A stretch of DNA of 64,000 bases from an uncultured Pseudomonadales bacterium (lineage in GTDB: Bacteria > Patescibacteriota > Microgenomatia > UBA1400 > MFAQ01). Numbering within the stretch: position 1 is the first letter of the stretch; each line of letters begins with the position of its first letter. The notes beneath the pieces are model-generated. The model was not told the DNA's origin. It searched no databases and saw only the letters and a program-made list of their open reading frames with translations. The stretch is from the NCBI GenBank assembly GCA_964429015.1, contig CAYSAM010000002.1, positions 25,158 through 89,157 on the forward strand. Reading direction: 5' to 3'. The position numbers were made by a program, and so were the translations under genes. Positions 1 through 64,000 of the stretch are shown one piece after another.

Positions 1-428
1 CCAGACCGAAAATGTGTAGGGATTGACTCGGAAACAAACTGTTGTCCACCAAAACCCAAAAATTCATAATATACCCCCCAAACTGCCATTGCCACCAAAA
101 ACAAAGCAACAGCAGGCCAATAAGTGCTCCATAGAAGTAATCCACAAAAAATCAAGCTAGATCCAATGGCCAGTACAATCATTTTTTCTACGCTCACTTT
201 TTTCAAAAGTTGGGGTAAAAACAAGTCTGCTACAAACCCCACTACCGACGAAAACGAAATAATTATACCCATCAACCAGGGCTTACCGACTGATTCTTGT
301 ATATAAGCAGGGACCCAATCAGAGAGTATAGCGTCGCCCAAATATACAAAAAATAAAACCATTGAAACAGACATTACCTTACCCCAAAAACTCATTTTAA
401 GATCTCCCATCCCAAACTTTTTGTTCAT
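1..428 (-). CDS. Membrane protein, partial (C-terminus runs off the left edge); multi-TM, transporter-like
   Basis: Reverse-strand translation from the ATG at 426-428 gives MNKKFGMGDLKMSFWGKVMSVSMVLFFVYLG... with several hydrophobic helices and no stop before position 1. The + strand ORF 124..306 is a shadow of it. Confidence 0.4.
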   Translation of the reverse strand, partial: MNKKFGMGDLKMSFWGKVMSVSMVLFFVYLGDAILSDWVPAYIQESVGKPWLMGIIISFSSVVGFVADLFLPQLLKKVSVEKMIVLAIGSSLIFCGLLLWSTYWPAVALFLVAMAVWGVYYEFLGFGGQQFVSESIPTHFRS

Positions 429-471
429 TAATTAATACTATCAAAACCCCCAGTCATCTACCATCTACCAT

Positions 472-759
472 CTACGATCTATTATCCCCTTCCTGCTTTA
501 GGCTTTTCACTTTCCACATAAACATTTTTGCTTTACTCCTAGCATTAGAATCTATCACAAAACTTTTTGCCTTTTCCAAAATTTCTCTAGGTGTGTTTTT
601 TGCCATGCGCATATATATAGGAGTATGTGCCGTATCATCCAAAGCCACAGCTAGGCGATAAGCATAATCCTGAAACTCTCTACTAATTCTTTTTTGCTTC
701 TCCTCATCTAGCTCATATCTATCCAACACGTTTATTAGTTTTGTAAATCCTGTATCCAT
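472..759 (-). CDS. Hypothetical small protein; 3' end overlaps a 7-nt tandem microrepeat
   Basis: 95-aa ORF with no recognisable motif. The C-terminal codons (DNRS*) are encoded by the CATCTACCATCTACGATCT repeat. Confidence 0.3.
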   Translation of the reverse strand: MDTGFTKLINVLDRYELDEEKQKRISREFQDYAYRLAVALDDTAHTPIYMRMAKNTPREILEKAKSFVIDSNARSKAKMFMWKVKSLKQEGDNRS

Positions 760-810
760 ATTGCCAATTATATTTTATTTCTCTAGTCTTTATAATGAAC
801 ATGCCCTCCT

Positions 811-2622
811 ATGAAAATCAAAAATCTTAATCTTGCTAACTTAAAAAAATTCCTCAAAACTTACACCTCTACCATAGCTCTCGCTTGGGCAACCAACAAA
901 AAATACTTTCTCTTTATTACCCTTGCTGGTGCCTTAGAGGGATTATTGGTATATCCAGAACTTTTAATCACCAAAAACATTACTGACAACGTTCTCAAAG
1001 GCATTAGTACCTCAAATTACACAGACCCACTAAGAATAATCATCACTCTTACCTTAATCACCATTATTATCAATCAAATTCAGCAACTAATTTACGATTA
1101 TGCCGACGTTTACTCCAATACTCTCTCCGGATTAATCAAGGAAACCATTAATATCAACATTAGTCGCAAAATTAACTCTCTCCCTGTTTCTCAAGCAGAA
1201 AATCCAGAAATAAGAAATACTTTCCAAAAAGTCCAAGATGCCTCTGGCACTGCTGTCTGGGCTATCACCACCCCACTTAGTACTTTTCCTACCATTTTTT
1301 TCGGCCTAATTAGCTCTGCAATTCTTATTTTCAAATTTAACTTTTTAATTACCATACCCGCCATTTTATTCGCCTTACCTCGTATTAGCTTTGGTATAAA
1401 AAGAACTGCAGCTTGGCGCGCAATAAGAAACAAGTACTCATCCATGTGGAGAATTTGGGGTGCCCTAGACGATTTCGCCAACAAAGGCCGCTACTTATAC
1501 GAAAACAAAATACTAGGCCACGTCAACACCCTCCTCAATCGTCGCCTCAAGCTTACCATCCAGTACTTCAAAGAAACCGAAAAACACAAACTAAAGTACA
1601 GTAAGATGCAACGTCTTTACTCTGCCCCTTTGATTATTTTCGAAAATAGCACCAAATTATATTTATTTTTTCTAGCCATGACCAAGGCTATGAGTTTAGG
1701 AACTGCTCAAGCCACCAACTCTTCCATCAATCGTTTTATTAATTACATAAGTAGACTAATTAGAGAAACCAGCGATCTTTACCAAAATTACACTTTTATT
1801 AACGACTACGAAAACTTTATCAATCTGGCCGACGAAGAGTCAACCGGAATTAACATTGACCAACAAATTCAAACAGGTCTTGTTTTCAAAAACGTTTGGT
1901 TCAAATATCAAAGCTCACCAGACTGGAATTTAAAAAACCTATCATTCAACATAAATCCCACAGAAAACATCGCCATCGTCGGTGAAAATGGAGCAGGCAA
2001 AACAACCCTCATAAAACTTATCTGTCGCTTTTACAAACCCCAAAAAGGCCAAATTACTTTAAACGGAATAGATATCTACGACTACGATCTCGCCTCATAC
2101 AGACAAGCTATTGCTGCCCTCTTTCAAGATTTTGCCCAATATCCTTTTTCTACAAAAGACAATATCCATTTTGGTGACGTCAAGAAAAAACTAAGAATGA
2201 AAGATATCAAAAAAGCTGCCAAGTATACAGACATGCAACACTTTATCGAAAAACTGCCTCTAAAATACAACAATCCCTTAGACAAAGAATTTGCCAAAGG
2301 TATAGAGCCTAGCAAGGGGCAATGGCAAAGAATCGCCCTGTCTAGAACTTTGTATAGAGATGCCCATATTGTTATCTTAGACGAACCTACAAGCAACGTA
2401 GACCCCGAATCCGAAGAAAAAATCTTTGAGTCGGTGATGAAGATTGATAAAGACAAAATGATCTTCCTAGTTTCACACCGTTTTAGCACCGTAAGAAAGG
2501 CAGACAAAATTCTAGTAATAGAACAAGGCGTTTTAGTGGAAGAAGGAAAACACGACAAACTCATGAAAAACAAATCTCGCTACTACGAACTCTTTAATCT
2601 ACAAGCTCAAAGCTACCAATAG
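811..2622 (+). CDS. ABC transporter, fused permease/ATP-binding protein (exporter type)
   Basis: N-terminal multi-TM domain. Walker A GENGAGKTTL, ABC signature and Walker B (SKGQWQRIALSRTLYRDAHIVILDEPTSNVD), H-loop LVSHR. Confidence 0.85.
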   Translation: MKIKNLNLANLKKFLKTYTSTIALAWATNKKYFLFITLAGALEGLLVYPELLITKNITDNVLKGISTSNYTDPLRIIITLTLITIIINQIQQLIYDYADVYSNTLSGLIKETININISRKINSLPVSQAENPEIRNTFQKVQDASGTAVWAITTPLSTFPTIFFGLISSAILIFKFNFLITIPAILFALPRISFGIKRTAAWRAIRNKYSSMWRIWGALDDFANKGRYLYENKILGHVNTLLNRRLKLTIQYFKETEKHKLKYSKMQRLYSAPLIIFENSTKLYLFFLAMTKAMSLGTAQATNSSINRFINYISRLIRETSDLYQNYTFINDYENFINLADEESTGINIDQQIQTGLVFKNVWFKYQSSPDWNLKNLSFNINPTENIAIVGENGAGKTTLIKLICRFYKPQKGQITLNGIDIYDYDLASYRQAIAALFQDFAQYPFSTKDNIHFGDVKKKLRMKDIKKAAKYTDMQHFIEKLPLKYNNPLDKEFAKGIEPSKGQWQRIALSRTLYRDAHIVILDEPTSNVDPESEEKIFESVMKIDKDKMIFLVSHRFSTVRKADKILVIEQGVLVEEGKHDKLMKNKSRYYELFNLQAQSYQ

Positions 2623-3120
2623 CTCGTCACAGGCCTCATCTAGCAAGTCAGCAATCTCCTCTTGTTCTTCTGTAGTGAAACGAGACAAAACATAGTCAGA
2701 CCCACTTCCCCCAAAACTATTTTTATCTCTATTGTTTATACCAACACGTAGTCTCAAAAAGTCTTTTCCTCCCAAGTATTGTTCAACCGAATTAACTCCA
2801 TTATGCACTTTGGGACCAACCCCCTTTTGAATCTTGTACTCCCCAAAATCAATATCCAAATCATCATGTACCACTACCACATCGCTTACACTAAGTTTGT
2901 AAAAGTCGCAAATTTTTCTTACCGCTCGTCCCGATTCATTCATAAAAGTAGTTGGTTTACAAAGTAACATATCGCCCACTTTGCATATTTCTGCCTCAAA
3001 CTTACTATCAGGTCTAGCAATCTGCCCAGCAAGTAGCTTGTCAACAGCCATAAACCCCACGTTATGTCGGGTGTTCACATATTCTTTGCCTATATTTCCT
3101 AGTCCCACAATTAGTTTCAT
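2599..3120 (-). CDS. pth: Peptidyl-tRNA hydrolase
   Basis: MKLIVGLGNIGKEYVNTRHNVGFMAVDKL is the canonical Pth N-terminus. The start is trimmed to the internal Met (M17), because the longer ORF overlaps the divergent GT2 gene. Confidence 0.85.
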   Translation of the reverse strand: MKLIVGLGNIGKEYVNTRHNVGFMAVDKLLAGQIARPDSKFEAEICKVGDMLLCKPTTFMNESGRAVRKICDFYKLSVSDVVVVHDDLDIDFGEYKIQKGVGPKVHNGVNSVEQYLGGKDFLRLRVGINNRDKNSFGGSGSDYVLSRFTTEEQEEIADLLDEACDELLVALSL

Positions 3121-3159
3121 CTTTTTGCTATCGTAATATACAATTGATTTTATCATTCT

Positions 3160-4011
3160 ATGAACCAAAGACCATTTTTCTCTATCATTATCCCGGCTCT
3201 CAACGAGGAAAAATACCTCCCCAAATTACTCAATGATCTCGCCAAACAAACCTACCAAGACTTCGAGGTTATCGTTGTCGACGGAAATTCAGATGATCAA
3301 ACCTCCACAAAAGCAAAGGAGTTTTCCAAAGACATCTCACTTCTAAAAGTCTTAACTTCCCCCGAAAGAAACGTTTCCGTCCAAAGAAATATGGGGGCCA
3401 AAACATCTCAAGGAGAGTATCTTATTTTTAGTGATGCCGACAACCGCCTTCCCAAATATTTTTTAGAAGGTATTCACTATCAGTTAATGTTCAAACCAAC
3501 AGATGTTTTTACTTGCTGGGTCCTCCCCGAAACCAACAACCAAAAGGATAAAACCATAGCAACCAGCCTCAACCTACTATTAGAAGCGGGCCTACTATCA
3601 AAAAACCCCAACGCTCTTGGTGCTATGATTGGATGCAAGAAATCAGTTTTCAAAAAAACAACCGGATTTGATCCAAAAATTGGCTTTGCAGAAGATGCTG
3701 ATTTCGTAAGAAGAACATATAAAGAAGGTTATTCTTTTAGAGTTATTCACAATCCTCGCTTTATTGTTTCCTTGCGCCGATATCATAGTCACGGAACATT
3801 TAATGTTATTCAAAAATCAGCGTCCCTAATACTAAAATATCTCACCAAACAACCAATTGATCAAAAACGAGAATACCCCATGGGTGGAATGGCTTTCCAA
3901 AAATCATCTGAAGACAACTTGATAAGCAAACTAAACCTTTTCCTCAACACTCCAATCAAAAAGCCAAAAATTCTCGATAAACTTCAGTCACTATTAGAAC
4001 TAGAAGACTAA
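3160..4011 (+). CDS. Glycosyltransferase family 2
   Basis: FSIIIPALNEEKYLPKLL...VIVVDGNSDDQT and a DAD motif (FSDADN), the typical GT-A fold N-terminus. Confidence 0.8.
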   Translation: MNQRPFFSIIIPALNEEKYLPKLLNDLAKQTYQDFEVIVVDGNSDDQTSTKAKEFSKDISLLKVLTSPERNVSVQRNMGAKTSQGEYLIFSDADNRLPKYFLEGIHYQLMFKPTDVFTCWVLPETNNQKDKTIATSLNLLLEAGLLSKNPNALGAMIGCKKSVFKKTTGFDPKIGFAEDADFVRRTYKEGYSFRVIHNPRFIVSLRRYHSHGTFNVIQKSASLILKYLTKQPIDQKREYPMGGMAFQKSSEDNLISKLNLFLNTPIKKPKILDKLQSLLELED

Positions 4012-4976
4012 TACTTTCCGAGCAAAAACTGTAGACCTACAAACATCATATATACCCCAATCAAGGTTAAACCCTCCCAGCGCTCAAGTTTACGCTTAGA
4101 CTTTGTAAATACCCAAAACAGTCCAAGTATTAATATCAAAAACAATCCTGAAAGTCCTTTTCCCACAGAAGACTCAAAAGCAATAGGTGAAATCATACCT
4201 ACAATTCCCAATATAAAGGTTGAGTTTACTATTACACTCCCCAAAATATTCCCAAGCAAAAGTGAAGTATCTCTCTTTTCCGAAGCAAATATTGACAATG
4301 TAAGTTCTGGTAAAGTAGTCCCAAAAGAAACAACCAATAACCCAACCCAGTATGCGTTTACCCCAAAGTTTTTTGACAAGCCCAACGCCACATCTATTAG
4401 ATAATGCGAAGCAACAGCCATTGACACCAAAACAAAAAGTAACAGTAAAACATGTCCAATCCACGAACCCACACTTTTAATCTTTGTCTTCACTATTTTA
4501 TGTCTTTTAAGTCTACTATGTTTCAAAACATCTGCTTCTGCCACCATGCTTTTTGCGTAAAACATGTAAGCTATTACCAAAAGTAAACCATCAAGTCTAC
4601 TGAGCCTTCCATCCACCATAAGCAAAAAAGGCAACATCGACATTCCCATGGCCATCCATAAATCTCTACGCAAATAATCTCCCACCACAGGTATAGTCCC
4701 TGCCACAACAGCTGCCCCTCCCACAATCCAGCTTAGGTTTGCAAGATTCGCTCCAATTAAATTTCCAAGTGCAATCTGTGGCTCACCCTTTAAAGCTGAG
4801 GCAATTCCTACTGAAAACTCTGGCAATGACGTCGAAAAACTTACCAAAAAAGTAGCCAACAACAATTTATTTATCTTAACTTCGTGAGCAATTTTTTCAA
4901 AAATATCTACCGCCACACCAGAAAAAAACACCAATATCAAAATCAATAATATTCCCCAAAAAACTTCTCCTAACAT
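4008..4976 (-). CDS. Ca2+/cation antiporter (CaCA, YrbG-like Na+/Ca2+ exchanger)
   Basis: Two alpha-repeat motifs (GNLIGANLANL and GNILGSVIVNSTFILG) in a ~10-TM protein. Confidence 0.75.
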   Translation of the reverse strand: MLGEVFWGILLILILVFFSGVAVDIFEKIAHEVKINKLLLATFLVSFSTSLPEFSVGIASALKGEPQIALGNLIGANLANLSWIVGGAAVVAGTIPVVGDYLRRDLWMAMGMSMLPFLLMVDGRLSRLDGLLLVIAYMFYAKSMVAEADVLKHSRLKRHKIVKTKIKSVGSWIGHVLLLLFVLVSMAVASHYLIDVALGLSKNFGVNAYWVGLLVVSFGTTLPELTLSIFASEKRDTSLLLGNILGSVIVNSTFILGIVGMISPIAFESSVGKGLSGLFLILILGLFWVFTKSKRKLERWEGLTLIGVYMMFVGLQFLLGKY

Positions 4977-4995
4977 AACTTAATTAAAGCACACT

Positions 4996-5631
4996 TTACT
5001 TTTTCTTTCTCTTGGCAACTTCCACAAATATAGGAACTACTGACACAGCAATTATTCCCAAAACCATATAGTGAAAGTTTTCTTTTACTACTGGCAAGTT
5101 TCCAAACAAAAACCCACCACCCAAAAACAAAGTAACCCACAAAAACCCACCAACCAAGTTGTATTTTATAAAATCCCCGTAGTGCATCTTACTTATACCT
5201 GCCACAAATGGTGCAAAAGTGCGAACAATTGGCACAAAACGAGCAAAAACAATTGCTTTACCACCATGTTTAGCATAAAACTCTTCTGCTTGTTCTAAAT
5301 ACTCCTTTTTAAATATTTTACTTCTGCCATCAAAAACACTTTTCTCAAATTTATCCCCAATCCAATAATTTACAGTGTCACCAACAATTGCTGCTATAAG
5401 CAGTAAAGGATATAGAAGCCAAAAATTAAAACTACCTAACGCCGCCAAAGCACCAGAAGCAAAAAGCAAAGAATCTCCAGGCAAAAATGGAGTCACTACA
5501 AACCCTGTTTCCATAAAAACAACTAAAAATAAAATTCCATAAGTCAAAAAGCCATATTGGTTAGTTACCATAGCTAAGTTCTTATCTATATGCAAAAATA
5601 TATCTACCAGCTTTTTTATTGTTTCCATCAT
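4996..5631 (-). CDS. DedA/SNARE-associated family membrane protein
   Basis: VVFMETGFVVTPFLPGDSLLFASGALAA is the DedA signature; multi-TM. Confidence 0.8.
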   Translation of the reverse strand: MMETIKKLVDIFLHIDKNLAMVTNQYGFLTYGILFLVVFMETGFVVTPFLPGDSLLFASGALAALGSFNFWLLYPLLLIAAIVGDTVNYWIGDKFEKSVFDGRSKIFKKEYLEQAEEFYAKHGGKAIVFARFVPIVRTFAPFVAGISKMHYGDFIKYNLVGGFLWVTLFLGGGFLFGNLPVVKENFHYMVLGIIAVSVVPIFVEVAKRKKK

Positions 5632-5647
5632 CCTTATATTCTAATAC

Positions 5648-5722
5648 AGACGACAACATCTGTAATCTGTAATCTGTAACCTGTAATCTGTGATCTGTAA
5701 TCGATCTACGATCTACGATCTA
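5648..5722. repeat. Tandem 7-nt microrepeat array (CTGTAAT / CTACGAT units) between dedA and the ligase gene
   Basis: tctgtaatctgtaatctgtaacctgtaatctgtgatctgtaatcgatctacgatctacgatct read directly. The same unit family recurs at 453-481, 6655-6690, 22886-22925, 48593-48624, 51041-51072, 54464-54500 and 57281-57306. Confidence 0.8.
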
Positions 5723-7465
5723 AATCATTATATTCCCCGATATCTTCGCAATTCTCAACACTTCCTCCCAAGTCGTTGCTTGCTCAGATGCCTTGTCATC
5801 TCTAAATCGAACAAGCCTGGGAAACCGTAGAGCTAATCCTCCAGAGTGAGAAGGGCTTTTGGTAACCTCGTCTGCTGCAATCTCCACCACCACTTTAGGG
5901 CTCACCCACACATCGGGAGCCAAGCTTCCTTCTACCAAACAATTTTCTGGTTTTGTCACAACCTCCAAATTATCCAATCTTTTTCTAAGCTCCGTAAACT
6001 CTATGTCAGTTAAGCCAGTTCCAATCTTAGCAATCGACACCCACAAGTCACCCTTTTTAAGCCCGGCCAAAAATGCTCCCATACCAAATCCTGCTCGCTT
6101 CCCCCTACCGTAGTAATAACCCAAAACCACAAGGTCAAAAGTATCCGCCAATTTCCCACTTGTTCCTTCTGCCTCCTTAATTTTTACCCAGTTCCATCCT
6201 TGTCTACCAGGCAAATACTCACCACTCCACATCTTCATTACCGCCCCCTCATATCCCTCCTCCAAAAATCGAGTATGAATTTCTTCTAGTTCTACTGGGT
6301 CATTAGTTTTAACAAATTCATCCACTACCAAAACATCATTTTTCAAAATTATTTTCTTTAGTATCTCTCTCCTTTCAAAGTAGTTTTTCGAAAGCAAGCT
6401 TTCTCCGTTACAATACAAAACATCAAAAACAAAAAACCTCAAGGGAACACTAGCTGCGGCTTCCTCTACCCCATGCTTTCGCTTTCTTGTTATTGTCTCC
6501 TGAAAATTTAATATTCTTCCAGTCTTAGGATCATAACCAACAGCCTCGCAGTCCAAAATTAGTTCATCTGCATTTGTATACTCGGCCATTTTTTTAAGTT
6601 CCGGAAACATAGCACTACTCTCCTCCAAATTTCTAGTGAATGATTTCACCATACGTCTGTCATCTGTAATCTGTAAACTGTGATCTACATTTCTATCAAA
6701 ATGTATCTGCACTCTTGTCCCATCATACTTTGGTTCAATCGCTACTTCCCCCATATTTTTCACTATCTCTTCATATGTGTTAAGTCTTTGACATAGAGCT
6801 GGTACTATTGGAACGCCCACTTTTACTTTAATTTTTTTTAGTCCGTCCAAGCCCGCCTCTTTAAAAGCTCTCACTATCTCACCGGAGTCCGGATAAAGCT
6901 GATAAACTCTGTCTAGCTCTTTTCGCAAAGACTTATTTCCACTTTCTATCTGCGACAATGCATCAAAAACCGTCTTTTCCGAAAATCCCAAACGCAGCTT
7001 ACCCATCACCATTCGTACTACAAACTTTCCCTCCAAAAACGATAATTTGTTTATAAGCTTCGATAGTTTATTTACTTTCAACTCTTGGCTACCAGTACCC
7101 TCAAAGTAAGCTATTTCACTCAAGTCATCAAATACTTCATCCAAACTAATACTCTGTATTTTTTTGTCTTCTCCAAAATTTACTACCACTTCACCCAAAT
7201 CTCCAACTCGTTTATATTCTTTTTCCACCTCTTCAGTACTTTTGCCAAAGGCCAAGGCCACAGATCGAATCACCATCTTAGCTGCCATACTAAATTCTCT
7301 GTTATCAAATATCGGCCCCAACAAGCCCTGAGTCAAATAGATACCTTTGGCTGCCTCACCAACCTCAAATTTCCCAATAAGATCAGCAAGCACCACAGTA
7401 ATCTCTAGTCGAGATGAAATCTTTTCTAGTTTTTCTAAGTACTCTGCAAATTCTCTAAACAACAT
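5720..7465 (-). CDS. ATP-dependent DNA ligase (Lig1/archaeal-eukaryal type, DBD + adenylation + OB domains)
   Basis: Motif I KYDGTRVQIH (KxDGxR). 581 aa with an N-terminal DNA-binding domain, and EGAVMK (motif IV-like) further on. Confidence 0.85.
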   Translation of the reverse strand: MLFREFAEYLEKLEKISSRLEITVVLADLIGKFEVGEAAKGIYLTQGLLGPIFDNREFSMAAKMVIRSVALAFGKSTEEVEKEYKRVGDLGEVVVNFGEDKKIQSISLDEVFDDLSEIAYFEGTGSQELKVNKLSKLINKLSFLEGKFVVRMVMGKLRLGFSEKTVFDALSQIESGNKSLRKELDRVYQLYPDSGEIVRAFKEAGLDGLKKIKVKVGVPIVPALCQRLNTYEEIVKNMGEVAIEPKYDGTRVQIHFDRNVDHSLQITDDRRMVKSFTRNLEESSAMFPELKKMAEYTNADELILDCEAVGYDPKTGRILNFQETITRKRKHGVEEAAASVPLRFFVFDVLYCNGESLLSKNYFERREILKKIILKNDVLVVDEFVKTNDPVELEEIHTRFLEEGYEGAVMKMWSGEYLPGRQGWNWVKIKEAEGTSGKLADTFDLVVLGYYYGRGKRAGFGMGAFLAGLKKGDLWVSIAKIGTGLTDIEFTELRKRLDNLEVVTKPENCLVEGSLAPDVWVSPKVVVEIAADEVTKSPSHSGGLALRFPRLVRFRDDKASEQATTWEEVLRIAKISGNIMI

Positions 7466-7494
7466 ACTGCTAGTATACCAACTCTACTACGGTG

Positions 7495-9306
7495 TCATTT
7501 CACCACACTAACAGATTTTGTAGCAACATTACCCTTATTGTCAGTAACAGTTACCTTTATGGTGTGCGAACCCTTTGAAATATTCCAAGTTACCTTCGAG
7601 TATTCACAAACTGTTACCCTAGTACAAGTCTTAACTTTTGTGGAGTCAAAATAAATACTTATTGTTTTTATACCACTAGAATCACTTGCCGTTGATTTAA
7701 TCAAAAACTTGCTCACTCCACTTATATTCGTACCATTTACTGGTTTAGAAATAGTCACCACAGGTGCTTGAGTATCCGAAGTTGTAGGTGTTGGAGTCAC
7801 GGTTGTTGTTGGAATAGTTGTTGTTCCGCAAGGAAATGCCCCTACATAAGTACCATTCTCACCAGCGTTACAAGCGGGAGATAAAGGGTCTAGATGAAAA
7901 TTACCAAGCGCTGCATTCACAAACAAAGGTTTAGAAGTATCCTGAATCGTACTGTGCATATCTAATCCATACCTCTGCTGCCACTCTAAAAATGTTAAAT
8001 ATGTAAACGCAGAAGATCCTGTAGTAGCCAAGTTAGTCTTATCTTGTAGTATAAAACGCCCAACAGGAGAATAAAAATTATAATCCATCTTTGTACCAGT
8101 TGTTTTTATATTCATATTTATTGCGTTTTTATTCACAACAATATTATTTTTTACAGTCCAGTTATTGGACGGCCATGCATCTACTGGGTAGTACTCACCA
8201 ATTCCAATTCCAGAGTACATACCAGTAGAGTTTGTTGCGTAGTAAATTGTATTATTATTGACCGTTAATCCCGTTTGGCCTGTAGAAGTTATTCCAACAT
8301 TTAATGTGCCAAACATTACATTGTTACGAATTATCGTATGTGTATCTTTGTCTCGCCACTCAAGCTTACCCGCAGTAAAAAAGTCTGGTCCATTTCCAGT
8401 TCCACTTACGTGAATAGCAATATTTTGGTTTTTGAAAGTATTCCACTCAACCACAGAGTCAAAAGCGTTTTCTAATTCAATACCCATATCACAATTAGTA
8501 AATGAATTGTTTTTAATCAAAAAACGAGTAACTGGAGTACCAGCGCCATCAGCATCAACACATTTTCCAGAATCGTGAATATTATTTCCATCAATCACAA
8601 TATTGTCTGTTCTATCCATCGACCAAATACCACGGTTGGAATAACCGTAGATATTATTATTGCGGTATGTGTTGTTATAGCTAGTTGCATACCAATCCTG
8701 CACGCCATTTTCCCAATAATTCTTTCCGTTAAACTCACAATTTTCAACAAGGTTGTCATGACCATAATACTTAAGATTACCCTCCACGTAGCAATTTCGG
8801 ACAATAAAACCATTATTTCCAAGAGTTTTGTCGGTGGCACTCCAAGTTGTTCCCTGGCCAAAATACAAAGTTGCTAAATTACCAGTATTGGCAGTCGAAA
8901 TAAACCTAAATCCGTCAATAATATAATAGTGAACATTATTAGTTGTCACTATTGTTTTTTCTGAGCCCGAGTTTACAGTACATCCTTTTTGAGTTGCGCA
9001 CCTTAGTGTAACTGGGGCAGTAGCTACACCTGAATTTTTAATAGTTAAAGATTCGTTATATATACCACTGGCAACCTCACACATTTCACCTGCTTTCACC
9101 ATATTTAAACACTTTTGTATTGTCTTAAAAGGCAAGGCAGATGTGCCTGTGTTAGTATCGCTCCCTGTCGAGGAAACGTAATATGTGGTTGTAGATAGAC
9201 CAAGAACACTCCTAAATCTAGAATACCTAAAAACAAAAAATACCAAACATATGAAAAAAACAGTCAAAACTAAAAAATAACCATCAACTTTCTTTTTCTT
9301 AGCCAT
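7495..9306 (-). CDS. Secreted/anchored right-handed parallel beta-helix protein (pectate-lyase-like fold) with a C-terminal Ig-like domain
   Basis: N-terminal TM/signal (FLVLTVFFICLVFFVF). Repeated N-rich beta-helix rungs (NNIYGYSNRG, DGNNIHDSG, IRNNVMFG, NNNTIYYATN). Thr/Pro linker TTTVTPTPTTSDTQAP followed by a ~90-aa beta-sandwich-like tail. Confidence 0.6.
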   Translation of the reverse strand: MAKKKKVDGYFLVLTVFFICLVFFVFRYSRFRSVLGLSTTTYYVSSTGSDTNTGTSALPFKTIQKCLNMVKAGEMCEVASGIYNESLTIKNSGVATAPVTLRCATQKGCTVNSGSEKTIVTTNNVHYYIIDGFRFISTANTGNLATLYFGQGTTWSATDKTLGNNGFIVRNCYVEGNLKYYGHDNLVENCEFNGKNYWENGVQDWYATSYNNTYRNNNIYGYSNRGIWSMDRTDNIVIDGNNIHDSGKCVDADGAGTPVTRFLIKNNSFTNCDMGIELENAFDSVVEWNTFKNQNIAIHVSGTGNGPDFFTAGKLEWRDKDTHTIIRNNVMFGTLNVGITSTGQTGLTVNNNTIYYATNSTGMYSGIGIGEYYPVDAWPSNNWTVKNNIVVNKNAINMNIKTTGTKMDYNFYSPVGRFILQDKTNLATTGSSAFTYLTFLEWQQRYGLDMHSTIQDTSKPLFVNAALGNFHLDPLSPACNAGENGTYVGAFPCGTTTIPTTTVTPTPTTSDTQAPVVTISKPVNGTNISGVSKFLIKSTASDSSGIKTISIYFDSTKVKTCTRVTVCEYSKVTWNISKGSHTIKVTVTDNKGNVATKSVSVVK

Positions 9307-9354
9307 AAGACCAATATACTCGGGTTTATTTCTTTTTGCTAGACAAAAAATTTA

Positions 9355-10455
9355 CTATCTAAAGCTCTTCACCTTCCCCAACACATAAACAGCGCCTTTA
9401 GTTTTTCCCCGCTTTCTTATCATCTTTTTAGCTACCAAATCTTTAAGATCACGCAAAATAGTATCATCAGAAACCAAAGGTAGTACTTGTCTTAATTCCT
9501 TAATTGTCAATTGTCCTTTAACGGTCAACTCTTCCATCAACGCTACTTGTCTTTCAGTCAAAGCCACAGCTCTACCCGCTTCAGTTTTATACTTCACCGA
9601 TTCTCCAGTCACACTCATCACCCTCAATTTATTTTTCTCACAAGCCGCCGCAAAAACATCCACAACTAGTTCCATAAGCAAGCTCATACCATCTTCAGAA
9701 TCAGAAACCGTTGCCAAAGTATGAAAAAGTTTTTCCTTAATCTTAAAAAGTTCTTCTTCAATAGCACAAAGTCCCAAGTTATAACCACCCATCTCAATCG
9801 TCATCATCATATACAAAAATGCTGTTATCAAGTTGCTATGCAAAAATGGCCTTATCCTCATCAATTCATAAAAAATTACTACACCTTTTAGTACTGGATG
9901 TATTTTTTCTGGCAAAGCTGTTTTATACCAAAGCAAAACATCTTCCAGCTGAAACAAAACTTCATGAGTTTTTGGGTGTGAAATAGCAGAACCCTCAACA
10001 AACGAGTCTTTCCTCCAATCTCCCAAACTCTCAGCAGCAATCAATCTCTCACCAAGCATTTTATTTATCGAAACAAGATCTTTTTCTCCCACCTCATTTT
10101 GTTTAAATTTTGTCGACAGATAAACAATCTGCTCCACCAACCTACTTGCATTTACCCAGTTAAGGGCTGCTTGCAACTCACTTTCTTTGACAACAAGCTC
10201 TAATCTCTTGGCAACATCAGAAGTTTGTTCGTCTCTTCCTGGCTCATCAAAAACAATTTTCGAAACAGTTTCCGTATCCAAACTAATCCCCAAAAACCTA
10301 AGTGAATTTACCAACCTCTTTACAATTACCTCTTTTTTTAATCTACTCTGCCACTCTATAGGAACTTCAATGTTTTTAATAATATTCAAGTCAAGCTCTA
10401 CCTTAATAAGGCTAGTAAGTAAACGGTTGGATATCTCGTACTTAGGAAAAAACAC
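9355..10455 (-). CDS. Fic-like protein with degenerate active-site motif and C-terminal winged-helix domain
   Basis: Size and architecture match typical ~370-aa Fic proteins. The core segment IRPFLHSNLITAFL aligns to HPFx(D/E)GNGRxxR, but the catalytic His is replaced by Arg and G/G/R are missing. The C-terminus LTERQVALMEELTVKGQLTIKELRQVL...RDLKDLVAKKMI is wHTH-like. Confidence 0.4.
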   Translation of the reverse strand: MFFPKYEISNRLLTSLIKVELDLNIIKNIEVPIEWQSRLKKEVIVKRLVNSLRFLGISLDTETVSKIVFDEPGRDEQTSDVAKRLELVVKESELQAALNWVNASRLVEQIVYLSTKFKQNEVGEKDLVSINKMLGERLIAAESLGDWRKDSFVEGSAISHPKTHEVLFQLEDVLLWYKTALPEKIHPVLKGVVIFYELMRIRPFLHSNLITAFLYMMMTIEMGGYNLGLCAIEEELFKIKEKLFHTLATVSDSEDGMSLLMELVVDVFAAACEKNKLRVMSVTGESVKYKTEAGRAVALTERQVALMEELTVKGQLTIKELRQVLPLVSDDTILRDLKDLVAKKMIRKRGKTKGAVYVLGKVKSFR

Positions 10456-10485
10456 TAACTTTATTTTCGCATTTCTTGCGGAAAA

Positions 10486-11352
10486 TCACAATCTACTAAT
10501 CACCTCTCCATACGCCAAGGGAATATTCTCTGCTAAATCTTGAGCACTAAACATCAAGCTTCGCTCATCCATCAACTTTTTGCCTGCCATCTTAATTAGA
10601 TATGAGGAATAAGCGCAAGACATCAAAGGGTTGTCCTTCGCCAAAAAACCCAAAGCCAATCCTGCTGTTACATCTCCTACACCACCCTTTACCAAACCAT
10701 CACTACCACCCCCAATAGCTACAACTTTGTTACCATCAGTAACTAAAGATGTTTCATCTTTTGTCAAAATTACAATCTCGTGTTTTTTAGCAATCTCCAA
10801 AATAATCTCTGCTCTTAATGAAACCTCACTTGGCAAATCAACACCAAACAACATCTCAAACTCCTTCTGGTTAGGGGTAACAATCGCCCCTTTAGGGATT
10901 TCATTAGCTGCAACCACTTGCAACGCACCACCATCCACAATCCATTTTTTATTAGGAAACTTTTTAAACAAACCAATCGTCAAATCCCGTGTTTTTTGCC
11001 CCTCATCATCACAAACAAACCCATGCTCTTTTATATGGCTTCTCATCATTCCAGGGCCAATCAAAACAGCATCAGACTTTTCTATATAGCCATCAATATC
11101 GTCTTCAGGAATCCACACAAAAGCTTGTACCTCACTTTTAATTTTATTTACCGCCTCAGCATCGTCTTTAGGACTAGCAAAATAAACCATGCCTACAATT
11201 CGAGAACACGCCTTAAGCGACATAATAGGTGCACCATGGAAAAGACTACTGCCACCCACAATTACTACTTGCCCACCCGAAAACTTACTTTTTGTATCTT
11301 TAAAAGTTTTAGAGTCTAAAAACCATTTTTCCTCAAATTTCTCTATTATCAT
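10486..11352 (-). CDS. nnrD: ADP-dependent NAD(P)H-hydrate dehydratase (YjeF C-terminal / carbohydrate-kinase-like domain)
   Basis: GGSSLFHGAPIMSLKACSRIVGMVYFA, VLIGPGM and VVAIGGGSDGLVKGGVGDVTAGLALG match the YjeF_C family. Confidence 0.7.
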   Translation of the reverse strand: MIIEKFEEKWFLDSKTFKDTKSKFSGGQVVIVGGSSLFHGAPIMSLKACSRIVGMVYFASPKDDAEAVNKIKSEVQAFVWIPEDDIDGYIEKSDAVLIGPGMMRSHIKEHGFVCDDEGQKTRDLTIGLFKKFPNKKWIVDGGALQVVAANEIPKGAIVTPNQKEFEMLFGVDLPSEVSLRAEIILEIAKKHEIVILTKDETSLVTDGNKVVAIGGGSDGLVKGGVGDVTAGLALGFLAKDNPLMSCAYSSYLIKMAGKKLMDERSLMFSAQDLAENIPLAYGEVISRL

Positions 11353-11371
11353 TTCATATATATTCTACTCC

Positions 11372-11412
11372 CGTCATTGCGAGGCGCGACTTTAGGTTGG
11401 CCGCGGCAATCC
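11372..11412. repeat. Dispersed imperfect-palindrome element (TCGTCATTGCGAG...CCGCGGCAATC), copy 1
   Basis: ccgtcattgcgaggcgcgactttaggttggccgcggcaatcc: ATTGCGAG and CGGCAAT arms are reverse complements around a GC-rich core. Copies at about 43168-43205, 48564-48592, 53313-53350 and 56430-56503. Confidence 0.75.
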
Positions 11413-11435
11413 AGTCAAATTGATACAATATAACT

Positions 11436-11699
11436 ATGAAATCCAAACCAGCCAAAAAACCCATTCACCAAAAAGTTGCCGCCCAAACGCTAACCCTCAT
11501 TACTACTTCCTTAGGTTTAGTTGCGGCTCTAGCTTGGAACGAAGCCATCACTGAGTACGTCAATATCTACATCAAACCTCGCTTTGCAAACGGCTCGGGA
11601 GTTATCTCTCTTTTTGTTTATGCTTTAGCCATCACCATTTTTACCGTCTTTCTTTCTTACCAGCTCAACAAAATCACCAAAAAAATCACCAAGCAATGA
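11436..11699 (+). CDS. Small membrane protein (2 TM), hypothetical
   Basis: 87 aa, two hydrophobic helices. Its stop overlaps the next start (ATGA). Confidence 0.35.
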   Translation: MKSKPAKKPIHQKVAAQTLTLITTSLGLVAALAWNEAITEYVNIYIKPRFANGSGVISLFVYALAITIFTVFLSYQLNKITKKITKQ

Positions 11700-12103
11700 A
11701 AATAGATGGTCTTCTTAAGGAACTGAGAGCACTAAAAATTCCAAGGGATGAAATGGCGATAACATCATCTGGCCCAATTGGAATAAGAGGTTTAAGAGAA
11801 ATAGGCGACTTAGATATCATCGTTACATCAAAAATCTGGGACAAGCTTTCAAGAAAATACAAAATAACCAAAGAGGATAATTTTGAATCAATTTTTATAG
11901 GTAATATTCAAGTTCTAGGAAATGGCTCCTGGTTCACAGATATTCAATATGGTTCTGTGGAAGATGATATTAAAAATGCTGACATTATCGATAATAATAG
12001 ATATGTTAAGCTAGAAAAGATCTTAATGATCAAAAAAATGAAAGACCGTCAAAAAGACATCGATGACGTGAAACTAATAGAAAGACATCTTAACAAGTCT
12101 TAA
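11696..12103 (+). CDS. Minimal nucleotidyltransferase-fold protein
   Basis: SSGPIGIRGLREIGDLDII fits the GS-x(9-13)-DxD motif of Pol-beta-superfamily minimal NTases. Confidence 0.35.
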   Translation: MKIDGLLKELRALKIPRDEMAITSSGPIGIRGLREIGDLDIIVTSKIWDKLSRKYKITKEDNFESIFIGNIQVLGNGSWFTDIQYGSVEDDIKNADIIDNNRYVKLEKILMIKKMKDRQKDIDDVKLIERHLNKS

Positions 12104-13176
12104 CTCAACTCTACTTTCTTTGCCGACTTAAACATATCCGCATCCCCCTCGTCTGCCGTAGTCACTATAACCTGCCTTCCTTCAGTCACCCTCAAAACCT
12201 CTTGCTTATGAATATTATCTAGTTCTGAAAAAATATCATCTAGTAGTAATAAAGCTTTTTTCTTTCCTCTTTCCTCCAAAAAATAAATCTCACCCATCTT
12301 CATCGCCAAAACCGCCATTCTTTGCTCACCCCTAGAACCAAAAGTACTTAGGTTTCTCTCATTCTCTGTCACCACCAAGTCGTCCTTATGCGGACCCACC
12401 AAGGTGTATCCTACTGCCACCTCAGCGTCTTTATACTGGGCTAGTCTACTTTCACTTATAGTACTCATTTCGTAATTAAGTTTCACCTTTTTAAACAGCT
12501 CACTTTTTCCAAACAAATCATTAATATACTGCACCAGTTCTTGTCTTTTTACCGTTACTATATTTCCGTGTTTAATTAGTAGTCCGTCCCAAAAAGTCAA
12601 AGCATATCTATTTGCTGACCCATCTCTTATTGCGTCGAGTATCTTATTTCTCCTACGTAAAGCCTGTTCATAAGTCGTAATACTGTTTTCATAAATTTTA
12701 TCAGCTTGGCTTAGTAATCTATCCATAAATTTTCTACGTACGTCCGCCGAACCACTCACAAGTTCCACGTCTTCCGGTCGAAAAATCACAATTGGCAACA
12801 GTCCCAACAAATCTTTTCTTCTGCGAGAAACTCCATCAATTAAATACTTTCTTTTATTTACCACCTTGCCCATCACCACTCCGCCATTCACCATCACTTC
12901 AATTTCTTGAGTATCCCCATCCTCCCAGACGATATCTGCTTTTACTTTTCCTAGCTCACACCCAAATCTCACCATCTCTTCTGTGCGCCTGGCTCTAAAG
13001 CTCTCACCCAAACTAGTGAGGTAAACAGCTTCCAATATATTTGTTTTCCCTTTGGCATTTTCTCCAAAAATCACATTAACTCCAGGTTCAAAATCTAGTT
13101 CCTTTTCTTCGTAATTTCTAAAATCAGTTAAGCTAAGTTTCCTTATTCCCACGCCTAAAGTATACAATAGAACCAA
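12100..13176 (-). CDS. recF: DNA replication and repair protein RecF
   Basis: Walker A FGENAKGKTNILEAVYL. C-terminal signature/Walker B region LLLLDDIFSELD. 358 aa. Confidence 0.85.
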   Translation of the reverse strand: MVLLYTLGVGIRKLSLTDFRNYEEKELDFEPGVNVIFGENAKGKTNILEAVYLTSLGESFRARRTEEMVRFGCELGKVKADIVWEDGDTQEIEVMVNGGVVMGKVVNKRKYLIDGVSRRRKDLLGLLPIVIFRPEDVELVSGSADVRRKFMDRLLSQADKIYENSITTYEQALRRRNKILDAIRDGSANRYALTFWDGLLIKHGNIVTVKRQELVQYINDLFGKSELFKKVKLNYEMSTISESRLAQYKDAEVAVGYTLVGPHKDDLVVTENERNLSTFGSRGEQRMAVLAMKMGEIYFLEERGKKKALLLLDDIFSELDNIHKQEVLRVTEGRQVIVTTADEGDADMFKSAKKVELS

Positions 13177-14031
13177 ATGAACTGGTTTTTTCTTACCATT
13201 CTAAGTGCTATTTTTGGATCACTTACTAGAATACTTCAAAAAACTCTTTTAAAAGATAAAGATAGCGATCCTTTTGCGTTTGGATTTGTTTTTCAATTAC
13301 TAGTATCTTTTCTTTTTCTTTGTTACACATTGGTTACAAACACTTTAGAATTCCCCAACCTTTCTGGTTTACTTTTAAACATTTTTATAATGGCTATTTT
13401 TTATAGCCTAGGAAACATACTCACTTTTAAAGCATTTAGTCTTGCCGAAGCCTCAGAAGTATCAATCATACTTTCATCAAGCACTATTTGGTCAGTAATT
13501 ACCGCCACCATTCTTTTAAACGAAAAAGTCACCACCAAAAATATCATCGGAATAGTATCGATAGTTTTAGGAATTGTTGTCATAAACTACACAAAAAAAT
13601 CATGGATGGTCAACAAAGGGCACCTCTATGCTTTGGCGGGAGCAATGCTGTTTGGATTTGCTTTCACCAACGATGCTTTTATTGTCAATCGTTACAGCAG
13701 TATTTCTTCATACATGATTATTGCTTTCTCTTTGCCAGCAATTCTGTCGCTAGCTCTAAATCCCAAATCCTTCAAAAAAATTAGTACCTATACAAAAAGT
13801 TCTGTTCTTCCCAGCTTACTTCTGTGTTCTATTGTTTATGCTTTATCGGCAATTACTATTTTTTCCGCCTACAAAATTGGAGGCAAAGCTAGTGTAATCT
13901 CCCCTATTCAGCAAAGCAGCACCATACTTACTGTTATTTTTAGTTACTTTTTACTAAAAGAAAAGGATAAACTACCAAACAAAATAATTGGAACCATCCT
14001 TACCTTTATCGGAGTCTTATTGCTAATATAA
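13177..14031 (+). CDS. EamA/DMT-family transporter
   Basis: 10 predicted TM helices in two duplicated halves. 284 aa. Confidence 0.65.
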   Translation: MNWFFLTILSAIFGSLTRILQKTLLKDKDSDPFAFGFVFQLLVSFLFLCYTLVTNTLEFPNLSGLLLNIFIMAIFYSLGNILTFKAFSLAEASEVSIILSSSTIWSVITATILLNEKVTTKNIIGIVSIVLGIVVINYTKKSWMVNKGHLYALAGAMLFGFAFTNDAFIVNRYSSISSYMIIAFSLPAILSLALNPKSFKKISTYTKSSVLPSLLLCSIVYALSAITIFSAYKIGGKASVISPIQQSSTILTVIFSYFLLKEKDKLPNKIIGTILTFIGVLLLI

Positions 14032-14583
14032 CTCTGGGTTCTTAAAAGGAATGAGTGCCAATATAATCGCTGGTTCATAATAAGTAGATCTAGTCAACAC
14101 ATCATCTGTTAATATTCCAACCGCTCCTGTAGACTGTTTTGAATTTGTTCTTCCAAAAACAATGTCGTCTGCTTCACCCAACTCTTTTCCTTGTTTTACC
14201 AGCTCTGCAACTTTAGTTGGTAAAAAGAAAGATCCGCTTCTCCCTTTACCCACTTTGCCCTCTTTAGAAATAACCACCATCCAAGCAAATGCCTCCAATT
14301 CACCACCAACTTCCTCCAAACCACCTTCAATACCCACCCAATAATCAGCCTCAATCATTTTAAAAACATTTTTTGCTCTATTTGTCGCTCCCAACAGTGT
14401 TTCTTTTTCACTCATAGGTTGATCAGATACTTCAGAAGGTGCCGATAACCCCTCAAATTCAAAAACTTCTTTGGGAAACATTTTCTCAAAACCTATTTTC
14501 GTCGTATTTATTTTAACCGGGTTATTTGAAGCAATTACAACTTTTTTCATACTCCAATTATTACATATTAGCCAAAAAACCAA
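14023..14583 (-). CDS. Non-canonical purine NTP phosphatase (YjjX/ITPase-XTPase-like)
   Basis: MKKVVIASNNPVKINTTKIGFEKMFP... resembles the YjjX N-terminus (VxxATxNPxK). ~186 aa. Confidence 0.55.
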   Translation of the reverse strand: MVFWLICNNWSMKKVVIASNNPVKINTTKIGFEKMFPKEVFEFEGLSAPSEVSDQPMSEKETLLGATNRAKNVFKMIEADYWVGIEGGLEEVGGELEAFAWMVVISKEGKVGKGRSGSFFLPTKVAELVKQGKELGEADDIVFGRTNSKQSTGAVGILTDDVLTRSTYYEPAIILALIPFKNPELY

Positions 14584-14626
14584 AAACTATTTAAGGAGAG
14601 TTTGTGTTTGTTTGTGCGATATTTTG

Positions 14627-14668
14627 CAAGGTGCGTAAAGCAGGCCCCCTGCAAAGTCAGGGGTTTAC
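14627..14668. promoter_or_regulatory. Nested perfect palindrome in the fpg-yjjX intergenic region (GTGCGTAAA...CCCCTG-CAAAGT-CAGGGG...TTTACGCAC)
   Basis: 9-bp outer arms and 6-bp inner arms read directly. Function unknown (operator or RNA hairpin). Confidence 0.3.
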
Positions 14669-14775
14669 GCACCGCAAACAAGAAAATTTTCTCGCAGGGA
14701 AAATCTTTCGGTCGCCAACAAATAAACACAAACGATCATATTAAATACTTTTTGCGATACTTCGAATCAAAAAAA

Positions 14776-15639
14776 TCAAATCTGACAATCTGGGCAGTAA
14801 AAAGTTCCCCTGCCCCCAAGTTTAACTTTTACAATCTTTCCACCACAATTTTTACAGGGCTGCCCCTCTCGCTTATAAGTTAAAAAGAAATTCTGATATG
14901 TTCCCCCCAAACCCTTGGTGTCTACATAATTTGCCGCGCTAGCACCCCCACACTCAATTCCCAAATTAATTACAAACCTCACAGCCTCATAAAGCTTTTT
15001 GGCTTCCTCTTTAGTCAATTCACACGCCTTTCTAGTAGGTAATATTTTTGCCATATTCAAAGCATCATTAGCATAGATATTTCCAATCCCTCCCATCAAC
15101 AGCTGATCAAGTAACACTATTTTTATTGGTCTTTTGTTTTTAATGAGTACCTTTTCAAAGTAATCCAAACTAAACTCCTCATCTACTACATCCGGCACTT
15201 TTTTAATCTGTAAACTGTTATCTGCCAGCTGTAAACTTACTACTCTCATCCACCCAAAAGCTCTCATATCATTAAAAAACAAAGCAGAATTGTCATCAAA
15301 AACAATCTCTATTCTTGTGTGCTTGCTAGGTAAACTATTAACCCAATCAGCACTAGGATGCCCACCCACAATTCTCTTTCCCTCACTTTGAGTTCTCTCT
15401 ATGTATATCAACTGCCCAGTCATCTTTAGGTGAACCTGAACAATAAAATCTGCATTTTCTAGCTCTATCTCCACCATCTTTGCTACTCTTCCAATTCTTT
15501 TAATTTTTCCACCCACAAGAATCTCTTTGTCACCAACGAAATTTTTATCCCTATAAACCTTCACCGTACAAATCACTCTCCCAACCAAAAAATTATTTAA
15601 CTGCCTTGCAATAGTTTCTACTTCTGGTAACTCTGGCAT
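14776..15639 (-). CDS. mutM: Formamidopyrimidine-DNA glycosylase (Fpg/MutM)
   Basis: N-terminal MPELPEVET (catalytic Pro2/Glu3). C-terminal zinc finger CKNCGGKIVKVKLGGRGTFYCPDCQ. Confidence 0.85.
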   Translation of the reverse strand: MPELPEVETIARQLNNFLVGRVICTVKVYRDKNFVGDKEILVGGKIKRIGRVAKMVEIELENADFIVQVHLKMTGQLIYIERTQSEGKRIVGGHPSADWVNSLPSKHTRIEIVFDDNSALFFNDMRAFGWMRVVSLQLADNSLQIKKVPDVVDEEFSLDYFEKVLIKNKRPIKIVLLDQLLMGGIGNIYANDALNMAKILPTRKACELTKEEAKKLYEAVRFVINLGIECGGASAANYVDTKGLGGTYQNFFLTYKREGQPCKNCGGKIVKVKLGGRGTFYCPDCQI

Positions 15640-16749
15640 TTATTTGTCTGTAATCGCCCACTTAATTACCCTCTTTATCTCACTCAAAAATCTTTTTTCA
15701 GAAAAAATCAAAGCTCGCTTTTGCAACATACTTTTTTTCCACTTAGTTTTCAGAACTTTTTGTATTGCAATCTCCAAAGTTTTTTCATCTGTATCATTTA
15801 CCAAAACGCCAGTCTTCCCGTCCAAAACTGATTCTTTAAACCCACCACCATTAAAAGCAATTACCGGAGTTCCCGAAGCCATTGCCTCCACCGGAGTAAC
15901 TCCAAAGTCTTCTTCACGCGCCAGAGCTATAAATCCAGTTGCCTTTGCATATAATCTTGGTAGCTTCAAATCACTAACTCTACCCAACAACTCAACTCCT
16001 TTAATCTTTGTCAACTTCCTTTTTATATCCGAAAACCCAACCGACTCTCCCGATATCTTCAGTTTATATCCTAGTTTTCTTATTGCTTCTGCAGTTTCTA
16101 CAATTCCCTTGGCACCCACCAATCGTGATACTATCAAAAAATACCCCTCTTTCTTTATACCTCTAGATTTTCTTATAAACTCTTCCGACCGTACAGGTGG
16201 ATACACAACCACTGCCTCTTTTCTATAAAATTTCCAAATTCTTTTCTTTACATTTTCTGAGTTTGCAATCCAAAAATTAACTCTCTGCGAACTCCATAAA
16301 TCAAATATTCTCAAAAAATGGTTGACAATAACAGCATAGACTCTCACAATCCAAAATTTTTGCAAATTTATACTAGTTTCGTATCCATACAAAAATCTAG
16401 GAGGTGTGTGACAGTATGCAACCACAGTAGCTTCCTTTCTCACTCGAAATCCTCTTGCAAAATATGAAGAACAAGAAGTAATTACCAAATCATAATCTCT
16501 AAGATCAATACTCCACCAAACCAAAGGTGCCAAAAATCGAAGGGGGCTATATAAATTAAAATGCTTAAGCAGCCAGCCAAACTTACTTTCAACTATCTTT
16601 CTGTCCCCAAACTCCTTTGCGCAAACTGAATTTGTTTTTACAAAAGAAGTATATATTGGTGCCTCAGGGTACACATTTGCTAGCTGCCTCAAAACTCTTT
16701 CAGCTCCCCCAAACTCCTTAATATAATCGTGAACAAGTGCTACTTTCAT
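15640..16749 (-). CDS. Glycosyltransferase family 4 (GT-B)
   Basis: C-terminal EDFGVTPVEAMASGTPVIA (EX7E-type motif). Confidence 0.75.
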   Translation of the reverse strand: MKVALVHDYIKEFGGAERVLRQLANVYPEAPIYTSFVKTNSVCAKEFGDRKIVESKFGWLLKHFNLYSPLRFLAPLVWWSIDLRDYDLVITSCSSYFARGFRVRKEATVVAYCHTPPRFLYGYETSINLQKFWIVRVYAVIVNHFLRIFDLWSSQRVNFWIANSENVKKRIWKFYRKEAVVVYPPVRSEEFIRKSRGIKKEGYFLIVSRLVGAKGIVETAEAIRKLGYKLKISGESVGFSDIKRKLTKIKGVELLGRVSDLKLPRLYAKATGFIALAREEDFGVTPVEAMASGTPVIAFNGGGFKESVLDGKTGVLVNDTDEKTLEIAIQKVLKTKWKKSMLQKRALIFSEKRFLSEIKRVIKWAITDK

Positions 16750-17666
16750 ACAAATATATCTACAACATCTTTTTCAAACTTTTCTTCAGGTAATTTTCCC
16801 AGTAAACTCTTAAAGTTTAGTTCTGTTAGTAAGTCCGTCACCTTCTTTTTATCATAGTCACTCATCAAACATTTATCCCAATCAAAGTCCAGTGGCACCT
16901 CTCTAAAAATTTCTGCCAAATGTCTACTCTTATCTGCCATCTCTCTGTCATCTTCCAACAACATTCTAGTTCTCGGGGCAATTTTTGTACTTTCAATATT
17001 TTTATATATTTCTTCTACACTTCCAAAATCTTTAACTAATTTAGTGGCGGTTACCTTACCAACCCCTTTAACACCAGGAATATTATCAGATGGATCACCC
17101 ATCAAACCTTTCAAGTCTATAATTTGTTTTGGTTTCATTCCATAAACTTCCATCACTTTGTCTTCATCAAAAACCACTGATTGAGAATATTTATTCTGAA
17201 TCGGTAAGTATACTACCACTTTTTTCTCTTCAATTAATTGAAGAGCATCTCTGTCTCCTGTTACTATCACCACTTGTACACCTACATCATTTTGATTTTT
17301 TTCAAACGCAACTTTCGATATTGTCCCAATAATATCATCCGCTTCATATCCCTCAATCCCAAACTGGGGAATATTTAAGGCTTCAACAACTTCTTTTGTT
17401 CTGTCTATCTGTTGCACCAAACTTTCATCCATGGGAGCTCGCTGAGCTTTATAATCCTCAAACTCTTTCTTCCTGAAGGTAGGTCCTTTTACATCCCAAG
17501 CCACAATTACATGAGTTGGTGAAAGTTTATCAATAACCGAAAAAAGCAAAGTTGTAAATCCGTACACTGCCCCAACCAACTCACCTTTAGGGGTCGTAAA
17601 AGGCGGATATGCATGAAAGGCTCTATGTAATAGTGCGTTACCATCTATAAGTATTAGTTTCTTCAT
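16746..17666 (-). CDS. 5'-3' exonuclease (Pol I N-terminal-domain-like / FEN-type)
   Basis: MKKLILIDGNALLHRAFHA..., GYEADDIIGT and the helix-hairpin-helix region GVKGVGKVTATKLV. Confidence 0.8.
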   Translation of the reverse strand: MKKLILIDGNALLHRAFHAYPPFTTPKGELVGAVYGFTTLLFSVIDKLSPTHVIVAWDVKGPTFRKKEFEDYKAQRAPMDESLVQQIDRTKEVVEALNIPQFGIEGYEADDIIGTISKVAFEKNQNDVGVQVVIVTGDRDALQLIEEKKVVVYLPIQNKYSQSVVFDEDKVMEVYGMKPKQIIDLKGLMGDPSDNIPGVKGVGKVTATKLVKDFGSVEEIYKNIESTKIAPRTRMLLEDDREMADKSRHLAEIFREVPLDFDWDKCLMSDYDKKKVTDLLTELNFKSLLGKLPEEKFEKDVVDIFV

Positions 17667-19523
17667 TTATTCAAATGAGCCTTTGCTCACACCTACTATC
17701 TCTTCAAATTCTTCTTGCTCCATGGTTTCCACCTCCACAAGTTTCGAAGAAAGCTTATCCAACAGTTTCTTGTGTTTTTTAACCACTTTTTCTGCCAAGC
17801 TGTAAGCTTCATCGATTTTTTTCTTAATCTCTAGATCTACTTTTGTCTGGGTCGATTCAGACAATTTACCAGATTCACCAGAAGTGTACCCCCAAGCGTT
17901 ACTCTCTATAGTTTGGCTCAAAGAAATTGGTCCTAAAACACTCATCCCAAAGTCAATTACCATTCTTCTAGCCACCATTGTTGCTCTCTCTATGTCATTA
18001 CTAGCTCCAGCTGTTAGTTCATTAAACACAAGCTTTTCTGCCGCCCTTCCAGCAAGCATCATCGCCATTTCATGTTTCAATTCACTTTCTGTTTGCTGGT
18101 ATTTATCCGTTTTTGGTCTACTCATAGTAAAACCAAGGGCCATTCCTCGAGAAACAATACTAATTCTGTGAATAGGATCAGTTCCCGAGAGCATGTGCCC
18201 CACCAAAGCGTGTCCCATTTCGTGATATGCTGTCATCTTTTTTTCAAGCTCACTAGACAACCTTCTTCTTTCTGGTCCCATCTTTACTTTTAAGCTTGCC
18301 TCTGCAATATCCTTCATTCCAATTTCTTTATTGTTGTCTCTTGCGGTCAATATAGCCGATTCATTCAACATATTTTCCAAGTCTGCACCAGAGAACCCCA
18401 CCGTGCTTTGAGCTACTTTATCCCAATTTACTGTTTTTGCAAACGGTTTACCTTTTTTATGTATCTCCAATATTTCTTTTCTACCTTTAATATCAGGCAA
18501 ATCCAAAGTTACTCGTCTATCAAATCTTCCTGGGCGAACTAATGCCGGATCTAGCACATCAGGTCTGTTTGTAGCGGCCATTACAATTACGTTTTCATTT
18601 TTCGAAAATCCATCCATCTCTACCAAAATTTGGTTTAGAGTTTGTTCGCGTTCATCATGACCACCCATACCACCACTTGCTCCACGAGCCCTGCCAATTG
18701 CATCCATTTCATCAATAAAAATTATCGATGGGGCAGCTTTTTTTGCCGTATCAAAAAGATCTCTTACTCTACTTGCTCCTACACCCACCAACATCTCCAT
18801 AAACTCAGATCCGGCCATAGAGAAAAACGGTACACCCGCTTCTCCAGCTACAGCTCTAGCCAGTAATGTTTTACCAACTCCAGCTGGTCCTGTCAAAAGA
18901 ACTCCTTTTGGTGTTCTCGCTCCAAGATCGACATATTTTTTTGAGTTTTTCAAAAAATCTACCACTTCCTCTAGTTCTTTTTTTGCCTCATCTACTCCAG
19001 CTACATCAGAAAACTTCACACTCTGTTTACCTTTAGCAAAAAGTTTTGCCTTGCTCTTACCAATACCGAACATGTCCACATTTCCTCCTTGTTTTTTCAT
19101 CATAAAAAACATCAATAAACCAAATCCTAGTATAGGAAGCAACAAAGAAAACATATCCCAAAATGCTTTGCCAAAGTCTTGCGAAACCACTTCAATTTTC
19201 ACCTTACTTTCGTCAATTCCTGCCTTCTGTAGTTGATCTACAAAACTAGAACCTTCCTCTTTTCGCGAAATACCGAGTGGCTCTACCCCTTTATCATCTT
19301 TAGGGTAATAAACCATAATATCGTCCCCTCTAATTTGTACCGTAGTAATTTTTCCTTGTTTTATTTCAGTAATTACTTCCGATAAAGACAAGTTTTTTAC
19401 CAATCCAGTGCTACCCAAAAACAGTTTTATTATGCTAGGAACAAACAAAAACAAAATCAACACCCACATCAAAATTCTTTTCAAATTAAAGTTTACTTTT
19501 AGTTCAATTTTTTTAGTTTGCAT
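17667..19523 (-). CDS. ftsH: ATP-dependent zinc metalloprotease FtsH
   Basis: N-terminal TM region. AAA Walker [27 protein letters not shown] region and the zinc motif HEMGHAL. Confidence 0.9.
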
Positions 19524-19537
19524 ATTTATTTATCTAA

Positions 19538-19873
19538 CTATCTTACCACCGCTCCAGGCTCTACAGACTCTGGCAAAAAAATCATTACTGGTTTTTCAGC
19601 ACCATCTACCATAAGCACCATCCCTTCCGAAAACTCTTGCCCCATCTTTTTAGGTGTCATATTTAAAATCACTGGCACTTTCTTACCTACCAATTCTTCG
19701 GGTGAATAAAAAGATCTAATTCCAGAAAACAGAGTTTTTTTACCAATCTCCTCACCAAAATCAATTTTGTAGCGAATAAGTTTCTCGCTCCACTCGGGTG
19801 CGTCCGCTTCCACAATCACCCCTGCTCTAATTTCTAACTTTCCAAAATCATCATAATTTATTAGATCTTTCAT
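19538..19873 (-). CDS. tRNA-binding protein (CsaA/EMAP-like OB-fold domain)
   Basis: DFGKLEIRAGVIVEA...GKKVPVILNMTPKKMG matches the Trbp111/MetRS C-terminal-like tRNA-binding domain. Confidence 0.65.
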   Translation of the reverse strand: MKDLINYDDFGKLEIRAGVIVEADAPEWSEKLIRYKIDFGEEIGKKTLFSGIRSFYSPEELVGKKVPVILNMTPKKMGQEFSEGMVLMVDGAEKPVMIFLPESVEPGAVVR

Positions 19874-20871
19874 ATTTTTTTAATTCCAATTACCTTATAA
19901 ACCTCCTCCAAAGTTGCATTGGCTACCATTGCCGCCTTCCCTGCTCCGGTTCTCAGAATCTCTCTCACTTCATCCAAGTTGTTTTCCAACTCAACTCTTC
20001 TTTTTCTTGCTTGTTCAAAAGTTCTCTGGTGTGCCTCAAACAATCGATCTTTAACCTCTACATCCCCAACAGCACCCTGTCGATATCTTTCTTTCAAAGA
20101 ATTCACCTCATCTCGGTTGTCGTTCAACAAATCATGAAAGATAAATACAGGGTTACCCTCTACCTTTCCAGGATCTGTAGCTTTCAGCCTATTAGGATCA
20201 GTAAAACATCCTTTTATCTGCTTCCTAATTACTTCAGGATCATCAAAAATACCAATCACGTTTCCTAAACTCTTACTCATCTTTCTTTCACCATCGGTTC
20301 CTATTACCCTACCTGTATCCTTAGATATAAGCGGTTCAGGCAACTTCAAAGTGTCCACAGCATAAGACCTGTTAAAGCTCTCTGCCATATCTCGAGTTAT
20401 TTCTACGTGTTGTCTTTGGTCCTCTCCTACAGGTACGCCATCTGGCTTATATAGTAGTATGTCCGCAGCCATCAGTATCGGATAGTTAAAAAGCCCCATG
20501 TTTATCGACTCTACACTTGCCCCCTTAGAAAGTTTATCCTTAAAGGCGTGCATTCTCTGCATATGGCCATAGGTTACGTAATTACCAAGCACTACCATCA
20601 ATTGAGAGTGAGCTGGTACGTCAGATTGGCGAAAAAAGACACATTTACTAGGATCAAGGCCCAAAGCCAAATAATCCAGAACCACGCTAATTATGTTTTT
20701 CTCTAGATCCTCTTTTTTCTGAACCGTTGTCAAAGCGTGCAAGTCTGCAACAAAATAGTATGCTTCATGGGTCTCCTGAAGCTCAATCTGAGGCTTAACC
20801 GCCCCAAAGTAGTTCCCAATATGCAAAGCGCTCCCACTTGGAGTAATACCAGACAATATCCTCTTTTTCAT
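19870..20871 (-). CDS. trpS: Tryptophanyl-tRNA synthetase
   Basis: ILSGITPSGSALHIGNYFGAV (HIGH-class motif region) and KMSKSLGN. Confidence 0.9.
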   Translation of the reverse strand: MKKRILSGITPSGSALHIGNYFGAVKPQIELQETHEAYYFVADLHALTTVQKKEDLEKNIISVVLDYLALGLDPSKCVFFRQSDVPAHSQLMVVLGNYVTYGHMQRMHAFKDKLSKGASVESINMGLFNYPILMAADILLYKPDGVPVGEDQRQHVEITRDMAESFNRSYAVDTLKLPEPLISKDTGRVIGTDGERKMSKSLGNVIGIFDDPEVIRKQIKGCFTDPNRLKATDPGKVEGNPVFIFHDLLNDNRDEVNSLKERYRQGAVGDVEVKDRLFEAHQRTFEQARKRRVELENNLDEVREILRTGAGKAAMVANATLEEVYKVIGIKKI

Positions 20872-20873
20872 AG

Positions 20874-20947
20874 TAGCTGGGGCGAGATTCGAACTCGCGC
20901 TCTTCGGTTTATGAATCCGATGCTTTAACCAACTAAGCTACCCAGCC
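20874..20947 (-). tRNA. tRNA-Met (anticodon CAT; elongator-type, alternatively a lysidine tRNA-Ile2)
   Basis: Manual fold of the reverse complement: acceptor GGCTGGG/CCCAGCT (G1-U72), D-arm GCTT/AAGC, anticodon loop TTCATAA (CAT), T-arm GCGAG-TTCGAAT-CTCGC, discriminator A, no encoded CCA. The 31-39 A-A mismatch was noted. Confidence 0.7.
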
Positions 20948-20989
20948 TCAACTATTTATTTTATCATCACCTAGCCTCAAATCACTCTG

Positions 20990-21112
20990 AGGTGTCACAG
21001 TTACCTAAATCATGCTAAAATAAGCTCGTTCCCTATTTGCGGGGGGAAGGTAAGTATCTTGCAGGGCTCATAATCCTGCTTAACCGGGGGGCGGAACCTC
21101 GGCCCCGCAACA
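20990..21112. ncRNA. GC-rich structured intergenic segment, possible small ncRNA or degraded tRNA-like remnant
   Basis: GCGGGGGGAAGG...GCAGGGCTCATAATCCTGC...CCGGGGGGCGGAACCTCGGCCCCGC forms several GC stems and stands out in an AT-rich genome. No family was assigned. Confidence 0.2.
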
Positions 21113-21116
21113 CAAT

Positions 21117-21503
21117 TCAAAAATCGCGATAGAACACCAATTCTTTCCACTTCTCCCAGTTTTCTATATCTCTTTTTTCATTTTCTGAACCTATAGTTTT
21201 ACTTAATTTCTTGGGCAAAACCACTACCACTTCATCAGTTCTTTGCATATTTAGCTTTTCTCTAATCAACTTCTCCTTGTGCTCATCAGAGCTCACCTCA
21301 GTAAATTTAGCCACAAGCCTTTGATTCTCCTTGAGTACACTTTCTAGTCTACGCTCAGACTCTTTTATGCGCTCAAAACCACGCCTAGTCAGCCACAAAT
21401 CTCTAGCCATTGATATTATTAAAAACCACACAAATCCCAAAAATACCCATCCCACCCACCATTTTGCCTCATGTTGTTTTTCCTTTCGTATTAGCCCTTG
21501 CAT
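21117..21503 (-). CDS. Septum formation initiator (FtsB/DivIC-family)
   Basis: Single TM (WWVGWVFLGFVWFLIISM), a coiled coil, then the family C-terminal motif IREKLNMQRTDEVVVVLP. The start is set at the internal Met to avoid overlap with the divergent recombinase gene. Confidence 0.55.
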   Translation of the reverse strand: MQGLIRKEKQHEAKWWVGWVFLGFVWFLIISMARDLWLTRRGFERIKESERRLESVLKENQRLVAKFTEVSSDEHKEKLIREKLNMQRTDEVVVVLPKKLSKTIGSENEKRDIENWEKWKELVFYRDF

Positions 21504-21537
21504 TAGTAGACCTAGAGTGTTATAATAGACGTCACAT

Positions 21538-22404
21538 ATGGAACAAAACGCCAAAGCCGCTATAAATAGCTTCAAAGAGAACCTTGCCAAACAAGGTAGA
21601 GCTTCTGCTACCATTCTAGCCTACAGTAAGGATATAGAGCAACTAACCGATTTTATCGGCAAAAGTGGCAAAGCTTCTCTAAAAGAGATCACCAAAGCTG
21701 ATATTGACGCTTTCAAAGAAGATCTTTCTCAAAAGAACTACACTACCAAGTCTATTTCCCGCAAAATCAACTCCATCAAGAGCTTTTTTGCCTACATACA
21801 AATAAATGGTGTTATCGTAGATAACCCTGCCACAGAAGTAACCCACCCCAAGTACGACATCAAACCTCCAAGGTTGTTAAATAAGCTCGAATACCGCGCC
21901 CTAAGAGACGTTTGCAAAGACGATCTTCGTATGGCAGCCATAGTTGAACTTCTCCTCCAAACTGGTATGAGAATTTCAGAGCTTGCCAACTTAAGACTAA
22001 AAGATATCAACCACGAAACCAACCAGCTTACTATTAAGGCTTTCGAATCTCATCCAGAGCGTACCATCCCTTTCAATCAGCCAGCCAAAGAAGCGCTCGA
22101 TAAATATCTAACTGTGAGACCAAAAAGTCAAAATGATAGTGTTTTCATCACCAAAACTGGTAACACTTTCTTAATTCGTAACATTCGTTCTAACTTGGAC
22201 AGCTACTTCCATATTGCCGGTATCCAAAACGCCAAAGTAAACGACTTAAGACACACTTTTATTGCTCAACAGCTTACCTCAGGCAGTCCTTTAGTCTACA
22301 TCAGCAAGCTAGTTGGCCACAAAAGATTGTCCACAACTGAAAAATATCTGGAATTCATCTCCGAAAAACCAGCTAAGGACAAACCAAAACTTATCGACCT
22401 GTAA
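21538..22404 (+). CDS. Tyrosine site-specific recombinase (XerC/XerD / phage-integrase family)
   Basis: N-terminal SAM-like core-binding domain. Catalytic region RISELANLRLKDI ... LRHTFIAQQL ... GHKRLSTTEKYLEF (R..H-x-x-R..Y). Confidence 0.85.
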   Translation: MEQNAKAAINSFKENLAKQGRASATILAYSKDIEQLTDFIGKSGKASLKEITKADIDAFKEDLSQKNYTTKSISRKINSIKSFFAYIQINGVIVDNPATEVTHPKYDIKPPRLLNKLEYRALRDVCKDDLRMAAIVELLLQTGMRISELANLRLKDINHETNQLTIKAFESHPERTIPFNQPAKEALDKYLTVRPKSQNDSVFITKTGNTFLIRNIRSNLDSYFHIAGIQNAKVNDLRHTFIAQQLTSGSPLVYISKLVGHKRLSTTEKYLEFISEKPAKDKPKLIDL

Positions 22405-22750
22405 ACCGCTTCAAAGCGTCCAGTGTTGATTGTGATAAAAAGCTCAAAACAGCTCCCATTTTATCCATAGATCCTACTGCCAATGCCAACCAACCCGATA
22501 CTTTTTTTCGGGAATCCTCTACTATCAAAAAGGCATTCCTTACACCAGATATTTCTAGCTGCTCACCCGTTACCTCATCTTCAATAAAAATCGTTACAGG
22601 ATTACCACTCTTACCCAAGTCAAGGTCACCATTAACCATCATTCCCTGAGGCCATACCCTATTTTGGGCATAGTCAATATCTTCACGCATCTCACCAGAA
22701 ACTTTCAAAAATCTGTCTTGTACCTTTTTCTTAGACTTCTTTTTAATCAT
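22391..22750 (-). CDS. Hypothetical protein
   Basis: 119-aa ORF with a Lys-rich N-terminus and no recognisable motif. Confidence 0.3.
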   Translation of the reverse strand: MIKKKSKKKVQDRFLKVSGEMREDIDYAQNRVWPQGMMVNGDLDLGKSGNPVTIFIEDEVTGEQLEISGVRNAFLIVEDSRKKVSGWLALAVGSMDKMGAVLSFLSQSTLDALKRFTGR

Positions 22751-22772
22751 TAGCTATTTTACACATTATTAG

Positions 22773-22846
22773 TTTTAGGATGTGGGTCGACCTGGATTCG
22801 AACCAGGGACATCGAAGGTATAAGCTTCGCGCTCTAACCAGCTGAG
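22773..22846 (-). tRNA. tRNA-Ile (anticodon TAT / UAU)
   Basis: Manual fold: GGGTCGA-TA-GCTC-AGCTGGTTA-GAGC-G-CGAAG-CTTATAC-CTTCG-ATGTC-CCTGG-TTCGAAT-CCAGG-TCGACCC-A. All stems are Watson-Crick. The loop CTTATAC gives U33, anticodon UAU, A37. Confidence 0.65.
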
Positions 22847-22922
22847 CTATCGACCCAATAAGATATATTCTACCGCAACACACGTAATCTGACATCTGTG
22901 ATCTGTGATCTGTGATCCAATC

Positions 22923-25268
22923 TTACAGCTTCGATCTCTTCTCTATCTCTTCTTCTACTTCGTCAGCATCTCTACCAAATTTAAGTCGAGACAATTCTTT
23001 CACCATTCTAGCTACTTCAGGGCTACCTGCTGCCTTTTCTGCCTTTAAGTCCCTACCAACATTCATAGAAAATGGTGGAACCGGTGTTCCGTTTACAATA
23101 GTTTTTACGTAAATGTTTTGTGCTGGCACATTCCCCAAGTCGTTTTCATTAAAAACCGGCTCAAACTCCTTGGCTAATATCGAAGCGTCTTGTACACCCA
23201 CTCTGTAAGTCATCTGAGTTCCAGAGTTTCCAAAAATAGCATCTCTTACCTGTTCTTCAAGTTGACTCACAAACTGATTAGCCATAATTAACCCCATTCC
23301 ATACTTTCTAACCTCTGAAAGCATCTGGGCAAAATCCGGGGTGGCAAAGTTCTGAAACTCGTCAACATAAAAGTAAAAGGGTCTTCTTTCTTCCCTTGCT
23401 AATTCTTGTCGCGAAAGGGCAGCTGCCAAAATCTTTGGCACAATCAAGTTCCCCAAAAAGCTAGAGTCCTCTTCGCCAAGCAATCCCTTTGCCAGTTTCA
23501 AAAACACAATCTTACCCTGATCCATAGCCTCACGCATATTTAAAGTACTCTTTGCCTGGCCAATAATATTTCTAATCATTTTGTTAGTTACAAAACGACC
23601 AAACTTGGACGAAATATAGTCCAAAGTTTCACTTTTATGAAAATCGCTCGTCTGAGCAATTTGATCTGTCCAGTAGCGCCTTACAATTGGATCTTTTACC
23701 AACGGTAATATTTCCTGCACATACTTTTGGTCAGTTAACACTCTATTTACCTCAACAAAAGTTGCTCCTGGCACACAGCCAACAGTAAGCATTGCGTTAC
23801 GCACAGCATGTTCAAACCGCGCTCCTACCATACCAGTTCTATTAGGATCAAAAAGTTTATACATCAAATTAATAATCGAAGAAGCCACTTGGTACATTTC
23901 GTCATAATGTTGTACTTCCAACAAGTTAAAACCAATTGGCCTTTCTTTATCTGAAGGATCAAAAAGTATAACGTCTTCAGCCCTCTCAGGTGGAACCAGC
24001 TCTAGCAACTCTTCAATACCATCTCCGTGTGGCTCCATAAAACAAAGACCTCTTCCTGCTCTCATGTCTTGTAAAATCATCGATTTCAAAAGTTCAGTTT
24101 TACCAGTACCAGTCTTACCAATAATATACATATGCCTCATCCTGTCCGCCTCACTTATGTAAATATTTCTTTCTTGACCTCTATAAATTGACCTCCCTAG
24201 CCACAAGCCCTCAGAGGGAAATCCACCTGTTGCGGGAGCACTCTTTGCCGTTAGCCAATATATGTGTGGGGTTTCAATTGTTTTATTGGGTAAGTGCCAT
24301 ATAGCGGCCAGCTCATCAGTCGACAGTATAGAGTTGTTACCCCACATGTTTTGATAACGATAAATAATATCCAGCATAAACGAATGTTTAAAGCGAATCT
24401 TACCCCCACTAAAACTGTTTTGATTACCATTAAACTGAGAAAAGACACCTTTTAAATTACTTATATTTGCCTTTGCTGTTTCTTTGTTAGGTGAAATGCT
24501 TACCAAGCGAATACTTGTCAAAAATCCTTGCTTATTACATTTTGCCGAAATTGCCTCCATATCCTGAGGATTCATTTTATACTTTGCCTTCTCCGGATCA
24601 GACTCATCCTTTTTAAGTTTAGAAATATAACCCAAACCAGACTTTGACCACAAAGACTCAGCAGGGGAAATAATAATTTGGATAATCGCTGCTTCATCAT
24701 CACCAAACTTAGCTAATGCAGAAGTTAAAGAAGACAAAAAATCTACTGGCATCTCCTTAAAGGATTTTAGAGGTTTAAATGACTCATTTTTCAAAGTCAG
24801 CTCAGAAAACTCAATTTTTGCATCCTTATAAAAAACATTGTATTCATCTACCTGTACTACTTGTGTTCCCGGGTAAGTCCCTACTACCATTTTTTCAATT
24901 AGCTCAACATTATTTTTGTGACAAGAAATATAAAATCTTATATCCTCTTTTTTGCCAACCACCTCCAAAGAGAGATGTTGTTGGGCTGCAAATTTTTGCC
25001 AAAAGCCACTTTTTTTGAGTGAGTATAAGGAGCTGAACATCTGCTCCACCGCCTCCACCTTTATTTCATTATCTCTAGGTACTGCTATCTCTAGTAATAC
25101 AAAATTCATACTCACTTCTTCTCTGTTTCGAAATCGAAGCCAAATCACAAATATCATCCAACAAAAAATCAAAGAGGCGACAACCAACAGCACCCCCAAA
25201 ATCAAAACCAAAAAATACTGCAACCAATAAGCACTAATCATATTCATTGCTTGGGCTATAAAAAACAC
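22923..25268 (-). CDS. VirD4/TraD/TraG-like coupling-protein-family ATPase (FtsK-HerA superfamily) with N-terminal TM segments
   Basis: N-terminal hydrophobic helices. Walker A YIIGKTGTGKTELL. Walker B/DEF YFYVDEFQNF followed by LSEVRKYGMGLIMANQFVSQL...YRVG, matching the RKxGxxxxxxxQ region of T4SS coupling proteins. A ~350-aa N-terminal region of unknown function. Confidence 0.5.
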   Translation of the reverse strand: MFFIAQAMNMISAYWLQYFLVLILGVLLVVASLIFCWMIFVIWLRFRNREEVSMNFVLLEIAVPRDNEIKVEAVEQMFSSLYSLKKSGFWQKFAAQQHLSLEVVGKKEDIRFYISCHKNNVELIEKMVVGTYPGTQVVQVDEYNVFYKDAKIEFSELTLKNESFKPLKSFKEMPVDFLSSLTSALAKFGDDEAAIIQIIISPAESLWSKSGLGYISKLKKDESDPEKAKYKMNPQDMEAISAKCNKQGFLTSIRLVSISPNKETAKANISNLKGVFSQFNGNQNSFSGGKIRFKHSFMLDIIYRYQNMWGNNSILSTDELAAIWHLPNKTIETPHIYWLTAKSAPATGGFPSEGLWLGRSIYRGQERNIYISEADRMRHMYIIGKTGTGKTELLKSMILQDMRAGRGLCFMEPHGDGIEELLELVPPERAEDVILFDPSDKERPIGFNLLEVQHYDEMYQVASSIINLMYKLFDPNRTGMVGARFEHAVRNAMLTVGCVPGATFVEVNRVLTDQKYVQEILPLVKDPIVRRYWTDQIAQTSDFHKSETLDYISSKFGRFVTNKMIRNIIGQAKSTLNMREAMDQGKIVFLKLAKGLLGEEDSSFLGNLIVPKILAAALSRQELAREERRPFYFYVDEFQNFATPDFAQMLSEVRKYGMGLIMANQFVSQLEEQVRDAIFGNSGTQMTYRVGVQDASILAKEFEPVFNENDLGNVPAQNIYVKTIVNGTPVPPFSMNVGRDLKAEKAAGSPEVARMVKELSRLKFGRDADEVEEEIEKRSKL

Positions 25269-25599
25269 GCCCAGGGTATTTTTTAATCATCATCAAGCAC
25301 CACTCGGCGAGCCATCGCATTCCACTCTGAGTGTCCGCCTTTAAGCCATCAGTCAAATTTCCCTCATTCAGGGGTAACACTATTTTCTTAGGGGCGGGCG
25401 CTAATATTCCAGAAGTTTGTTGATTTACATTCTTAGTTGTTACATCAGCCACTCCAGGTTTAGCTCCGTTATTTTGGTTATCCTGGCCAGAGGTTTCAGT
25501 ACTCTTTTCAACTTTTTCTATATAGCTTTCCACCTCTCTTATAGCAACCGCTTCAGGAGAGTCTATTCGACGTTCTATTTCCTTACCCATAGAAGGCAT
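25234..25599 (-). CDS. Hypothetical protein, overlapping the upstream end of the ATPase gene
   Basis: 121-aa ORF with a low-complexity Q/N/T-rich middle. It has a 35-nt overlap with the following gene, suggesting co-transcription. Confidence 0.3.
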   Translation of the reverse strand: MPSMGKEIERRIDSPEAVAIREVESYIEKVEKSTETSGQDNQNNGAKPGVADVTTKNVNQQTSGILAPAPKKIVLPLNEGNLTDGLKADTQSGMRWLAEWCLMMIKKYPGRVFYSPSNEYD

Positions 25600-25876
25600 A
25601 TCTAACTATACCAATTTTCAAGACAATATTCGATACTCACAAAATACACACATATATAACAAAAACTATAATGATAATCAACTGTCAAGGTCAAAGTAGG
25701 TAAAATTATTAAGAAAAAAATCAAACACAACAAAAAAAGATTGATACAAGGCAATTTTACAACCAAAACACTACATTATCAATGTCAACAAAAGAGTGAT
25801 AGTAAACAAATTTACCTAACTAAATTAAAGTTTAATTTTTCTCACAAGTCAATTCCCACCTAAATAGCTCAAAATA

Positions 25877-25917
25877 GATCAAAGACTCTCCTATAGTATC
25901 AGGAAAAGTCTTTGATC
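25877..25917. terminator. Perfect 10-bp inverted repeat (GATCAAAGAC...GTCTTTGATC) followed by a T8 run; terminator-like hairpin downstream of nrdJ
   Basis: Read directly. The T-run is on the + side (25921-25928). It sits in the longest non-coding AT-rich stretch of the window (25600-25926). Confidence 0.35.
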
Positions 25918-25926
25918 TCCTTTTTT

Positions 25927-28203
25927 TTAAATTTTTCCCTCTGAATAGTCTATATCACAGGCACCAGCAACACAAGCAAGTTCTTGAGCTGCCTTTGTAT
26001 AGTCCTCTTCTTCGTAACGGTAAAGCTTACTAAAGTCTATGGCAGGAAAAACAGCAGCCAGTTTTTCATACTCAGCCAACGAAATCTCTTGATAAGGCAT
26101 CTGAGCATAAGCTGCATCGAATGCTGGTAAAAAAGCCATACCTCCTATCAAATCTCTATGATCCCAAACCCACTTAACCAAGTCAATTACTTCGTGCGGG
26201 TAATAGGTAATCGTTACACTGGGGTTATGCTCTGTCCAATTAATTTTATTTTGAAGCCAATAATTACACTGATCAATTGCCGACATACTCTTTCTCAACT
26301 TTGCTCCATCTGGCGACTTTACGGGGAAGTGAACTACAAAAGTATTAGCACTTTCAAAGCTCTGACCATTTTCCGGATCCATAGGCACACCTTCATCTTT
26401 TAGAACCTTATATATCGGTGAGTGAGTACTCACTCGAATATTTCTAACATAGTTAGCTGCCCACCTAGCATGAATCCCTGAGGAACAATTAAATAGTTGC
26501 GAAGAGTTTCCAGATGGCTTCACACAAGTCACAGCAGCTGCTTGATTGATACCCAACTTTTCTGCATAAACTCTGTTTGTTTCAATAGCCACCTGCCTCA
26601 ATCTACCTTGTACTGCAGGATCTTGTGCCACCAAGCTATCGAGCTGACCATTTATATCTACTCCCAACAACCTTTCTTCTTCACAATTTTTCTTCCATGT
26701 AGGGCGAAGTCCGGGGAAGTTGGTTGCCATAGCTTGAATCGTTCCTATTATCGCCGCCACTTCTACTTTATCTTTCAAAGATTCATACGTATCCTCTTTT
26801 CGAGCTATAGCAATTGACAAATTACAAAACTCATATGGACGCAAAATAATTTCCCCACATGGATTTGTTCCAAACTCCGCCTCTGCTCTTCTAGCTGGTC
26901 GCATATTTATAGCTCCTTGTCTGTTAAAAATGCCTGGCTCTCCTCTACCATTTTCCACCATCTCCATCATTTGTTTAACTATATCTAGTTGAGTTAATCC
27001 CTGAGAAGGCCAAACTGCACTATTGTTGGCATTCCATCGTTGACTATTGTCGCGCTCAAAATCCCCAGACTTGCAATTCCTCATCTCCGCGTCATCAAAA
27101 TCAAAAAGCGAAATCATTGCCGTTCTTCTCATCCCCCCCGAAACAGCCGCATTTCCTACCTCGCACATAATGTCATGGGCATCAAGTGGTCTCAAAAAAC
27201 TCCCTTGTCGTGATAAAACCCTCTCTCTCACAAACTCCATCATTTTTCTAAAAGGTTCAGGACCAGACGATCTACCACCTTTAATTCTTAATATTGCTCC
27301 TGCTGGCCTCAAAGCCGAATAGTCAAAACTTACATCACCACCTTCAAACCAGGTCTGCAAACCAAGCCTCAAAGCGTCTGCCCACCCTTCGGTTGTATCT
27401 TCAACTAGGCAATACAAAGGCTCTCCTCCTATTTGTCTTTTAACTCTGGGTAGATTTTCTACATACTTACTTTCCACCGAAAACCCCACTCCGCAGCCAT
27501 TCATTGAGATAAGCAACGCTTCCACAAAAGAATCCAAACTATCTACGGGCTGATAAGAGCAGTTATAGATTCCAATATTATTTCTCCTTGCGGCAGGCCC
27601 AGCCATCGCCAAAAGCCTCATCGAAGGTGCCGCCTTCATCTCCAATACTGATTTTCTAATCCTTTCATAATCAGATGCTTGTAACTTGTTTTCAGAAATT
27701 TCGCTCAAATAGCTCACTGCCCTGTCCACAGTTTCTCGCCAAGTTTCCCTTCTTCCTAGGTCATAGTTAAATCTAGAATACTTATCAAAAAACTGAAATT
27801 TTTGTATTTGGTTACCAAAATATTTATCACTTTCAGCAAACGCAGCCTGAACTTCAGCCGGTACAGGTCTCACCTCTCTCAGTTTTGCATGCTCTGCTCT
27901 ATACAAAATATAACTTTTTGCCGCCTCAAACTCACCAGCAGCCTGCAAAACAACCTCTACCGCATCTTGTACTTGTTCAACTGTAGGCTTCTCAAACTTA
28001 CTACCAACCAAATTTACTACCCTACTAATTAGTTCTTCAAAAGAAACACTAGGGATAGAATCAATATCTCTAAAACATGCTTCTATTGCCTTTTTTATTT
28101 TATCTACCTCAAAAGCCACCACTCTTCCGTCTCTCTTGGTAATAGAGGTCGGAATTCTTGCCACTATCTTTGTTCTAATCTTTTTTTTGAATTTTTTTAT
28201 CAT
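25927..28203 (-). CDS. nrdJ: Adenosylcobalamin-dependent ribonucleotide reductase (class II, NrdJ)
   Basis: NPCGEIILRPYEFCNLS (class II RNR active-site Cys motif). N-terminal ATP-cone-like region. 758 aa. Confidence 0.85.
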   Translation of the reverse strand: MIKKFKKKIRTKIVARIPTSITKRDGRVVAFEVDKIKKAIEACFRDIDSIPSVSFEELISRVVNLVGSKFEKPTVEQVQDAVEVVLQAAGEFEAAKSYILYRAEHAKLREVRPVPAEVQAAFAESDKYFGNQIQKFQFFDKYSRFNYDLGRRETWRETVDRAVSYLSEISENKLQASDYERIRKSVLEMKAAPSMRLLAMAGPAARRNNIGIYNCSYQPVDSLDSFVEALLISMNGCGVGFSVESKYVENLPRVKRQIGGEPLYCLVEDTTEGWADALRLGLQTWFEGGDVSFDYSALRPAGAILRIKGGRSSGPEPFRKMMEFVRERVLSRQGSFLRPLDAHDIMCEVGNAAVSGGMRRTAMISLFDFDDAEMRNCKSGDFERDNSQRWNANNSAVWPSQGLTQLDIVKQMMEMVENGRGEPGIFNRQGAINMRPARRAEAEFGTNPCGEIILRPYEFCNLSIAIARKEDTYESLKDKVEVAAIIGTIQAMATNFPGLRPTWKKNCEEERLLGVDINGQLDSLVAQDPAVQGRLRQVAIETNRVYAEKLGINQAAAVTCVKPSGNSSQLFNCSSGIHARWAANYVRNIRVSTHSPIYKVLKDEGVPMDPENGQSFESANTFVVHFPVKSPDGAKLRKSMSAIDQCNYWLQNKINWTEHNPSVTITYYPHEVIDLVKWVWDHRDLIGGMAFLPAFDAAYAQMPYQEISLAEYEKLAAVFPAIDFSKLYRYEEEDYTKAAQELACVAGACDIDYSEGKI

Positions 28204-28219
28204 TTTTTATAATAATTTT

Positions 28220-28684
28220 TTAATTAATATCAATTTCGTTAACAAATTTTTTAAAGTCAATCAAACCAGAAAAATCCAAATAAACACTCGCAAAACGTAA
28301 ATAAGCAAACTTGTCAATTTTTTTAAGCTTTTCCATCACCATTTTCCCTATATCACAAGACCTTACCTCTGTAGACTTTCTAGACAACAACTTAGCCTCA
28401 ATTCTGTCTACAACCTCTTCAATTTTGTCCGTTCTCACATTTCTCTTATAACAAGCCTTTACTACTCCTTTAAGGAGTTTTTCCCTATTATATTGTTCTA
28501 CTCTTCCGCTTTTCTTAACCACCTTCAAATCAATATTCACTACCATCTCGTGAGTTGTAAATCTTTTGTTACATTTCAAACATTTCCTCCTCCTCCTTAT
28601 ACCATCACCAGAACTCAAAACCCTGCTCTCCAAAACAGATGTTTCTTCTTTATTGCAATATGGGCAGTTCATATAAATACACAA
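28220..28684 (-). CDS. nrdR: Transcriptional repressor NrdR
   Basis: Zinc ribbon CPYCN...CLKCNKRFTT followed by an ATP-cone. It sits immediately upstream of nrdJ on the same strand. Confidence 0.85.
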   Translation of the reverse strand: MCIYMNCPYCNKEETSVLESRVLSSGDGIRRRRKCLKCNKRFTTHEMVVNIDLKVVKKSGRVEQYNREKLLKGVVKACYKRNVRTDKIEEVVDRIEAKLLSRKSTEVRSCDIGKMVMEKLKKIDKFAYLRFASVYLDFSGLIDFKKFVNEIDIN

Positions 28685-28791
28685 TATCTAGTGTTCCTAT
28701 CATTATTGAAACACTACCACTAGTAATTCAACTATTACAAAATAAAACAAAGTCAAACAATGAACTCAATTTCCGCAAAATCTTCTCCCAA

Positions 28792-29367
28792 TTAGACGAA
28801 TAATGCAATATTCAAAATAAATCTGGCCACTATCGAGCCCAAAACATTTCCACTCTTAGTTCTAATTACCCCATTTATCATCGCCACCGCAAAAACAAAT
28901 ATTAAAACAAAAATCATTTCCAAGCCTCCTACTTTAAAATCAAAAAGCAGTACAGGTAATCTCAAAACAGCTACCAATAAAGCACAAAAAAATATTGACC
29001 ATGTCTCAGGAATACTTTTTTGCAAGTACCCCAAAACGAAACCAGTCAAGGCAATCTCCTCTACTACAGCGGTCACCAAGGCTACACCTAACAAATTCCA
29101 ATTGCCATATAGCACCCCTGGCACCTTTTGCAAAGCAAAAAAATAAAATCCACCAACCACCAATCCAATCACCAAAGATAAAAACATGTTGTCACCAAAA
29201 AGAGAAACTCTTTTTTCTCTCAAAAAAATGTTCCACCAAAACAAAGGCACCAACCAAATTACTGGTTTAAACCACAATTCCTCAATAATCTCTGGCAAGT
29301 TAAAAAAATATCTAAATCCACCCCATATCAATAGCAAATACCCTGTATATAACAACACCTTTTTCAC
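28792..29367 (-). CDS. CPBP-family intramembrane metalloprotease (CAAX protease / Abi)
   Basis: Multi-TM with VTAVVEEIALTGFVLGYL (EExxxR-type motif 1 region). 191 aa. Confidence 0.6.
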   Translation of the reverse strand: MKKVLLYTGYLLLIWGGFRYFFNLPEIIEELWFKPVIWLVPLFWWNIFLREKRVSLFGDNMFLSLVIGLVVGGFYFFALQKVPGVLYGNWNLLGVALVTAVVEEIALTGFVLGYLQKSIPETWSIFFCALLVAVLRLPVLLFDFKVGGLEMIFVLIFVFAVAMINGVIRTKSGNVLGSIVARFILNIALFV

Positions 29368-29388
29368 ACTTCATCCTACCACGTTCAG

Positions 29389-31791
29389 ATGCTGTTAATA
29401 AAGACTGCACCAAAGACAAAGTATATAATTACTCCACACATGGAACCGAAACGCAAAAAGTTTTTTAAAGAGTTAGAAAAAAGAATAGCCACCAAGTCCT
29501 GGAAAAAATTAAACAGCAAATCTTTACTGTTTCTTTTAGCTGGTATTTTTCTGATCTGGCTCTTCTTTCTCCTCAAGGACGTTCCTAGTCCAGCCAAACT
29601 CACCAAAACTCCAGCACCACAAAGTACAAAAATACTTGATCGCAACCAAAACCTCCTGTACGAGGTCTACTCAGATTATCGACGTACACCTGTAAACTTT
29701 CAAAACATCTCTCAAGATGTCAAAAACGCCACCATTGCAATTGAAGATAAAAACTTTTACCGCCATCACGGGCTAGATACTTTAGCTATTATCCGTGCCG
29801 CCTTTAACACTCTAAGAGGTAAAAGACTAGAGGGTGGTTCCACACTCACTCAGCAACTCGTCAAGAATTCTTTATTATCCGACACCAGAAGAACTCTTAC
29901 TCGCAAAATTAAGGAGGCCATACTTTCCGTCGCCACTGAATTTACCTACACCAAAAATGAAATTCTAGAGCTATATCTCAATCACGCACCATACGGCGGC
30001 ACCGTCTACGGCATCGAGACCGCCTCCCAAACTTACTTTGGCAAGTCAGCAAAAGACTTAAATCTTGCCGAGTCAGCGCTTCTTGCTGGATTACCACAAT
30101 CTCCAACCAGATACTCACCATTTGGTGCCAAACCAGAATTAGCCATCAACCGACAACATGAAGTTTTAAGACGTATGTACGAAGACGGCTATATAAACAA
30201 AGATCAATACGATTCCGCCAAAAACACCAAACTTAATTTTTCCAAAAAAAATATAACCATCAACGCTCCTCATTTTTCTCTCATGGTTAGAGATCAACTT
30301 GTCCAAAAATACGGCGAAGACTTAGTCAACCTTGGTGGACTAGTGGTTACAACAACTCTCGATCTAGATCTCCAAAATTATTTTCAAGCTTCGCTCTCAG
30401 CTGAACTAAAAAAAATTGCCAAACTAAAAATTAGCAATGGTGCAGCACTAGTCACCAAGCCAAATACTGGAGAAATTATTTCTTTAATTGGTTCCAAAGA
30501 TTACTATGACAACGATATTGATGGACAAGTAAACATCACTACGGCATTGCGCCAACCAGGCAGTTCTATAAAACCACTAAACTACGCCACAGGTCTTTTA
30601 CTTGGCTGGCCAACTAGCCTTGTTTATTTAGATGTTCCTACTTGCTTCAATGTTCTTGGTCAAAAATCTTACTGTCCCAAAAACTACGATAATTCTTTCA
30701 GGGGACCAGTTTCTATGCGTCAATCTTTGGCAAATTCTCTAAATATTCCCGCTGTCAAACAACTCGCACTCAATAGTATGGACTCTTTTATCGCAACCGC
30801 ATCAGCCATGGGGATCTCTACCTGGACAGACTCAAGCAAATACGGACTTTCTCTCACTCTAGGTGGCGGTGAAGTTACCATGTTCGATCTTGCAAAAGCA
30901 TTTAGTACTTTTGCCAATCAAGGGGTGACTGTTCCTCTTGTTTCTGTTCTTAAAGTCCAAACATACGACGGTATAACTCTAGAAGAGTATGATGCTGAAA
31001 AAACCGCCAATCTCGTCTCTGTTCTTCCAGAAGATTGGGCAACTTTTTGGTCAAGTTCCAGCCATTCTGCCTCCCCTTCTGCCGAACCTGTCACCACCCT
31101 ACCCAAAGAAGTCACTTTCATTATTTCCGACATTCTCGCAGACAACGGCGCTCGCTCCGCAGCCTTTGGCACCAACAGTTTATTAGTAATACCCAATCAT
31201 ACCGTTTCTGTAAAAACAGGCACCACTAACGACCTCAAAGATAACTGGACCATAGGCTACACACCAGATTTCCTCGCTGCCACCTGGGTGGGTAACAACG
31301 ACAATACTTCCATGAGCTACGTTGCCTCTGGTGTCACCGGCGCATCTCCAATCTGGAACAGTATCATGAAAAAACTCCTCAAAGAAATCAAAGACAAACC
31401 ATTATCAAAACCAGAAAATGTTACCAATTTTCAAGTCTGCAACTCCACAGGGTTACTTGCTCAACAAGAAAACCAGTGCGAGTCTCACTCAGAATATTTT
31501 ATAAAAGAAATTCTACCACTTGGTCAATCAGGTATTCCCGTTCGCAAACAAATTTGGGTCAATCGTGCTGACAAGTCTCCAATACAAGAAAACGACACCA
31601 CAACAATTGACAGGGATCTTGAAGAACATACAGTTCTATCAGATCCATTCATCAAAGAATTTTGTTTAGATTGCAACTACCCATTAAACGAAAAGGGTAG
31701 TATTCAGTGGCCCCAAACAAACGTTAACATGTCTACTTTCAAGGCCAACTCAAAAAACTACTTAAATCTAAATGTCCAAAACAGCCCTTAA
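29389..31791 (+). CDS. Class A penicillin-binding protein (PBP1A; transglycosylase + transpeptidase)
   Basis: GT51 motifs EDKNFYRHHGLD and RKIKEAILS. Transpeptidase motifs SSIKP (SxxK) and KTGTTN (KTG). Confidence 0.85.
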   Translation: MLLIKTAPKTKYIITPHMEPKRKKFFKELEKRIATKSWKKLNSKSLLFLLAGIFLIWLFFLLKDVPSPAKLTKTPAPQSTKILDRNQNLLYEVYSDYRRTPVNFQNISQDVKNATIAIEDKNFYRHHGLDTLAIIRAAFNTLRGKRLEGGSTLTQQLVKNSLLSDTRRTLTRKIKEAILSVATEFTYTKNEILELYLNHAPYGGTVYGIETASQTYFGKSAKDLNLAESALLAGLPQSPTRYSPFGAKPELAINRQHEVLRRMYEDGYINKDQYDSAKNTKLNFSKKNITINAPHFSLMVRDQLVQKYGEDLVNLGGLVVTTTLDLDLQNYFQASLSAELKKIAKLKISNGAALVTKPNTGEIISLIGSKDYYDNDIDGQVNITTALRQPGSSIKPLNYATGLLLGWPTSLVYLDVPTCFNVLGQKSYCPKNYDNSFRGPVSMRQSLANSLNIPAVKQLALNSMDSFIATASAMGISTWTDSSKYGLSLTLGGGEVTMFDLAKAFSTFANQGVTVPLVSVLKVQTYDGITLEEYDAEKTANLVSVLPEDWATFWSSSSHSASPSAEPVTTLPKEVTFIISDILADNGARSAAFGTNSLLVIPNHTVSVKTGTTNDLKDNWTIGYTPDFLAATWVGNNDNTSMSYVASGVTGASPIWNSIMKKLLKEIKDKPLSKPENVTNFQVCNSTGLLAQQENQCESHSEYFIKEILPLGQSGIPVRKQIWVNRADKSPIQENDTTTIDRDLEEHTVLSDPFIKEFCLDCNYPLNEKGSIQWPQTNVNMSTFKANSKNYLNLNVQNSP

Positions 31792-32980
31792 AGTAATTCT
31801 TAGCATTGTTATCTCAATCACCACAGTAGTCTTAATATCAGTTGTTTATTGGCAAAAAAACCTGCCTCTTGTCAGTCCTGTCGCCTTCATCGAAAGCATT
31901 TATCAGCCCAGTACAAAAAACAAAAGGATCGTTTATGGTTTCTTGCCTTACTGGAATCTAAAATACGCCAAAGAGCTTCAAATAAACCACCTTACTCATC
32001 TTGCATATTTTGGACTAGATTTAAAATCAGACGGTACAGCCAACAAAAAAGTAAACGCGAGGGAATTAGAACCAGGATGGAACAAACTAAACTCAGACAC
32101 CACCAAAAACATTCTCTACCAAAGCAAACTTCTCAATCAAAAAACAGTCCTAACAGTCACCGCCATGGAGCCAGAAATCATTTCCTCTATTGTCAACAAT
32201 CAAACTTACACTCAAAACTCTATAAATGACATTCTTCAGGTTTATAAAGACTTCAACTTCGATGGTATCAATATCGATTTTGAATACGTTGGGATACCAG
32301 ACGAAGTTACCAAAAAAAACTTTACCAATTATATAAAGCTCATAAATCAGGAGTGTAAAAAAAGTTACCCCAAATGCTTTATCGATATAGATATCTTTGG
32401 CGATACAGCCGAAAAAAACAGGCTTTGGAATCTAGAAGAGCTCCATCCACACGTTTCCCATATTATTGTTATGGCCTACGATTACTACCGCAAATCATCT
32501 TCCCAAGCAGGGCCAGTTGCTCCATTGACTGGCTCATGCAAAGGACAAAGCGATAATCCTTGCCTAGAACACGATATTCTTCAACACATATCTTTAATAA
32601 CCAAAAAAGTACCCCAAAATAAAATTATTCTTGGAATTCCTTTTTATGGCTACGAATGGCAAACAGCCTCAGAAGATTTTTTGGCTAACACCTATCCAAA
32701 AACCGGAAGCATAGCAACATACCAACGAATTCAAGAAATAATTACAAATCCAGAAACAAGCTCACTATCTGCTAAATGGTCAAACTCAACCCTTAGTCCA
32801 TATTTAGTTTATTATGAAGACAAAAAAATAAAACAAATCCATTACGAAAACCAACAATCCCTAAAACTAAAAATCGATGTTCTAAATGCAACTAATTTGG
32901 GAGGAATGGCAATTTGGGCACTTGGCTACGAAGTCCCATATCAAGATCTTTGGCAACCGATTTTCGAAATGAATCGTTAA
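31772..32980 (+). CDS. Glycoside hydrolase family 18 domain protein (chitinase-like / YaaH-like)
   Basis: N-terminal TM. Catalytic motif FDGINIDFEY (DxxDxDxE). C-terminal MAIWALGYE. Confidence 0.7.
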   Translation: MSKTALKVILSIVISITTVVLISVVYWQKNLPLVSPVAFIESIYQPSTKNKRIVYGFLPYWNLKYAKELQINHLTHLAYFGLDLKSDGTANKKVNARELEPGWNKLNSDTTKNILYQSKLLNQKTVLTVTAMEPEIISSIVNNQTYTQNSINDILQVYKDFNFDGINIDFEYVGIPDEVTKKNFTNYIKLINQECKKSYPKCFIDIDIFGDTAEKNRLWNLEELHPHVSHIIVMAYDYYRKSSSQAGPVAPLTGSCKGQSDNPCLEHDILQHISLITKKVPQNKIILGIPFYGYEWQTASEDFLANTYPKTGSIATYQRIQEIITNPETSSLSAKWSNSTLSPYLVYYEDKKIKQIHYENQQSLKLKIDVLNATNLGGMAIWALGYEVPYQDLWQPIFEMNR

Positions 32981-33060
32981 AATAAGCAAACTTTTCCCTC
33001 TATTTTTTTTCATCCAAAAAACATAAAATTGTCTTATCTCCTGCCCTTTCATACCACATC

Positions 33061-35097
33061 ATGTTTAAAGACAAAAAAAGAATCACTAAACTATTTTTAT
33101 ATATCGGTTTACCTTTATACCGTCTATTTCTTGTTGCCATTATTGCCACTTTTTACACCTTAAGAAGACTAAAACATCTAGTTCAATTAATTAAACTACC
33201 CAAAGTTAATTTTTCCCCTCCCAAAACCAAAACAATCTCTCGATTACTTTTTCTTATCTGCCTCCTCCAAATCACGTTTTTAATTTATCACTTCTTCTCA
33301 ACTCTCCCCAACCCAAAACTGCTAAACCACTTTCCGGATAAACTATCTACTAAGATTCTAGATCGAAACGGTAATTTGCTATATCAAATTTATAAAGATG
33401 AAAATAGAACTGAAATCAAAATTGGCAACTTACCCACACACGTTAAACTAGCCTTCCTAGCTGCCGAAGATAAAGACTTTTATAAACATCACGGTTTTTC
33501 TCTTACGGGGCTAATGAGAGCTTTTTATAAAAACTTAGTCAAAGATCACGTCGAAGGTGGCTCAACTATTACTCAGCAACTTGTAAAAAACACTTTACTC
33601 ACCAACGAAAAAACTTTTGTTAGAAAAATCAAGGAACTTGTACTCTCATTAGAGGTAGAAGCTATGTACACCAAAGATAAAATCTTGGAAATCTATCTTA
33701 ATCAGGTTGGTTTTGGCGGCCCCGCCTACGGTATCCAAGAAGCCGCCCAACAATACTTCAACATCGACGCTAAAGATTTATCTATCTCTCAAGCCGCTTT
33801 TCTGGCAGGGCTTACACAAGCACCCACCAAATACTCACCTTTTGGGGAAAATATTCAACTTGGCATAGAAAGACAAAAAATTGTTTTACAACAAATGCAA
33901 AAAAATCATTTTATTACTGATGAAGAATATCAAAATTCACTACACGAAACCATTCTCTTCAGATCTGCCAAAAACGACATTATTGCTCCCCACTTTGTTA
34001 TGTATGTCCGTAGTCAACTTATAAATCAGCTAGGTGAAAATATCGTCAATCAAGGCGGACTAACCGTATACACAACCCTAGATCAAAACATCCAAAACGA
34101 AGCACAAAAAATAGTCTCCCAGGAAATTGAAAAACTAAAGGGATTAAACGTTACAAATGGCTCTGCTTTAATCACTAATCCACAAACAGGTGAAATATTA
34201 GCTATGGTAGGCTCCAAAGATTACTTTAACCTCAACGAAAATGGCCAAGTAAATCTCACTACCTCTTTGCGCCAACCAGGCAGTTCCATCAAACCTCTAA
34301 ATTACGCCCTTGCCTTCGAAAAAGGCAAAAAACCAACCGATACCGTAGAGGATAAGCCACTTTCAATTATCTACCCAAACAGAACAACTTGGACACCAAA
34401 AAACTACGATAACAAATTTCATGGAACAGTAACTCTTAAACAAGCCTTAGCAAACTCTTACAATATTCCCTCAGTTCTCCTTCTAAAAGAAAACGGTATA
34501 GCTGAATTTGCCAATTTTGCCCATAAAATGGGTATCAACTCTTGGTCTGACACTAGCCGCTACGGACTATCCATGAGCCTTGGCAGTCTCGAGGTCAAAA
34601 TGACCGAATTAGCCACTGCATATTCATCTTTTGCTAACAATGGAGTCGTTACGCCTCTAACATCAATTTCCAAAGTAGTATCTAGTGAACAAGGGCAAAT
34701 ATACTTTCCTAAGTGCCAAACAGTTGAAAATCAAGAAAGCAACAAGTCAGTTCTAGCCAACGAAGACAACTGTCTATCGCGTCGTGTAATAACTAATCAA
34801 ACTGCAAAACATATCACCGAAATACTTAGTGACAATATTGCCCGCTCCAGTGCCTTCGGTTCCAATTCCGTGCTGAATATCAAAGGTCACAAAGTCGCTG
34901 TAAAAACTGGCACTAGCAATGATCTCAAAGATAACTGGGCAATCGGCTATAACGAAAATTATTTAGTATCCACCTGGGTGGGAAACAATAATAGCCAACC
35001 CATGTCACACATTGCTTCAGGAGTTACGGGTGCTTCTCCAATTTGGTCCAAAATTTTCAACAACCTTCTTATAAAACCCCTTGCCTCAAGTAACTAA
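33061..35097 (+). CDS. Class A penicillin-binding protein, second paralog
   Basis: EDKDFYKHHGF, SSIKP and KTGTSN; same architecture as 29389..31791. Confidence 0.85.
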   Translation: MFKDKKRITKLFLYIGLPLYRLFLVAIIATFYTLRRLKHLVQLIKLPKVNFSPPKTKTISRLLFLICLLQITFLIYHFFSTLPNPKLLNHFPDKLSTKILDRNGNLLYQIYKDENRTEIKIGNLPTHVKLAFLAAEDKDFYKHHGFSLTGLMRAFYKNLVKDHVEGGSTITQQLVKNTLLTNEKTFVRKIKELVLSLEVEAMYTKDKILEIYLNQVGFGGPAYGIQEAAQQYFNIDAKDLSISQAAFLAGLTQAPTKYSPFGENIQLGIERQKIVLQQMQKNHFITDEEYQNSLHETILFRSAKNDIIAPHFVMYVRSQLINQLGENIVNQGGLTVYTTLDQNIQNEAQKIVSQEIEKLKGLNVTNGSALITNPQTGEILAMVGSKDYFNLNENGQVNLTTSLRQPGSSIKPLNYALAFEKGKKPTDTVEDKPLSIIYPNRTTWTPKNYDNKFHGTVTLKQALANSYNIPSVLLLKENGIAEFANFAHKMGINSWSDTSRYGLSMSLGSLEVKMTELATAYSSFANNGVVTPLTSISKVVSSEQGQIYFPKCQTVENQESNKSVLANEDNCLSRRVITNQTAKHITEILSDNIARSSAFGSNSVLNIKGHKVAVKTGTSNDLKDNWAIGYNENYLVSTWVGNNNSQPMSHIASGVTGASPIWSKIFNNLLIKPLASSN

Positions 35098-35379
35098 ATC
35101 TTGTACTTCACAAAAAACTTATTCTCCTTCTCCCCACCATCAATCTCTTCCACATTTTGATTCTTTGAGTTCTCGGTTTTTTGAATTTTTACTCCTTCCC
35201 CATTTATCATCGCTTTCATCCAAAATCCCAACGAAACCAACACTACCAAAACCAAAACAAAAAAAACCGCTTTTCTATCCCTACTTCTTTCCTCTTTTGA
35301 CTTTTTCTTTTTTTCCTTCTTTTTAACAACTTCTTCACCAGCCTCTCCTTCATCCAAAACATCGTCAAAATCTTTTACT

Positions 35380-36360
35380 TTATTCATAGACTTTTATTTC
35401 AGCATTTATCAAACAACTCGGCTGTCTACCCTCTAGAGCATCTCTTAAGTTATCAACCAATACTTTTGCCATCGAGTCTCTAGCCTCTACTGTTGCCGAT
35501 GCGGTGTGAGGTGTCAGTACCACGTTTGACATAGCCAATAGCTCCCCAGGAATACTCATCTCATTTTCAAAAACATCCAGTCCCGCACCCGCGATTAGAC
35601 CATCTTTCAACGCTTTAATCAAATCTTTCTCTACTACTAAGCCACCCCTTGCCGTATTAATAAACAAAGCACTTCTCTTCATCAAAGAAAACTCTTTTAG
35701 AGTAAAAAGATGTTTTGTTTCTTCGTTCAAAGACAGCGACAAACTCACCACATCCGAAAGCTCCAGTAATTTTTCCAAAGTGTGATAAATACAATCATTT
35801 TCTTCTTCAAACTCCAAGTTTCTATTTCTATTAAAATAGATCACTTTCATCCCCAACCCCTTAGCTAATCTTGCTGTCCACCTACCAATTCTTCCAAGCC
35901 CTACCACTCCTATTACCTTATTCTTTACACTTGTTCCAAGTAACAAATCTGGCTCCCACCCTTTATATTTACCGGATCGAACCAATCTATCCCCCTCTAC
36001 AATCCTTCTGTACAAAGTAAAAATCATTGCAACCACTTGTTCAGCAACCGATTCCGTAAGAACTCCAGGAGTATTAGTTACACAAATACCTCTTTTAGTC
36101 GCCGCCTCCACATCTATATTGTCATAGCCTACAGCATAATTACTTACTACTTTCAGTTGTTTTCCCGCTACATCCATTACCTCCGCATCAATTTTTTCAG
36201 TCAACAGGGACACAATACCTACCGACCCTTTCACTCCCTCAAGTAATTCTTTTCGCGTTATATTTTTTCCAGGATAAGTTATCACTTCAAACTTATCTCG
36301 TAAGGATTTCACATATCTCTCCAAAAAAATATGCGTCACAAAAACTTTAGGTTTATCCAT
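35380..36360 (-). CDS. D-isomer-specific 2-hydroxyacid dehydrogenase (glyoxylate/hydroxypyruvate reductase-like)
   Basis: NAD-binding VIGVVGLGRIGRWTARLAKGLGMKV. Catalytic-domain residues around TPHTAS. Confidence 0.8.
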   Translation of the reverse strand: MDKPKVFVTHIFLERYVKSLRDKFEVITYPGKNITRKELLEGVKGSVGIVSLLTEKIDAEVMDVAGKQLKVVSNYAVGYDNIDVEAATKRGICVTNTPGVLTESVAEQVVAMIFTLYRRIVEGDRLVRSGKYKGWEPDLLLGTSVKNKVIGVVGLGRIGRWTARLAKGLGMKVIYFNRNRNLEFEEENDCIYHTLEKLLELSDVVSLSLSLNEETKHLFTLKEFSLMKRSALFINTARGGLVVEKDLIKALKDGLIAGAGLDVFENEMSIPGELLAMSNVVLTPHTASATVEARDSMAKVLVDNLRDALEGRQPSCLINAEIKVYE

Positions 36361-36372
36361 ACATTCATTTAA

Positions 36373-37353
36373 TCACACTAACCCCTCAACCATTTTTAGT
36401 TTCTTTTTAAGCCTTTTATTCATATCCACCATATTAAGTAACCCATCTTTTGCCCCCATATAAGTAACAACACTGCTACCATTTGCCAGGCCCGCCTTCA
36501 AAATTTCCACTTCATTTTTATAATTAAGCATCGCCCATACAGCTCCAGAAACAAAAGCGTCACCTGCTCCAGTATCATCAATAGACTTATCCGGAAAAGT
36601 ATTCATCTTCCACCAATTACCAGAACGAATCAAACATGCCCCTCTTTTTCCATCAGTAATCGCAATAATTCTTGGACCAAAACTGCTAATTTTTTTATAA
36701 GTCAATTTTTCCTCGTCAAAACTTATCCCAGTTAACTTACTTGCCTCATCTTTATTCAAACTTAGAAAATCTACTTTTGGTAATAACTTTTTAAAATCAA
36801 TCGATTGAAGTTCTGCTTTTCCTGGGTTTACACCAACCCTAACCCCAATGTTAAAGCAAAAATCAACCAAATCCGTTAACAAATCCATTCTCCCACCCAA
36901 ACTAGAAATCTGTAACCAATCAGCTTTTTTTATTAGTTCCCAATCTATATCTCTACTTTCAATGTTTAAACTCTCACCTCTATATGTCACAATCGATCTT
37001 AGTCCATTGCTAGCAATCAACACAGAAGATACTCCCGTTTCTCCTTTTCCTTTTTGAAGCAATTCAAGGTCTAATTGTTTTTCTTCTAGCTCTTTTACTA
37101 TTAAGCTACCCATGTAATCATCTCCTATTCTAGATACAATTTTTACCGCCTCACCCAACCTTTTCAAGCCAACCGCCACGTTACTTCCCCCACCACCAGA
37201 ACACAATTTACAAGTATCAGCTTCTATTTTTCCTCCCAAAACCTCTGCCATCGCTACCCCACCAGGTACTTCGTGGCTTTTTAAAACCCTAAATTCTTTA
37301 GATTTCATCAAAACATCAACTACACTTGCACCGACTACAACAACTTTATTCAT
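36373..37353 (-). CDS. PfkB-family carbohydrate kinase (ribokinase-like)
   Basis: GGGGSNVAVGL near the N-terminus and the anion-hole motif DTGAGDAFVSG near the C-terminus. Confidence 0.75.
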   Translation of the reverse strand: MNKVVVVGASVVDVLMKSKEFRVLKSHEVPGGVAMAEVLGGKIEADTCKLCSGGGGSNVAVGLKRLGEAVKIVSRIGDDYMGSLIVKELEEKQLDLELLQKGKGETGVSSVLIASNGLRSIVTYRGESLNIESRDIDWELIKKADWLQISSLGGRMDLLTDLVDFCFNIGVRVGVNPGKAELQSIDFKKLLPKVDFLSLNKDEASKLTGISFDEEKLTYKKISSFGPRIIAITDGKRGACLIRSGNWWKMNTFPDKSIDDTGAGDAFVSGAVWAMLNYKNEVEILKAGLANGSSVVTYMGAKDGLLNMVDMNKRLKKKLKMVEGLV

Positions 37354-37414
37354 TACCTCATTCTAGCAAACCGATGATCTATAAAAATTACTAAGCTGCT
37401 AAAATAACAAAGGC

Positions 37415-37861
37415 ATGAAACCTTTTGTCCTTCTCAAACCAAAAACAGGAAAAGAAATTCCATTCATTATTCTCATCAGCTTTCTTCTCACTTTTATTGT
37501 TTCTCGCCTAGTTGTCTTTTACGGACCAACTTCCAACTTTTACCTCAAAGTCAAAGGTGTCCACGTTCACCATCTGGCTTACGGTATTTTTCTACTTAGT
37601 TTGGTGGGGTTTCTTAGTTTAGTTTTAGAAAGAACAGAAAAAGTTCGCCTCCAACTTTCAGTACTATACGGAATCGCTTTAGGGCTAGCTTTCGACGAGT
37701 TTGCTATGTGGATCCAGTTAGAAGATGTCTATAAAGATCGTTCTACTTACGATGCCATTGTTACTATCACCCTCATTCTTCTCAATGTTGTTTACTTTGG
37801 TGATTTTTGGAAAAAATGGCACAACCACCTCGGCACCCTCCTTCGCAAACTCACCTCCTAA
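37415..37861 (+). CDS. Hypothetical membrane protein (4 TM)
   Basis: 148 aa, with hydrophobic helices. Confidence 0.3.
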   Translation: MKPFVLLKPKTGKEIPFIILISFLLTFIVSRLVVFYGPTSNFYLKVKGVHVHHLAYGIFLLSLVGFLSLVLERTEKVRLQLSVLYGIALGLAFDEFAMWIQLEDVYKDRSTYDAIVTITLILLNVVYFGDFWKKWHNHLGTLLRKLTS

Positions 37862-38195
37862 TTTTTCTACTCTCACACAACAACACAACCAACAACGAAA
37901 ATGCCACCACTGGCAACAAAAATATAGATTGAAAGTAGACAAACAACCCAAGAAACTCAAGCAAACTCTTAGTATTCAACTCCTGAACAAATACGATATA
38001 TCCTAGAGAAACTAAAAACACAGTGACTACATCTATAGCAACAAAAGAAGTCAACAAACGTAATCCATTTGCCCTCAACCATTTTTCTTCCTTCTTTAAT
38101 TCTGACTTCGAAGCTGGATATGGAATAAATATCATGTTTTCATTATAGATCAAATCTAATTTCCAAAATCAAAAATCCAAAAACAAAATTAATAT

Positions 38196-38936
38196 CTAAA
38201 ACCCAAAAACTATCTCCGATAATTTTTTCGAAATTTCAGTAGGATTTTCGTGTTGCCAAACATTTCTTCCAATCGCAATCCCTTTAGCCCCAGCTTTCAT
38301 CACGCCAGCAACCTCTTCTTCTAGGTTCTCCCAATCAGTCTTCATTCCACCTTGTGCCAAAACCCCAGTTTTACCCGCTGCTCTCACCACCCAATTAAAG
38401 CTCTCCGGGTCACCTGTGTAAGGTACTTTAACAAAGTCAGCATTAAGTTCTAGTCCTAGCCTTGCCCCATAGGCGACAGTATCCCTCTCACTCTCTCTAC
38501 CAGCAACTTTAGATCCTCTAGGGTACATCCACGCAATTACTTCCAATCCCTTGGCGTGTGCCTCATCTTCAATTCGCGAAAATTCTACCAACATTTGTTC
38601 TTCATGCTCACTTCCTACATATATCGTATAACCAACTGCTTTAGCTCCCAATTCTATGGCCTTATCTACAGTACAAAGTTGCAAAGACAACGGCTCTTCA
38701 CTATAAAAAGACGTTTTTCCATTTAATTTTACAATTAGCGGTACACCGCAGTCTTTTTCGTAGTATCTAGCCGCAACGCCCTCTTGAAAAACCACCCCAG
38801 TAAAAAATCCATTTTTTGCAATCTCCATAATGTATTTAGGGTCAACATTTTTTTCATCAAAGTCCACCGGACCATGTTCAAAACCTTGGTCATATGCCAA
38901 TATCATCACCTTACCGTTTTTATCTAAAACACTCAT
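38196..38936 (-). CDS. Class I fructose-bisphosphate aldolase, DhnA/archaeal type (DeoC/LacD TIM-barrel family)
   Basis: VPLIVKLNGKTS (Schiff-base Lys region), 246 aa. Its neighbourhood contains transketolase, Rpe and RpiB. Confidence 0.65.
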   Translation of the reverse strand: MSVLDKNGKVMILAYDQGFEHGPVDFDEKNVDPKYIMEIAKNGFFTGVVFQEGVAARYYEKDCGVPLIVKLNGKTSFYSEEPLSLQLCTVDKAIELGAKAVGYTIYVGSEHEEQMLVEFSRIEDEAHAKGLEVIAWMYPRGSKVAGRESERDTVAYGARLGLELNADFVKVPYTGDPESFNWVVRAAGKTGVLAQGGMKTDWENLEEEVAGVMKAGAKGIAIGRNVWQHENPTEISKKLSEIVFGF

Positions 38937-39907
38937 TTTTTAAAAACTAAATTTTTTATAACTTTTACTAAATTTTCACTAGTTAAACCATATTTTTTCA
39001 TCAGCTCTTCTGGTTCTCCACTCTCCCCAAAACCATCAACCATTCCCAACCTTACCATCTCAGTTGGGCATTTTTCTGAGAGAACTTCTGCTACTGCACT
39101 ACCCAAGCCACCAATTATGGAGTGCTCTTCAGCCGTTACCACCTTTCCAGTTTTTTTAGCCGAACGCACAATCGCCTCAACATCAATAGGTTTAATAGTG
39201 TGTATGTTAATTACCTCTACCTCTATAGTTCCAGCCAATTTTTCCGCAGCAACCAAAGCTTCATAAACCATACTTCCACAAGCAAACACGCTGATGTCTT
39301 TACCACCCCTCAACACTTGCGCTTTACCAAACTCAAAAGGCGTTTCATTTGTTGTAAATACTTCTCTGGCGGGCTTAGTCATTCGCAAGTAACATGGTCC
39401 CTGTTTTTCATTTATAGCCCAAACCGCTTTTTTAACTTGTTCATAATCAGCAGGCACCACAATATTCATGTTAGGTAACACTCTAGTCAAAGCAATGTCT
39501 TCAAAACTTTGTTGATTGGCTCCATCTGCCCCATTTCCAAATCCACTATGCCCTCCCACAATTTTTACATTTTCTTTAGTCAAACAAACTGATACTCTAA
39601 TTTGGTTCCAATTGTTTCCAGGATTAAAACAAGCAATCGAGTTTACAAAAGGCGTCATCCCACTCATCGCCATTCCCGCCGCTATCCCCATCATATTTTG
39701 CTCTTGTATCCCTACCTCAATAAGTCTGTCAGGAAACTCGCGTTTAAAACTCTCAAGCTTCAAACTATCAAGCAAATCAGCAACAAGAGCCACCACCTTC
39801 TTATCTGTTCTCGCAATTTCCACTATGGCCTCACCATAACCATCCCTCATCGGCTTCTTTGTTACCTTCCCAAAATCCACCACCAAATTCATATTTTGAT
39901 TCAACAT
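38933..39907 (-). CDS. Transketolase, C-terminal (pyrimidine-binding + C-terminal domain) subunit
   Basis: The split form is paired with the N-terminal subunit upstream. GIQEQNMMGIAAGMAMSG and the pyrimidine-binding region. Confidence 0.85.
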   Translation of the reverse strand: MLNQNMNLVVDFGKVTKKPMRDGYGEAIVEIARTDKKVVALVADLLDSLKLESFKREFPDRLIEVGIQEQNMMGIAAGMAMSGMTPFVNSIACFNPGNNWNQIRVSVCLTKENVKIVGGHSGFGNGADGANQQSFEDIALTRVLPNMNIVVPADYEQVKKAVWAINEKQGPCYLRMTKPAREVFTTNETPFEFGKAQVLRGGKDISVFACGSMVYEALVAAEKLAGTIEVEVINIHTIKPIDVEAIVRSAKKTGKVVTAEEHSIIGGLGSAVAEVLSEKCPTEMVRLGMVDGFGESGEPEELMKKYGLTSENLVKVIKNLVFKK

Positions 39908-39916
39908 TTTGAGTTT

Positions 39917-40756
39917 TTAATCATTACTAACCCTCCCATCCAAAGTTCTTACTTTTCTAATTTCCAAAAGCGCTTGTACCGTTTCCCCAATTCCAGGAGC
40001 TCTACCATGCCAGTTATAATCATTCTCCATAAAATTCACCCCTTTACCAGGTATTGTTCTCAAAATAATTACACTTGTTCTGTCATGTATTGTTTTTGTT
40101 TTCTCATAAGCACTGGCAATATCTTCAAAACTGTGTCCGTCAACTTCCAAAACAAAAAACCCAAACGCTTCCAATTTTTTATCTAGTGGTTCAAGCGGCA
40201 TAATGTCCTGTGTAAAACCATCAATCTGAATATTATTTCTATCAACTACAAACAATAAATTATTTAATTTAAATTTATTAGCACTCATATATGCCTCCCA
40301 CACCTGCCCCTCATTTTGCTCTCCATCTCCCATAAAACAAATCGTTTTTCGCTTATTCCCTTTCATTTTGTCTACAAGAGCCATACCAACAGCCACACTC
40401 ACGCCTTGACCCAAAGGACCACTGCTACTTTCTATCCCAGGCAATAATCTAGCCACAGGGTGACCTTGCAACCTTGTTCCTGTTTTTCTTAAACTAGTCA
40501 GTTCTTCTTTGGAAAAGTATCCCGCCTCTGCCAAGCTAGCATAAAGTACGGGGCAGTAGTGTCCCGCCGAAAGCACGACTCTATCTCTTTCTTCATTCCA
40601 AGGATCTTTAGGAAAATGTTTAATCTCTCCTCCAAAATAAATCCAAGTAAAAAAATCAGCCGAGCCCAATGCTCCAGCCGGGTGACCAGTCCCCGCCTCA
40701 AGCAGCATTTTTATTATTTCTTCTCGTATCACACTCGCTTTCAATCTCAAATCCAT
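39917..40756 (-). CDS. Transketolase, N-terminal (TPP-binding) subunit
   Basis: GHPAGALGSADFFTWIYF, SAGH, and GDGEQNEGQVWEA (the GDG-x-N TPP motif). Confidence 0.85.
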   Translation of the reverse strand: MDLRLKASVIREEIIKMLLEAGTGHPAGALGSADFFTWIYFGGEIKHFPKDPWNEERDRVVLSAGHYCPVLYASLAEAGYFSKEELTSLRKTGTRLQGHPVARLLPGIESSSGPLGQGVSVAVGMALVDKMKGNKRKTICFMGDGEQNEGQVWEAYMSANKFKLNNLLFVVDRNNIQIDGFTQDIMPLEPLDKKLEAFGFFVLEVDGHSFEDIASAYEKTKTIHDRTSVIILRTIPGKGVNFMENDYNWHGRAPGIGETVQALLEIRKVRTLDGRVSND

Positions 40757-40860
40757 ACATTAATATTACCATCGTCAACTCCTCATTTTGAATTCTTGGA
40801 TTCTTGCGAACGGAGTGAGTCCCGTGTATTTGCGCGGGAAGTTCTTGAGTTCTTGAAATA

Positions 40861-41490
40861 TTATTCCATAAAAGCCGTCTCTCCACTCCCGCTGTCTATA
40901 GGGTGAGCCACGTGTCCATCACGCTCATTATCAAATTCTTCCAAGTACTTTAAAACCATCTCAGGTGTCGTAGCAATTCTATAAACCTTCAAAGAGTCAG
41001 GGCGAGATTCAGCAATCTTCATATTTGCCACCAAGGCTTCCATAATAGGGAACCAAAAATCTCCATACAAAATAAACGGTTTATGGTGACCAAAATAAAG
41101 GTAAGCTAGTCCCCAGGCCATTCCAAATTCAGACAAAGTTCCCGTACCGCCATTAAAGACTACATAGGCGTTTCCAAGCTCAAGAAGCTTCATGGTTCTA
41201 TCTACGTAGTTATTCATAATAATTTCTTTGTCTGCTTTATTAAAGTGATCTTTTCCCTCAAAGTTTTCTATAAACTTTGGGTAAAAAGTTGCCACCGATG
41301 CTACCCCGCCACCCTCATGAGCTCCATCTGTAGCCGCCCTCATCACCCCAGGACCCCCACCATTTACAATTTCCAAACCATTAACGGCCAACAGCCTCGC
41401 CACCTCTTTAGTTTCCTGATACAGCGGGTGGTCTTCAGTACAATCTGCAAAACCAAAAATAGTAATTGCTTTCAAATTCTTAAATGCCAT
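40861..41490 (-). CDS. LOG-family protein (cytokinin riboside 5'-monophosphate phosphoribohydrolase-like / TIGR00730)
   Basis: IVNGGGPGVMRA and FNGGTGTLSEF (the GGxGTxxE motif). Confidence 0.7.
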   Translation of the reverse strand: MAFKNLKAITIFGFADCTEDHPLYQETKEVARLLAVNGLEIVNGGGPGVMRAATDGAHEGGGVASVATFYPKFIENFEGKDHFNKADKEIIMNNYVDRTMKLLELGNAYVVFNGGTGTLSEFGMAWGLAYLYFGHHKPFILYGDFWFPIMEALVANMKIAESRPDSLKVYRIATTPEMVLKYLEEFDNERDGHVAHPIDSGSGETAFME

Positions 41491-41518
41491 GTTTTTATAT
41501 TATCATCAAATCCATCCC

Positions 41519-42208
41519 CTAAACCCCTCTCAAATTAACTAAATTATCATATTCTTCCTCAACATCAGCAGATTTAAACAAATCACTGCCCACCGCAAAC
41601 TCCATTTTTCCAAAATTTCTATCCAGTTCATCCTCAGATATTTCCTCAGCCCACTCTGCTTCAAAGCATCGCTTAATATCTTTCCCATCAATTCCCCCAT
41701 CAACGATTATCTTTATATTCTTATCTATCTTTCTAATTTCTTTTATTTTCTCTAGTACTTTCTCATCAAAATCTTCTTTCCCTTGTGTTCCAAGTTTAGA
41801 ACTCATAAGTAACACCGCATCCAAATTATTTATTACATCTTCCAAGTCAGTAAGTGGCGTCTCCAATGCATAAGCAAGACCTGCTCTAAGCCCAGCAAAC
41901 TGAGCATCAGCCACAAAAGCTACTTTATCTGTCATCTTCTCCACCTGTCCATAAACTGCTGTTATTCCCGCTTCCACACAACGCTCAATCCAATCGTGTG
42001 GTTCCTCCACCATTAGGTGAGCCTCAAACTCTATTTCAACAGGCAAATCAACTTCCTTAAGTGCTTCAGGAATCACGGTCGTAGCTGGAGCAAATTTTCC
42101 GTCAATAATATCCACTTGCACTCTTTTGGCAAAACCCTTCACTTTTTCTGCCTTATCCAAAAAGGAAGAAATATCTTTTTCTAATATGGCGGGTACAATT
42201 GTTACCAT
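41519..42208 (-). CDS. rpe: Ribulose-phosphate 3-epimerase
   Basis: VPAIL, VQVDIIDGKFAP (the HxDxMDGxFVP equivalent) and HLMVEEP (HLMV motif). Confidence 0.75.
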   Translation of the reverse strand: MVTIVPAILEKDISSFLDKAEKVKGFAKRVQVDIIDGKFAPATTVIPEALKEVDLPVEIEFEAHLMVEEPHDWIERCVEAGITAVYGQVEKMTDKVAFVADAQFAGLRAGLAYALETPLTDLEDVINNLDAVLLMSSKLGTQGKEDFDEKVLEKIKEIRKIDKNIKIIVDGGIDGKDIKRCFEAEWAEEISEDELDRNFGKMEFAVGSDLFKSADVEEEYDNLVNLRGV

Positions 42209-42660
42209 TTTTGTTCTAATTCAATAATTTTTTTAATTCTTCTCGAGTACTTTTCTTCAGCTGATGCCTCAGTATTCAAAAAAATCTCCACCATTTCTTT
42301 TACACCCTCAAAACTTACATAATCAGTCGGTATTGCCAGAGCGTTAATGTTGTCATCAATTCTGCCCTTGCGAACAGCCTCAAGCCCAAACCCCAAGCCA
42401 CACCTAACTCCCTTAAATTTATTTGCTACTATACACATCCCCATTCCGTTACGGCAAAACAAAATAGTTTTATTCCCCTCATTCATTTGCAAAGCAGCCT
42501 TTGTTGCGTAATCTACATAATCATCATCTCCATTTTGCTGATATGCACCAACATCTTCCACCTCGTAACCTTTTTCTTCCAGCAAAGTCACTATTTTTTC
42601 TTTAGTTTCAAATCCTCCATGATCAGCACCAATTATTACTCTCATACCTCCAGTGTACAC
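42202..42660 (-). CDS. rpiB: Ribose-5-phosphate isomerase B
   Basis: MRVIIGADHGGFETKEKIVTLLEEKGYEVEDVG is the canonical RpiB/LacAB N-terminus. CRNGMGMCIVANK contains the catalytic Cys region. Confidence 0.85.
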   Translation of the reverse strand: MYTGGMRVIIGADHGGFETKEKIVTLLEEKGYEVEDVGAYQQNGDDDYVDYATKAALQMNEGNKTILFCRNGMGMCIVANKFKGVRCGLGFGLEAVRKGRIDDNINALAIPTDYVSFEGVKEMVEIFLNTEASAEEKYSRRIKKIIELEQKW

Positions 42661-42672
42661 AATTTGATTAAT

Positions 42673-43113
42673 TTATGCTTGCTCTTCAACGGGTATATAC
42701 ATATAGTGGTTTTTTGAAAACACAACAGGTTCCCCTTTGTCATCCCTAAGTAATTTCAACGCTACCCCATCCAGAGTCAACACGCCGTTAAATGTCAAAC
42801 TCCTCAGTAGGGTTGAACCTTTCGGCCAAGACGATAAGATTGCTTTCTCAACACTCGAATCCAAAATAGACTTAAAATCCCTTATGTTAAATTCTGTCTT
42901 CATTTCTTGACCATGAATTGTAACATCAGCACCAATTTTTTGATCGTATTCAAAAATTCTTTCACCGTTTGTAAAAAATAACCCACCAGATTCGTCTGAC
43001 TTAACTTTTTTTACCATTATATTTCCAGGTAAATGTACTTCAGCTTGTCCATCTTTTTTTGTATGCGCACCCCACGGACCCGGAGTAACTCCATCAAAAT
43101 CAATTATAGCCAT
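42673..43113 (-). CDS. Hypothetical protein
   Basis: 146 aa with no recognisable motif. It sits between rpiB and a HAD hydrolase. Confidence 0.3.
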   Translation of the reverse strand: MAIIDFDGVTPGPWGAHTKKDGQAEVHLPGNIMVKKVKSDESGGLFFTNGERIFEYDQKIGADVTIHGQEMKTEFNIRDFKSILDSSVEKAILSSWPKGSTLLRSLTFNGVLTLDGVALKLLRDDKGEPVVFSKNHYMYIPVEEQA

Positions 43114-43286
43114 ATGTCAGTTTCCTCTCTCTCTCTCTTTGTCAACACTTTTCTTGAAACCAAGTATCGTCATTGCGAGGCGCGACTTTAGGTCGGCCGC
43201 GATGCTTCTCAGCAGAGCTAAATGTCGAAATTAGTTTTTGTTGAAGACAAAAATAACTTTCGACCAATCTATGCAAATAAACACTC

Positions 43287-43976
43287 CTATTTTTTCAACA
43301 ACTCCATTACCTTTTCATAAGCCTCATTATCACTCACCACCAACCAACCTTCTTCTTTTGCGTGTTTCAATAACTCTTCTGTAGGATTTATACAGATTGG
43401 GTTTTGAACTTTTTCCAACATTCCGATATCGTTTTCCGAGTCCCCAAAAGCAAAATTATTACCACTGCTATATTCAGACAACAAACTCTCCACCACATGT
43501 TTACCATCAGCCAAAGAATTCACAATACTCCCAGTAAAAACCCCATCAACTACTTCAAAATTAGTACACAAATACCCATCCAATCCAAACATTTCCTTTA
43601 CCGCTTCTGCAAACATCTGCGAGTTCGTGGTTACTATATAAATATCATGAGTCTGCTTTAATACCGGAACCAAATCAACAAAATATTTATAAAAATTATC
43701 CTTTGTATCCTCAAAAAATTTCTTCACCAAACCAGAAACTTCGTCAAAATTTTTCCCTTTCAAGGCTTCTCCAAATATCTTAAGTAAATTATTTGCAGTA
43801 ATTGAATACTCCTGGAGTTTACTATTATATTTTTCCAGTTCTGCTTCAATTCTCGGCCAAGTTTCAGCCGTAAATATACCTTTTTCAATTAAGAATTTTG
43901 CTGCGGAAAAAAAAGAATGTTGGTTGTATATTGTTTTATCAATATCAAATAGAGCAATCGACTTTTTTGTACTCAT
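43287..43976 (-). CDS. HAD-superfamily hydrolase (phosphoserine-phosphatase-like subfamily IB)
   Basis: Motif I LFDIDKTIY (DxDxT). Motif IV GDSENDIGM. Confidence 0.65.
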   Translation of the reverse strand: MSTKKSIALFDIDKTIYNQHSFFSAAKFLIEKGIFTAETWPRIEAELEKYNSKLQEYSITANNLLKIFGEALKGKNFDEVSGLVKKFFEDTKDNFYKYFVDLVPVLKQTHDIYIVTTNSQMFAEAVKEMFGLDGYLCTNFEVVDGVFTGSIVNSLADGKHVVESLLSEYSSGNNFAFGDSENDIGMLEKVQNPICINPTEELLKHAKEEGWLVVSDNEAYEKVMELLKK

Positions 43977-43979
43977 ATT

Positions 43980-44693
43980 TTAAACTCCAAAATCTGTTCT
44001 ACCTTCCTCAACTTTCTTCAGTATTTCCTCAGCTTCGCGCAAACGAATAGTTAGGTTATGAGTTCTGGCAATTTCTACAGATTCTTTAATTCTCACCAAA
44101 GCTTCTTCCTTGTTATTCTCCAGCACACTTGCAATTGCCAATTTGTTCAAACAACCAGTTTCCCATACTCTCGGTGCATAAGTATTCATATCTCCCGTTC
44201 TTATATCCTCAAGTGCCTCTTTAATCTCTTTTATTCCTTCTTCCTTTTTTCCCAATTTGTATTTTATTCCTCCGATGTGAGCTTTAAGATTTCCTTTCTC
44301 ACACCTGTCTGCCGTAGTTACTTCTAGTGCTTTCTCAAAGTATTCAACCGACTCTTGTACCTTTCCACTCATAAGAAGCCCATCTCCGTAACATCGGTAA
44401 CCAATCGCCACGATATAGGGGTTAATCCTCTCTTTGTTTTCTTCAGCAACTTTATAACTCTCATATGCGTAAGCCAAAGTAAGTCTTTTGAACAATTCAC
44501 CACCACTACCAATCTGATGCTTAAAGACTAAACTCATTCCCCCCAAAGCGTGGACCATACCTTCAAAATCATCTGTCTTTACGCAATCAATTAACGCCTC
44601 TGTATACTCTTTCGCCGACTCACCATATTTTTCTTCTTCGCGCAAAGTATTTGCTTTATTAAGCCTCTCTTCCATTTCTTTTGTCATATGCAA
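43980..44693 (-). CDS. TPR-repeat protein
   Basis: Repeated 34-aa helical hairpins (e.g. AYESYKVAEENKERINPYIVAIGYRCYGDG, ESVEYFEKALEV). Confidence 0.5.
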   Translation of the reverse strand: MHMTKEMEERLNKANTLREEEKYGESAKEYTEALIDCVKTDDFEGMVHALGGMSLVFKHQIGSGGELFKRLTLAYAYESYKVAEENKERINPYIVAIGYRCYGDGLLMSGKVQESVEYFEKALEVTTADRCEKGNLKAHIGGIKYKLGKKEEGIKEIKEALEDIRTGDMNTYAPRVWETGCLNKLAIASVLENNKEEALVRIKESVEIARTHNLTIRLREAEEILKKVEEGRTDFGV

Positions 44694-44711
44694 TTATAAT
44701 AACACTGATAT

Positions 44712-45854
44712 ATGACAGATCTAAACAAGCTTAAAATTGCCACCATAGCAACTTCATCTCCATTTTGGATAGCAATAATTGTCCTATATCTAAACTCAAG
44801 AGGAATATCTCTGTCAGACGTTTTCAAACTAATAAGTTTTTACCAAATATCAGTGGTTGCTCTAGAGTATCCCACAGGAGTGATTGGAGACCACTTTTCC
44901 CACAAAACATCTGTAACTTTAGGATATCTGTTTTCATCTATCGGGATGCTACTGGCAACATTTCAACTTAGTATTCTTTTTTATTACTTAATTATGGTAA
45001 TTATCGCTCTAGGTGTATCACTTGTTTCGGGAAGCAACACCGCTTTGTTACACAAACTTTCAGAGGACTTTAAAAAAGACTCCGCCTCCCTAAAAAGTAC
45101 AACTATGGCATGGTCACTTATAGCTCTGTCCGTTGGAGGGTTAATCGGAAAATATAGCCTTGTAGCACCAATTTACCTTACCAGCGCTGCTTTCATGGTC
45201 GGTTTTATAACAATGACCTCAATCAACCAATCAGACCACAACAAAAAATCTGGAAATGTTTTTAGCAAAGCAAAAGAAGGAATAATTCACATAAAGAATA
45301 ACAACACCCTAATATCCATTTTAATTCTCAACGCACTAGTATCTGGCATTTTTCTTAGCACAAAGTGGTTCTACAACCCCTTCTTTGAAACTCTAGGAAT
45401 AAATATTTCTTGGTGGGGAATACTTATTAGTCTTGCATCACTTTTAAGTATTGCTGGTGTATTTTTATACAAAAAATTCACAAGCAATAAAATCATAGAG
45501 TATTACGTCTTTCTTATTATTCTATTTGGGCTTACATCCCTACTAAATAGTCGATTTTCAATCGTATCGCTTCCATCACTTATGCTTGCCCATCTTGTAG
45601 GTTCGGGGTACATACAAACATTTTTTGAAGTTAACATCAATAGTCACTTATCAGACTCAACTAGAGCAAGCGTCTTATCTTTCGGCAGTTTACTTATCAG
45701 ATTAACATCCTCAATTTACATTTACGCAACAGGTCTAATCATTGCCAATTACAACCTGTCACATCTATTTATTTTTACAGCAGCAATACTAACAATAATC
45801 GGTTTACCGTTTGTCTTCAAATTAAACTCCAAATTTGATTCTTTGAGTTCTTGA
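44712..45854 (+). CDS. MFS-type transporter
   Basis: 12 predicted TM helices in two 6-TM halves. The C-terminal codons are supplied by the GAGTTCTT tandem repeat. Confidence 0.65.
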   Translation: MTDLNKLKIATIATSSPFWIAIIVLYLNSRGISLSDVFKLISFYQISVVALEYPTGVIGDHFSHKTSVTLGYLFSSIGMLLATFQLSILFYYLIMVIIALGVSLVSGSNTALLHKLSEDFKKDSASLKSTTMAWSLIALSVGGLIGKYSLVAPIYLTSAAFMVGFITMTSINQSDHNKKSGNVFSKAKEGIIHIKNNNTLISILILNALVSGIFLSTKWFYNPFFETLGINISWWGILISLASLLSIAGVFLYKKFTSNKIIEYYVFLIILFGLTSLLNSRFSIVSLPSLMLAHLVGSGYIQTFFEVNINSHLSDSTRASVLSFGSLLIRLTSSIYIYATGLIIANYNLSHLFIFTAAILTIIGLPFVFKLNSKFDSLSS

Positions 45855-45883
45855 GTTCTTGAGTTCTTGAGTTCTTGAGTTCT
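45835..45883. repeat. Tandem 8-nt microrepeat (GAGTTCTT) x about 6, overlapping the MFS stop codon
   Basis: ttctttgagttcttgagttcttgagttcttgagttcttgagttctt read directly. Related arrays at 40793-40860, 47464-47497, 53234-53266 and 55025-55060. Confidence 0.8.
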
Positions 45884-45887
45884 TATA

Positions 45888-46190
45888 TCATTCTATTCCC
45901 AGTTCTGCCTTAACCTCTTCCGAAATAAGCTCCTTACTCCATGGTGGATCCCATACTAGTTCCACATGTAATGACTTCACCTCCTCTATTTCTCCAACTG
46001 CTTTTTTAACCTCACTGTCAATTACAGGAGCCAAAGGGCAACCTGGGCTCGTCAAGGTTAAATCTATCTCCGCTTCTCCTTTTTCAAACCTTACGTCATA
46101 TATAAGCCCCAAAGATACAATATCAATGCCCAGTTCCGGATCTATAACTTTTTTCAACGCTTCCCTAATTTTTTCTTCTACATTATTCAT
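45888..46190 (-). CDS. DUF59/MIP18-family Fe-S cluster assembly protein (SufT/PaaD-like)
   Basis: VIDPELGIDIVSLGLIYDV and the conserved Cys in TSPGCPLA. Confidence 0.65.
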   Translation of the reverse strand: MNNVEEKIREALKKVIDPELGIDIVSLGLIYDVRFEKGEAEIDLTLTSPGCPLAPVIDSEVKKAVGEIEEVKSLHVELVWDPPWSKELISEEVKAELGIE

Positions 46191-46904
46191 CTAAAAAAAT
46201 TTCTCATAATTTATTAATTCTTCTGGCACTTGCTTTTCTCTAAGCCTACTTTTCATTTCTTCAATCATTCTAGTAGACCCACACAAGTACCAAACGCTTC
46301 CTTTTATTTCCACAGCATCCAAATTATCTCCAACATGTCCCTGTTTACCAGTCCACAGAGACTCCGGTTGCGACATATATATTTCAAAATCAAAATTCTT
46401 ATACTTTTCCTTTATTTCTTGTAGCCATTTCTGCCAGTACAAGCCCCTAATAAAGCGAAGTCCCCACCACAAAATCACTTTTCCACCAAATCCATCTAAA
46501 AGCAATTTTTCTATCATCGGTAAAAAGGGGGCAATACCAGTTCCAGTAGCAACAAAATATACTGTTGTCTCCTCCATGGCTTCTGCTTCTTCTAGTACAA
46601 ATCGCCCCAAAAATCCCATCACCTCAACTTCATCACCAACCGACAACTTCTCTAAATATATAGATCCCATCCCACCAGGGCTCACATCCACAAGCAGTCT
46701 TACTGTATTTTTCTGGTAACCGGCAACCGAATAAGAACGTCTAACTCCATTTTCATTTACCTTCAAACTTACATACTGCCCAGGTTTAAACAAGCAAATT
46801 TCGCTAAGCTTAATATCTAGCTCATAAATACTCTCTACAATTAGATCTTTTCTTGTTACCACTCCAATTTGTTTTTTTGGTCCCATTACACTTTTAATTA
46901 TCAT
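46191..46904 (-). CDS. FAD/NAD(P)-binding oxidoreductase (ferredoxin-NADP+ reductase-like)
   Basis: RSYSVAG (the RxYS FAD-binding motif) and ATGTGIAPF (the NAD(P)-binding GTGxAP motif). Confidence 0.65.
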   Translation of the reverse strand: MIIKSVMGPKKQIGVVTRKDLIVESIYELDIKLSEICLFKPGQYVSLKVNENGVRRSYSVAGYQKNTVRLLVDVSPGGMGSIYLEKLSVGDEVEVMGFLGRFVLEEAEAMEETTVYFVATGTGIAPFLPMIEKLLLDGFGGKVILWWGLRFIRGLYWQKWLQEIKEKYKNFDFEIYMSQPESLWTGKQGHVGDNLDAVEIKGSVWYLCGSTRMIEEMKSRLREKQVPEELINYEKFF

Positions 46905-46906
46905 TT

Positions 46907-47623
46907 TTACTTAACCAAAAAATAAGCAATTCCAAATAAAAACAAAGCCATCACCATTCTCAGTTGTTTGTTGTATTTATGTTCCCATTCTTTCATCTCC
47001 ACCACTTTTTTGCCTCCTGCCATAACGAGCAATATAACAAAAATAGGCAAAATAAATATTAAGTTATAGTACAAAAAGTAAAACAGCACCTGCCACATAG
47101 GCAGACCAGATCTCGCCAAGTAAGAGGTTGTTCCTATATAGACAGGTAACATACAAGGAGTCGAAAACGCTGTAGTCAAAACACCTACTAACACCGCCAT
47201 CGAAGGACCTGCCTTTGCCAAAATTCCATTTATTTTTTCATACCCCTTACTGCTCATTCTTAAGTGAACAGGTAAGTGATCCCAAAACACATCTTTAAAC
47301 TGAATAAGTCCTGCTATTACCAAAATTCCCGCCATTAAATATTTAAATACACTAGCAATCCATAGTCTTTGCAAGTAAAAAGCAAGTCCATAAAAAAACA
47401 ATCCCAATACTAAATATGTAACAAACACACTCACCAAATACACCAAACCCTCCCTCAAAACCCTTGAATTCTTGATTCCTTGAGTTTTTGAGTTCTTTTT
47501 TGGATCGTTCTGCGATCCAAAAACTAAAATATACCCCAAAAAAGTAATCATCATCCCTATTCCACAGGGGTTCAACCCATTTACTAGTGCCGCCCCCGTC
47601 AAAGCCCAAATATTTATTGTCAT
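46907..47623 (-). CDS. ccdA: CcdA/DsbD-like transmembrane thiol-disulfide transporter, carrying an in-frame microrepeat insertion
   Basis: TM Cys residues in LNPCGIGMM and STPCMLPVY. The loop GSQNDPKKNSKTQGIKNSRVLREG is encoded by the GGATCGCAGAACGATCC palindrome plus the CAAGAACTCAAG-type repeat. Confidence 0.7.
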   Translation of the reverse strand: MTINIWALTGAALVNGLNPCGIGMMITFLGYILVFGSQNDPKKNSKTQGIKNSRVLREGLVYLVSVFVTYLVLGLFFYGLAFYLQRLWIASVFKYLMAGILVIAGLIQFKDVFWDHLPVHLRMSSKGYEKINGILAKAGPSMAVLVGVLTTAFSTPCMLPVYIGTTSYLARSGLPMWQVLFYFLYYNLIFILPIFVILLVMAGGKKVVEMKEWEHKYNKQLRMVMALFLFGIAYFLVK

Positions 47624-48261
47624 TACTTTTTATTTAATATTTCTTTAACTTTATCCATAACGAACGGAACTCCTACTTGCTCTCCATTTACAAAAATCGT
47701 TGGTGTTCCCGAAAGTTGCAACCTAGCTGCCAAACTTGCGTCAATTTGTACCATCTCAGCTACTTCTTTGGAGTTCATTGTTTCTTCAAATTTTTTCTCT
47801 TCAAGCCCCAAACTCTTTGCATACTCTACAAACTTTTTCTCCGGGTTTTTAATATCGGACCACTCACTTTGCTTATCAAACATCAAGTCCATCATTTCCC
47901 AACCCTTACCCATTACCCTACCAGCCTCTACCGCTTTAGCCGAAATCAAAGCATATTTATGAACATTTGGAGGGAGAGGAAACTGCCTCATCACCGTTCT
48001 TACTCCTGGCATTGTTTCCAAGTCTTTAAGAGCTTCTTTTGCTGCTTTACATGAAGGGCACTGAATATCCGAAAAACTTACTACTGTTACTTTTGTATCT
48101 CCATTTTCTCGTACAAATCTTGCTCCCTCCAACAGTTGCTGCATGTCTACACTGGTTGCTGTAGTTGTTCCAGAGCTCATTTTTGTTAAGCCAAAAATAG
48201 CCGCCAAAACCACCACCACGCTACCTCCAATTATTAACAAAGTATTTTTTATGTCAGTCAT
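47623..48261 (-). CDS. DsbA/thioredoxin-fold thiol:disulfide oxidoreductase, membrane-anchored
   Basis: N-terminal TM and a CxxC motif (DIQCPSCK). Confidence 0.7.
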   Translation of the reverse strand: MTDIKNTLLIIGGSVVVVLAAIFGLTKMSSGTTTATSVDMQQLLEGARFVRENGDTKVTVVSFSDIQCPSCKAAKEALKDLETMPGVRTVMRQFPLPPNVHKYALISAKAVEAGRVMGKGWEMMDLMFDKQSEWSDIKNPEKKFVEYAKSLGLEEKKFEETMNSKEVAEMVQIDASLAARLQLSGTPTIFVNGEQVGVPFVMDKVKEILNKK

Positions 48262-48338
48262 TTTTTTTCACGGTTCCAAAGGTAGGGGTTTGATTTATCA
48301 AACCCAAGCTACAATCATAACCATTAATTTTATAAATA

Positions 48339-48758
48339 TTAATTTTCATTATTCATCACTTTTAATAACGCTCTATAAGCCAAGGTTGCACACTTCATTC
48401 TACCTGCATTTATCTCTCCCCCCATCATTTCTACAATTCCCTCTTCTCCAATTTTTTCAACGTCCACAAAAGTCATTCCAATCACTTTCTCCGAAAGCAT
48501 ACTAGCTGCCGCTGTCGATATTGCACACCCCACCCCTCGCCACCTCACCTCCTTGATCACAACGTCGTCATTGCGAGCAGCGCGCGGCAATCCATCTCCT
48601 CTACCATCTACCATCGACGATCTTTTAAGCTTAATTTGCACTTGCACAACATCCCCACAACTAGAGTTAGACTCGTTTATAGTTAAGTCAGCGTCCTCCA
48701 TCTCCCCAAAATTTCTAGGGTTCTTGTAGTGATCAATTATTTCATCCTTGTAATCCAT
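48339..48758 (-). CDS. sufU: SufU/IscU-type Fe-S scaffold protein with a ~20-aa in-frame insertion derived from the dispersed palindromic element
   Basis: HYKNPRNFG, CGDVVQVQIKL and GVGCAISTAAASM are scaffold motifs. Between them, KRSSMVDGRGDGLPRAARNDDV is encoded by the cgtcgtcattgcgagcagcgcgcggcaatc + ccatctaccatc repeat at 48564-48624. Confidence 0.7.
   Translation of the reverse strand: MDYKDEIIDHYKNPRNFGEMEDADLTINESNSSCGDVVQVQIKLKRSSMVDGRGDGLPRAARNDDVVIKEVRWRGVGCAISTAAASMLSEKVIGMTFVDVEKIGEEGIVEMMGGEINAGRMKCATLAYRALLKVMNNEN
48564..48624. repeat. Palindromic element copy 3 fused to a 7-nt microrepeat, located inside the sufU reading frame
   Basis: cgtcgtcattgcgagcagcgcgcggcaatccatctcctctaccatctaccatcgacgatct read directly. 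Confidence 0.8.
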
Positions 48759-48802
48759 ATCTATGTAAACACCTTTGGTACTTCTTTTAATTTTTCTACC
48801 AA

Positions 48803-49999
48803 TTAATCAATATCTTCTTTGGTATTGTAAACATAAAATGTCGCTCTTACCATCGCCATTACCCCAAAACTAGTAACGAGTGGAGCTGCACAATGTTGAC
48901 CAGATCGCACACAAATTCCAAAACTATTTAGTACTTGCGCCACGTCATGAGAGTGAACTCCTTTAACATTAAAGGCAATCGCCCCACCTCTCTCCTCTGC
49001 ATTCCTCACACCATAAACCTCTACCAACCCTTCTTTTTCTATTACTTCAAATTTTTCCAGTGCATAACCCACTAACTCTTTTTCGTGTTCTCTCACATTG
49101 TCCATTCCTAATTTTTCAAGGTAATCCACTGCTGCCCCCAAACCTATTATCCCCGCAATATCTGGTGTTCCAGCTTCAAACTTATTTGGCAAGTCTGCCC
49201 AAGTTGTATTATCTAGTGTTACTTCACCAATCATGTCACCACCGTACAAAAATGGATCCATTTTATTAAGTAAGTCTTTCTTACCCCAAAGCACTCCAGT
49301 TCCTGTTGGACCCATCATTTTGTGTCCCGAAAAAGCCACAAAATCTACTGGCAGCTTAGTAACATCAAGTTTCATATGGGGCACCATTTGGGACGCATCC
49401 AAAACCACAACCACATCTGGGTTTTTTGCTCTTACTTTTTCTACCAACAACTTAATATCAGGTAGGGTTCCAATTGCATTACTCGCACCTGTCAAAGCAA
49501 ACAATTTCACTTTCCCGTCAGCAGTAAGTCTCTCCAAGCTATCCATATCAATTCTTCCGTCACTATCCACGTCAGCTACTCTAAAACTTCCAAACTTTTC
49601 TTTGCAAAGCACTTGCCAAGGCACAAAATTTGAGTGATGCTCTAGTCTGGTCACCAAAACAGCATCTCCCTCTTTTATATTTTTCTTTCCCCAAGAATAC
49701 ATTACCAGGTTAAGAGATTCACTAGCGTTTCTTGTAAAAATTACTTCTTCAGTACGTGCTCCTATAAATTTAGCCACCTTCTCCCGTGCTTCATCCACCA
49801 TTTTAGTGGACTCAACAGACAGGTCATACACTCCGCGGTGAATATTGGCATTATTGGTTCGGTAAAAGTCATCCATTGCTCGCAACACGCTTTCCGGTTT
49901 CTGGCTTGTAGCACCACTATCCAAAAACACCAAATCCTGTCCCCTAATTTTTCTCTTTAATATTGGAAAATCAGATCGAATCTTTTTTACATCAAACAT
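48803..49999 (-). CDS. sufS: Cysteine desulfurase SufS (class V aminotransferase)
   Basis: PLP-lysine region FSGHKMMGPTGTGVLWG. C-terminal active Cys in RSGQHCAAP. Confidence 0.9.
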   Translation of the reverse strand: MFDVKKIRSDFPILKRKIRGQDLVFLDSGATSQKPESVLRAMDDFYRTNNANIHRGVYDLSVESTKMVDEAREKVAKFIGARTEEVIFTRNASESLNLVMYSWGKKNIKEGDAVLVTRLEHHSNFVPWQVLCKEKFGSFRVADVDSDGRIDMDSLERLTADGKVKLFALTGASNAIGTLPDIKLLVEKVRAKNPDVVVVLDASQMVPHMKLDVTKLPVDFVAFSGHKMMGPTGTGVLWGKKDLLNKMDPFLYGGDMIGEVTLDNTTWADLPNKFEAGTPDIAGIIGLGAAVDYLEKLGMDNVREHEKELVGYALEKFEVIEKEGLVEVYGVRNAEERGGAIAFNVKGVHSHDVAQVLNSFGICVRSGQHCAAPLVTSFGVMAMVRATFYVYNTKEDID

Positions 50000-50013
50000 A
50001 ATCTTATTCTAAC

Positions 50014-50553
50014 TTAGAAATTACTCCTTCCTACAAAAATTTCTTGATTTTTATCCATAATTCCCTCCTTAGAAATTTTATTACTTAGCAACAAAAACAT
50101 TCCCCCATCTTCTTGTTTCTTTATCTCATTTTTGTCCAAGTAGTAATATGGTTTACCTAAAACTTCAAAACCGGCCTTACCGTAAAGACCTCCTAGTCTT
50201 TCAATCTCAGTACACAACATTACCACGTCTACACCCAGGTTTTTCAAATAATCATTACACGCCATTAACACTCTCAACGCGTACCCTTTTCTTCTTTGGT
50301 TCAGCTCTGTCACAACACCTCCAATACCTCCCACCAAAACAGCTTTGTTAGAAATCAAAACCGTCTTAAACATAACCACTAAACCAGATAAAATTTTACC
50401 TTCATCTACTAGTGTAAACAACAATCTATGTAAATCAAAAAAATCTAAGTCTGAATCTCCATCGTGGCTATGTTCACCCCAGTTTTCATCAGCAAACTTT
50501 TCAAAAAGATCAATCTGTTCTTTGTCTGGGTTTGCAACCACTTTAATCTCCAT
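50014..50553 (-). CDS. GNAT-family N-acetyltransferase, embedded in the SUF operon
   Basis: Acetyl-CoA motif VGGIGGVVTELNQRRKGYALRVLMAC (the Q/RxxGxG/A region). Confidence 0.55.
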   Translation of the reverse strand: MEIKVVANPDKEQIDLFEKFADENWGEHSHDGDSDLDFFDLHRLLFTLVDEGKILSGLVVMFKTVLISNKAVLVGGIGGVVTELNQRRKGYALRVLMACNDYLKNLGVDVVMLCTEIERLGGLYGKAGFEVLGKPYYYLDKNEIKKQEDGGMFLLLSNKISKEGIMDKNQEIFVGRSNF

Positions 50554-50556
50554 AGC

Positions 50557-51030
50557 CTATTCTACCCCCAAAAAACCTTTAATTATTAAGTTTTCCGCCT
50601 CATTTCTGTTAATACCTCTCGTTTCCAAGTAAAAAAGCTGCTCTTCATCTATTCTCCCCACACTAGCAGAATGACTCGCTTTTACCTCATTGTTTTCAAT
50701 CTCTAGTTCCGGCTCAGCTACCGCCATACTTTTATCATCAAGTAATAATAGTTTCATCGATAAAAAACTATCACTACCTTTAGCTCCCTCTGCAATTTTT
50801 ACCAAGCCCTTTATTTTTACCCTAGCTCCACCGCGCACCACACCTTTAACATCTACCCTGCATTTTGTTTTGCCCACTTTATGCGCCGAGAGCAAATTTA
50901 TTTCGTAATCTCCCTCCTCATTTGCTTCTACAAATCCTAAAAGTTCTTTCTCTTGTCCCTTTTTATCCACACTAACTTCAAAGTTATATATTCCTGGTTT
51001 ATTAATTCTAAAAGTTTCTTTATTATTCAT
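50557..51030 (-). CDS. sufD: Short SufD-like protein (C-terminal SufB/D beta-helix region only)
   Basis: C-terminal EEQLFYLETRGINRNEAENLIIKGF parallels the SufB tail [25 protein letters not shown]. Only 157 aa. Confidence 0.55.
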   Translation of the reverse strand: MNNKETFRINKPGIYNFEVSVDKKGQEKELLGFVEANEEGDYEINLLSAHKVGKTKCRVDVKGVVRGGARVKIKGLVKIAEGAKGSDSFLSMKLLLLDDKSMAVAEPELEIENNEVKASHSASVGRIDEEQLFYLETRGINRNEAENLIIKGFLGVE

Positions 51031-51075
51031 ATGTTTTTATCTGTAACCTACGATCTATCATTTACTATCTAATTT

Positions 51076-52506
51076 CTATCCCACACTCCCTTCCATCTCC
51101 ATGTTTACTAATCTATTCATTTCAATAGCATACTCAAATGGCACCTCTTTCATTACCGGCTCCAAAAATCCATTCACAATCATTCCCTCAGCATCGTGCT
51201 CCGAAAGTCCCCGCGACATCAGGTAAAACAATTGCTCTTCAGACACCCTACTAACTACCGCTTCATGTTCTAGAACTGATCTATTTTCCATAATTTTATT
51301 AGTAGGGTAAGTGTCAGATCGCGAAAGCTCATCCAAAATAAGCGCATCACAAACTACTTTAGAACGCGAATTTATCGCTCCCTTAGCAATGTGTACCAGA
51401 CCTCTATAAGTAGACCTTCCGCCACCCTTACTAATCGACTTAGATAAAATCTGCGAAGTTGTTTCGGGTGCCAAGTGAATCATTTTGGCTCCCGTGTCTT
51501 GATGTTGCCCCGCTCCTGCCCAAGCAATAGAGAGAATTTCACCTTTAGCTTTTCTTCCTACCAAAAGACAGGCAGGATACTTCATGGTAAGTTTGCTTCC
51601 CAAGTTTCCATCTATCCAGCGCATACTTCCTTCTTCTTCTACACGAGCTCTTTTTGTCACCAAGTTATAAACATTTTTATACCAGTTCTGAACCGTGGTG
51701 TACTGCACACTAGCACCTTTCTTTACTATTATTTCTACCACCGCAGCATGAAGTGACCCCGAAGAATAAGCCGGAGCGCTACAACCTTCAATATAATGCA
51801 GTTTGCTTCCCTCATCCGCAATAATCAAAGTTCTTTCAAACTGACCAGCATTTTCACTATTAATTCTAAAATATGTTTGCAAAGGAAGACCTACGTCAAC
51901 ACCCTTAGGAACATAAATAAAAGATCCACCAGACCAAGCTGCACTATTAAGCGCCGCCAGTTTATTGTCCCCAATAGGTATTACACTTCCAAAGTATTTT
52001 TTTACTAACTCTGGATACTGTTTTAAACCCTCATCCATTCCCAAAAACACCACTCCTTTTTTGGCCAAGTTGGCTTTTAGAGATCCGTAAATTACTTCAG
52101 AATCATACTGGCTTTTTACTCCTGCGAGAGCTTCTCTCTCAGCCTGGGGAACTCCAATTTTTTCAAAAGTCGCTTTTACCTCTGCGGGTACATCATCCCA
52201 AGTTTTTCCAGCGTGATCTAGTGGCTTTAAGTAATAAAAAATATTCTGAAAATCAATCGCCGACATATCTCCGCCCCAAGTAGGCATCGGTTTTTCAAAA
52301 AAGATTTTCAAAGCTTTAAGACGAAGTTCCAACATCCATTCTGGTTCATTTTTCATTGCACTTATCTCTCTAATTCTGGCCTCATCCACACCCTTAGTAG
52401 AGCGATATGCATACTTAAAATCATCAGTGTGACCAAGAGAATAAGAGTCACCAATCCCTCCAATGTTATTTACTTCCTCTATTTTCTTTTTAGCAAATCT
52501 ACTCAT
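51076..52506 (-). CDS. sufB: Fe-S cluster assembly protein SufB
   Basis: 476 aa with the conserved SufB C-terminal half (…[15 protein letters not shown]…[12 protein letters not shown]…). Confidence 0.9.
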
Positions 52507-53275
52507 ATTTTTTATATCCAGTTTTACCCAAACTTTCTATTAACTCGGCTCCACCCTCATCAACCACCAAGCCCTTCTTTAAAACAACTACCTTATCCAC
52601 ATTCACCAAATTCAACATTTTTTGGTAATGAGTAATAAGTATCACAGTCATCCCTGTTTCTTTGGACTGCTTATTTATTTCTTCAGCTACAAGGTTCAAG
52701 GCATCAAGGTCCAAGCCACTGTCTGTTTCGTCTAGTATTGCAAGTTTTGGTCGCAAAACTCTCATCTGCAAAATCTCTATCTTCTTTTTCTCACCACCGC
52801 TAAAACCTTCGTTTATTCCACGGGTTAACAGATCATCACTTACTCTTAGTTCTTTTGCGATTTCTTCTACTTGGCGTTTTACATCAATGGCTTTTACCAC
52901 ACCACCCTTTGCTCTCAAGGAAGCTATCAAAACCTCTTTTACTGTTACTCCAGGTACAGAAACAGGATACTGAAAAGCCATAAAAATTCCCTCTTTAGCT
53001 CGTTCATCTGGGGTCATCTCGTTTATTTTCTTACCCATCCACAAAATCTCTCCTTCTGTTATTTCGTAAGCCGGGTTTCCCATCAAAGTGTTAGACAAAG
53101 AAGATTTGCCAGAACCATTTGGTCCCATCAAAGCCACTACTTTTCCAGTTTCTATTTCTATATTCACACCCCTAAGAACTTCTTTTCCTTCTACCCTTAC
53201 CTTCAAATTCTTAATCAAAAGTAATTCCTTATCTTGGGTTCTTGATTCCTTGATTCCTTGAGTTCTATTCGTCAT
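52499..53275 (-). CDS. sufC: Fe-S cluster assembly ATPase SufC
   Basis: Walker [14 protein letters not shown] signature [12 protein letters not shown]. Walker [13 protein letters not shown]-loop ILITHYQ. The start is placed at M16, because upstream codons are encoded by microrepeat and palindromic-element sequence; the alternative start is 53320. Confidence 0.85.
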
Positions 53276-53360
53276 TTTGAATTTTTGATTTTTTATATTT
53301 TGAATTTTTTCTGTCGTCATTGCGAGAAGTGTACTCGCGACGCGGCAATCTATACAAATC

Positions 53361-53747
53361 TTATTTAATAAGGTCCTCCAAAGTATATTTCTCCAACAAT
53401 TTATTAATATCTCCAGTAAGTCTACTCATAAAATCCTGTTGCCCGCACTCTCCCTCTACTGGGCAACCACCACAACAAACAGGTTCCACTTCACCCTCAA
53501 TAGCCTCCAAAGCCTCTTTTACCTGAATCTCTTTTGGCTCGTAGTTTAGAGCAAATCCGCCACCCTTACCTTCTTTAGAGTTCAAAATTCCAGCCTCAAC
53601 CAGGTCAATTGCAATCTTAGCCATAAAAGCTCTTGGCATCCCAAGCTCAGACAGGTCCTTTAGCGACACACGACCACCTCGGCCCTTTTCAGCCAATATC
53701 GAAAGCAAAGCTAGTCCGTAATCTGCCCTTTTGGTAAGTGTAAACAT
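53361..53747 (-). CDS. Rrf2-family transcriptional regulator (IscR/SufR-like, Cys-ligand type)
   Basis: N-terminal wHTH MFTLTKRADYGLALLSILA... and C-terminal Cys cluster PVCCGGCPVEGEC. It is the first gene of the SUF operon. Confidence 0.8.
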   Translation of the reverse strand: MFTLTKRADYGLALLSILAEKGRGGRVSLKDLSELGMPRAFMAKIAIDLVEAGILNSKEGKGGGFALNYEPKEIQVKEALEAIEGEVEPVCCGGCPVEGECGQQDFMSRLTGDINKLLEKYTLEDLIK

Positions 53748-53790
53748 ATACTTGGACTATTATACTCCAAGTACATAAAAATGAAAATAT

Positions 53791-54420
53791 CTAAAACAGC
53801 CCCATCTGCATCTCCGCAGGCTTCTCCTCAACCACTTCTGTAGGGTAACCAAAATCAACTACTATCTCTCGGAACTCATTCCACCTATCCTTAAACTTCA
53901 GTATTCCATTTTTTCTACCGTAGTCATACACCTTCGTTGTCACCTCCACATCCACCTCGCAATATTTTTTAAGATTAGCTAAACTCTCAGAGTCGCCAAG
54001 ATTCCACCACTTTACAGCGTCCAATCCTCCTGCAATTTTTCCTGCACCAATCGTTTCTTTAGCTACACTGTCTAGTTTTACTCTGTGTCCAAAAGATTTT
54101 CTAATCTCCTCCAAAATATCGAAGTGTTTCAATTTAGTAAAGTCACCTTTTGTATACACCCCATTCATCGCTGGATTATCAAACCCAAAAGAGTTATACC
54201 CAATTATTCTGTCCGCCTCCTCAAACCAACTCCACATACTATCAAAGTCACCTTCCCAAAAACTTTTCATTTCACCAGATAATTCATTACCATTTTCATC
54301 TACTTCTCGTCTATAAGCTGACACTATCGATATTCCCAAATCTGCCGGATTGTTTGTACTTATCTCATCAAAAATTTTCTTAGTTTCTATGTCGTAAATC
54401 ACTTCAACTCTTTTTTTCAT
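53791..54420 (-). CDS. RNase H-like 3'-5' exonuclease (DEDD / PolB-exonuclease-like, YprB-type)
   Basis: Motif I YDIETK (DxE). Motif II GYNSFGFD. Motif III YCEVDVEVT. Confidence 0.5.
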   Translation of the reverse strand: MKKRVEVIYDIETKKIFDEISTNNPADLGISIVSAYRREVDENGNELSGEMKSFWEGDFDSMWSWFEEADRIIGYNSFGFDNPAMNGVYTKGDFTKLKHFDILEEIRKSFGHRVKLDSVAKETIGAGKIAGGLDAVKWWNLGDSESLANLKKYCEVDVEVTTKVYDYGRKNGILKFKDRWNEFREIVVDFGYPTEVVEEKPAEMQMGLF

Positions 54421-54497
54421 AGTTCCCCCATTAAACCACTACCTTCCAAAAATGTAAAACTATACTCCACGATCCACGATCTACAAACTACGATCTT

Positions 54498-55007
54498 TTA
54501 TCTCCCGTTCTCCCAAATTCTCATTCTTTTCTTAACCCAAACCCCAAAACCCATTACAGCTATTCCCGCCAACACTCCATAAAGAATATTTTCCCAAACA
54601 CCAGTTTCTGGTAAGGTTGTAACCGCCGATGCCGTCGCTGTTGGGGTTGGGGTTGGCGTGGCTGCAGATGCATTAAATCGTATTGTAAAGGTCAAAATCT
54701 GACTTCCCGAATTAACAGTTATCAAATTATCACCAGTATTCAAAGAACTAGGAGTAAAATTCCAAACCCCACTTGTTGTCGCTGCAATCACCGCACTAGA
54801 TGTTGCGTTTACTTTTACACTTACCATTGCAGCGGGAGTAGCTGTTCCTTCAAGCTGTGGCACTGATCCGGTATAACTGACCAAAGTGTAATCTGCCCCT
54901 ATTGTTGACAAAGTTCCAATCTTTGTCAAAGTAAGGTCATAAGCAAAAACGGGAAAAGCAAACAAAAATGCTCCCAGTATTGTCCATAAAATATTTTTTT
55001 TCCACAT
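54498..55007 (-). CDS. Sortase-anchored surface protein (LPETG cell-wall anchor)
   Basis: Signal peptide MWKKNILWTILGAFLFAFPVFA. C-terminus TTLPETG + hydrophobic helix + KKRMR. Thr/Pro-rich linker ATPTPTPTA. Confidence 0.65.
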   Translation of the reverse strand: MWKKNILWTILGAFLFAFPVFAYDLTLTKIGTLSTIGADYTLVSYTGSVPQLEGTATPAAMVSVKVNATSSAVIAATTSGVWNFTPSSLNTGDNLITVNSGSQILTFTIRFNASAATPTPTPTATASAVTTLPETGVWENILYGVLAGIAVMGFGVWVKKRMRIWENGR

Positions 55008-55068
55008 TTTGATTTTTTGATTTTTTCTTGATTTCTCGAGTTCTTGATTTTTCGAGTTCTATATATAT

Positions 55069-56406
55069 TTATAACTCAATTTCTGTTTCTAAGTTAGGAA
55101 GAATTACTTCTACTCCATCAAATTCATTTAGTATTTTCTCCTTCAGTACCAATCTGGGTATTTCCTCACCATGTGTCAAGGCAACTTTCTTTACACCTTT
55201 TATTTTTGAAAACCAGTTTATAAGCTGGCTCTGATCAGCATGTGAACTCATTGTTTTAATTTCTTTAATTTGTGCCCTAACCTCTATATGGTTCCCCCAA
55301 ATAACTACATTTTCTTTTCCGTCTTTTATTTCCCTTCCCAGCGTTCCCTCAGCCTGAAATCCCACAAAAACAATTGTATTTTTCGGATCATCTAAATAGT
55401 TAATAGCGTGATGAATTATTCTTCCCCCAGTCATCATTCCACTTCCAGCTACAATAACTTTTGTTCCTGGATAGTTCTTTATTTGCTTACTTTTTTCCAC
55501 ACTGTCGCACACCACTAAACCAGGAAAATCAAAGGGATCGTCACTCCTAACGACATCTTTCAATTTTTTACTAAAAAGTCCAGGATAATCCTTAAAAATC
55601 TCGGTCGCTTTTATTGCCATTGGCGAGTCCAAAAAAACTGGAGTGTCATTACTTACTTTTCCTTGTTTTTTGAGTTGATCAAAAACAAATAAAACCTCTT
55701 GCGATCTTTGCAAAGAAAAAGTCGGAATCATTACTGTTCCACCCACTCTTTCTGCTTCGACAACAATTTCCGCAAAATCTTCGATCTCTTCTCTTTTTCC
55801 GTGAACTTCATCACCGTAAGTAGACTCCAAAACAGCAAAATCGGCACCATCAACAAACTCTGTTGGCTTTATCAAAGGCTCTGGGGTATTCCCTAAGTCA
55901 CCACTAAATACCAGTTTCTTTTTTGTCGCAATTTCTTCCACTAAAATACTCGTCGACCCCAAAATGTGTCCCGCATCAAACATTGTTAACTTAAAATCAC
56001 CAACAGCAAAAGGTACGTGATAGTCTACTAAAACTACTTTTTTCAAAAATTTTACAACCGCATCTTCGTTATACATTGTTTCCGTTGCGTCTTCTTTTGC
56101 AATTTTTGCACTATCCATCAAAACAATCTCCGCCAAAGCCTTTGTTGGCTCATTCATAAAAACAGGTCCGTCAAAACCAAACTCAAGCAACATTGGCAAA
56201 CGGCCACAGTGATCTAGATGTGCGTGTGTCAAAACAATCGCATTTAGCTTTTCAAAATCAATTGCGGGCTTGGCAAAGTTTAACTTGTCATCATCCTTTA
56301 TTCCCTGAAACATGCCGCAGTCCACCATTAAACCTGTGTTTTTACCTTGCAAAAAATAACATGATCCGGTCACCATACCAGCAGCACCCAAAAACTTTAA
56401 CTTCAT
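55069..56406 (-). CDS. Beta-CASP-family metallo-beta-lactamase ribonuclease (RNase J/CPSF-like)
   Basis: HAHLDHCGRLP (HxHxDH), a MBL beta-CASP domain with downstream conserved His and Asp. 445 aa. Confidence 0.7.
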   Translation of the reverse strand: MKLKFLGAAGMVTGSCYFLQGKNTGLMVDCGMFQGIKDDDKLNFAKPAIDFEKLNAIVLTHAHLDHCGRLPMLLEFGFDGPVFMNEPTKALAEIVLMDSAKIAKEDATETMYNEDAVVKFLKKVVLVDYHVPFAVGDFKLTMFDAGHILGSTSILVEEIATKKKLVFSGDLGNTPEPLIKPTEFVDGADFAVLESTYGDEVHGKREEIEDFAEIVVEAERVGGTVMIPTFSLQRSQEVLFVFDQLKKQGKVSNDTPVFLDSPMAIKATEIFKDYPGLFSKKLKDVVRSDDPFDFPGLVVCDSVEKSKQIKNYPGTKVIVAGSGMMTGGRIIHHAINYLDDPKNTIVFVGFQAEGTLGREIKDGKENVVIWGNHIEVRAQIKEIKTMSSHADQSQLINWFSKIKGVKKVALTHGEEIPRLVLKEKILNEFDGVEVILPNLETEIEL

Positions 56407-56429
56407 ATATATTCAGTCTACCAGAACCA

Positions 56430-56503
56430 GTCGTCGTTGCGAGGAACAACCCGCCCGCAACACTGAAGAGTACTTCTGCGAGCAGGAGTGACGTGGCAAT
56501 CTA
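56430..56503. repeat. Palindromic element, long variant (copy 5)
   Basis: tcgtcgttgcgaggaacaacccgcccgcaacactgaagagtacttctgcgagcaggagtgacgtggcaatc, with the same TCGTCnTTGCGAG...GGCAATC termini. Confidence 0.7.
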
Positions 56504-56522
56504 TATAGATTAGAATGTATTT

Positions 56523-57278
56523 ATGACCTGCCCACAATGTCACGATAGTCTAAATAAACTAGAAGTAAGCACCACCGATGGTCAAGTGAGAAAAATAGAC
56601 GAGTGCTTAAACTGTGGTGGACATTTTTTAGACAATTATCTTGTCAACTTTATTTCAGTCGAAACAGCCCGGAACATCGACTCTGTTCTTCCCAAAAAAC
56701 ACCTCCCCACAGTATCCGAACCAAAATGTTTCCATTGTGGTCAAGTTATGTTTGCAATCTCCGATGACTCCACTCCCAAAACCGTCACTGTCTACAACTG
56801 TCCCAACAACCACGGTGATTTTTTTCCCAAAGGTCAACTCCTCCTTTTCAAAAAAGCTCAAGACGCCAAAATAAACTATCACAAACTCTGGGGAATCCCT
56901 CTCAAAACTGCCTTCTCAGTAATCATTCCCCTTTTTATTATCTTCACCTCAGTTACGGTCCTACCCTCAGTTGTTAAAGAACTCAATCAGAGTACCGAAA
57001 ATCGCGTCAAAGCTTCTGAAATACTTACCGAACCTCTCATTACTCCCATCTCAGACAATCAAGTCCTCATTTCTTTCTCCACCAAAAACAAAGTACCCAC
57101 CAACCTTATTTTTACTTCAGGTATAAACAAAACTTTTACTGTTTCAGAGCAACCAAAAACAAGCCACTTAGTTAGTATCGAAAACCTTCCTCCTGCCACC
57201 ACTTTTAAATACACAATCGTTATAGATCCACAAGGTAAAAATCTCAAAACCTCAGAATACTCCTTCTCTACCCCCTAA
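56523..57278 (+). CDS. Zinc-ribbon membrane protein with a C-terminal FN3-like beta-sandwich domain, hypothetical
   Basis: Two CxxC...CxxC ribbons (CPQCH...CLNCG; CFHCG...CPNNHG), one TM (FSVIIPLFIIFTSVTVL) and a beta-rich tail. Confidence 0.4.
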   Translation: MTCPQCHDSLNKLEVSTTDGQVRKIDECLNCGGHFLDNYLVNFISVETARNIDSVLPKKHLPTVSEPKCFHCGQVMFAISDDSTPKTVTVYNCPNNHGDFFPKGQLLLFKKAQDAKINYHKLWGIPLKTAFSVIIPLFIIFTSVTVLPSVVKELNQSTENRVKASEILTEPLITPISDNQVLISFSTKNKVPTNLIFTSGINKTFTVSEQPKTSHLVSIENLPPATTFKYTIVIDPQGKNLKTSEYSFSTP

Positions 57279-57318
57279 ACTCAACAATCTACGATCTACG
57301 ATCTACTATAATACTCCC

Positions 57319-58068
57319 ATGCCCCGCCAACTTTCTCCTTACGAAAAAAACTTTCTAACCAAACACCACTTTGATTTAAACTTACCGGAACTCCAAACCG
57401 AAATACCAGTAGAATATTTAGTTGGCAAAGCTGAATTTCGAGGGCTAGACTTTTTTGTCAATAACTCTACTCTAATTCCCAGAATAGAAACAGAAAAAAT
57501 AGTTGATCTTGCACTAGAAAATATTATGGAAAAATTCTCTACTCGCAACAAAATAATCATTGCTGATGTTTGTACAGGATCGGGGTGTATTGGAGTCTCA
57601 CTTGCCTTAGAACTCGTAAAGCACAACTATGACTTTCATGTCTATTTTTCTGATATTTCCCAAGAAGCACTCAAAATTGCCCAAAAAAACTTTAGTTATT
57701 TTTTACCTGACTATAAAAATTTCGCCTCATTTTTATATTCAAATCTTTTTGACAAATATCCATTGGATACAAACATAGACCTAGTTCTCTCAAACCCTCC
57801 CTACATTCCAAGCAACAGAATAAAAACACTAGATGTCTCCGTCAAAAACTATGAACCAATAACTGCCCTAGATGGCGGACAAGATGGGCTTTTATTTATC
57901 AATAAAATTATAGATGACTTGGCAAACATCCAAAACAAGGTTAACGCAATTATCGAGATAGATGAGATTCATACATTGCAAGATATAAAAAAAAGCGAGA
58001 GCTACAAACTCTCGCTTATCAAAGACACGTTCGGTGTCAATCGCTTCTTATCTCTTTTTTCTTTTTAA
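57319..58068 (+). CDS. prmC: Release-factor glutamine N5-methyltransferase (PrmC/HemK)
   Basis: SAM motif VCTGSGCIG and the NPPY motif LSNPPYIP. Confidence 0.8.
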   Translation: MPRQLSPYEKNFLTKHHFDLNLPELQTEIPVEYLVGKAEFRGLDFFVNNSTLIPRIETEKIVDLALENIMEKFSTRNKIIIADVCTGSGCIGVSLALELVKHNYDFHVYFSDISQEALKIAQKNFSYFLPDYKNFASFLYSNLFDKYPLDTNIDLVLSNPPYIPSNRIKTLDVSVKNYEPITALDGGQDGLLFINKIIDDLANIQNKVNAIIEIDEIHTLQDIKKSESYKLSLIKDTFGVNRFLSLFSF

Positions 58069-58322
58069 AACTTTTTTCTTGGCTTTTACCACTTGAGTTT
58101 TAACTTTAGCTACTTGAGCTTTACCTTTTTTAACAGCTTTTTTTACTTCACCAGCAACCATCTCTCTATTTTCTTTTTTACTAAGAAACATTCCCGCTAC
58201 TCCAGCAGCTACACCAATAACAGCAGCTCCTACGGCAGCGAACAAATTCATATTATTTTTTTTGGCAGGCATTTTTGTTTTTTTGCTTACTAACTTTTAA
58301 TAAATTCATTATGCCACAAAAA

Positions 58323-58356
58323 CAAAATCTCTGCAAAAAAAAGCCCCCTGTAAAAA
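58323..58356 (-). terminator. Rho-independent terminator of the vWA/kinase/phosphatase operon
   Basis: On the minus strand: GCCCCCTTG-TTTTTA-CAGGGGGC hairpin followed by TTTTTTTT, 25 nt after the vWA stop codon. Confidence 0.5.
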
Positions 58357-58382
58357 CAAGGGGGCGAGAAAATAAAATTAAA

Positions 58383-59207
58383 CTACGGCTGTCCAAAACC
58401 ACCAGCAGCGGCTTGTGAAAACGGCTTTGCGCCCTGACTTCCGCGAGCAGCTGTCTGAGAGAACGTACCAAAATTCAAGCGAATATCATGCTTGTTTGCG
58501 GTCGTGGTGAGAATCCATTTGTCCTGGATACCCATCCGCTTAAACACATCACGGAAGTCAGTACCATGTTTATCTTGGATACCCATAGCAGACACAATAT
58601 GTGTTTCATCTTGGAGAATCTCTGACACAATATCTTTCACACTTTCAGGGGTAGTAAACCGCCTACTGTGCTGGTCATAACCGTCAGTTACGATTAAGGT
58701 GGCAGAGCGAACAGGCTTTCCGCGATTTGAAAATTCCTGCGTCTTAGCCATAAGGTCCCCCAAGGCAACGACAGACATATCATAAAGAGGAGTTCCACCA
58801 TTAGCCTGATAGTTGCTTGCATCCAAAACTGGAACCTGAGCTATCGGGGTAAAGGGAATAACGACTGTACCATTCAAGTAACGTACGCACATAAGTACAG
58901 CATTGTTTGAATTACTTTCCATAAGCGCTTCACGAACAACATTAACCCCATCACGAATTGCTTGTTCGTTTCCAGCTTCAGCAATCGATCCAGAGTCATC
59001 AACCAGAATGGTAACCAAATAAACCTCATTTGGCCCCTTTACGTCAACTGCAGGAACGCCCATTGCCTGATTGATTTGGTTAGCGATATCAGGAATTGAA
59101 AAAACGCTAACCGCCGCTTTTGACAGCACACCATCTTCATGTGCAGAGCCAAACAAACTTTGTACATTTGCAATACCAGCAGCTTTAGAACTATTTTGTG
59201 GGTTCAT
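58383..59207 (-). CDS. vWA-domain protein (TerY-like)
   Basis: MIDAS DxSxS in VTILVDDSGSI; GGTPLYDM; TLIVTDGYD. 274 aa with a Gln/Ala/Gly-rich C-terminal tail. Confidence 0.7.
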   Translation of the reverse strand: MNPQNSSKAAGIANVQSLFGSAHEDGVLSKAAVSVFSIPDIANQINQAMGVPAVDVKGPNEVYLVTILVDDSGSIAEAGNEQAIRDGVNVVREALMESNSNNAVLMCVRYLNGTVVIPFTPIAQVPVLDASNYQANGGTPLYDMSVVALGDLMAKTQEFSNRGKPVRSATLIVTDGYDQHSRRFTTPESVKDIVSEILQDETHIVSAMGIQDKHGTDFRDVFKRMGIQDKWILTTTANKHDIRLNFGTFSQTAARGSQGAKPFSQAAAGGFGQP

Positions 59208-59234
59208 TTTTTATCTCCTTTAGACAGTACCAAC

Positions 59235-60263
59235 TTAGAACTTAATTCCCGGCCACGATTCAATCGGGTCGGTTGATTTCACGATATTCATGCCGGCTTT
59301 GGCAAAACGTTTGAATGCCGCGTCTGCAGCATCGGTGTGATCAACCACACCAGGAACGACAACAGGGCTTGTACAATCTTCCAACAAGTAAACTTTCTTA
59401 GCCAAAGTAGGATCAACAGCATTAATTTCGTCTAAGAAATCCGCAACTGTCCACGCTACACAATGACTCTTAGCTTGGCCAGCAATTGCGAGGTAGTCGT
59501 ATGCCTGTAGTTTCTTCACAAAGCCAGTGCTCTTCTGTGCAATCGCCTGTTTCATGGCAAAAAGAACTTCACCACGCAGCGCAGAATAGTTCTCAGATAA
59601 AACATTTCCACCCTTGATTTCATCTCCTGCGTCGACTTCGCGAGCCACATTATGGAAAAATACGGCTTCGTGCAAGGAAGCAACAAGTGCATGACCAATA
59701 CCACCGAGCATTGCGTGATATGGCCAAATTGTCAACTTATAACGACCGGCAGCTTCAAGTTGAGCTGTATACTCCAACAAGTAAGCTTGCAACCAAGCAT
59801 AGTTAACACCTGGAACACGACCAACAACACCAGGATTAATCATCCATTTGCCTTTTCTTACATCATCATTACTAATTTCAGTGTATGGAGCCGGGTGGTT
59901 TCCTCTTCCATCAACAATAAACATTGCATGGAAGATTTGCTGGATGTAGTGTGTGTCAAAAGTTAGTTCAATTCCGGAAATACGTCTCATCTCACGATAA
60001 ATCATTTCCGTCAAGCGTCGAATATCATCGACTGCGCCATTACCAGATCGACCACCAACAAAAAGTTCAAATCCGGGTGAACAAAAAGTGTTCTGAGCAT
60101 CAATGATCATCAAGCCAAAGCGTTTGGCATCTCGAGAAGATGGGGGGATGTTGTACTTTCTAGCCCAGTTTGGAGCATCAGTAGCCAGTTTTTCATATTT
60201 TGGTTCCCAGATCTTTCCAACGGCCTTCGGATCATAGTGAGCAGGTAAAGGTAAACTAGACAT
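59235..60263 (-). CDS. Isochorismatase/nicotinamidase-family cysteine hydrolase with a large internal insertion
   Basis: LMIIDAQNTFC (DxQxDF-C). Catalytic Cys context LAIAGQAKSHCVAWTVADF. 342 aa, whereas ~190 aa is typical. Confidence 0.55.
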   Translation of the reverse strand: MSSLPLPAHYDPKAVGKIWEPKYEKLATDAPNWARKYNIPPSSRDAKRFGLMIIDAQNTFCSPGFELFVGGRSGNGAVDDIRRLTEMIYREMRRISGIELTFDTHYIQQIFHAMFIVDGRGNHPAPYTEISNDDVRKGKWMINPGVVGRVPGVNYAWLQAYLLEYTAQLEAAGRYKLTIWPYHAMLGGIGHALVASLHEAVFFHNVAREVDAGDEIKGGNVLSENYSALRGEVLFAMKQAIAQKSTGFVKKLQAYDYLAIAGQAKSHCVAWTVADFLDEINAVDPTLAKKVYLLEDCTSPVVVPGVVDHTDAADAAFKRFAKAGMNIVKSTDPIESWPGIKF

Positions 60264-60278
60264 TTTTTTCTCCTATTT

Positions 60279-62147
60279 TTATTTTATTGTTAGACTTAGA
60301 ATTTCTTTTTTTCTTATAACCAAAACACCACTCGAACTTGGAAGTAGGAATGAGTTTTTGTCAACATATGGCTCAGTATCCGGAAACACTTTTGTCTGTG
60401 TAACTTTTCCAGATACTATCTCAGAACGAACCAACCCCTCATCAGTAGCACTCAGTATAAAATTACCAACAGGAAGTTTGCCCCTGATATTTCCCAACCA
60501 AGAGCCATCACCTTCATCAGTTTCAGCCACTGCTTCAATTTCCCCCAGTGAGTTAATTACCTGTAAACGGTTTAGCAACTTTGGACCATTTTTTTCAGTG
60601 GTCATAAACCACGCCCGCGTGCTAGTAAAAACACAGGTAGAATCAACAAGCTGACCACGTGTCGGAGTAATATTCACAGAGTCATTTATTCCAGACCTAT
60701 CAGCGTCAAATGTAAATGCCCTGGTTAGATTCCCAACACGATAGAAACCAAAACCAAAACTTTCTCCAACCCAAAACATTGTCTGGCCCTCGAGCACTGT
60801 ACCTATTGGTTCAGGTCCAACATCTTCATCTCTGTATAAGATACCTCCACTAGCCCAGTACCTGTGTCTGGAATTGGCATCAATAAGTGGTAAGTTTCCA
60901 AAACTATCAACTGGAATATTATCAATGACCTTACCACCTTCTAAAACCACCATACGCCCATCTCTCGCAAGTATTGTCTTCTTCCCCGACACACGATATC
61001 GCAACCCAGGATCAAGATCTCCTACCAGAGCTACACTTCCACCTTCTCTGATGAAGTTCCCGTCTTCATGGAAGATATATTTCAAGGTTCCATTTTGGAC
61101 AGTTGCGTATATTACTACACCCCTAGTTTGAAAAAGAAAATCAATCTTTACAGAGCCGCGAATTTGAGTTACTTTCTTTGAAGCAACACCCTTTAAACAG
61201 TTTGGGCATATAGCCCTAGCATGCTCAATACCACAGTTGGAACATTTCTCAAAATTGATATCTAGTAATCTTAGGGGGAACTCTCCTCTCCAGCCTTTTT
61301 CAAAAGTTCTTGAAAAAATTTCCAAGAGCTCATCAGGCAAAATATTAAGTTGAGGTGCGTCCTTTGGATACTTCACCGCAGAGTTAAAAACACTAATGCC
61401 TCGCAAGGGTCTTTCGTCTAGCAGAACCTTTCTCATTTTATTTTTTGCAATATAAACGCCACCATAAGGCCTCACAAACAGCAAAGCTTCCATCAACATC
61501 GCCATATATGCATACCAATCAGAGTTTCTATCATGAGGTCTAATTAGCATCATCGATTTCAGGTTTGGATCACATAGCCGAGGATCCACGTAGTTCGCTG
61601 TAAACAGCTGGCTTAGATATTTCGAATTTCCCATACTATCAGCGTCAACAATTCTGCAAACTCCTTGTTTGAGTAATACATTCAAACTATTAAAATCAGA
61701 AATTACCCCACCAGCGTCTTCATGAACTTGTTTTACTGTAGGATGCAAATCGCGAAAATATCCCAACATTGCGTTGTTTCCAATACCTCCCCTTGTACGA
61801 AACTCAGGATCGAGGTATTTAAGCATCGGCTCAAAGCCTTTAAGTTTCTCCATAGAATAGCCCAATACCTTCTTCTCGTTTGCGTCAGTCAAAAGACTAA
61901 GTGGTATAACCACCTTTGAAGGAAGTTTTGAAAAGGGAAACTCTCTAAGTTTCGTCTGATGAACAGCTATCCTTTCTCTGGCACGTTCTTGTTGAACTGG
62001 ATCCTTTGAATATGTTGGGTCATCTGGAAGTTTGTAAATTTTGGCCAGTTTCTTCGGACCAATATCATAGATATACGCCTCACCTCCTTCACTAAAAAGT
62101 ATGTCGAGGAGAATTCGCATACTACCATCATAAGCAACTCTATACAT
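60279..62147 (-). CDS. Atypical Ser/Thr protein-kinase-like protein with a central zinc ribbon and a ~300-aa C-terminal domain of unknown function
   Basis: Kinase-like subdomains: SEGGEAYIY (Gly-rich loop-like), LAKIYK (VAIK-like), ISDFNSLNVLL (HRD/catalytic-loop-like D...N), VDADSMG (DFG-like). Zinc ribbon CSNCG...CPNCL. Confidence 0.6.
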   Translation of the reverse strand: MYRVAYDGSMRILLDILFSEGGEAYIYDIGPKKLAKIYKLPDDPTYSKDPVQQERARERIAVHQTKLREFPFSKLPSKVVIPLSLLTDANEKKVLGYSMEKLKGFEPMLKYLDPEFRTRGGIGNNAMLGYFRDLHPTVKQVHEDAGGVISDFNSLNVLLKQGVCRIVDADSMGNSKYLSQLFTANYVDPRLCDPNLKSMMLIRPHDRNSDWYAYMAMLMEALLFVRPYGGVYIAKNKMRKVLLDERPLRGISVFNSAVKYPKDAPQLNILPDELLEIFSRTFEKGWRGEFPLRLLDINFEKCSNCGIEHARAICPNCLKGVASKKVTQIRGSVKIDFLFQTRGVVIYATVQNGTLKYIFHEDGNFIREGGSVALVGDLDPGLRYRVSGKKTILARDGRMVVLEGGKVIDNIPVDSFGNLPLIDANSRHRYWASGGILYRDEDVGPEPIGTVLEGQTMFWVGESFGFGFYRVGNLTRAFTFDADRSGINDSVNITPTRGQLVDSTCVFTSTRAWFMTTEKNGPKLLNRLQVINSLGEIEAVAETDEGDGSWLGNIRGKLPVGNFILSATDEGLVRSEIVSGKVTQTKVFPDTEPYVDKNSFLLPSSSGVLVIRKKEILSLTIK

Positions 62148-62156
62148 TCCGACCTC

Positions 62157-63008
62157 CTAAATTCTACTAGCCGTTACGATAGCCAAATCATCAGTTAAGA
62201 CTGGTGGGTAAATTTTTACTCGTTCATCTTTCCAGTTTATGACTCGCTTCTCACTAGCAAGCAAATTTAATCTTCCAACCAAATTACTTCGATTGTCGAA
62301 ATACGACACATTCTTCCAAAAATCTTCTGGATCTGCAATTTCAGTTGTTCCTGGCACACACTTTTTACTATCATTAAAAAACCCTTTAAGTCCATCCGTC
62401 GCCACCATTGCCGAATTTACGGTATTAGTTGAAGCAACTTTTTTAACCCTAATTTTTAAATCATCCGGAGCCATAACCTTTAGGCTTGTTTCGATCAAAT
62501 TGTACCCCAAGGCGGTAGGAAAATTATCTCTTGCGTCTGGTATCATTTCAAATTTCACGCCGTTCAAATAATAATACCCATCACCAACCCCAACGAACAG
62601 CGTAATATCTGGCGTGACTATCATACCTACAAGGGTGAACAAAAAGTAGCTCACAATATTATTGTGGTAGCTTCCACCTATTCCTCGAGCAATACTATCA
62701 ATTTCTCCCAGGGTATGCTTCTGAATATCTGCCCAAAAATTTTCATTTTGAAGGTAGAAGTTCCAGCGCCACTTAGAAATACTTTCAAGTCGGGAAACAA
62801 CATAGTTTGTTACAATTCCAACTCCAACTCTAGACCCCACTTCAGTATAAGTCTCAAAGGGAAAATTGCTATTTGAACAACCATCGGCAACAAACGACAC
62901 CATCAGATCTTTTTTTTCTTTTACTAAATACGCATCTTGGCAGTTCTTTTTTACCTTCACATGATCACCACCAATTACACTACCATGGCTATATCTCAGA
63001 GGAATCAT
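62157..63008 (-). CDS. PP2C-family Ser/Thr protein phosphatase
   Basis: QDAYL, VADGCS (metal-binding DG motif), GDGYYY and VATDGL (the C-terminal metal-binding D). Confidence 0.75.
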   Translation of the reverse strand: MIPLRYSHGSVIGGDHVKVKKNCQDAYLVKEKKDLMVSFVADGCSNSNFPFETYTEVGSRVGVGIVTNYVVSRLESISKWRWNFYLQNENFWADIQKHTLGEIDSIARGIGGSYHNNIVSYFLFTLVGMIVTPDITLFVGVGDGYYYLNGVKFEMIPDARDNFPTALGYNLIETSLKVMAPDDLKIRVKKVASTNTVNSAMVATDGLKGFFNDSKKCVPGTTEIADPEDFWKNVSYFDNRSNLVGRLNLLASEKRVINWKDERVKIYPPVLTDDLAIVTASRI

Positions 63009-63136
63009 CGTTTCTCCTTACTATATTTTATTATAAAAGTTCTAATACCCCACACTTAGTGTATTTATGACACAATTATAGCCCACTTTTCTTTATTGTC
63101 AATAGCAAGCTAACACAAGTCAGGTATACTTAACTC

Positions 63137-63892
63137 ATGTCCTGGATCTATACCATTCTTGCCTCCCTAGTAGAGGGTTTTACCGAGTTTCTCCCTATCT
63201 CCTCTACTGGTCACCTAATAGTCCTCAATCATCTTCTAAAAATCCAAGACTCCGACATAATCTCCTCTTTCAATATTTTTATTCAGCTAGGAGCCATCCT
63301 TGCAGTATTAAATCTTTACTATCAAGACCTTCTCAAAGACAAAAAAATATTACTCAATATCCTTATCTCATTTATACCGACAGCCATCATCGGTTTTACC
63401 TTATATCCACTTATAAAACGATACCTCTTAAGTAACCTACTTATTACCACAGCAAGTCTTTTTCTGGGAGGCATACTTATCTTTCTTTTACCAAAAACAA
63501 CAAAGTCAAAGGAGGTTAATCTTTTGGGATATTTTAAAATAGGTATTTTTCAGTCTCTTTCAGTTATTCCGGGTACGAGCAGAGCTCTAATGTCTATTAT
63601 TGGAGGACTATTCTCAGGCCTAAACATGGAAGAGGCTGTCAGATATTCTTTTCTATTGGCCATTCCCACCATAGGTGCAGCTACCGGCTTAGATTTAATC
63701 AAAAATAAAGAAATATTACTCCAGAATATAAATCTACTACCGTTTTTTCTTCTTGGGTTTACCCTATCATTTGTAACAGCAAAGTTAACCCTTAAATACT
63801 TTCTTGGTCTTGTCAAAAACAACTCCCTAAAGTTTTTTGGTTACTACAGAATTGCACTCGCACTCCTAATATATCTAGTACTACTGAGGTAA
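63137..63892 (+). CDS. uppP: Undecaprenyl-diphosphate phosphatase (UppP/BacA)
   Basis: LVEGFTEFLPISSTGHLIV is the canonical UppP N-terminal motif. Multi-TM. The second motif is PGTSRA. Confidence 0.85.
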   Translation: MSWIYTILASLVEGFTEFLPISSTGHLIVLNHLLKIQDSDIISSFNIFIQLGAILAVLNLYYQDLLKDKKILLNILISFIPTAIIGFTLYPLIKRYLLSNLLITTASLFLGGILIFLLPKTTKSKEVNLLGYFKIGIFQSLSVIPGTSRALMSIIGGLFSGLNMEEAVRYSFLLAIPTIGAATGLDLIKNKEILLQNINLLPFFLLGFTLSFVTAKLTLKYFLGLVKNNSLKFFGYYRIALALLIYLVLLR

Positions 63893-64000
63893 TCCCCTCC
63901 AAACCACAAACCTTTTTATATATACTTATATTTAGTCATGAATACTTTTTTAGAGCTCGCAGCCATCATAACTCTCGCCACCACTATTTCCATCTTCACA

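Follow-up and report, generated by a model that had tools for sequence, protein, structure and literature searches.

Tandem repeats of 7- and 8-nt units dispersed in spacers and housekeeping genes of Collierbacteria

Described systems of dispersed short repeats

Cyanobacteria reportedly carry heptamers termed short tandemly repeated repetitive (STRR) sequences, and the Rickettsia palindromic elements (RPEs) are said to be selfish insertions that lie in frame in protein genes. The repeats described here occur in the window, a 64,000-nt stretch of DNA from an uncultured, Collierbacteria-like bacterium of the Candidate Phyla Radiation (CPR). Like RPEs, they are short repeated sequences that many genes of a reduced genome carry in frame, at positions on the surface of essential proteins where insertions are tolerated. 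By contrast, RPEs are 100-150-bp palindromes, whereas these are 36-nt non-palindromic tandem arrays with zero predicted structure; the closer analogue of RPEs in the window is a separate set of GC-rich elements (CATTGCGAG...GCGGCAATC).

Repeats of the dispersed heptamer type are already known from other phyla, and heptamers are the commonest long SSR unit of prokaryotes, with polymerase slippage as the proposed origin (Mrazek 2007, as cited in PMC4679880). To the extent of that secondary account, the window arrays share with this LSSR5-11/STRR class the tandem 7-8-nt units, the recurrence of one unit at many dispersed loci, the differences in copy number between strains, the dominance of heptamers and the lack of a known function or spreading mechanism. 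The arrays differ in that (i) the host is a ~1-Mb CPR genome and not a large free-living one, (ii) about half lie in housekeeping ORFs, frame-locked at 36 nt with a unit length that is not a multiple of three, and (iii) strand polarity is strict and one family replaces another at the same site.

The TAACTGA direct repeats of marine Beggiatoaceae, cyanobacteria and Bacteroidetes (MacGregor 2015, PMC4679880) are proposed to serve as structure-free translation leaders or stand-by sites. Similarly to the window arrays, they are heptamer arrays (2-6 copies) of scattered phylogeny that reside mostly at gene boundaries, some adjoining starts without a Shine-Dalgarno sequence; the stop-bearing orientation provides upstream ORFs with stops, while the stop-free orientation is found within ORFs. 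The TAACTGA repeats are, however, oriented with the downstream gene and are peripheral when intragenic, whereas the window arrays follow GC skew, occupy internal loops and form two families with in-place replacement. Placement before the start, oriented with the gene and in lieu of a Shine-Dalgarno sequence, is seen in the window only at 55007-55060 and 51039-51080.

Borg tandem repeats (bioRxiv 10.1101/2022.05.18.492195) are likewise A-rich on the coding strand, present in spacers and ORFs, associated with disordered loops, fast-evolving and flanked by partial repeats. In Borgs, each repeat region arises on its own, whereas in the present case all loci draw on two units, of 7 and 8 nt, neither a multiple of three, and divisibility by three is a property of the tract as a whole. 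Thus, with the same two families and start phase throughout, the arrays are not independent of each other. Phase-variable SSR loci (e.g., Haemophilus HMW1A, PMC8262952) are similar in the change of copy number through slippage and in having arrays near promoters, but the present arrays are in housekeeping and not surface genes, with no frame-switching alleles among the strains compared. No description of such repeats for CPR was found in the paper library searched. The original prediction regarded them as an unusual genome-wide feature, a description that has to be qualified: the class is known in other phyla, and the same units are also arrayed in many unrelated genomes.

Arrays in the window

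Tandem Repeats Finder and a separate periodicity scan, with shuffles as the expectation, recover every array located in the original prediction and bear out that two families exist and that they occupy gene boundaries as well as, in frame, coding sequences. The periodicity scan detects 10 arrays of period 7 (0.5 expected), 6 of period 8 (0.65 expected) and 0 of period 9 (0.55 expected), such that period-7 and period-8 arrays are ~10-20x commoner than in shuffles. Family A units are ATCTGTA, ATCTACG, ATCTACC and ATCTGTG on the + strand (TACAGAT, CGTAGAT, GGTAGAT and CACAGAT on the - strand), and the family B unit is GAGTTCTT on the + strand and AAGAACTC on the - strand. Nine family A and five family B loci are present in 57 kb; for comparison, Collierbacteria GWB2_45_17 has 19 family B arrays in 71 kb. 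A tandem 5-11-nt unit above chance, a unit family at many loci and copy-number differences between strains, all of which mark the STRR/LSSR type, are found together.

All window arrays have one orientation on the + strand and are assigned below to the - strand. In the 3/3 cases that distinguish the two, arrays are oriented by GC skew rather than by the direction of adjacent genes, with polarity held even between lagging-strand genes. The strand skew of the heptamer unit equals the expectation from base composition. A polar chromosome motif of the Chi or KOPS type was considered and rejected, as AAGAACTC outside arrays occurs 4x on the + (C-rich) strand, opposite to the array orientation. The octamer array at 45834-45884 folds at 0 kcal/mol, and 200/200 shuffles fold at least as well; thus, it is structure-free and is not a palindromic, stem-loop-forming element of the RPE kind.

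Of the arrays in spacers and at gene ends (all - strand), the family A array upstream of the MFS gene (453-490; AATAGAT CGTAGAT GGTAGAT GGTAGAT) provides ORF 472-759 with its TAG stop; at this site, the relatives L004 and L006 have octamers. A composite family A array between the ligase stop and a VTT-domain gene (5648-5724) consists of (TAGATCG)x3 followed, with a break in phase, by (ATTACAG-type)x6; the ligase TAG sits within it and, like that of ORF 472-759, is part of a heptamer unit. This site has octamers (AAAAACTC/AAAAAATC) in L006-8 and a GC-rich element in L037. Other family A arrays lie between the stop of a VirD4-like gene and tRNA-Ile (22886-22925; CACAGAT x3 + GTCAGAT) and between two + strand genes, antisense to both (57281-57307; CGTAGAT x3), where the array directly adjoins a TATAAT that precedes the ATG of 57319 by 12 nt. 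A degenerate family A array fills the sufB-sufD spacer (51039-51080) and stops 10 nt short of the ATG, without a visible Shine-Dalgarno sequence; it is of equal length in L001 and L002 (92-95% identical), while L063 has octamers. The degenerate family A array between an LPXTG-protein gene and an RNase H-like gene (54464-54506) is unchanged in L228.

Family B is represented in spacers by a 2+2-unit intergenic array upstream of the transketolase N-terminal gene (40788-40860), interrupted by a 33-nt GC-rich insert (40806-40838), by a degenerate array that directly adjoins the ATG of the LPXTG-protein gene (55007-55060) and, where two genes converge (45834-45884), by an array of five perfect AAGAACTC units plus AAAGAATC, the orthologue of which in L028 has 4 perfect units. 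Read in antisense, this last array gives the + strand MFS ORF its last codons and TGA stop; the 3' ends of the MFS and 472-759 ORFs are both within arrays as predicted.

Translation in frame, also predicted, holds for the ATP-dependent DNA ligase (VDHSLQITDDR), the CcdA-like ORF (KKNSKTQGIKNSR) and sufU. The family A array of the ligase (6655-6690, - strand; NVDHSLQITDDR) is a 36-nt heptamer segment where relatives have a 36-nt octamer-type segment. In an AlphaFold2 model, strands 250-257 and 272-275 of the ligase are linked by a loop of residues 258-271, and pLDDT is <50 at 261-270; this places the tract in a predicted, low-confidence surface loop. The fpg gene has a degenerate family A array in frame that was missed originally (15206-15240, - strand; SLQLADNSLQI; a degenerate octamer tract, KTQKIETEKNQ, in relatives) and a 12-13-nt family B remnant or seed (15386-15398, - strand; AGAGAACTCAAAG, one unit + AAAG), where relatives have 4 units + AAAG or AAAA and differ by 24 nt. 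An A-rich family B remnant in the 5'-3' exonuclease gene (17286-17303, - strand; GAAAAAAATCAAAATGAT) corresponds to an octamer tract 8 codons longer in L006. The CcdA/SfLAP-like membrane protein has a 36-nt family B tract in frame (47462-47497, - strand), and L028 carries the orthologous tract. The family A array in frame in sufU (48593-48626, - strand; KRSSMVDGRGD) adjoins a GC-rich element (48563-48596), and a possible octamer remnant (AAGCTTAAAAGA, 48621-48632) would extend the array region to 48632; L063 has TAGAACTC AAGGAATC AAGGAATC AAGAACTC AAGA at the same codon position. In the ligase, Fpg, SufU and the CcdA-like protein, the arrays occupy loops and are locked in frame.

The sufC gene is associated with a family B tract (53232-53266, - strand; TAGAACTC AAGGAATC AAGGAATC AAGAACCC AAGA) that has an A-rich degenerate octamer tail up to 53309 and is preceded by a GC-rich element (53318-53360). 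The array had been read as part of the SufC N-terminus. While the array is present, its translation is doubtful, as the SufC profile matches the long ORF from residue 34 onwards and as, just after the array, there is a TTG (53218) with AAGGA 7 nt upstream. The tract more probably resides in the 5' leader than in an N-terminal extension, an example of how arrays blur start-codon calls. The L063 site has only AAGAACTCAAGA, a 24 nt difference, and the variant order TAGAACTC AAGGAATC AAGGAATC AAGAACyC AAGAT is common to the sufC leader of the window and sufU of L063.

Frame, length and family among Collierbacteria

Protein-internal copies preserve the reading frame, a point the original prediction had raised. 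Across Collierbacteria, 25/30 intragenic octamer arrays are exactly (AAGAACTC)4+AAGA, equal to 36 nt or 12 codons and always in one phase, although array perfection is inflated in this set because most non-window loci were found via a perfect (AAGAACTC)x3 search. Intergenic arrays have, instead of these 4 units, 3-9 units in the same comparison, with a wider range of 3-16 also recorded, and heptamer arrays have 3-9. The mode of octamer tract length is 36 nt, and tracts start at A1 in 41/55 and at A2 in 8 more. As the length of an AAGA(ACTCAAGA)n tract is 8n+4, only tracts of 12, 36 or 60 nt would be permitted in genes; AAGAACTC and TACAGAT have no stop codons in any sense frame. The 'empty' alleles retain 12 nt and are 24 nt shorter than the filled alleles. 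Approximately half of the octamer arrays across Collierbacteria are inside housekeeping ORFs, in loops, and the host genes of intragenic arrays (DNA ligase, Fpg, SufU, SufS and 5'-3' exonuclease) exemplify RPE-like insertion in frame at permissive sites of conserved proteins. Orthologous intragenic arrays are conserved at least as well as the coding flanks, and near-perfect arrays are kept at orthologous sites across ~65-70% nucleotide identity, which could reflect selection on the sequence itself. Unit variants are lineage-specific, with G at position 3 in 2/15 units of L006 vs 12/13 in the window.

Copy number, when compared in assemblies of related strains, differs as the original prediction anticipated. 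The array at 453-490 has 4 length alleles among 6 strains that are 98.2-99.4% identical (regions of 63, 63, 70, 70, 70 and 91 nt, in steps that are multiples of 7 nt). The ligase 3' spacer array (5648-5724) has 3+6 units in the window vs 6+2 (6 CGTAGAT + 2 TACAGAT) in L003, which is ~99% identical, and L222 (~99% identical) has at least 4 CGTAGAT units, its contig ending inside the array, then 2 TACAGAT. Over 8.8 kb, multi-base indels between the window and L003 are confined to two intergenic arrays, plus one whole-gene insertion. Perfect arrays vary between strains, whereas degenerate arrays do not, the latter being unchanged between strains 99.7-100% identical.

At six sites, the window genome has heptamers where relatives ~80-90% identical have octamers. 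Orthologues differ in their residues at array sites. Spacers retain some array over ~20% divergence even where the family differs. The heptamers appear to be a newer variant that replaces older octamer arrays in place.

Origin and possible roles

The two families are, by a modest balance of probability, dispersed short tandem repeats of the STRR/LSSR5-11 type that arise by slippage and inter-array copying, are filtered for frame and stop codons and are otherwise tolerated. Replication slippage within arrays would gain and lose whole units, unrestrained in spacers, while in genes the survivors would be tracts with a length divisible by three and without a stop codon. Ectopic conversion or template switching would copy sequence between loci, which would keep units, unit phase and variant order alike genome-wide and would let newer heptamers overwrite octamer arrays in place. 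The arrays are probably DNA with no function, or with an incidental one at most, that lasts where harmless. The original suggestion of a tolerated, possibly selfish repeat fits better than its alternative of contingency, given the frame-locked copies in housekeeping genes.

The A1 start phase, the variant order common to two loci, the lineage-specific variants and array conservation equal to or above that of coding flanks all speak for copying between arrays, in which ectopic conversion may be involved. With so little homology between heptamer and octamer arrays, however, it is difficult to see how homologous copying could overwrite one with the other. Simple slippage cannot turn 12 nt into 36 nt in one step within an essential gene, and strict strand polarity is not predicted by slippage and copying.

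Unit gain and loss could alternatively switch or tune genes at high frequency within the population. Intergenic arrays are length-polymorphic between ~99% identical strains, some are beside promoter-like -10 boxes, one is upstream of an LPXTG surface protein and a heptamer repeat upstream of Haemophilus HMW1A tunes expression (PMC8262952). The array upstream of the surface protein is, however, degenerate and stable, as are other degenerate arrays; arrays are identical in assemblies 99.7-100% identical; and intragenic arrays are fixed at 36 nt in housekeeping genes, which makes contingency, as originally proposed, very unlikely. On/off alleles set by frame are not supported, with a 36-nt tract in 25/30 and 0 frameshifted alleles among the strains compared. 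It is unlikely as well that the arrays act as cis-elements (e.g., structure-free leaders, stand-by sites or promoter-upstream elements) for a factor that recognises the unit sequence in RNA or DNA and co-evolves with it. Such elements would suit the arrays next to ATG codons (55007-55060, and 51039-51080 with no Shine-Dalgarno) and TATAAT (57281-57307), the fully unstructured octamer array, the Shine-Dalgarno-like AAGGA of the recurring variant AAGGAATC, the array conservation and the retention of arrays in spacers despite family change. They would not account for the share of octamer arrays in loops of housekeeping ORFs, orientation by DNA strand, arrays at 3' ends and between convergent genes (45834-45884), copy-number differences among near-identical strains or the exchange of heptamers and octamers at one site.

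A dedicated process is quite unlikely, in which strand-specific, replication-tied insertion or patch synthesis writes templated 7-/8-nt unit tracts, typically of ~36 nt, from a short template at recurrent 'addresses' that include essential protein loops; a polymerase, primase or reverse transcriptase that copies a template, or a small mobile module, could for instance be the agent, and, with the same low probability, a change of template would have turned octamers into heptamers at six sites in the window lineage. The defined tract ends and common phase, the 36-nt octamer mode, the ligase segment in which 36 nt of heptamers replace 36 nt of octamers, the six same-site swaps, the lineage-wide unit variants and the polarity independent of transcription are consistent with this process. 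A frame filter on 8n+4 tracts also yields the 36-nt mode, however, and no candidate enzyme or template is identified; moreover, intergenic (3-16 units) and heptamer (3-9 units) arrays vary in length, and 'empty' alleles keep 12 nt, not zero. If true, templated insertion would be a previously unknown bacterial mechanism that explains the spread of STRR-type repeats. The prospect that the arrays are assembly or sequencing artefacts or chance low-complexity sequence is negligible: some contigs end within arrays (e.g., L222), but independent assemblies from ENA, JGI, NCBI and Logan have identical arrays in identical places with open reading frames, which refutes the artefact once considered, and arrays are 10-20x fewer in shuffles.

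Dispersed heptamer-type repeats were recognised decades ago, and the lineage offers unusually clean handles on how one unit comes to occupy many loci: its genome is small and very strongly asymmetric between strands, numerous relatives have been sequenced over a gradation of distances, tracts within genes have a discrete 36-nt state, and the replacement of one family by the other on the same sites is dated and directional. The arrays also give CPR housekeeping proteins disordered loops of 12 codons, supply stop codons and, as the contigs that end inside them indicate, break assemblies.

Heptamer and octamer arrays in a Candidate Phyla Radiation genome

The two repeat families of the window are real: all thirteen arrays listed in the original prediction are recovered by Tandem Repeats Finder and by an independent periodicity scan, the latter finding 10 period-7 arrays (0.5 in shuffles), 6 period-8 arrays (0.65 in shuffles) and no period-9 arrays in the window. 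Read on the - strand, the 7-nt units of family A are xxxAGAT (TACAGAT, CACAGAT, GTCAGAT, CGTAGAT and GGTAGAT), while the 8-nt unit of family B is AAGAACTC, for which the variants AAGGAATC, AAAAACTC and AAGAATTC also occur. In fpg, a scan based on unit cores reveals one more family A array, a degenerate one (15206-15240). Orientation is identical for every array of the window.

The gene content of the window (archaeal-type ATP-dependent ligase, RTPR, beta-CASP nuclease, FtsH and SufBC; G+C 38%) is typical of the Candidate Phyla Radiation (CPR), and Candidatus Collierbacteria are the closest named relatives by ligase. Several MAGs titled 'uncultured Pseudomonadales bacterium', among them CAYTOI01 (loci L024, L044, L049, L063 and L069) and CAZPFY01 (loci L006 and L028), are in fact relatives of the organism of the window and include the contigs on which ligase hits P0004 and P0003 lie; their gene content and a nucleotide identity of 78-81% with the window mark them as Collierbacteria-like CPR bacteria, and the 'Pseudomonadales' label looks wrong. 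GC skew is very strong and uniform across the window (1-64000), at -0.2 to -0.4 per 4 kb, with +/-0.2 to 0.4 in related loci, and the - strand holds the majority of genes and ORFs of at least 100 aa; strand asymmetry in the window is unusually strong. Rfam reports two tRNAs and nothing else. A tRNA-Ile with anticodon TAT (22782-22856, ARAGORN) has a heptamer array 30 nt upstream; this anticodon is uncommon in bacteria, in which the usual form is a lysidine-modified CAT. Exact-protein look-ups with 45888-46190 and 57319-58068 gave no match.

Intergenic arrays fill their spacers. One touches an ATG (55007-55060), one ends 10 nt before an ATG that is without a Shine-Dalgarno (51039-51080), three lie ahead of -10-like boxes (5648-5724, 22886-22925 and 57281-57307) and one separates convergent genes (45834-45884). 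Much of this placement can be explained by stop codons. CGTAGAT-type units carry a sense-orientation TAG that forms the stop of both the ligase and ORF 472-759, and an antisense octamer provides the TGA stop of the + strand MFS ORF; AAGAACTC and TACAGAT, which are present inside genes, are stop-free in all sense frames. The ligase, Fpg, SufU and a CcdA/SfLAP-like protein contain tracts that are read in frame, and the predicted translation of arrays inside coding sequences holds for the ligase, SufU and CcdA/SfLAP-like tracts. The ligase tract lies eight residues past motif I and is modelled as a loop between two strands (pLDDT <50 in an AlphaFold2 model), a position at which orthologues have 3 to 24 residues. 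At the sufC N-terminus, the array is present as described but belongs to a 5' leader more probably than to the protein. In sufS (49537-49597), a relative's locus that is 92% identical (L001, 3017-3125) has 16 inserted codons that include a degenerate octamer tract (IEKTQKLENSKNQNEVRLG), of which the window shows no trace; this intragenic tract is polymorphic for presence and absence.

A 36-nt frame lock and same-site replacement

Three sources gave sixty octamer chains: the window, relatives found by protein look-ups, and a (AAGAACTC)x3 scan of 185,579 species genomes that yielded loci of Collierbacteria-like genomes and Woesebacteria. Of these chains, 42/60 consist of exactly four units with a trailing AAGA. 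Four units are also the state of 25 of the 30 intragenic chains, whose 36-nt tracts keep the reading frame of the protein; intergenic chains have 3, 4, 5, 6 or 9 units. The commonest tract lengths are 36 nt (n = 18) and 35 nt (n = 9), with a start at unit position A1 in 41/55 tracts and an end after AA(G)(A). An AAGA(ACTCAAGA)n tract is 8n+4 nt long, a multiple of three only at 12, 36 and 60 nt, and the 'empty' alleles match this rule by retaining 12 nt. Three genes differ between genomes by the corresponding 24 nt: fpg has AGAGAACTCAAAG in the window and 4.5 units in the related loci L004 and L006, the sufC leader has 1.5 units in L063 and 4.5 in the window, and the 5'-3' exonuclease gene has eight more codons in L006. 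A frame filter explains the tract lengths, but it does not explain the single phase at all loci or the passage from 12 to 36 nt without a frameshifted intermediate. Target-site duplication, with a 4-nt AAGA added to a 28- or 32-nt insert, is rejected, as the net lengths are not multiples of three.

Six sites have heptamers in the window (and in L003, from a close relative) and octamers in other relatives: (i) the ligase loop, a 36-nt segment of either type, (ii) the ligase 3' spacer (octamers in L006-8), (iii) the 3' end of ORF 472-759, (iv) fpg site 2 (39 nt of heptamers, 36 nt of octamers), (v) the sufU loop and (vi) the sufB-sufD spacer (octamers in L063 for both). Outgroup sequences show the octamer state to be the older, and L004, which is intermediate in distance, has just one of the six sites in the heptamer state. 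Three of the swaps fall at the identical codon position inside proteins; thus, insertions occurring independently wherever a site is permissive are an insufficient explanation, and heptamer arrays apparently form at, or on top of, pre-existing octamer arrays. The composite array at 5648-5724 shows the same replacement dynamic at small scale, one sub-family having expanded and the other contracted at a nearly constant total (66 vs 62 nt). Derivation of family A from family B by one-base loss draws on heptamers of distant Collierbacteria, which are CTCAGAT-like, i.e., the octamer minus one A. CTCAGAT matches CTCAAGA(T) at 6/7 positions, a match that 4.4% of random heptamers also reach (P about 0.04); this is marginally above chance and is kept as a lead only.

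Strand polarity, probable copying between loci and strain variation

Both families reside on the locally G-rich strand, in 50/50 octamer chains (eight genomes) and 12/12 heptamer chains. Intragenic tracts must be sense-oriented because of stop codons. Arrays between genes of the C-rich strand (window 57281-57307; L043 4447-4497 and L038 5734-5767 in other genomes) retain the orientation of the strand in 3/3 cases, running antisense to the gene on either side, and these three cases point to a polarity tied to replication, not transcription. A Chi/KOPS-like polar motif is rejected, the skew of single unit copies being no greater than composition predicts. Primase sites are also rejected, by reasoning: CTG/CTA lies on the C-rich strand, while primase acts on the G-rich strand, the lagging-strand template.

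Units are shared between loci. One cassette (TAGAACTC AAGGAATC AAGGAATC AAGAACCC AAGAT) forms both the sufC-leader tract of the window and the sufU tract of L063, and the AAGGAATC variant recurs across Collierbacteria. L006, retrieved independently of repeat content, has units of the forms AAAAACTC, AAAAAATC and AAAAACCC; G occupies unit position 3 in 2/15 (12/13 in the window). Decay from G to A as the source of the AAAAACTC units is rejected: C positions are intact (0/30 C-to-T changes) and G is replaced in 13/15, the opposite of the strand skew, making homogenisation more likely. Orthologous intragenic tracts are conserved at least as well as their coding flanks, also in pairs outside the scan selection. 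The arrays are best read as dispersed tandem repeats that are tolerated and undergo concerted evolution; phase, polarity and swaps form a genuine residue that this reading does not explain.

The original prediction also proposed contingency or phase variation, for which strains can be compared in independent assemblies at graded distances, obtained by exact-protein look-ups. L003 (99% identical over 8.8 kb) has multi-base indels relative to the window only in two intergenic arrays, +28 nt (four heptamers) at 482 and 3+6 to 6+2 units at 5676-5701, and in one whole-gene insertion. At 453-490, six strains (98.2-99.4% identical) have four alleles, with region lengths of 63, 63, 70, 70, 70 and 91 nt that differ by multiples of 7. 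Copy number thus varies between related strains as anticipated. Degenerate arrays show no difference between compared assemblies, nor do any arrays between assemblies that are 99.7-100% identical; these allele data indicate that perfect spacer arrays outpace point substitutions in turnover. Strain comparisons gave no sign of switching at a contingency-locus time scale. The in-frame ligase tract is unchanged in L003. The contingency reading is not supported for intragenic copies, which are frame-locked, and is unproven for spacer arrays.

The same comparisons reveal differences outside the arrays. L003 (5724-6539) and L222 (2563-3378), both from close relatives, have an inserted alpha/beta-hydrolase gene (271 aa) that separates the glycosyltransferase gene from the peptidyl-tRNA hydrolase gene and is missing in the window (3120-3178). 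As two independent assemblies of a strain 99% identical, they also lack one base at 4629 of the Na/Ca-exchanger-like gene (4008-4976), which leaves two ORFs (133 and 203 aa) in its place; this frameshift is a real strain difference and not an error of assembly. The RNase H-like/PolB-exo-like gene (54238-54255) has a 33-nt in-frame indel relative to L100 (205-255; strains 98% identical); L100 has an additional small palindrome there (CCCACCGACGCTAAAGCTATGGTGGG...), which is no tandem repeat.

Arrays in other lineages and a GC-rich palindromic element

Arrays of (AAGAACTC)x3 also occur in Acidobacteriota, Chthoniobacterales, Bacteroidales, Paenibacillus, Planctomycetes and Chloroflexi, often at several loci per genome, and (TAGATCG)x3 occurs in >120 metagenome contigs (G+C 23-72%). 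Among viral contigs, one has octamer arrays and none was found with (TAGATCG)x3. Genomes with either array have many other 7-/8-nt families alongside. Dense mixtures of such families are noted in L098, L012, L081 and L085 (unrelated genomes and one viral contig), with 13 arrays in 14.5 kb of L098 (IMGVR_UViG_3300001533_002010), and 8 kb of an Anaerolineaceae locus contain 9 arrays built from 7 different units. A conserved AACCAAyAGTCyCGCGCCGAGGTC follows the octamer arrays at loci of Chthoniobacterales and Acidobacteriota, suggesting that these octamers may be part of a larger repeat. Independent origin of the cross-phylum arrays is plausible given the ~10^3-10^4 possible unit classes and the abundance of 7-8-nt arrays in many phyla, and the matches are read as general abundance of 7-/8-nt repeats, not as a sign of special status for the two units.

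Dispersed short tandem repeats are a known class, and such repeats are described as generally abundant (Mrazek 2007, via PMC4679880). The literature searched yielded no mention of AAGAACTC or GAGTTCTT repeats or of Collierbacteria tandem repeats, and no description of dispersed repeats of CPR or with the two units of the window. New here are the 36-nt frame-locked state of a non-triplet unit within housekeeping genes, the phase common to octamer tracts, the strand polarity of both array families and the replacement in place of one repeat family by the other.

A third dispersed element is an imperfect, GC-rich palindrome whose ends, CATTGCGAG...GCGGCAATC, are conserved (window 11375-11411, 43171-43205, 48563-48596, 53318-53360 and 56435-56470; L037 7455-7490, from another genome), in one orientation in 5/5 window copies. 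Predicted folding of its hairpins is no better than that of shuffles. The element adjoins octamers in the rrf2-sufC spacer and a heptamer array in sufU, where it is translated in frame (GLPRAARNDD). In Collierbacteria GWB2_45_17, it forms the ligase C-terminus, at the place of heptamers in the window. At 40806-40838, a 33-nt GC-rich insert (CCCGCGCAAATACACGGGACTCACTCCGTTCGC, - strand) divides an octamer tract exactly into 2+2 units, and a similar GC-rich segment interrupts the octamer loop in ligase homologue P0100 (KRTQGIKE-PCLPAGRS-RNQ).

Follow-up and report, generated by a model that had tools for sequence, protein, structure and literature searches.

The five GC-rich palindromes in the 64-kb stretch of DNA analyzed here (the window) very probably belong to the CGTC-tagged REP superfamily and, more narrowly, to the Ssn-related hairpin motifs (SRMs), of which they would form a GAG-type variant. 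The window is part of a Collierbacteria-like genome of the CPR bacteria, and what is new about the copies is the variant and the host, not the kind of element or system. When set against the published CGTC families, the GAG-type element looks like one not described before.

All five copies are on the + strand, four of them intact or nearly so and one without its 3' end, and all are single, dimers being absent from the window. Copy 1 (11372-11414, +) is intact, with a CGTC tag followed by ATTGC, GAG, the interior GCGCGACTTTAGGTTGGC, CGCG, GCAAT, C and a CAG tail. It occupies the spacer that separates nnrD (10486-11352, -) from a divergently oriented DUF5654 gene (11436-11699, +), and thus lies upstream of nnrD and not after it, as the original prediction had it. 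Copy 2 (43168-43201, +), between a 146-aa ORF (42673-43113, -) and a HAD hydrolase gene (43287-43976, -) as predicted, is called truncated because the 3' box CGCGGCAATC is missing, leaving it without the GCAATC arm. Copies 1 and 2 have interiors of a single subfamily (family D16) and agree at 33 of 34 nucleotides. Copy 3 (48566-48595, +), a short form (CGTCATTGCGAGCAGCGCGCGGCAATCCAT), is found within the sufU (NifU_N) ORF (48339-48758, -), antisense to the gene, whereas copy 4 (53315-53353, +), its ends intact, is in the Rrf2-sufC spacer. The microrepeat arrays reported beside the copies do adjoin these two, namely a 7-nt microrepeat, likewise hosted by sufU, next to copy 3 (48592-48623) and an array next to copy 4 (53241-53309). 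Finally, copy 5 (56432-56504, +) is a long variant (GTCGTTGCGAG ... CGTGGCAATC) with a 48-nt interior, located as anticipated in the divergent spacer between the genes for a beta-CASP RNase (55069-56406, -) and a Zn-ribbon protein (56523-57278, +). Given the second TGCGAG inside its interior, it probably represents two decayed tandem units.

That these loci form a genuine family, as originally proposed, is supported by the 11-mer GTCRTTGCGAG, which has five exact occurrences in the window and six matches with up to one mismatch, as against 0.83 expected; none of 100 shuffles reached six. Further candidates for degenerate copies at 4820, 54780 and 59313 look like chance matches and were discarded. 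In the layout common to the elements, the (C)GTC tag is unpaired and leads into a basal stem of 5 bp (ATTGC/GCAAT), which is followed by an internal loop rich in purines (GAG/CGYG), an apical hairpin that varies (4-48 nt), a C and a CCA/CTA tail. Hence, the description of the terminal arms as reverse complements holds for the 5 bp of ATTGC/GCAAT but not for the adjoining GAG and CGG, which are not complementary. CGTC precedes the stem in 5/5 window copies, and in a wide sample GTC is preceded by T in 61% of cases and by C in 30%. On the 3' side, a C directly follows the palindrome in four of the five window copies, copy 2 being truncated at this point; copies 1 and 3 carry a CCA tail and copies 4 and 5 a CTA tail, copy 2 having none, and in the wide sample GCAAT-C is followed by C in 54% of cases and by T in 43%.

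Comparison across the family shows covariation within the basal stem and within the apical hairpin. Using a structure-blind pattern, we found all pairs of the basal stem to be formed in 186/278 matches, with 11 different 5-bp sequences (e.g. ATTGC, ATCCT, ATGCT, ATTCT and ACCCT), which invariably start with A and have T or C in second place. At least four consecutive pairs are seen in 35% of the interiors, as opposed to 2% of shuffles. In the window, copies 3-5 form only poor apical stems. When folding was used to check the hairpins of the original prediction, single copies on both strands proved not to be unusually stable, with predicted energies no better than those of shuffled sequences (z -2.5 to +2.0). 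Because folding does not go beyond the shuffled controls, stability alone is no argument for the element.

Far from occurring only in this window, the motif, with variable self-complementary interiors, was recovered from at least 120 viral loci and at least 120 genome loci. Its host range spans at least 14 bacterial phyla, Patescibacteria included, in addition to viral contigs. A literature search with the motif and its translated peptides matched only primers. Close pairs in the fetched loci are predominantly arranged with their tags outward (62, versus 10 with tags inward), and the spacers of these dimers are mostly 22-26 nt long, often with complementary ends. The tag strand is the C-rich compositional strand in 14/14 copies of the Collierbacteria-like loci, and counting per locus yields this bias in 76% of the viral contigs and 43% of a mixed genome sample. 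In light of the latter figure, we dropped the claim of a general GC-skew bias, as the per-locus count holds only for the viral contigs and the Collierbacteria loci.

Across metagenomes, the GAG-type elements are physically linked to a family of GIY-YIG genes. Two loci (L192 and L208) have GIY-YIG genes closely enclosed by ATTGCGAG elements, and at a third (L002) such a gene adjoins a canonical NTS. The three encoded proteins are 96-102 aa in length, have a mutual identity of ~50% and contain the PF01541 domain only; their invariant Y7, Y18 and E66 are spaced like Y6, Y17 and E64 of SsnA. As an independent test of the linkage, we used 80 metagenome loci picked solely by their ~96-aa GIY-YIG protein. 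An element is present within 350 nt upstream in 63/77 of these, downstream in 63/77 and on both sides in 51/74, with an element density of 5.0/kb near the GIY-YIG gene versus 0.58/kb elsewhere. Matches to the published SRM, one of them an exact NTS, occur in 5/80 of the protein-selected loci, thereby tying this protein family to Ssn. The nearest database relatives of a low-GC GIY-YIG query come from Firmicutes and Aquificae; the database search, in a huge family where few matches carry names, found no named Ssn homolog from CPR/Collierbacteria. In the window and in 47 kb of three relatives (L241-L243), no GIY-YIG/Ssn homolog was detected (best E = 0.7).

The Neisseria system provides a model for how such elements might work. 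Here, SsnA, a ~95-aa single-domain GIY-YIG nuclease, binds and cuts the hairpin of the NTS repeat solely in single-stranded DNA and on just one of the strands; the repeat in RNA form is not bound. Binding depends critically on the 3' C and cutting on the three pre-stem bases, with the nick falling a few bases 5' of the tag; the ssn gene itself typically lies between two repeats with their tags outward (PMC11893778). In the window, ATTGC of a single-stranded + strand would likewise pair with GCAAT, closing the conserved purine-rich internal loop (GAG opposite CGYG) and an apical hairpin that is free to vary, with the (C)GTC tag left unpaired on the 5' side and the C on the 3' side. From the characterized relatives, we infer that a cognate Ssn nuclease would act on these copies and that the effect in the host would resemble the restriction of incoming ssDNA in Neisseria. 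Since the window has no ssn gene and two of its copies are damaged, they may be non-autonomous or relics. Such repeats multiply in the genome through a copying step, and neither CGTC nor SRM repeats have, to our knowledge, an established mechanism for it.

Copies turn over between close relatives, with the occupancy of orthologous sites varying among them. Copy 3 is indeed inside sufU, as predicted, and is translated in frame as ...GLPRAARND... at an insert site corresponding to the loop between CGD and GVGCAIS. Among relatives, this loop is empty in one (L327) and houses other CGTC-family elements in four more (L243, L324, L325 and L326). The near-identical variant seen in copies 1 and 2 recurs in L241 and L242 at a different site, which, together with the near-identity of the two window copies, suggests that it spread recently. 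Thus, the proposed REP/MITE-like mobile hairpin is largely borne out by the CGTC-REP layout, the presence of one variant at several loci, the differences in occupancy and the in-frame sufU copy. A MITE in the strict sense seems less fitting, as the terminal inverted repeats measure only 5 bp and comparison with relatives, none with a cleanly bounded empty site, showed no target-site duplication in sufU or in the spacers. As for the copy predicted at the start of sufC, copy 4 is in the spacer before this gene, and the longest sufC ORF begins at an ATG inside it (- strand). SufC is 241 aa long in the relative L241 versus 273 aa here, so that translation probably starts further downstream. Within the window, therefore, one copy apparently lengthens sufC falsely and one truly lengthens SufU. 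This matters for annotation, as the repeats give rise to many spurious or extended ORFs, marked by peptide strings such as ...LPRFARND..., ...SLAMT and VIASEAKQS.

A substantial possibility, if one short of even, is that the copies are inert relics, i.e. decaying remnants of a past invasion with neither a partner protein nor a function left in this genome. The absence of an ssn gene from the 64 kb and from the 47 kb of relatives, the truncation of copy 2, the degeneration of copy 5 and the weak apical stems would all fit such a scenario. It sits less well with the apparent recent spread of the copy 1/2 variant and with the intact tag and 3' C in four copies. Inertness would concern the present activity of the elements and not their identity.

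RNA-level roles, such as terminators, mRNA stabilizers or translational regulators, have been proposed for the REPs of E. coli, and the present hairpins could in principle act similarly when transcribed with their flanking genes. We consider this improbable. In its favor, copies 2 and 4 lie between co-directional genes, copy 4 being in the sufC leader, a phage contig (L027) carries six copies directly upstream of gene starts, and many REPs are transcribed, as argued by Di Nocera et al. (PMC3733652). However, the T-run expected of a terminator is absent 3' of the hairpin on either strand in all copies, the folds are ordinary, copies 1 and 5 are in divergent spacers and copy 3 is within coding sequence; these observations speak against the transcription-terminating or mRNA-stabilizing structure of the original prediction. 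Moreover, an Rfam scan of the window at gathering thresholds returned two tRNAs only and no match to the hairpin copies, and the characterized relatives are bound as ssDNA. The orientation of elements relative to genes in the wide sample is about equal (39 vs 30), which is weak evidence given the crude ORF calls in GC-rich contigs. Mobilization as classical REP/REPINs by a RAYT or an IS200/IS605-type Y1 (HUH) transposase is highly improbable: the tagged hairpin, the inverted doublets and the tag-strand bias of the Collierbacteria loci and viral contigs recall such elements, but the tag is CGTC and not GTAG, clustering of 1,974 ORFs near the elements produced phage structural genes only, with no recurrent transposase-like neighbor, Y1 transposases between CGTC repeats were not encountered in a published survey (PMC3733652), and the gene actually flanked by the repeats codes for a GIY-YIG nuclease.

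Returning to the GAG-type elements as Ssn-related hairpins, the findings extend the partnership of Ssn nucleases and hairpin repeats to a form missed by the published pattern, to viral contigs and to CPR bacteria. The L192 and L208 loci furnish candidate substrate-enzyme pairs for the ssDNA-cutting toolbox. Tentatively, and with considerable doubt, we also suggest that the GAG-type (ATTGCGAG) could be a major undescribed Ssn-related branch distributed across many phyla and phages, recognized through a conserved G/A-rich internal loop and a 5-bp stem covarying with its own GIY-YIG clade, while the apical hairpin is free. The C-rich-strand bias and repeated entry of several CGTC families into the SufU loop would then hint at strand-selective targeting or purging. 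If true, this would be tied to replication or to ssDNA uptake in organisms that are thought to depend on the uptake of DNA.

Among known systems, the GTAG REPs or REPINs with RAYTs of E. coli and Pseudomonas resemble the GAG-type in being short, tagged and dispersed hairpins that form inverted doublets, in having a single-copy partner gene between repeats and in their recognition as ssDNA; they differ in the tag, in a partner that is an HUH Y1 transposase rather than a GIY-YIG nuclease and in a narrower taxonomic range. Closer are the families CGTC-1 to -4 (Di Nocera, De Gregorio and Rocco, 2013; PMC3733652), of a superfamily that takes in the Rickettsia RPE-4 and RPE-6 and tag variants such as TGTC and CCTC. 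They share with the GAG-type a CGTC/TGTC tag, an AT-first stem, a CCA tail in some copies, a predominance of HH (tags-outward) dimers, often heterodimers with complementary spacer ends, intragenic in-frame copies and the lack of a Y1 transposase partner. The published families have continuous 8-9-bp stems with 4-5-nt loops, in contrast to the bulged window form, with its 5-bp stem, internal loop and apical hairpin, and their intragenic peptides (VIPAKAGI, DSRLRGND, VIAGLDPAI...) do not include the ARND or LAMT strings of the GAG-type (PMC3733652). The published degenerate SRM pattern, which matches its NTS control, matches 0/5 window copies and also misses the motif's two most frequent forms. 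Accordingly, the GAG-type departs from the SRMs in its 5-bp stem, in the conserved GAG/CGNR internal loop and in an apical hairpin free in sequence and length, as well as in its CPR host and in a window without an ssn gene. Yet it has in common with the SRMs (NTS/dRS3; Chenal et al., 2025; PMC11893778) an oriented hairpin with GTC directly 5' and C directly 3', a stem that opens with A-T and T-A, a CCAG-type tail, hundreds of dispersed copies and, family-wide, repeats that bracket a gene for a ~95-aa single-domain GIY-YIG protein.

All five loci share a common design on the plus strand, namely (C)GTC, ATTGC, GAG, a variable interior, CG-Y-G, GCAAT, C and finally CAG, CAT or TAT. With the flanking genes placed by Pfam annotation and an ORF map, copy 1 (11372-11414) occupies the spacer separating nnrD from a divergently oriented DUF5654 gene, copy 2 (43168-43201) is flanked by a 146-aa ORF and a HAD hydrolase gene, copy 3 (48566-48595) falls within sufU, copy 4 (53315-53353) is in the Rrf2/sufC spacer, and copy 5 (56432-56504, starting GTCGTTGCGAG) occupies the spacer separating the beta-CASP RNase gene from a divergently oriented Zn-ribbon gene. 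All are on the plus strand, the 3' box is kept in every copy but copy 2, and copies 1 and 2 are identical at 33/34 positions. The 48-nt interior of copy 5 contains a second TGCGAG; hence, this copy probably comprises two decayed tandem units. The 11-mer GTCRTTGCGAG occurs exactly five times in the window, and at ≤1 mismatch it has six matches against 0.83 expected, a count reached by none of 100 shuffles. The five-copy finding is real and far from chance. A relaxed two-box scan of the window returned no additional convincing copies. As the window is 38% G+C, the copies stand out as local GC islands, as originally described. Complementarity of their arms is limited to 5 bp. The proposed role as a terminator or mRNA-stabilizer is unsupported: single-copy folds are no stabler than shuffled sequence, and in the wider sample of loci the elements show no orientation bias relative to naive ORF calls. 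Elsewhere in the window, two tRNA genes (20874-20947 and 22783-22856 (-)) are the sole Rfam matches, and the large adjacent genes at 29389-31791 and 33061-35097 (+) are paralogs, as they share segments with ~73% nucleotide identity (families D2, D7 and D13).

The repeat is not confined to this window. An exact-pattern scan (GTCATTGCGAG-N(4-34)-CGNRGCAATC) recovered at least 210 copies at at least 120 loci in viral contigs, and at least 120 further loci in a species-representative genome collection. The hosts among the genome matches listed include Alpha-, Beta- and Gammaproteobacteria, Desulfobacterota, Chloroflexota, Planctomycetota, Bacteroidota, Ignavibacteria, Cyanobacteria, Bacillota, Nitrospirota, Zixibacteria, Armatimonadota, Campylobacterota, Riflebacteria and Patescibacteria. 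Among the matches listed, both boxes are invariant between copies, the flanks are pyrimidine-rich (Y at -1 and +1), and the interior, mostly a hairpin, is variable both in length and in sequence. At least four consecutive pairs inward of the closing G-C are found in 35% of interiors (n = 293 distinct) versus 2% of shuffled ones, with 25 different outer arms among them. The commonest form among the matches listed, GTCATTGCGAGCGAAGCGAAGCAATC, contains GCGAAGC, a DNA mini-hairpin of exceptional stability. These matches are arranged as tandem arrays and, chiefly, as inverted pairs with tags outward (62 versus 10 with tags inward). Most spacers of these pairs measure 22-26 nt, and complementary spacer ends (e.g. 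cag...ctg) are frequent. In some viral and metagenome contigs the element is repeated head to tail, with as many as 15 copies per contig (L062, 2670-2856; also L017, L036, L247 and L280), the densest run having ~10-12 nt spacers. The ORFs around the elements include no recurrent transposase-like neighbor.

These features point to the CGTC-tagged REPs, which have an unpaired CGTC or TGTC tag, a stem opening with A-T, T-A and a CCA-like tail, and which form mostly tags-outward (HH) dimers, often heterodimers, with complementary spacer ends (Di Nocera et al., 2013; PMC3733652). They lack a dedicated transposase and include in-frame intragenic copies, with Rickettsia RPE-4 and RPE-6 being members (PMC3733652). 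Likewise, minus-strand translation through copy 3 keeps the SufU frame and gives ...DGRGDGLPRAARNDDVV...; this copy is also present in L242, a relative's locus whose SufU is 96% identical. SufU homologs place the source organism in the Microgenomates/Patescibacteria as a Collierbacteria-like member. The SufU loop that holds copy 3, flanked by CGD and GVGCAIS, is empty in 118-121-aa forms, and in other relatives accommodates different CGTC-family elements, read as LPRAARND, LPRFARND, WIPGQARND, MDSRLRGND and VRLPHPDGIGVRND, with one protein having two in tandem. All are antisense to sufU, and KNSKNQ strings encoded by microrepeats often adjoin them. Given this variety of elements and junctions that differ by 0-5 codons at the nucleotide level, the loop is a permissive hot spot, repeatedly hit or remodeled, with insertions resembling those of the Rickettsia RPEs.

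Comparison with three relatives (L241, L242 and L243) also points to turnover of elements. Downstream of sufU, L242 (821-880) and L241 (10382-10440) have a copy-1-like element; at the same site the window (48262-48330) has 66 nt of unrelated AT-rich sequence containing the hairpin GGGTTTGATAAATCAAACCC, with flanks identical to those of the relatives, which is suggestive of a cassette-like replacement. The element between Rrf2 and sufC is of the ATTGCGAG type in the window and is GTCATTCCGGACTTGATCCGGAATC in L241, with position and orientation unchanged; L243 has no element there. The longest sufC ORF (52499-53320, minus strand) opens at an ATG inside copy 4 and encodes 273 aa, as against 241 aa in L241; its N-terminal stretch includes microrepeat-encoded residues, and the true start probably lies downstream of this ATG. 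Such microrepeat arrays, with 7- and 8-nt units (CATCTAC, ATCTGTA, CGATCTA; TTGAGTTC, CTTGATTC, TTTTGAAT), occur at many gene boundaries of the window (455-481, 5658-5722, 6656-6686, 22894-22917, 45843-45884, 48592-48623, 53241-53309, 55007-55060 and 57287-57306); in the relatives, repeats of this kind encode KNSKNQ-like strings of the SufU loop. The relatives also have other CGTC families, with stems ATTCCGGG, ATTCCCGA, ATTTCGAC and ATTCCGGA (L243 7540-7564, 10144-10168, 10446-10477, 10546-10570 and 10584-10609; L241 4640-4664), all on the C-rich strand and many followed by YATATA.

The tag strand is the C-rich strand for 14/14 tagged elements of the window and L241-L243. A corresponding GC-skew bias is seen in viral contigs (76%, p = 5e-7) and is missing in a mixed genome sample (43%). 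The GC skew of the window is -0.21 to -0.41 per 4-kb bin (mean -0.315) regardless of gene strand. In L241, L242 and L243, whose orientation is opposite, it is +0.30 to +0.38; skews of this size are far above those usual in bacteria.

The Neisseria member of this group, NTS (CGTCATTCCCGCGMAVGCGGGAATCYRG), is the target of SsnA, a GIY-YIG protein of 94 aa with a single domain, which binds and cleaves it exclusively as ssDNA and on a single strand, the cut falling a few nucleotides 5' of the tag; binding depends critically on the C that follows the palindrome, and cleavage on the three bases that precede it (Chenal et al., 2025; PMC11893778). In N. meningitidis this pair limits integration of incoming transforming ssDNA, and repeats of the SRM/NTS kind typically bracket ssn genes (PMC11893778). 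A local profile search of the element-selected loci recovered five GIY-YIG ORFs. Elements of the ATTGCGAG type, their tags facing outward, closely flank the gene on both sides in L192 and L208; in L002 a canonical NTS abuts it; and in L140, from the CPR lineage Doudnabacteria, a truncated gene has CGTC-type elements ~500 nt off on both sides. The proteins are 96-102 aa, comprise PF01541 alone, share ~50% mutual identity, and have invariant Y7, Y18 and E66 spaced like the catalytic Y6, Y17 and E64 of SsnA. An independent test used 80 metagenome loci with the GIY-YIG protein family as the sole query. Here, a tagged hairpin lies ≤350 nt upstream of the gene in 63/77 loci, downstream in 63/77 and on both sides in 51/74, with tags-outward orientation favored and an element density of 5.0 per kb near the gene versus 0.58 elsewhere. 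Searching these 80 loci with a structure-blind pattern (GTC-N5-GAG...CG..-N5-C) yielded 278 matches, versus 46 in shuffled loci. Of the 278, 186 have two N5 arms that pair perfectly, with 11 stem sequences; hence, the stem covaries around a constant GAG/CGNR loop. GAG-type elements occur in 63/80 of the loci, and repeats matching the published SRM pattern in 5/80, including one exact NTS, tying the protein family to Ssn. The family has at least 7,000-8,000 clusters at 90% identity, and its Firmicutes and Aquificae members are ~70% identical, which is consistent with horizontal spread.

In this organism, the window copies are putative present-day substrates for Ssn cleavage. The published SRM pattern matched none of the window copies, and no Ssn/GIY-YIG gene was found in the 64-kb window or in 47 kb of relatives. 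The literature describes no mechanism by which CGTC/SRM repeats are copied (PMC3733652; PMC11893778). The REP-like mobile hairpin of the original prediction stands: the window element belongs to a known kind, the CGTC-tagged REPs, alias Ssn-related motifs. It shares with these the tag, the A-T, T-A opening of the stem, the tags-outward pairing seen in the wider sample, the in-frame intragenic copies and the lack of a recurrent transposase neighbor; its tail is CCA in copies 1 and 3 and CTA in copies 4 and 5. It lacks the continuous 8-9-bp stems and 4-5-nt loops of the four published families, and its ARND/LAMT strings are absent from the intragenic peptides listed for them (PMC3733652). Its bulged stem with a free apical hairpin is a variant captured by neither published description (PMC3733652; PMC11893778), here hosted by a CPR bacterium.

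Follow-up and report, generated by a model that had tools for sequence, protein, structure and literature searches.

The sufU gene lies at positions 48339..48758, on the minus strand, of the window (i.e., the whole 64,000-nt stretch of DNA that was analysed) and encodes a 139-aa Fe-S scaffold or sulfur acceptor of the NifU_N/IscU type (ORF; Pfam NifU_N, 2.4e-24). It is located directly downstream of sufS (48803..49999, minus strand; Pfam Aminotran_5, 8e-132), which encodes a class V aminotransferase/cysteine desulfurase, the partner of SufU. Both genes are part of a suf cluster, Rrf2-SufC-SufB-SufD (short)-GNAT-SufS-SufU-DsbA-like thioredoxin-SfLAP, together with an FNR-like reductase and an FeS_assembly_P protein, and the make-up of this operon is identical in related genomes. 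The window is AT-rich (~38% GC), has a strongly negative GC skew and carries most of its genes on the minus strand. Homologues of its SufU protein place the organism in Candidatus Collierbacteria (Microgenomates, CPR).

The protein is of the SufU type in having the NifU_N fold, three Cys residues and a neighboring sufS gene within a suf operon. The three Cys residues (Cys34, Cys78 and Cys123) are invariant among homologues, and a Foldseek search with the structural model gave IscU (2qq4) and Bacillus subtilis SufU (6jzv and 5xt5) as the top matches. The fold and the three Cys ligands are common to the window protein and the known B. subtilis SufU and IscU proteins (5xt5, 6jzv, 2qq4, 4eb5), as is adjacency to sufS. 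A Lys replacing His before the third Cys is a feature that separates SufU from IscU; the window protein, which reads GRMKCATL, has Lys at this position. The second and third Cys residues are 43 residues apart in Escherichia coli IscU and 62 in B. subtilis SufU. In the window protein, Cys78 and Cys123 are separated by 45 residues and the SufU-type insertion of 18-21 residues between them is absent, i.e., the spacing is IscU-like, whereas that of B. subtilis SufU is longer.

A feature missing from all solved IscU/SufU structures is a 21-residue insert at the tip of the beta2-beta3 hairpin of the window protein. The insert spans codons K45-D65 (KRSSMVDGRGDGLPRAARNDD; 48564..48626, minus strand), and the translation at this site reads ...CGDVVQVQIKL KRSSMVDGRGDGLPRAARNDDV VIKEVRWRGVGCAIS..., so the SufU/IscU motifs flank it exactly where a preliminary description of this DNA had located them. 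The same description had placed the site in a loop between the conserved Cys-containing segments, and structural mapping agrees with this: IscU/SufU chains in the PDB align to residues 3-48 and 67-133 on the two sides of the site, with ~18-20 residues between them unmatched (4eb5_C, for example, aligns in two pieces, 2-47 and 47-112, that flank the insert). In an AF2 model of the protein (pLDDT 82, pTM 0.75), strands 36-46 and 66-76 form the beta2-beta3 hairpin; the insert protrudes from the tip of this hairpin, is modelled with low confidence (block pLDDT ~53) and is probably disordered. Because Cys34 is positioned two residues ahead of beta2 and Cys78 two residues past beta3 in this model, some ten residues of strand would separate the tip from each of the flanking Cys ligands.

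On the coding strand, the frame in use is the only one that is open over the insert. Since the insert is a multiple of three in length and contains no stops in this frame, it is predicted to be translated as a 21-residue extension of a surface loop, in a protein that remains functional. The distance from the CGD motif to the second Cys is 25-29 residues in species-representative genomes of distant Collierbacteria, other CPR bacteria, Chloroflexi and archaea, compared with 47 in the window protein and 31-53 in the subclade nearest to it. The insert has no counterpart in the outgroups, in the PDB alignments or in 31 of 121 homologues. Judged from these sequence comparisons, the segment K45-D65 is lineage-specific and not ancestral.

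At the nucleotide level, the insert includes two kinds of DNA. The first is a 26-nt hairpin element of what we call the A family (GTCATTGCGAGCAGCGCGCGGCAATC, with the exact two-terminus pattern GTCATTGCGAG...GGCAATC; 48567..48592, plus strand), whose minus-strand reading encodes GLPRAARND. The second is an imperfect heptamer array detected by TRF (48592..48623, plus strand), which consists of 4.9 units of CCATCTA (TAGATGG on the coding strand) and encodes RSSMVDGRGDG. In a perfect TAGATGG array, TAG would fall in frame twice; on direct reading, the sufU copy has TCG or a truncation at these places.

Copies of both are found elsewhere in the window. The two-terminus pattern identified A-family copies at 11373..11411 (plus strand) and at 53316..53350 (plus strand), the latter between Rrf2 and sufC and beside an octamer array (53241-53309). 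A long variant of 69 nt (GTCGTTGCGAG...GGCAATC) was found by sequence match at 56433..56501 (plus strand), and a copy without the 3' terminus (43169..43201, plus strand; repeat family D15) is 97% identical over 34 nt to the copy at 11372. All A-family copies in the window other than that in sufU are intergenic. The closest relative of the sufU array is an intergenic array of 3.9 CATCTAC units at 455..481, plus strand (TRF; repeat family D5), within 446-485; the identity between 48592-48623 and 446-485 is 78% over 40 nt, and the sufU array forms one family with the arrays at 446-485, 54462-54501 and 57270-57309. Many spacers between co-directional genes of the window are filled with heptamer and octamer arrays. 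Because both the hairpin element and the heptamer array match intergenic copies in the window, the SufU insert is composed of two intergenic-type modules, of which the heptamer array is a dispersed module separate from the A hairpin element.

The pattern GTCATTGCGAG-N4-34-GGCAATC has three exact matches in the window (11373, 48567 and 53316) and none in 100 dinucleotide shuffles, and TCGTCATTGCGAG, with up to two mismatches, has six matches in the 64-kb window versus 0.59 expected. The claim that an intergenic-type element and a microrepeat lie in frame inside sufU was thus upheld by the two-terminus matches and by the homology of the arrays; on exact alignment, the resemblance to intergenic copies survives shuffling controls, and related genomes carry identical elements both intergenically and in sufU. 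The A element of the window sufU has a GC content of 0.65, compared with 0.38 for the window, and differs at four positions from the commonest member of the family, GTCATTGCGAGCGAAGCGTGGCAATC.

To describe the family more broadly, we scanned IMG/VR and JGI metagenome contigs (at least 120 stretches each), and the resulting counts are lower bounds. A scan of GC islands for coding inserts was too permissive, since Gly/Ala-rich coding regions also score, and it was replaced by a 'GTC + hairpin + C' scan. All retrieved DNA contained at least 203 A-type copies with at least 143 distinct sequences, in contigs of 28-74% GC. Copies range from 24 to 70 nt in length (mode 26-37), and conservation is confined to their termini. 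The typical anatomy is GTC-ATTGC-GAG, a variable stem-loop and CGYG-GCAAT-C(C); in brief, this is GTCAT, a variable compensatory hairpin and ATCC. The inner stems vary with complementarity preserved (GGC/GCC, GCC/GGC, CCTTGC/GCAAGG, CCGTCT/AGACGG), and the loops are often GNA triloops, e.g., GCGAAGC. When the core was shuffled, 133 of 143 distinct copies (at least 143 exist) lost stability relative to the native fold. The description of the element as palindromic therefore holds for the family; the window copy is itself only weakly palindromic, with a degenerate inner stem, an MFE of -5.7 kcal/mol and a fold no better than that of its shuffles. Folding of single copies in the window gave unimpressive z-scores, and the hairpin becomes clear only from compensatory variation across the family.

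A sister type, B (GTCATTCCGGGCTTGACCCGGAATCC), occurs as an exact 26-mer six to eight times per single IMG/VR contig (~57% GC), and further relatives with A/B-type ends include GTCATCCTCGCGAATGCGGGGATCC and GTCATTCCCGCGCAGGCGGGAATCC. In ~0.7 Mb of Collierbacteria-type loci, we found 48 copies with the strict pattern. The head GTCAT, which the A and B scans also showed, is present in 48/48, the positions -1 and +1 are pyrimidines in 48/48, and 45/48 lie on the strand opposite to genes, an orientation that was also seen in an unrelated high-GC contig. No target-site duplication (TSD) beyond chance was detected at these copies (0-3/48). Tandem arrays of copies were observed in the loci L122, L097 and L206/L217. 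Rfam yielded no family for the element, either with the whole window at the gathering threshold or with the element array and the sufU site at a permissive E-value. Literature searches found no paper with the element word GTCATTGCGAG (primer matches only) or with its characteristic peptides, and nothing relevant on in-frame palindromic elements in CPR bacteria, on REP elements in Patescibacteria or on GC-rich palindromic in-frame inserts in general. We know of no name for the GTCAT-hairpin-ATCC family. The A family is apparently an unnamed, REP-like family.

The site of the insert was further analyzed in 121 Collierbacteria-type SufU proteins, i.e., the window protein and 120 homologues. Variation in length among them is limited to the beta2-beta3 loop: the turn is tight, as in the ancestral state, in 31, and the other 90 have inserts, all at one and the same position. 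The inserts fall into at least eight classes, whose counts overlap because 10 sequences are composite. Octamer (AACTCAAR) arrays occur in 32/121 proteins, A elements in 15/121, B elements in 10/121, a GC-rich class E (SPTS.KASLGAGD) in 8/121, TAGATGG heptamers in 7/121, ATCTGTG heptamers in 5/121, F-type hairpins in 3/121 and the perfect palindrome TCCCGCCATGGCGGGA in 2/121, with 18/121 inserts unclassified. DNA of the orthologous loci shows that the insert peptides are the repeats themselves. The ATCTGTG class corresponds to an array that is also present between genes of the window; the 32-mer GTCATTGCGAGGAACGRAGTGACGTGGCAATC is intergenic in three loci (L003, L005 and L014) and lies within sufU in another (L012); and the commonest A-family 26-mer occurs in sufU of both P0004 and L005, in differing contexts, and many times in unrelated contigs. 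For class E, no dispersed copy was found in Collierbacteria-type loci or IMG/VR.

Several loops record more than one event. In sufU of P0037, an 18-nt hairpin is nested inside the loop of an F element with the frame kept, and in sufU of P0063 and in an intergenic element (L020, 10489), B-type arms enclose a hairpin core that is longer. In sufU of P0005, the heptamer part is common with the window, but another palindrome, set between identical flanks, takes the place of the A element. In a loop-masked tree (~115 residues, weakly resolved), insert classes interleave with insert-free SufU proteins, and the large number of unrelated insert sequences by itself requires many independent insertion events. 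In Saccharibacteria, the SufU of one genome carries an independent insert in the homologous loop, which is derived from heptamers. The reading frame is kept in 38/38 species-level loci, and it is free of stops in 120/120 homologues. About 11 of the 48 strict-pattern copies (~0.7 Mb) are in the SufU loop and one is in sufS, the remainder being intergenic; the enrichment at the loop is large but approximate, since the loci were chosen for their sufU content. A second recurrent site is the spacer just downstream of sufU (sufU-dsbA), which is occupied in many genomes. Because related species carry at least eight repeat types there, the tip of the SufU beta2-beta3 hairpin is a natural insertion hotspot. 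Tolerance and nesting may be an incomplete account of the excess of this loop over other surface loops.

In-frame copies are not restricted to SufU. The A family was found in frame in SufS (L085) and, on other contigs, in a SecA linker, an NTPase_1 domain, a type III restriction-modification methylase and a primase (four hosts confirmed by Pfam). In the window, SfLAP has a micro-repeat-derived insertion of 10 aa that is missing from six orthologues, and the ATP-dependent DNA ligase and the inter-domain linker of Fpg contain micro-repeat-derived peptides.

The host gene sufU is under purifying selection. Among four insert carriers (the window, P0001, P0004 and P0005), dN/dS outside the insert is 0.05-0.09 at dS of up to ~1.1, which indicates that sufU has long been functional while carrying the insert. 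At the nucleotide level, conservation of the inserts exceeds that of synonymous sites. The heptamer part differs at 2/33 positions at dS ~1.06 and at 0/35 at dS ~0.56; four sufU genes in which third positions elsewhere are 43-59% identical have the same B core (26/26); and L013 and L020 agree at 30/30 positions of the octamer part. A simple neutral model of junk in a loop does not predict this conservation, which suggests that insertion was recent and independent, that dispersed copies homogenise the inserts or that their nucleotide sequence is constrained.

The analysis established that the segment was inserted, that it is homologous to dispersed copies and specific to a lineage, that the host gene is under purifying selection and that insertion has recurred at the site. 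The reading that we favor, at a probability of roughly 0.8, is an in-frame, translated insertion of REP-like hairpin DNA and a micro-repeat array at a permissive hairpin tip of SufU, which would have become a hotspot as elements join, enter or replace residents. By this mechanism, a heptamer array of the type found in spacers and a GC-rich GTCAT-hairpin-ATCC element would have been inserted into the codons of the beta2-beta3 tip. The hairpin elements would act like selfish DNA of the REP type, in keeping with their conserved ends, compensatory stems, lack of TSD, strand bias and mutual clustering and nesting. A first insertion would seed the loop; later elements would land next to or inside the resident, or would replace it by recombination through shared ends; and selection would retain only in-frame, stop-free outcomes, turning the loop into a hotspot. 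The mobiliser is possibly a single-strand transposase of the HUH/Y1 type. Close strains showed no presence/absence polymorphism that would record an insertion event.

The alternative that survives best, which we regard as possible though unlikely, does without transposition: the modules would have been copied from spacers by illegitimate recombination, template switching or gene conversion via microhomology, and the micro-repeats would have grown by slippage. The window insert indeed resembles a whole spacer module composed of AAAAGATCGT, heptamers and an A element (compare 54462-54501 and 446-485), yet the copy just downstream of sufU is never identical to the copy in the loop. The element ends, GGAT... 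and ...ATGAC, resemble codons of Asp-Gly turns, and empty sites commonly read GAT GGA or GAC GGG, but the microhomology amounts to only 4-5 nt. The lack of TSD, the exchange of the P0005 core between identical flanks and the 3' junction common to A and B (ND at -10/-9 from the conserved Trp, in six loci) are also consistent with copying. However, the range of genomes that hold the elements (28-74% GC) and their tandem arrays imply that the elements spread actively.

We consider it improbable that the modules are kept in sufU for a role as nucleic acid (a protein-binding site, a signal for RNA processing or stability, or a translational pause) with the peptide as a by-product. Insert conservation above the synonymous expectation (26/26 for the B core, the heptamers, and 30/30 for the octamers) would fit such a role, but the identity is explained equally well if the insertions were independent and recent, or if dispersed copies served as donors in gene conversion. 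The elements also keep a fixed orientation to transcription and, in many genomes, are found again in the sufU-dsbA spacer; yet direct reading shows no terminator-like T-run after the hairpins, and the hairpin of the window A copy is degenerate. In addition, no single motif can be required at the loop, because at least eight unrelated sequences occupy it and 31/121 orthologues have none.

Tips of surface hairpins often vary in length, and 18 inserts fit no repeat class; nevertheless, an ancestral or ordinary hypervariable loop that resembles repeats by chance or through low-complexity bias is extremely improbable. The exact 13-mer and 7-mer termini at the proper spacing gave three matches versus none in shuffles, identical 26- and 32-mers are common to sufU and to intergenic copies of other genomes, and the outgroups have a tight turn; this explanation was rejected. 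Magnusiomyces 'byp' elements are GC-rich hairpin inserts in yeast mitochondrial genes that are bypassed by ribosomes, a single known system, and repeats can be misassembled in metagenomes, but an insert that is bypassed or spliced out, or a repeat misjoined into sufU during assembly or binning, is scarcely credible and was rejected, as the same 139-aa protein with its insert is present in independent JGI, NCBI and ENA assemblies (P0001-P0003), in diverged form in P0004-P0006, and the frame is kept without stops in 38 species-level loci and 120 homologues, which bypass would not need. An intein or intron was rejected on the basis of insert size (63 nt) and frame conservation. A target of a diversity-generating retroelement was likewise rejected, since the variation consists of the insertion of unrelated modules and not of adenine-directed substitution in a repeat of fixed length.

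The preliminary description had likened the insert to Rickettsia palindromic elements (RPEs), and the comparison is apt as an analogy of behavior, not as family membership. RPEs are ~150 bp long (range given, 100-150 bp), form ten families with a conserved encoded peptide and are confined to Rickettsia (Ogata et al. 2000, summarised in PMC10969869). According to that summary, they are dispersed palindromes that occur both intergenically and in frame in unrelated housekeeping genes, where they add a fold-compatible peptide (PMC10969869). The A family shows the same combination, with in-frame copies in sufU, sufS, SecA, NTPase_1, methylase and primase genes and most copies intergenic. As RPEs are described there, the SufU-type elements are set apart from them by a length of 24-70 nt, by termini that alone are conserved and by occurrence across phyla, in contigs of 28-74% GC; A-family elements have neither the 100-150 bp length nor the conserved peptide. 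A single-site hotspot holding many families is not mentioned for RPEs in the available part of the review (PMC10969869).

REP/BIME elements, which are mobilised by RAYT (an HUH Y1 protein), are imperfect GC-rich palindromes of 20-40 nt that have a short conserved 5' head and are mostly extragenic and species-specific. The A family is like them in consisting of short GC-rich palindromes with a conserved head, stem-loop structure, a mostly extragenic location, strand bias and adjacent or tandem clusters without TSD. It differs in its head, GTCAT rather than GTAG (no GT[AG]G head was found), in its cross-phylum distribution and in its repeated occurrence in frame within genes. GTAG REP elements are mentioned in PMC10969869. 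The A family does not have the characteristics of MITEs, which derive from an IS and combine terminal inverted repeats with a TSD: its inverted termini are 5-8 bp (ATTGC/GCAAT), there is no TSD, and its size is below the usual 50-500 bp.

Two more distant systems offer partial parallels. Heptanucleotide STRR repeats, reportedly described by Mazel and colleagues in 1990 in heterocystous cyanobacteria, are said to form tandem arrays dispersed between genes. The arrays analyzed here are similar in being dispersed intergenic tandem heptamers and differ in phylum, in their units (ATCTGTR and CCATCTA) and in the presence of translated arrays inside genes. The GC clusters of yeast mitochondrial VAR1/rps3 are mobile, short GC-rich palindromes that are usually non-coding but also occur in frame, altering protein size between strains (PMC4464245). 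GC-rich palindromes of an AT-rich genome that lie in frame in a gene are found in both cases, an analogy that implies no homology; the yeast clusters are organellar, eukaryotic and unrelated in sequence, and VAR1 is of low complexity, whereas SufU is a compact, conserved Fe-S scaffold.

The best-known cases of in-frame selfish DNA in proteins come from Rickettsia and yeast mitochondria, and the data presented here extend this behavior to CPR bacteria, with a much shorter hairpin family. They also carry a warning for annotation, as CPR proteins such as SufU, SufS, SecA, Fpg, DNA ligase and SfLAP can hold repeat-derived segments, which inflate apparent sequence novelty and seed spurious 'hypothetical proteins'. 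Peptides of the A-family type are common in proteins annotated in this way. The more interesting and unexplained parts of the finding are the single-site, multi-family hotspot, i.e., one codon-level site of an essential gene that takes at least eight repeat types with nesting and replacement, and the conservation of the inserts at the nucleotide level. The SufU loop inserts provide a natural map of the tolerance of the SufU/IscU fold at its distal hairpin, and the loop is a tractable locus for catching the elements in action and finding their mobiliser. A bolder and rather doubtful reading is that the GTCAT-hairpin-ATCC elements and the hepta- and octamer arrays are an undescribed, cross-phylum form of single-strand-mobilised hairpin DNA whose preferred targets are existing hairpins, which it would enter or land next to, with the SufU tip as a self-perpetuating landing pad. 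If this is the case, ongoing turnover or a function of the nucleic acid would preserve the nucleotide sequence of the loop elements, and an essential Fe-S scaffold gene would also serve mobile hairpins as a nursery and provide a natural experiment on what a loop tolerates.

Peptides derived from repeats are found in several window genes besides sufU, which encodes the Fe-S scaffold protein. A 10-amino acid insertion, NSKTQGIKNS (window 47462-47499), is present in an SfLAP/CcdA-like membrane protein (ORF 46907..47623, minus strand); it is derived from an octamer array of the CTTGAGTT type and is absent in six orthologues. Heptamer arrays are read in frame in two further minus-strand genes. The peptide VDHSLQITDDR (6656-6686) occurs in the adenylation domain of an ATP-dependent DNA ligase (ORF 5720..7465), and SLQLADNSLQIK (15204-15237) is located exactly in the linker between the N-terminal and H2TH domains of Fpg (ORF 14776..15639).

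The A family, i.e., short GC-rich hairpin elements, also enters other proteins. In locus L085, the element GTCATTGCGAGACCCGCCCTGGCGGGTCGTGGCAATC (9213-9249) is in frame in SufS and is read as IATTRQGGSRND, within a loop whose length is variable in L084 too. Additional in-frame copies are carried by unrelated metagenome or viral contigs (L325 245-943, L319 4747-5385, L175 3152-4291 and L180 5200-6603), where the hosts are a SecA C-terminal linker, an NTPase_1 protein, a type III restriction-modification methylase and a primase. Reading frame and orientation vary among these copies; within the SecA linker, there appear to be three distinct peptides that stem from such elements.

The beta2-beta3 loop of SufU is occupied in other genomes as well. 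One Saccharibacteria sufU (L049 2597-2719) has an insert of approximately 15 amino acids with three GAACAGA heptamers in this loop, which is an independent insertion. Two different sufU alleles were detected within a single metagenomic bin, CAZUFH01 (L005 and L038): one contains an octamer array and an A element, and the other contains class G (an A variant whose core is a hairpin) and matches L010 exactly. The pair suggests a strain mixture or bin contamination.

Many short spacers that separate co-directional window genes are filled with tandem arrays of heptamers (ATCTGTR, ATCTACG and CCATCTA) and of the octamer TTGAGTTC. Such arrays, which often start immediately 3' of the stop codon of the upstream gene, were located at 455-481, 5658-5722, 22894-22917, 40788-40856, 45835-45884, 53241-53309, 54466-54481, 55007-55060 and 57287-57306; they are reminiscent of the STRR heptamers of cyanobacteria. 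The longest sufC ORF (52499-53320) starts within an A element and octamer array. Since the ABC_tran domain begins no earlier than residue 49, the real start is probably downstream, and the 24-residue repeat-derived N-terminus is therefore likely not translated.

The window sufS ORF ends with TAA at 48803-48805, where five orthologues have Tyr. Reading in frame past this codon (48759-48805) yields 14 further codons corresponding to the conserved C-terminus, LVEKLKEVPKVFT, followed by a stop. The 14-residue truncation of SufS is either a nonsense mutation of recent origin or an error in the sequence determination.

The spacer 3' of sufU is a second recurrent element site. In many Collierbacteria genomes, a GTCAT...ATC hairpin element lies in this spacer, before the DsbA-like gene (L005 2794, L010 4100, L011 2319, L012 10440 and 10540, L014 10365, L084 10407, L085 10403); in its place, the window has an AT-rich hairpin, GGGTTTGATTTATCAAACCC (about 48286-48305). 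At the sufD-sufS junction, the window carries a GNAT acetyltransferase gene (50014-50553). Other Collierbacteria have other genes there, a GDSL lipase and 23S_rRNA_IVP in L221 and an uncharacterized 188-amino acid protein in both L220 and L082; the gene content at this point of the operon is thus variable as well.
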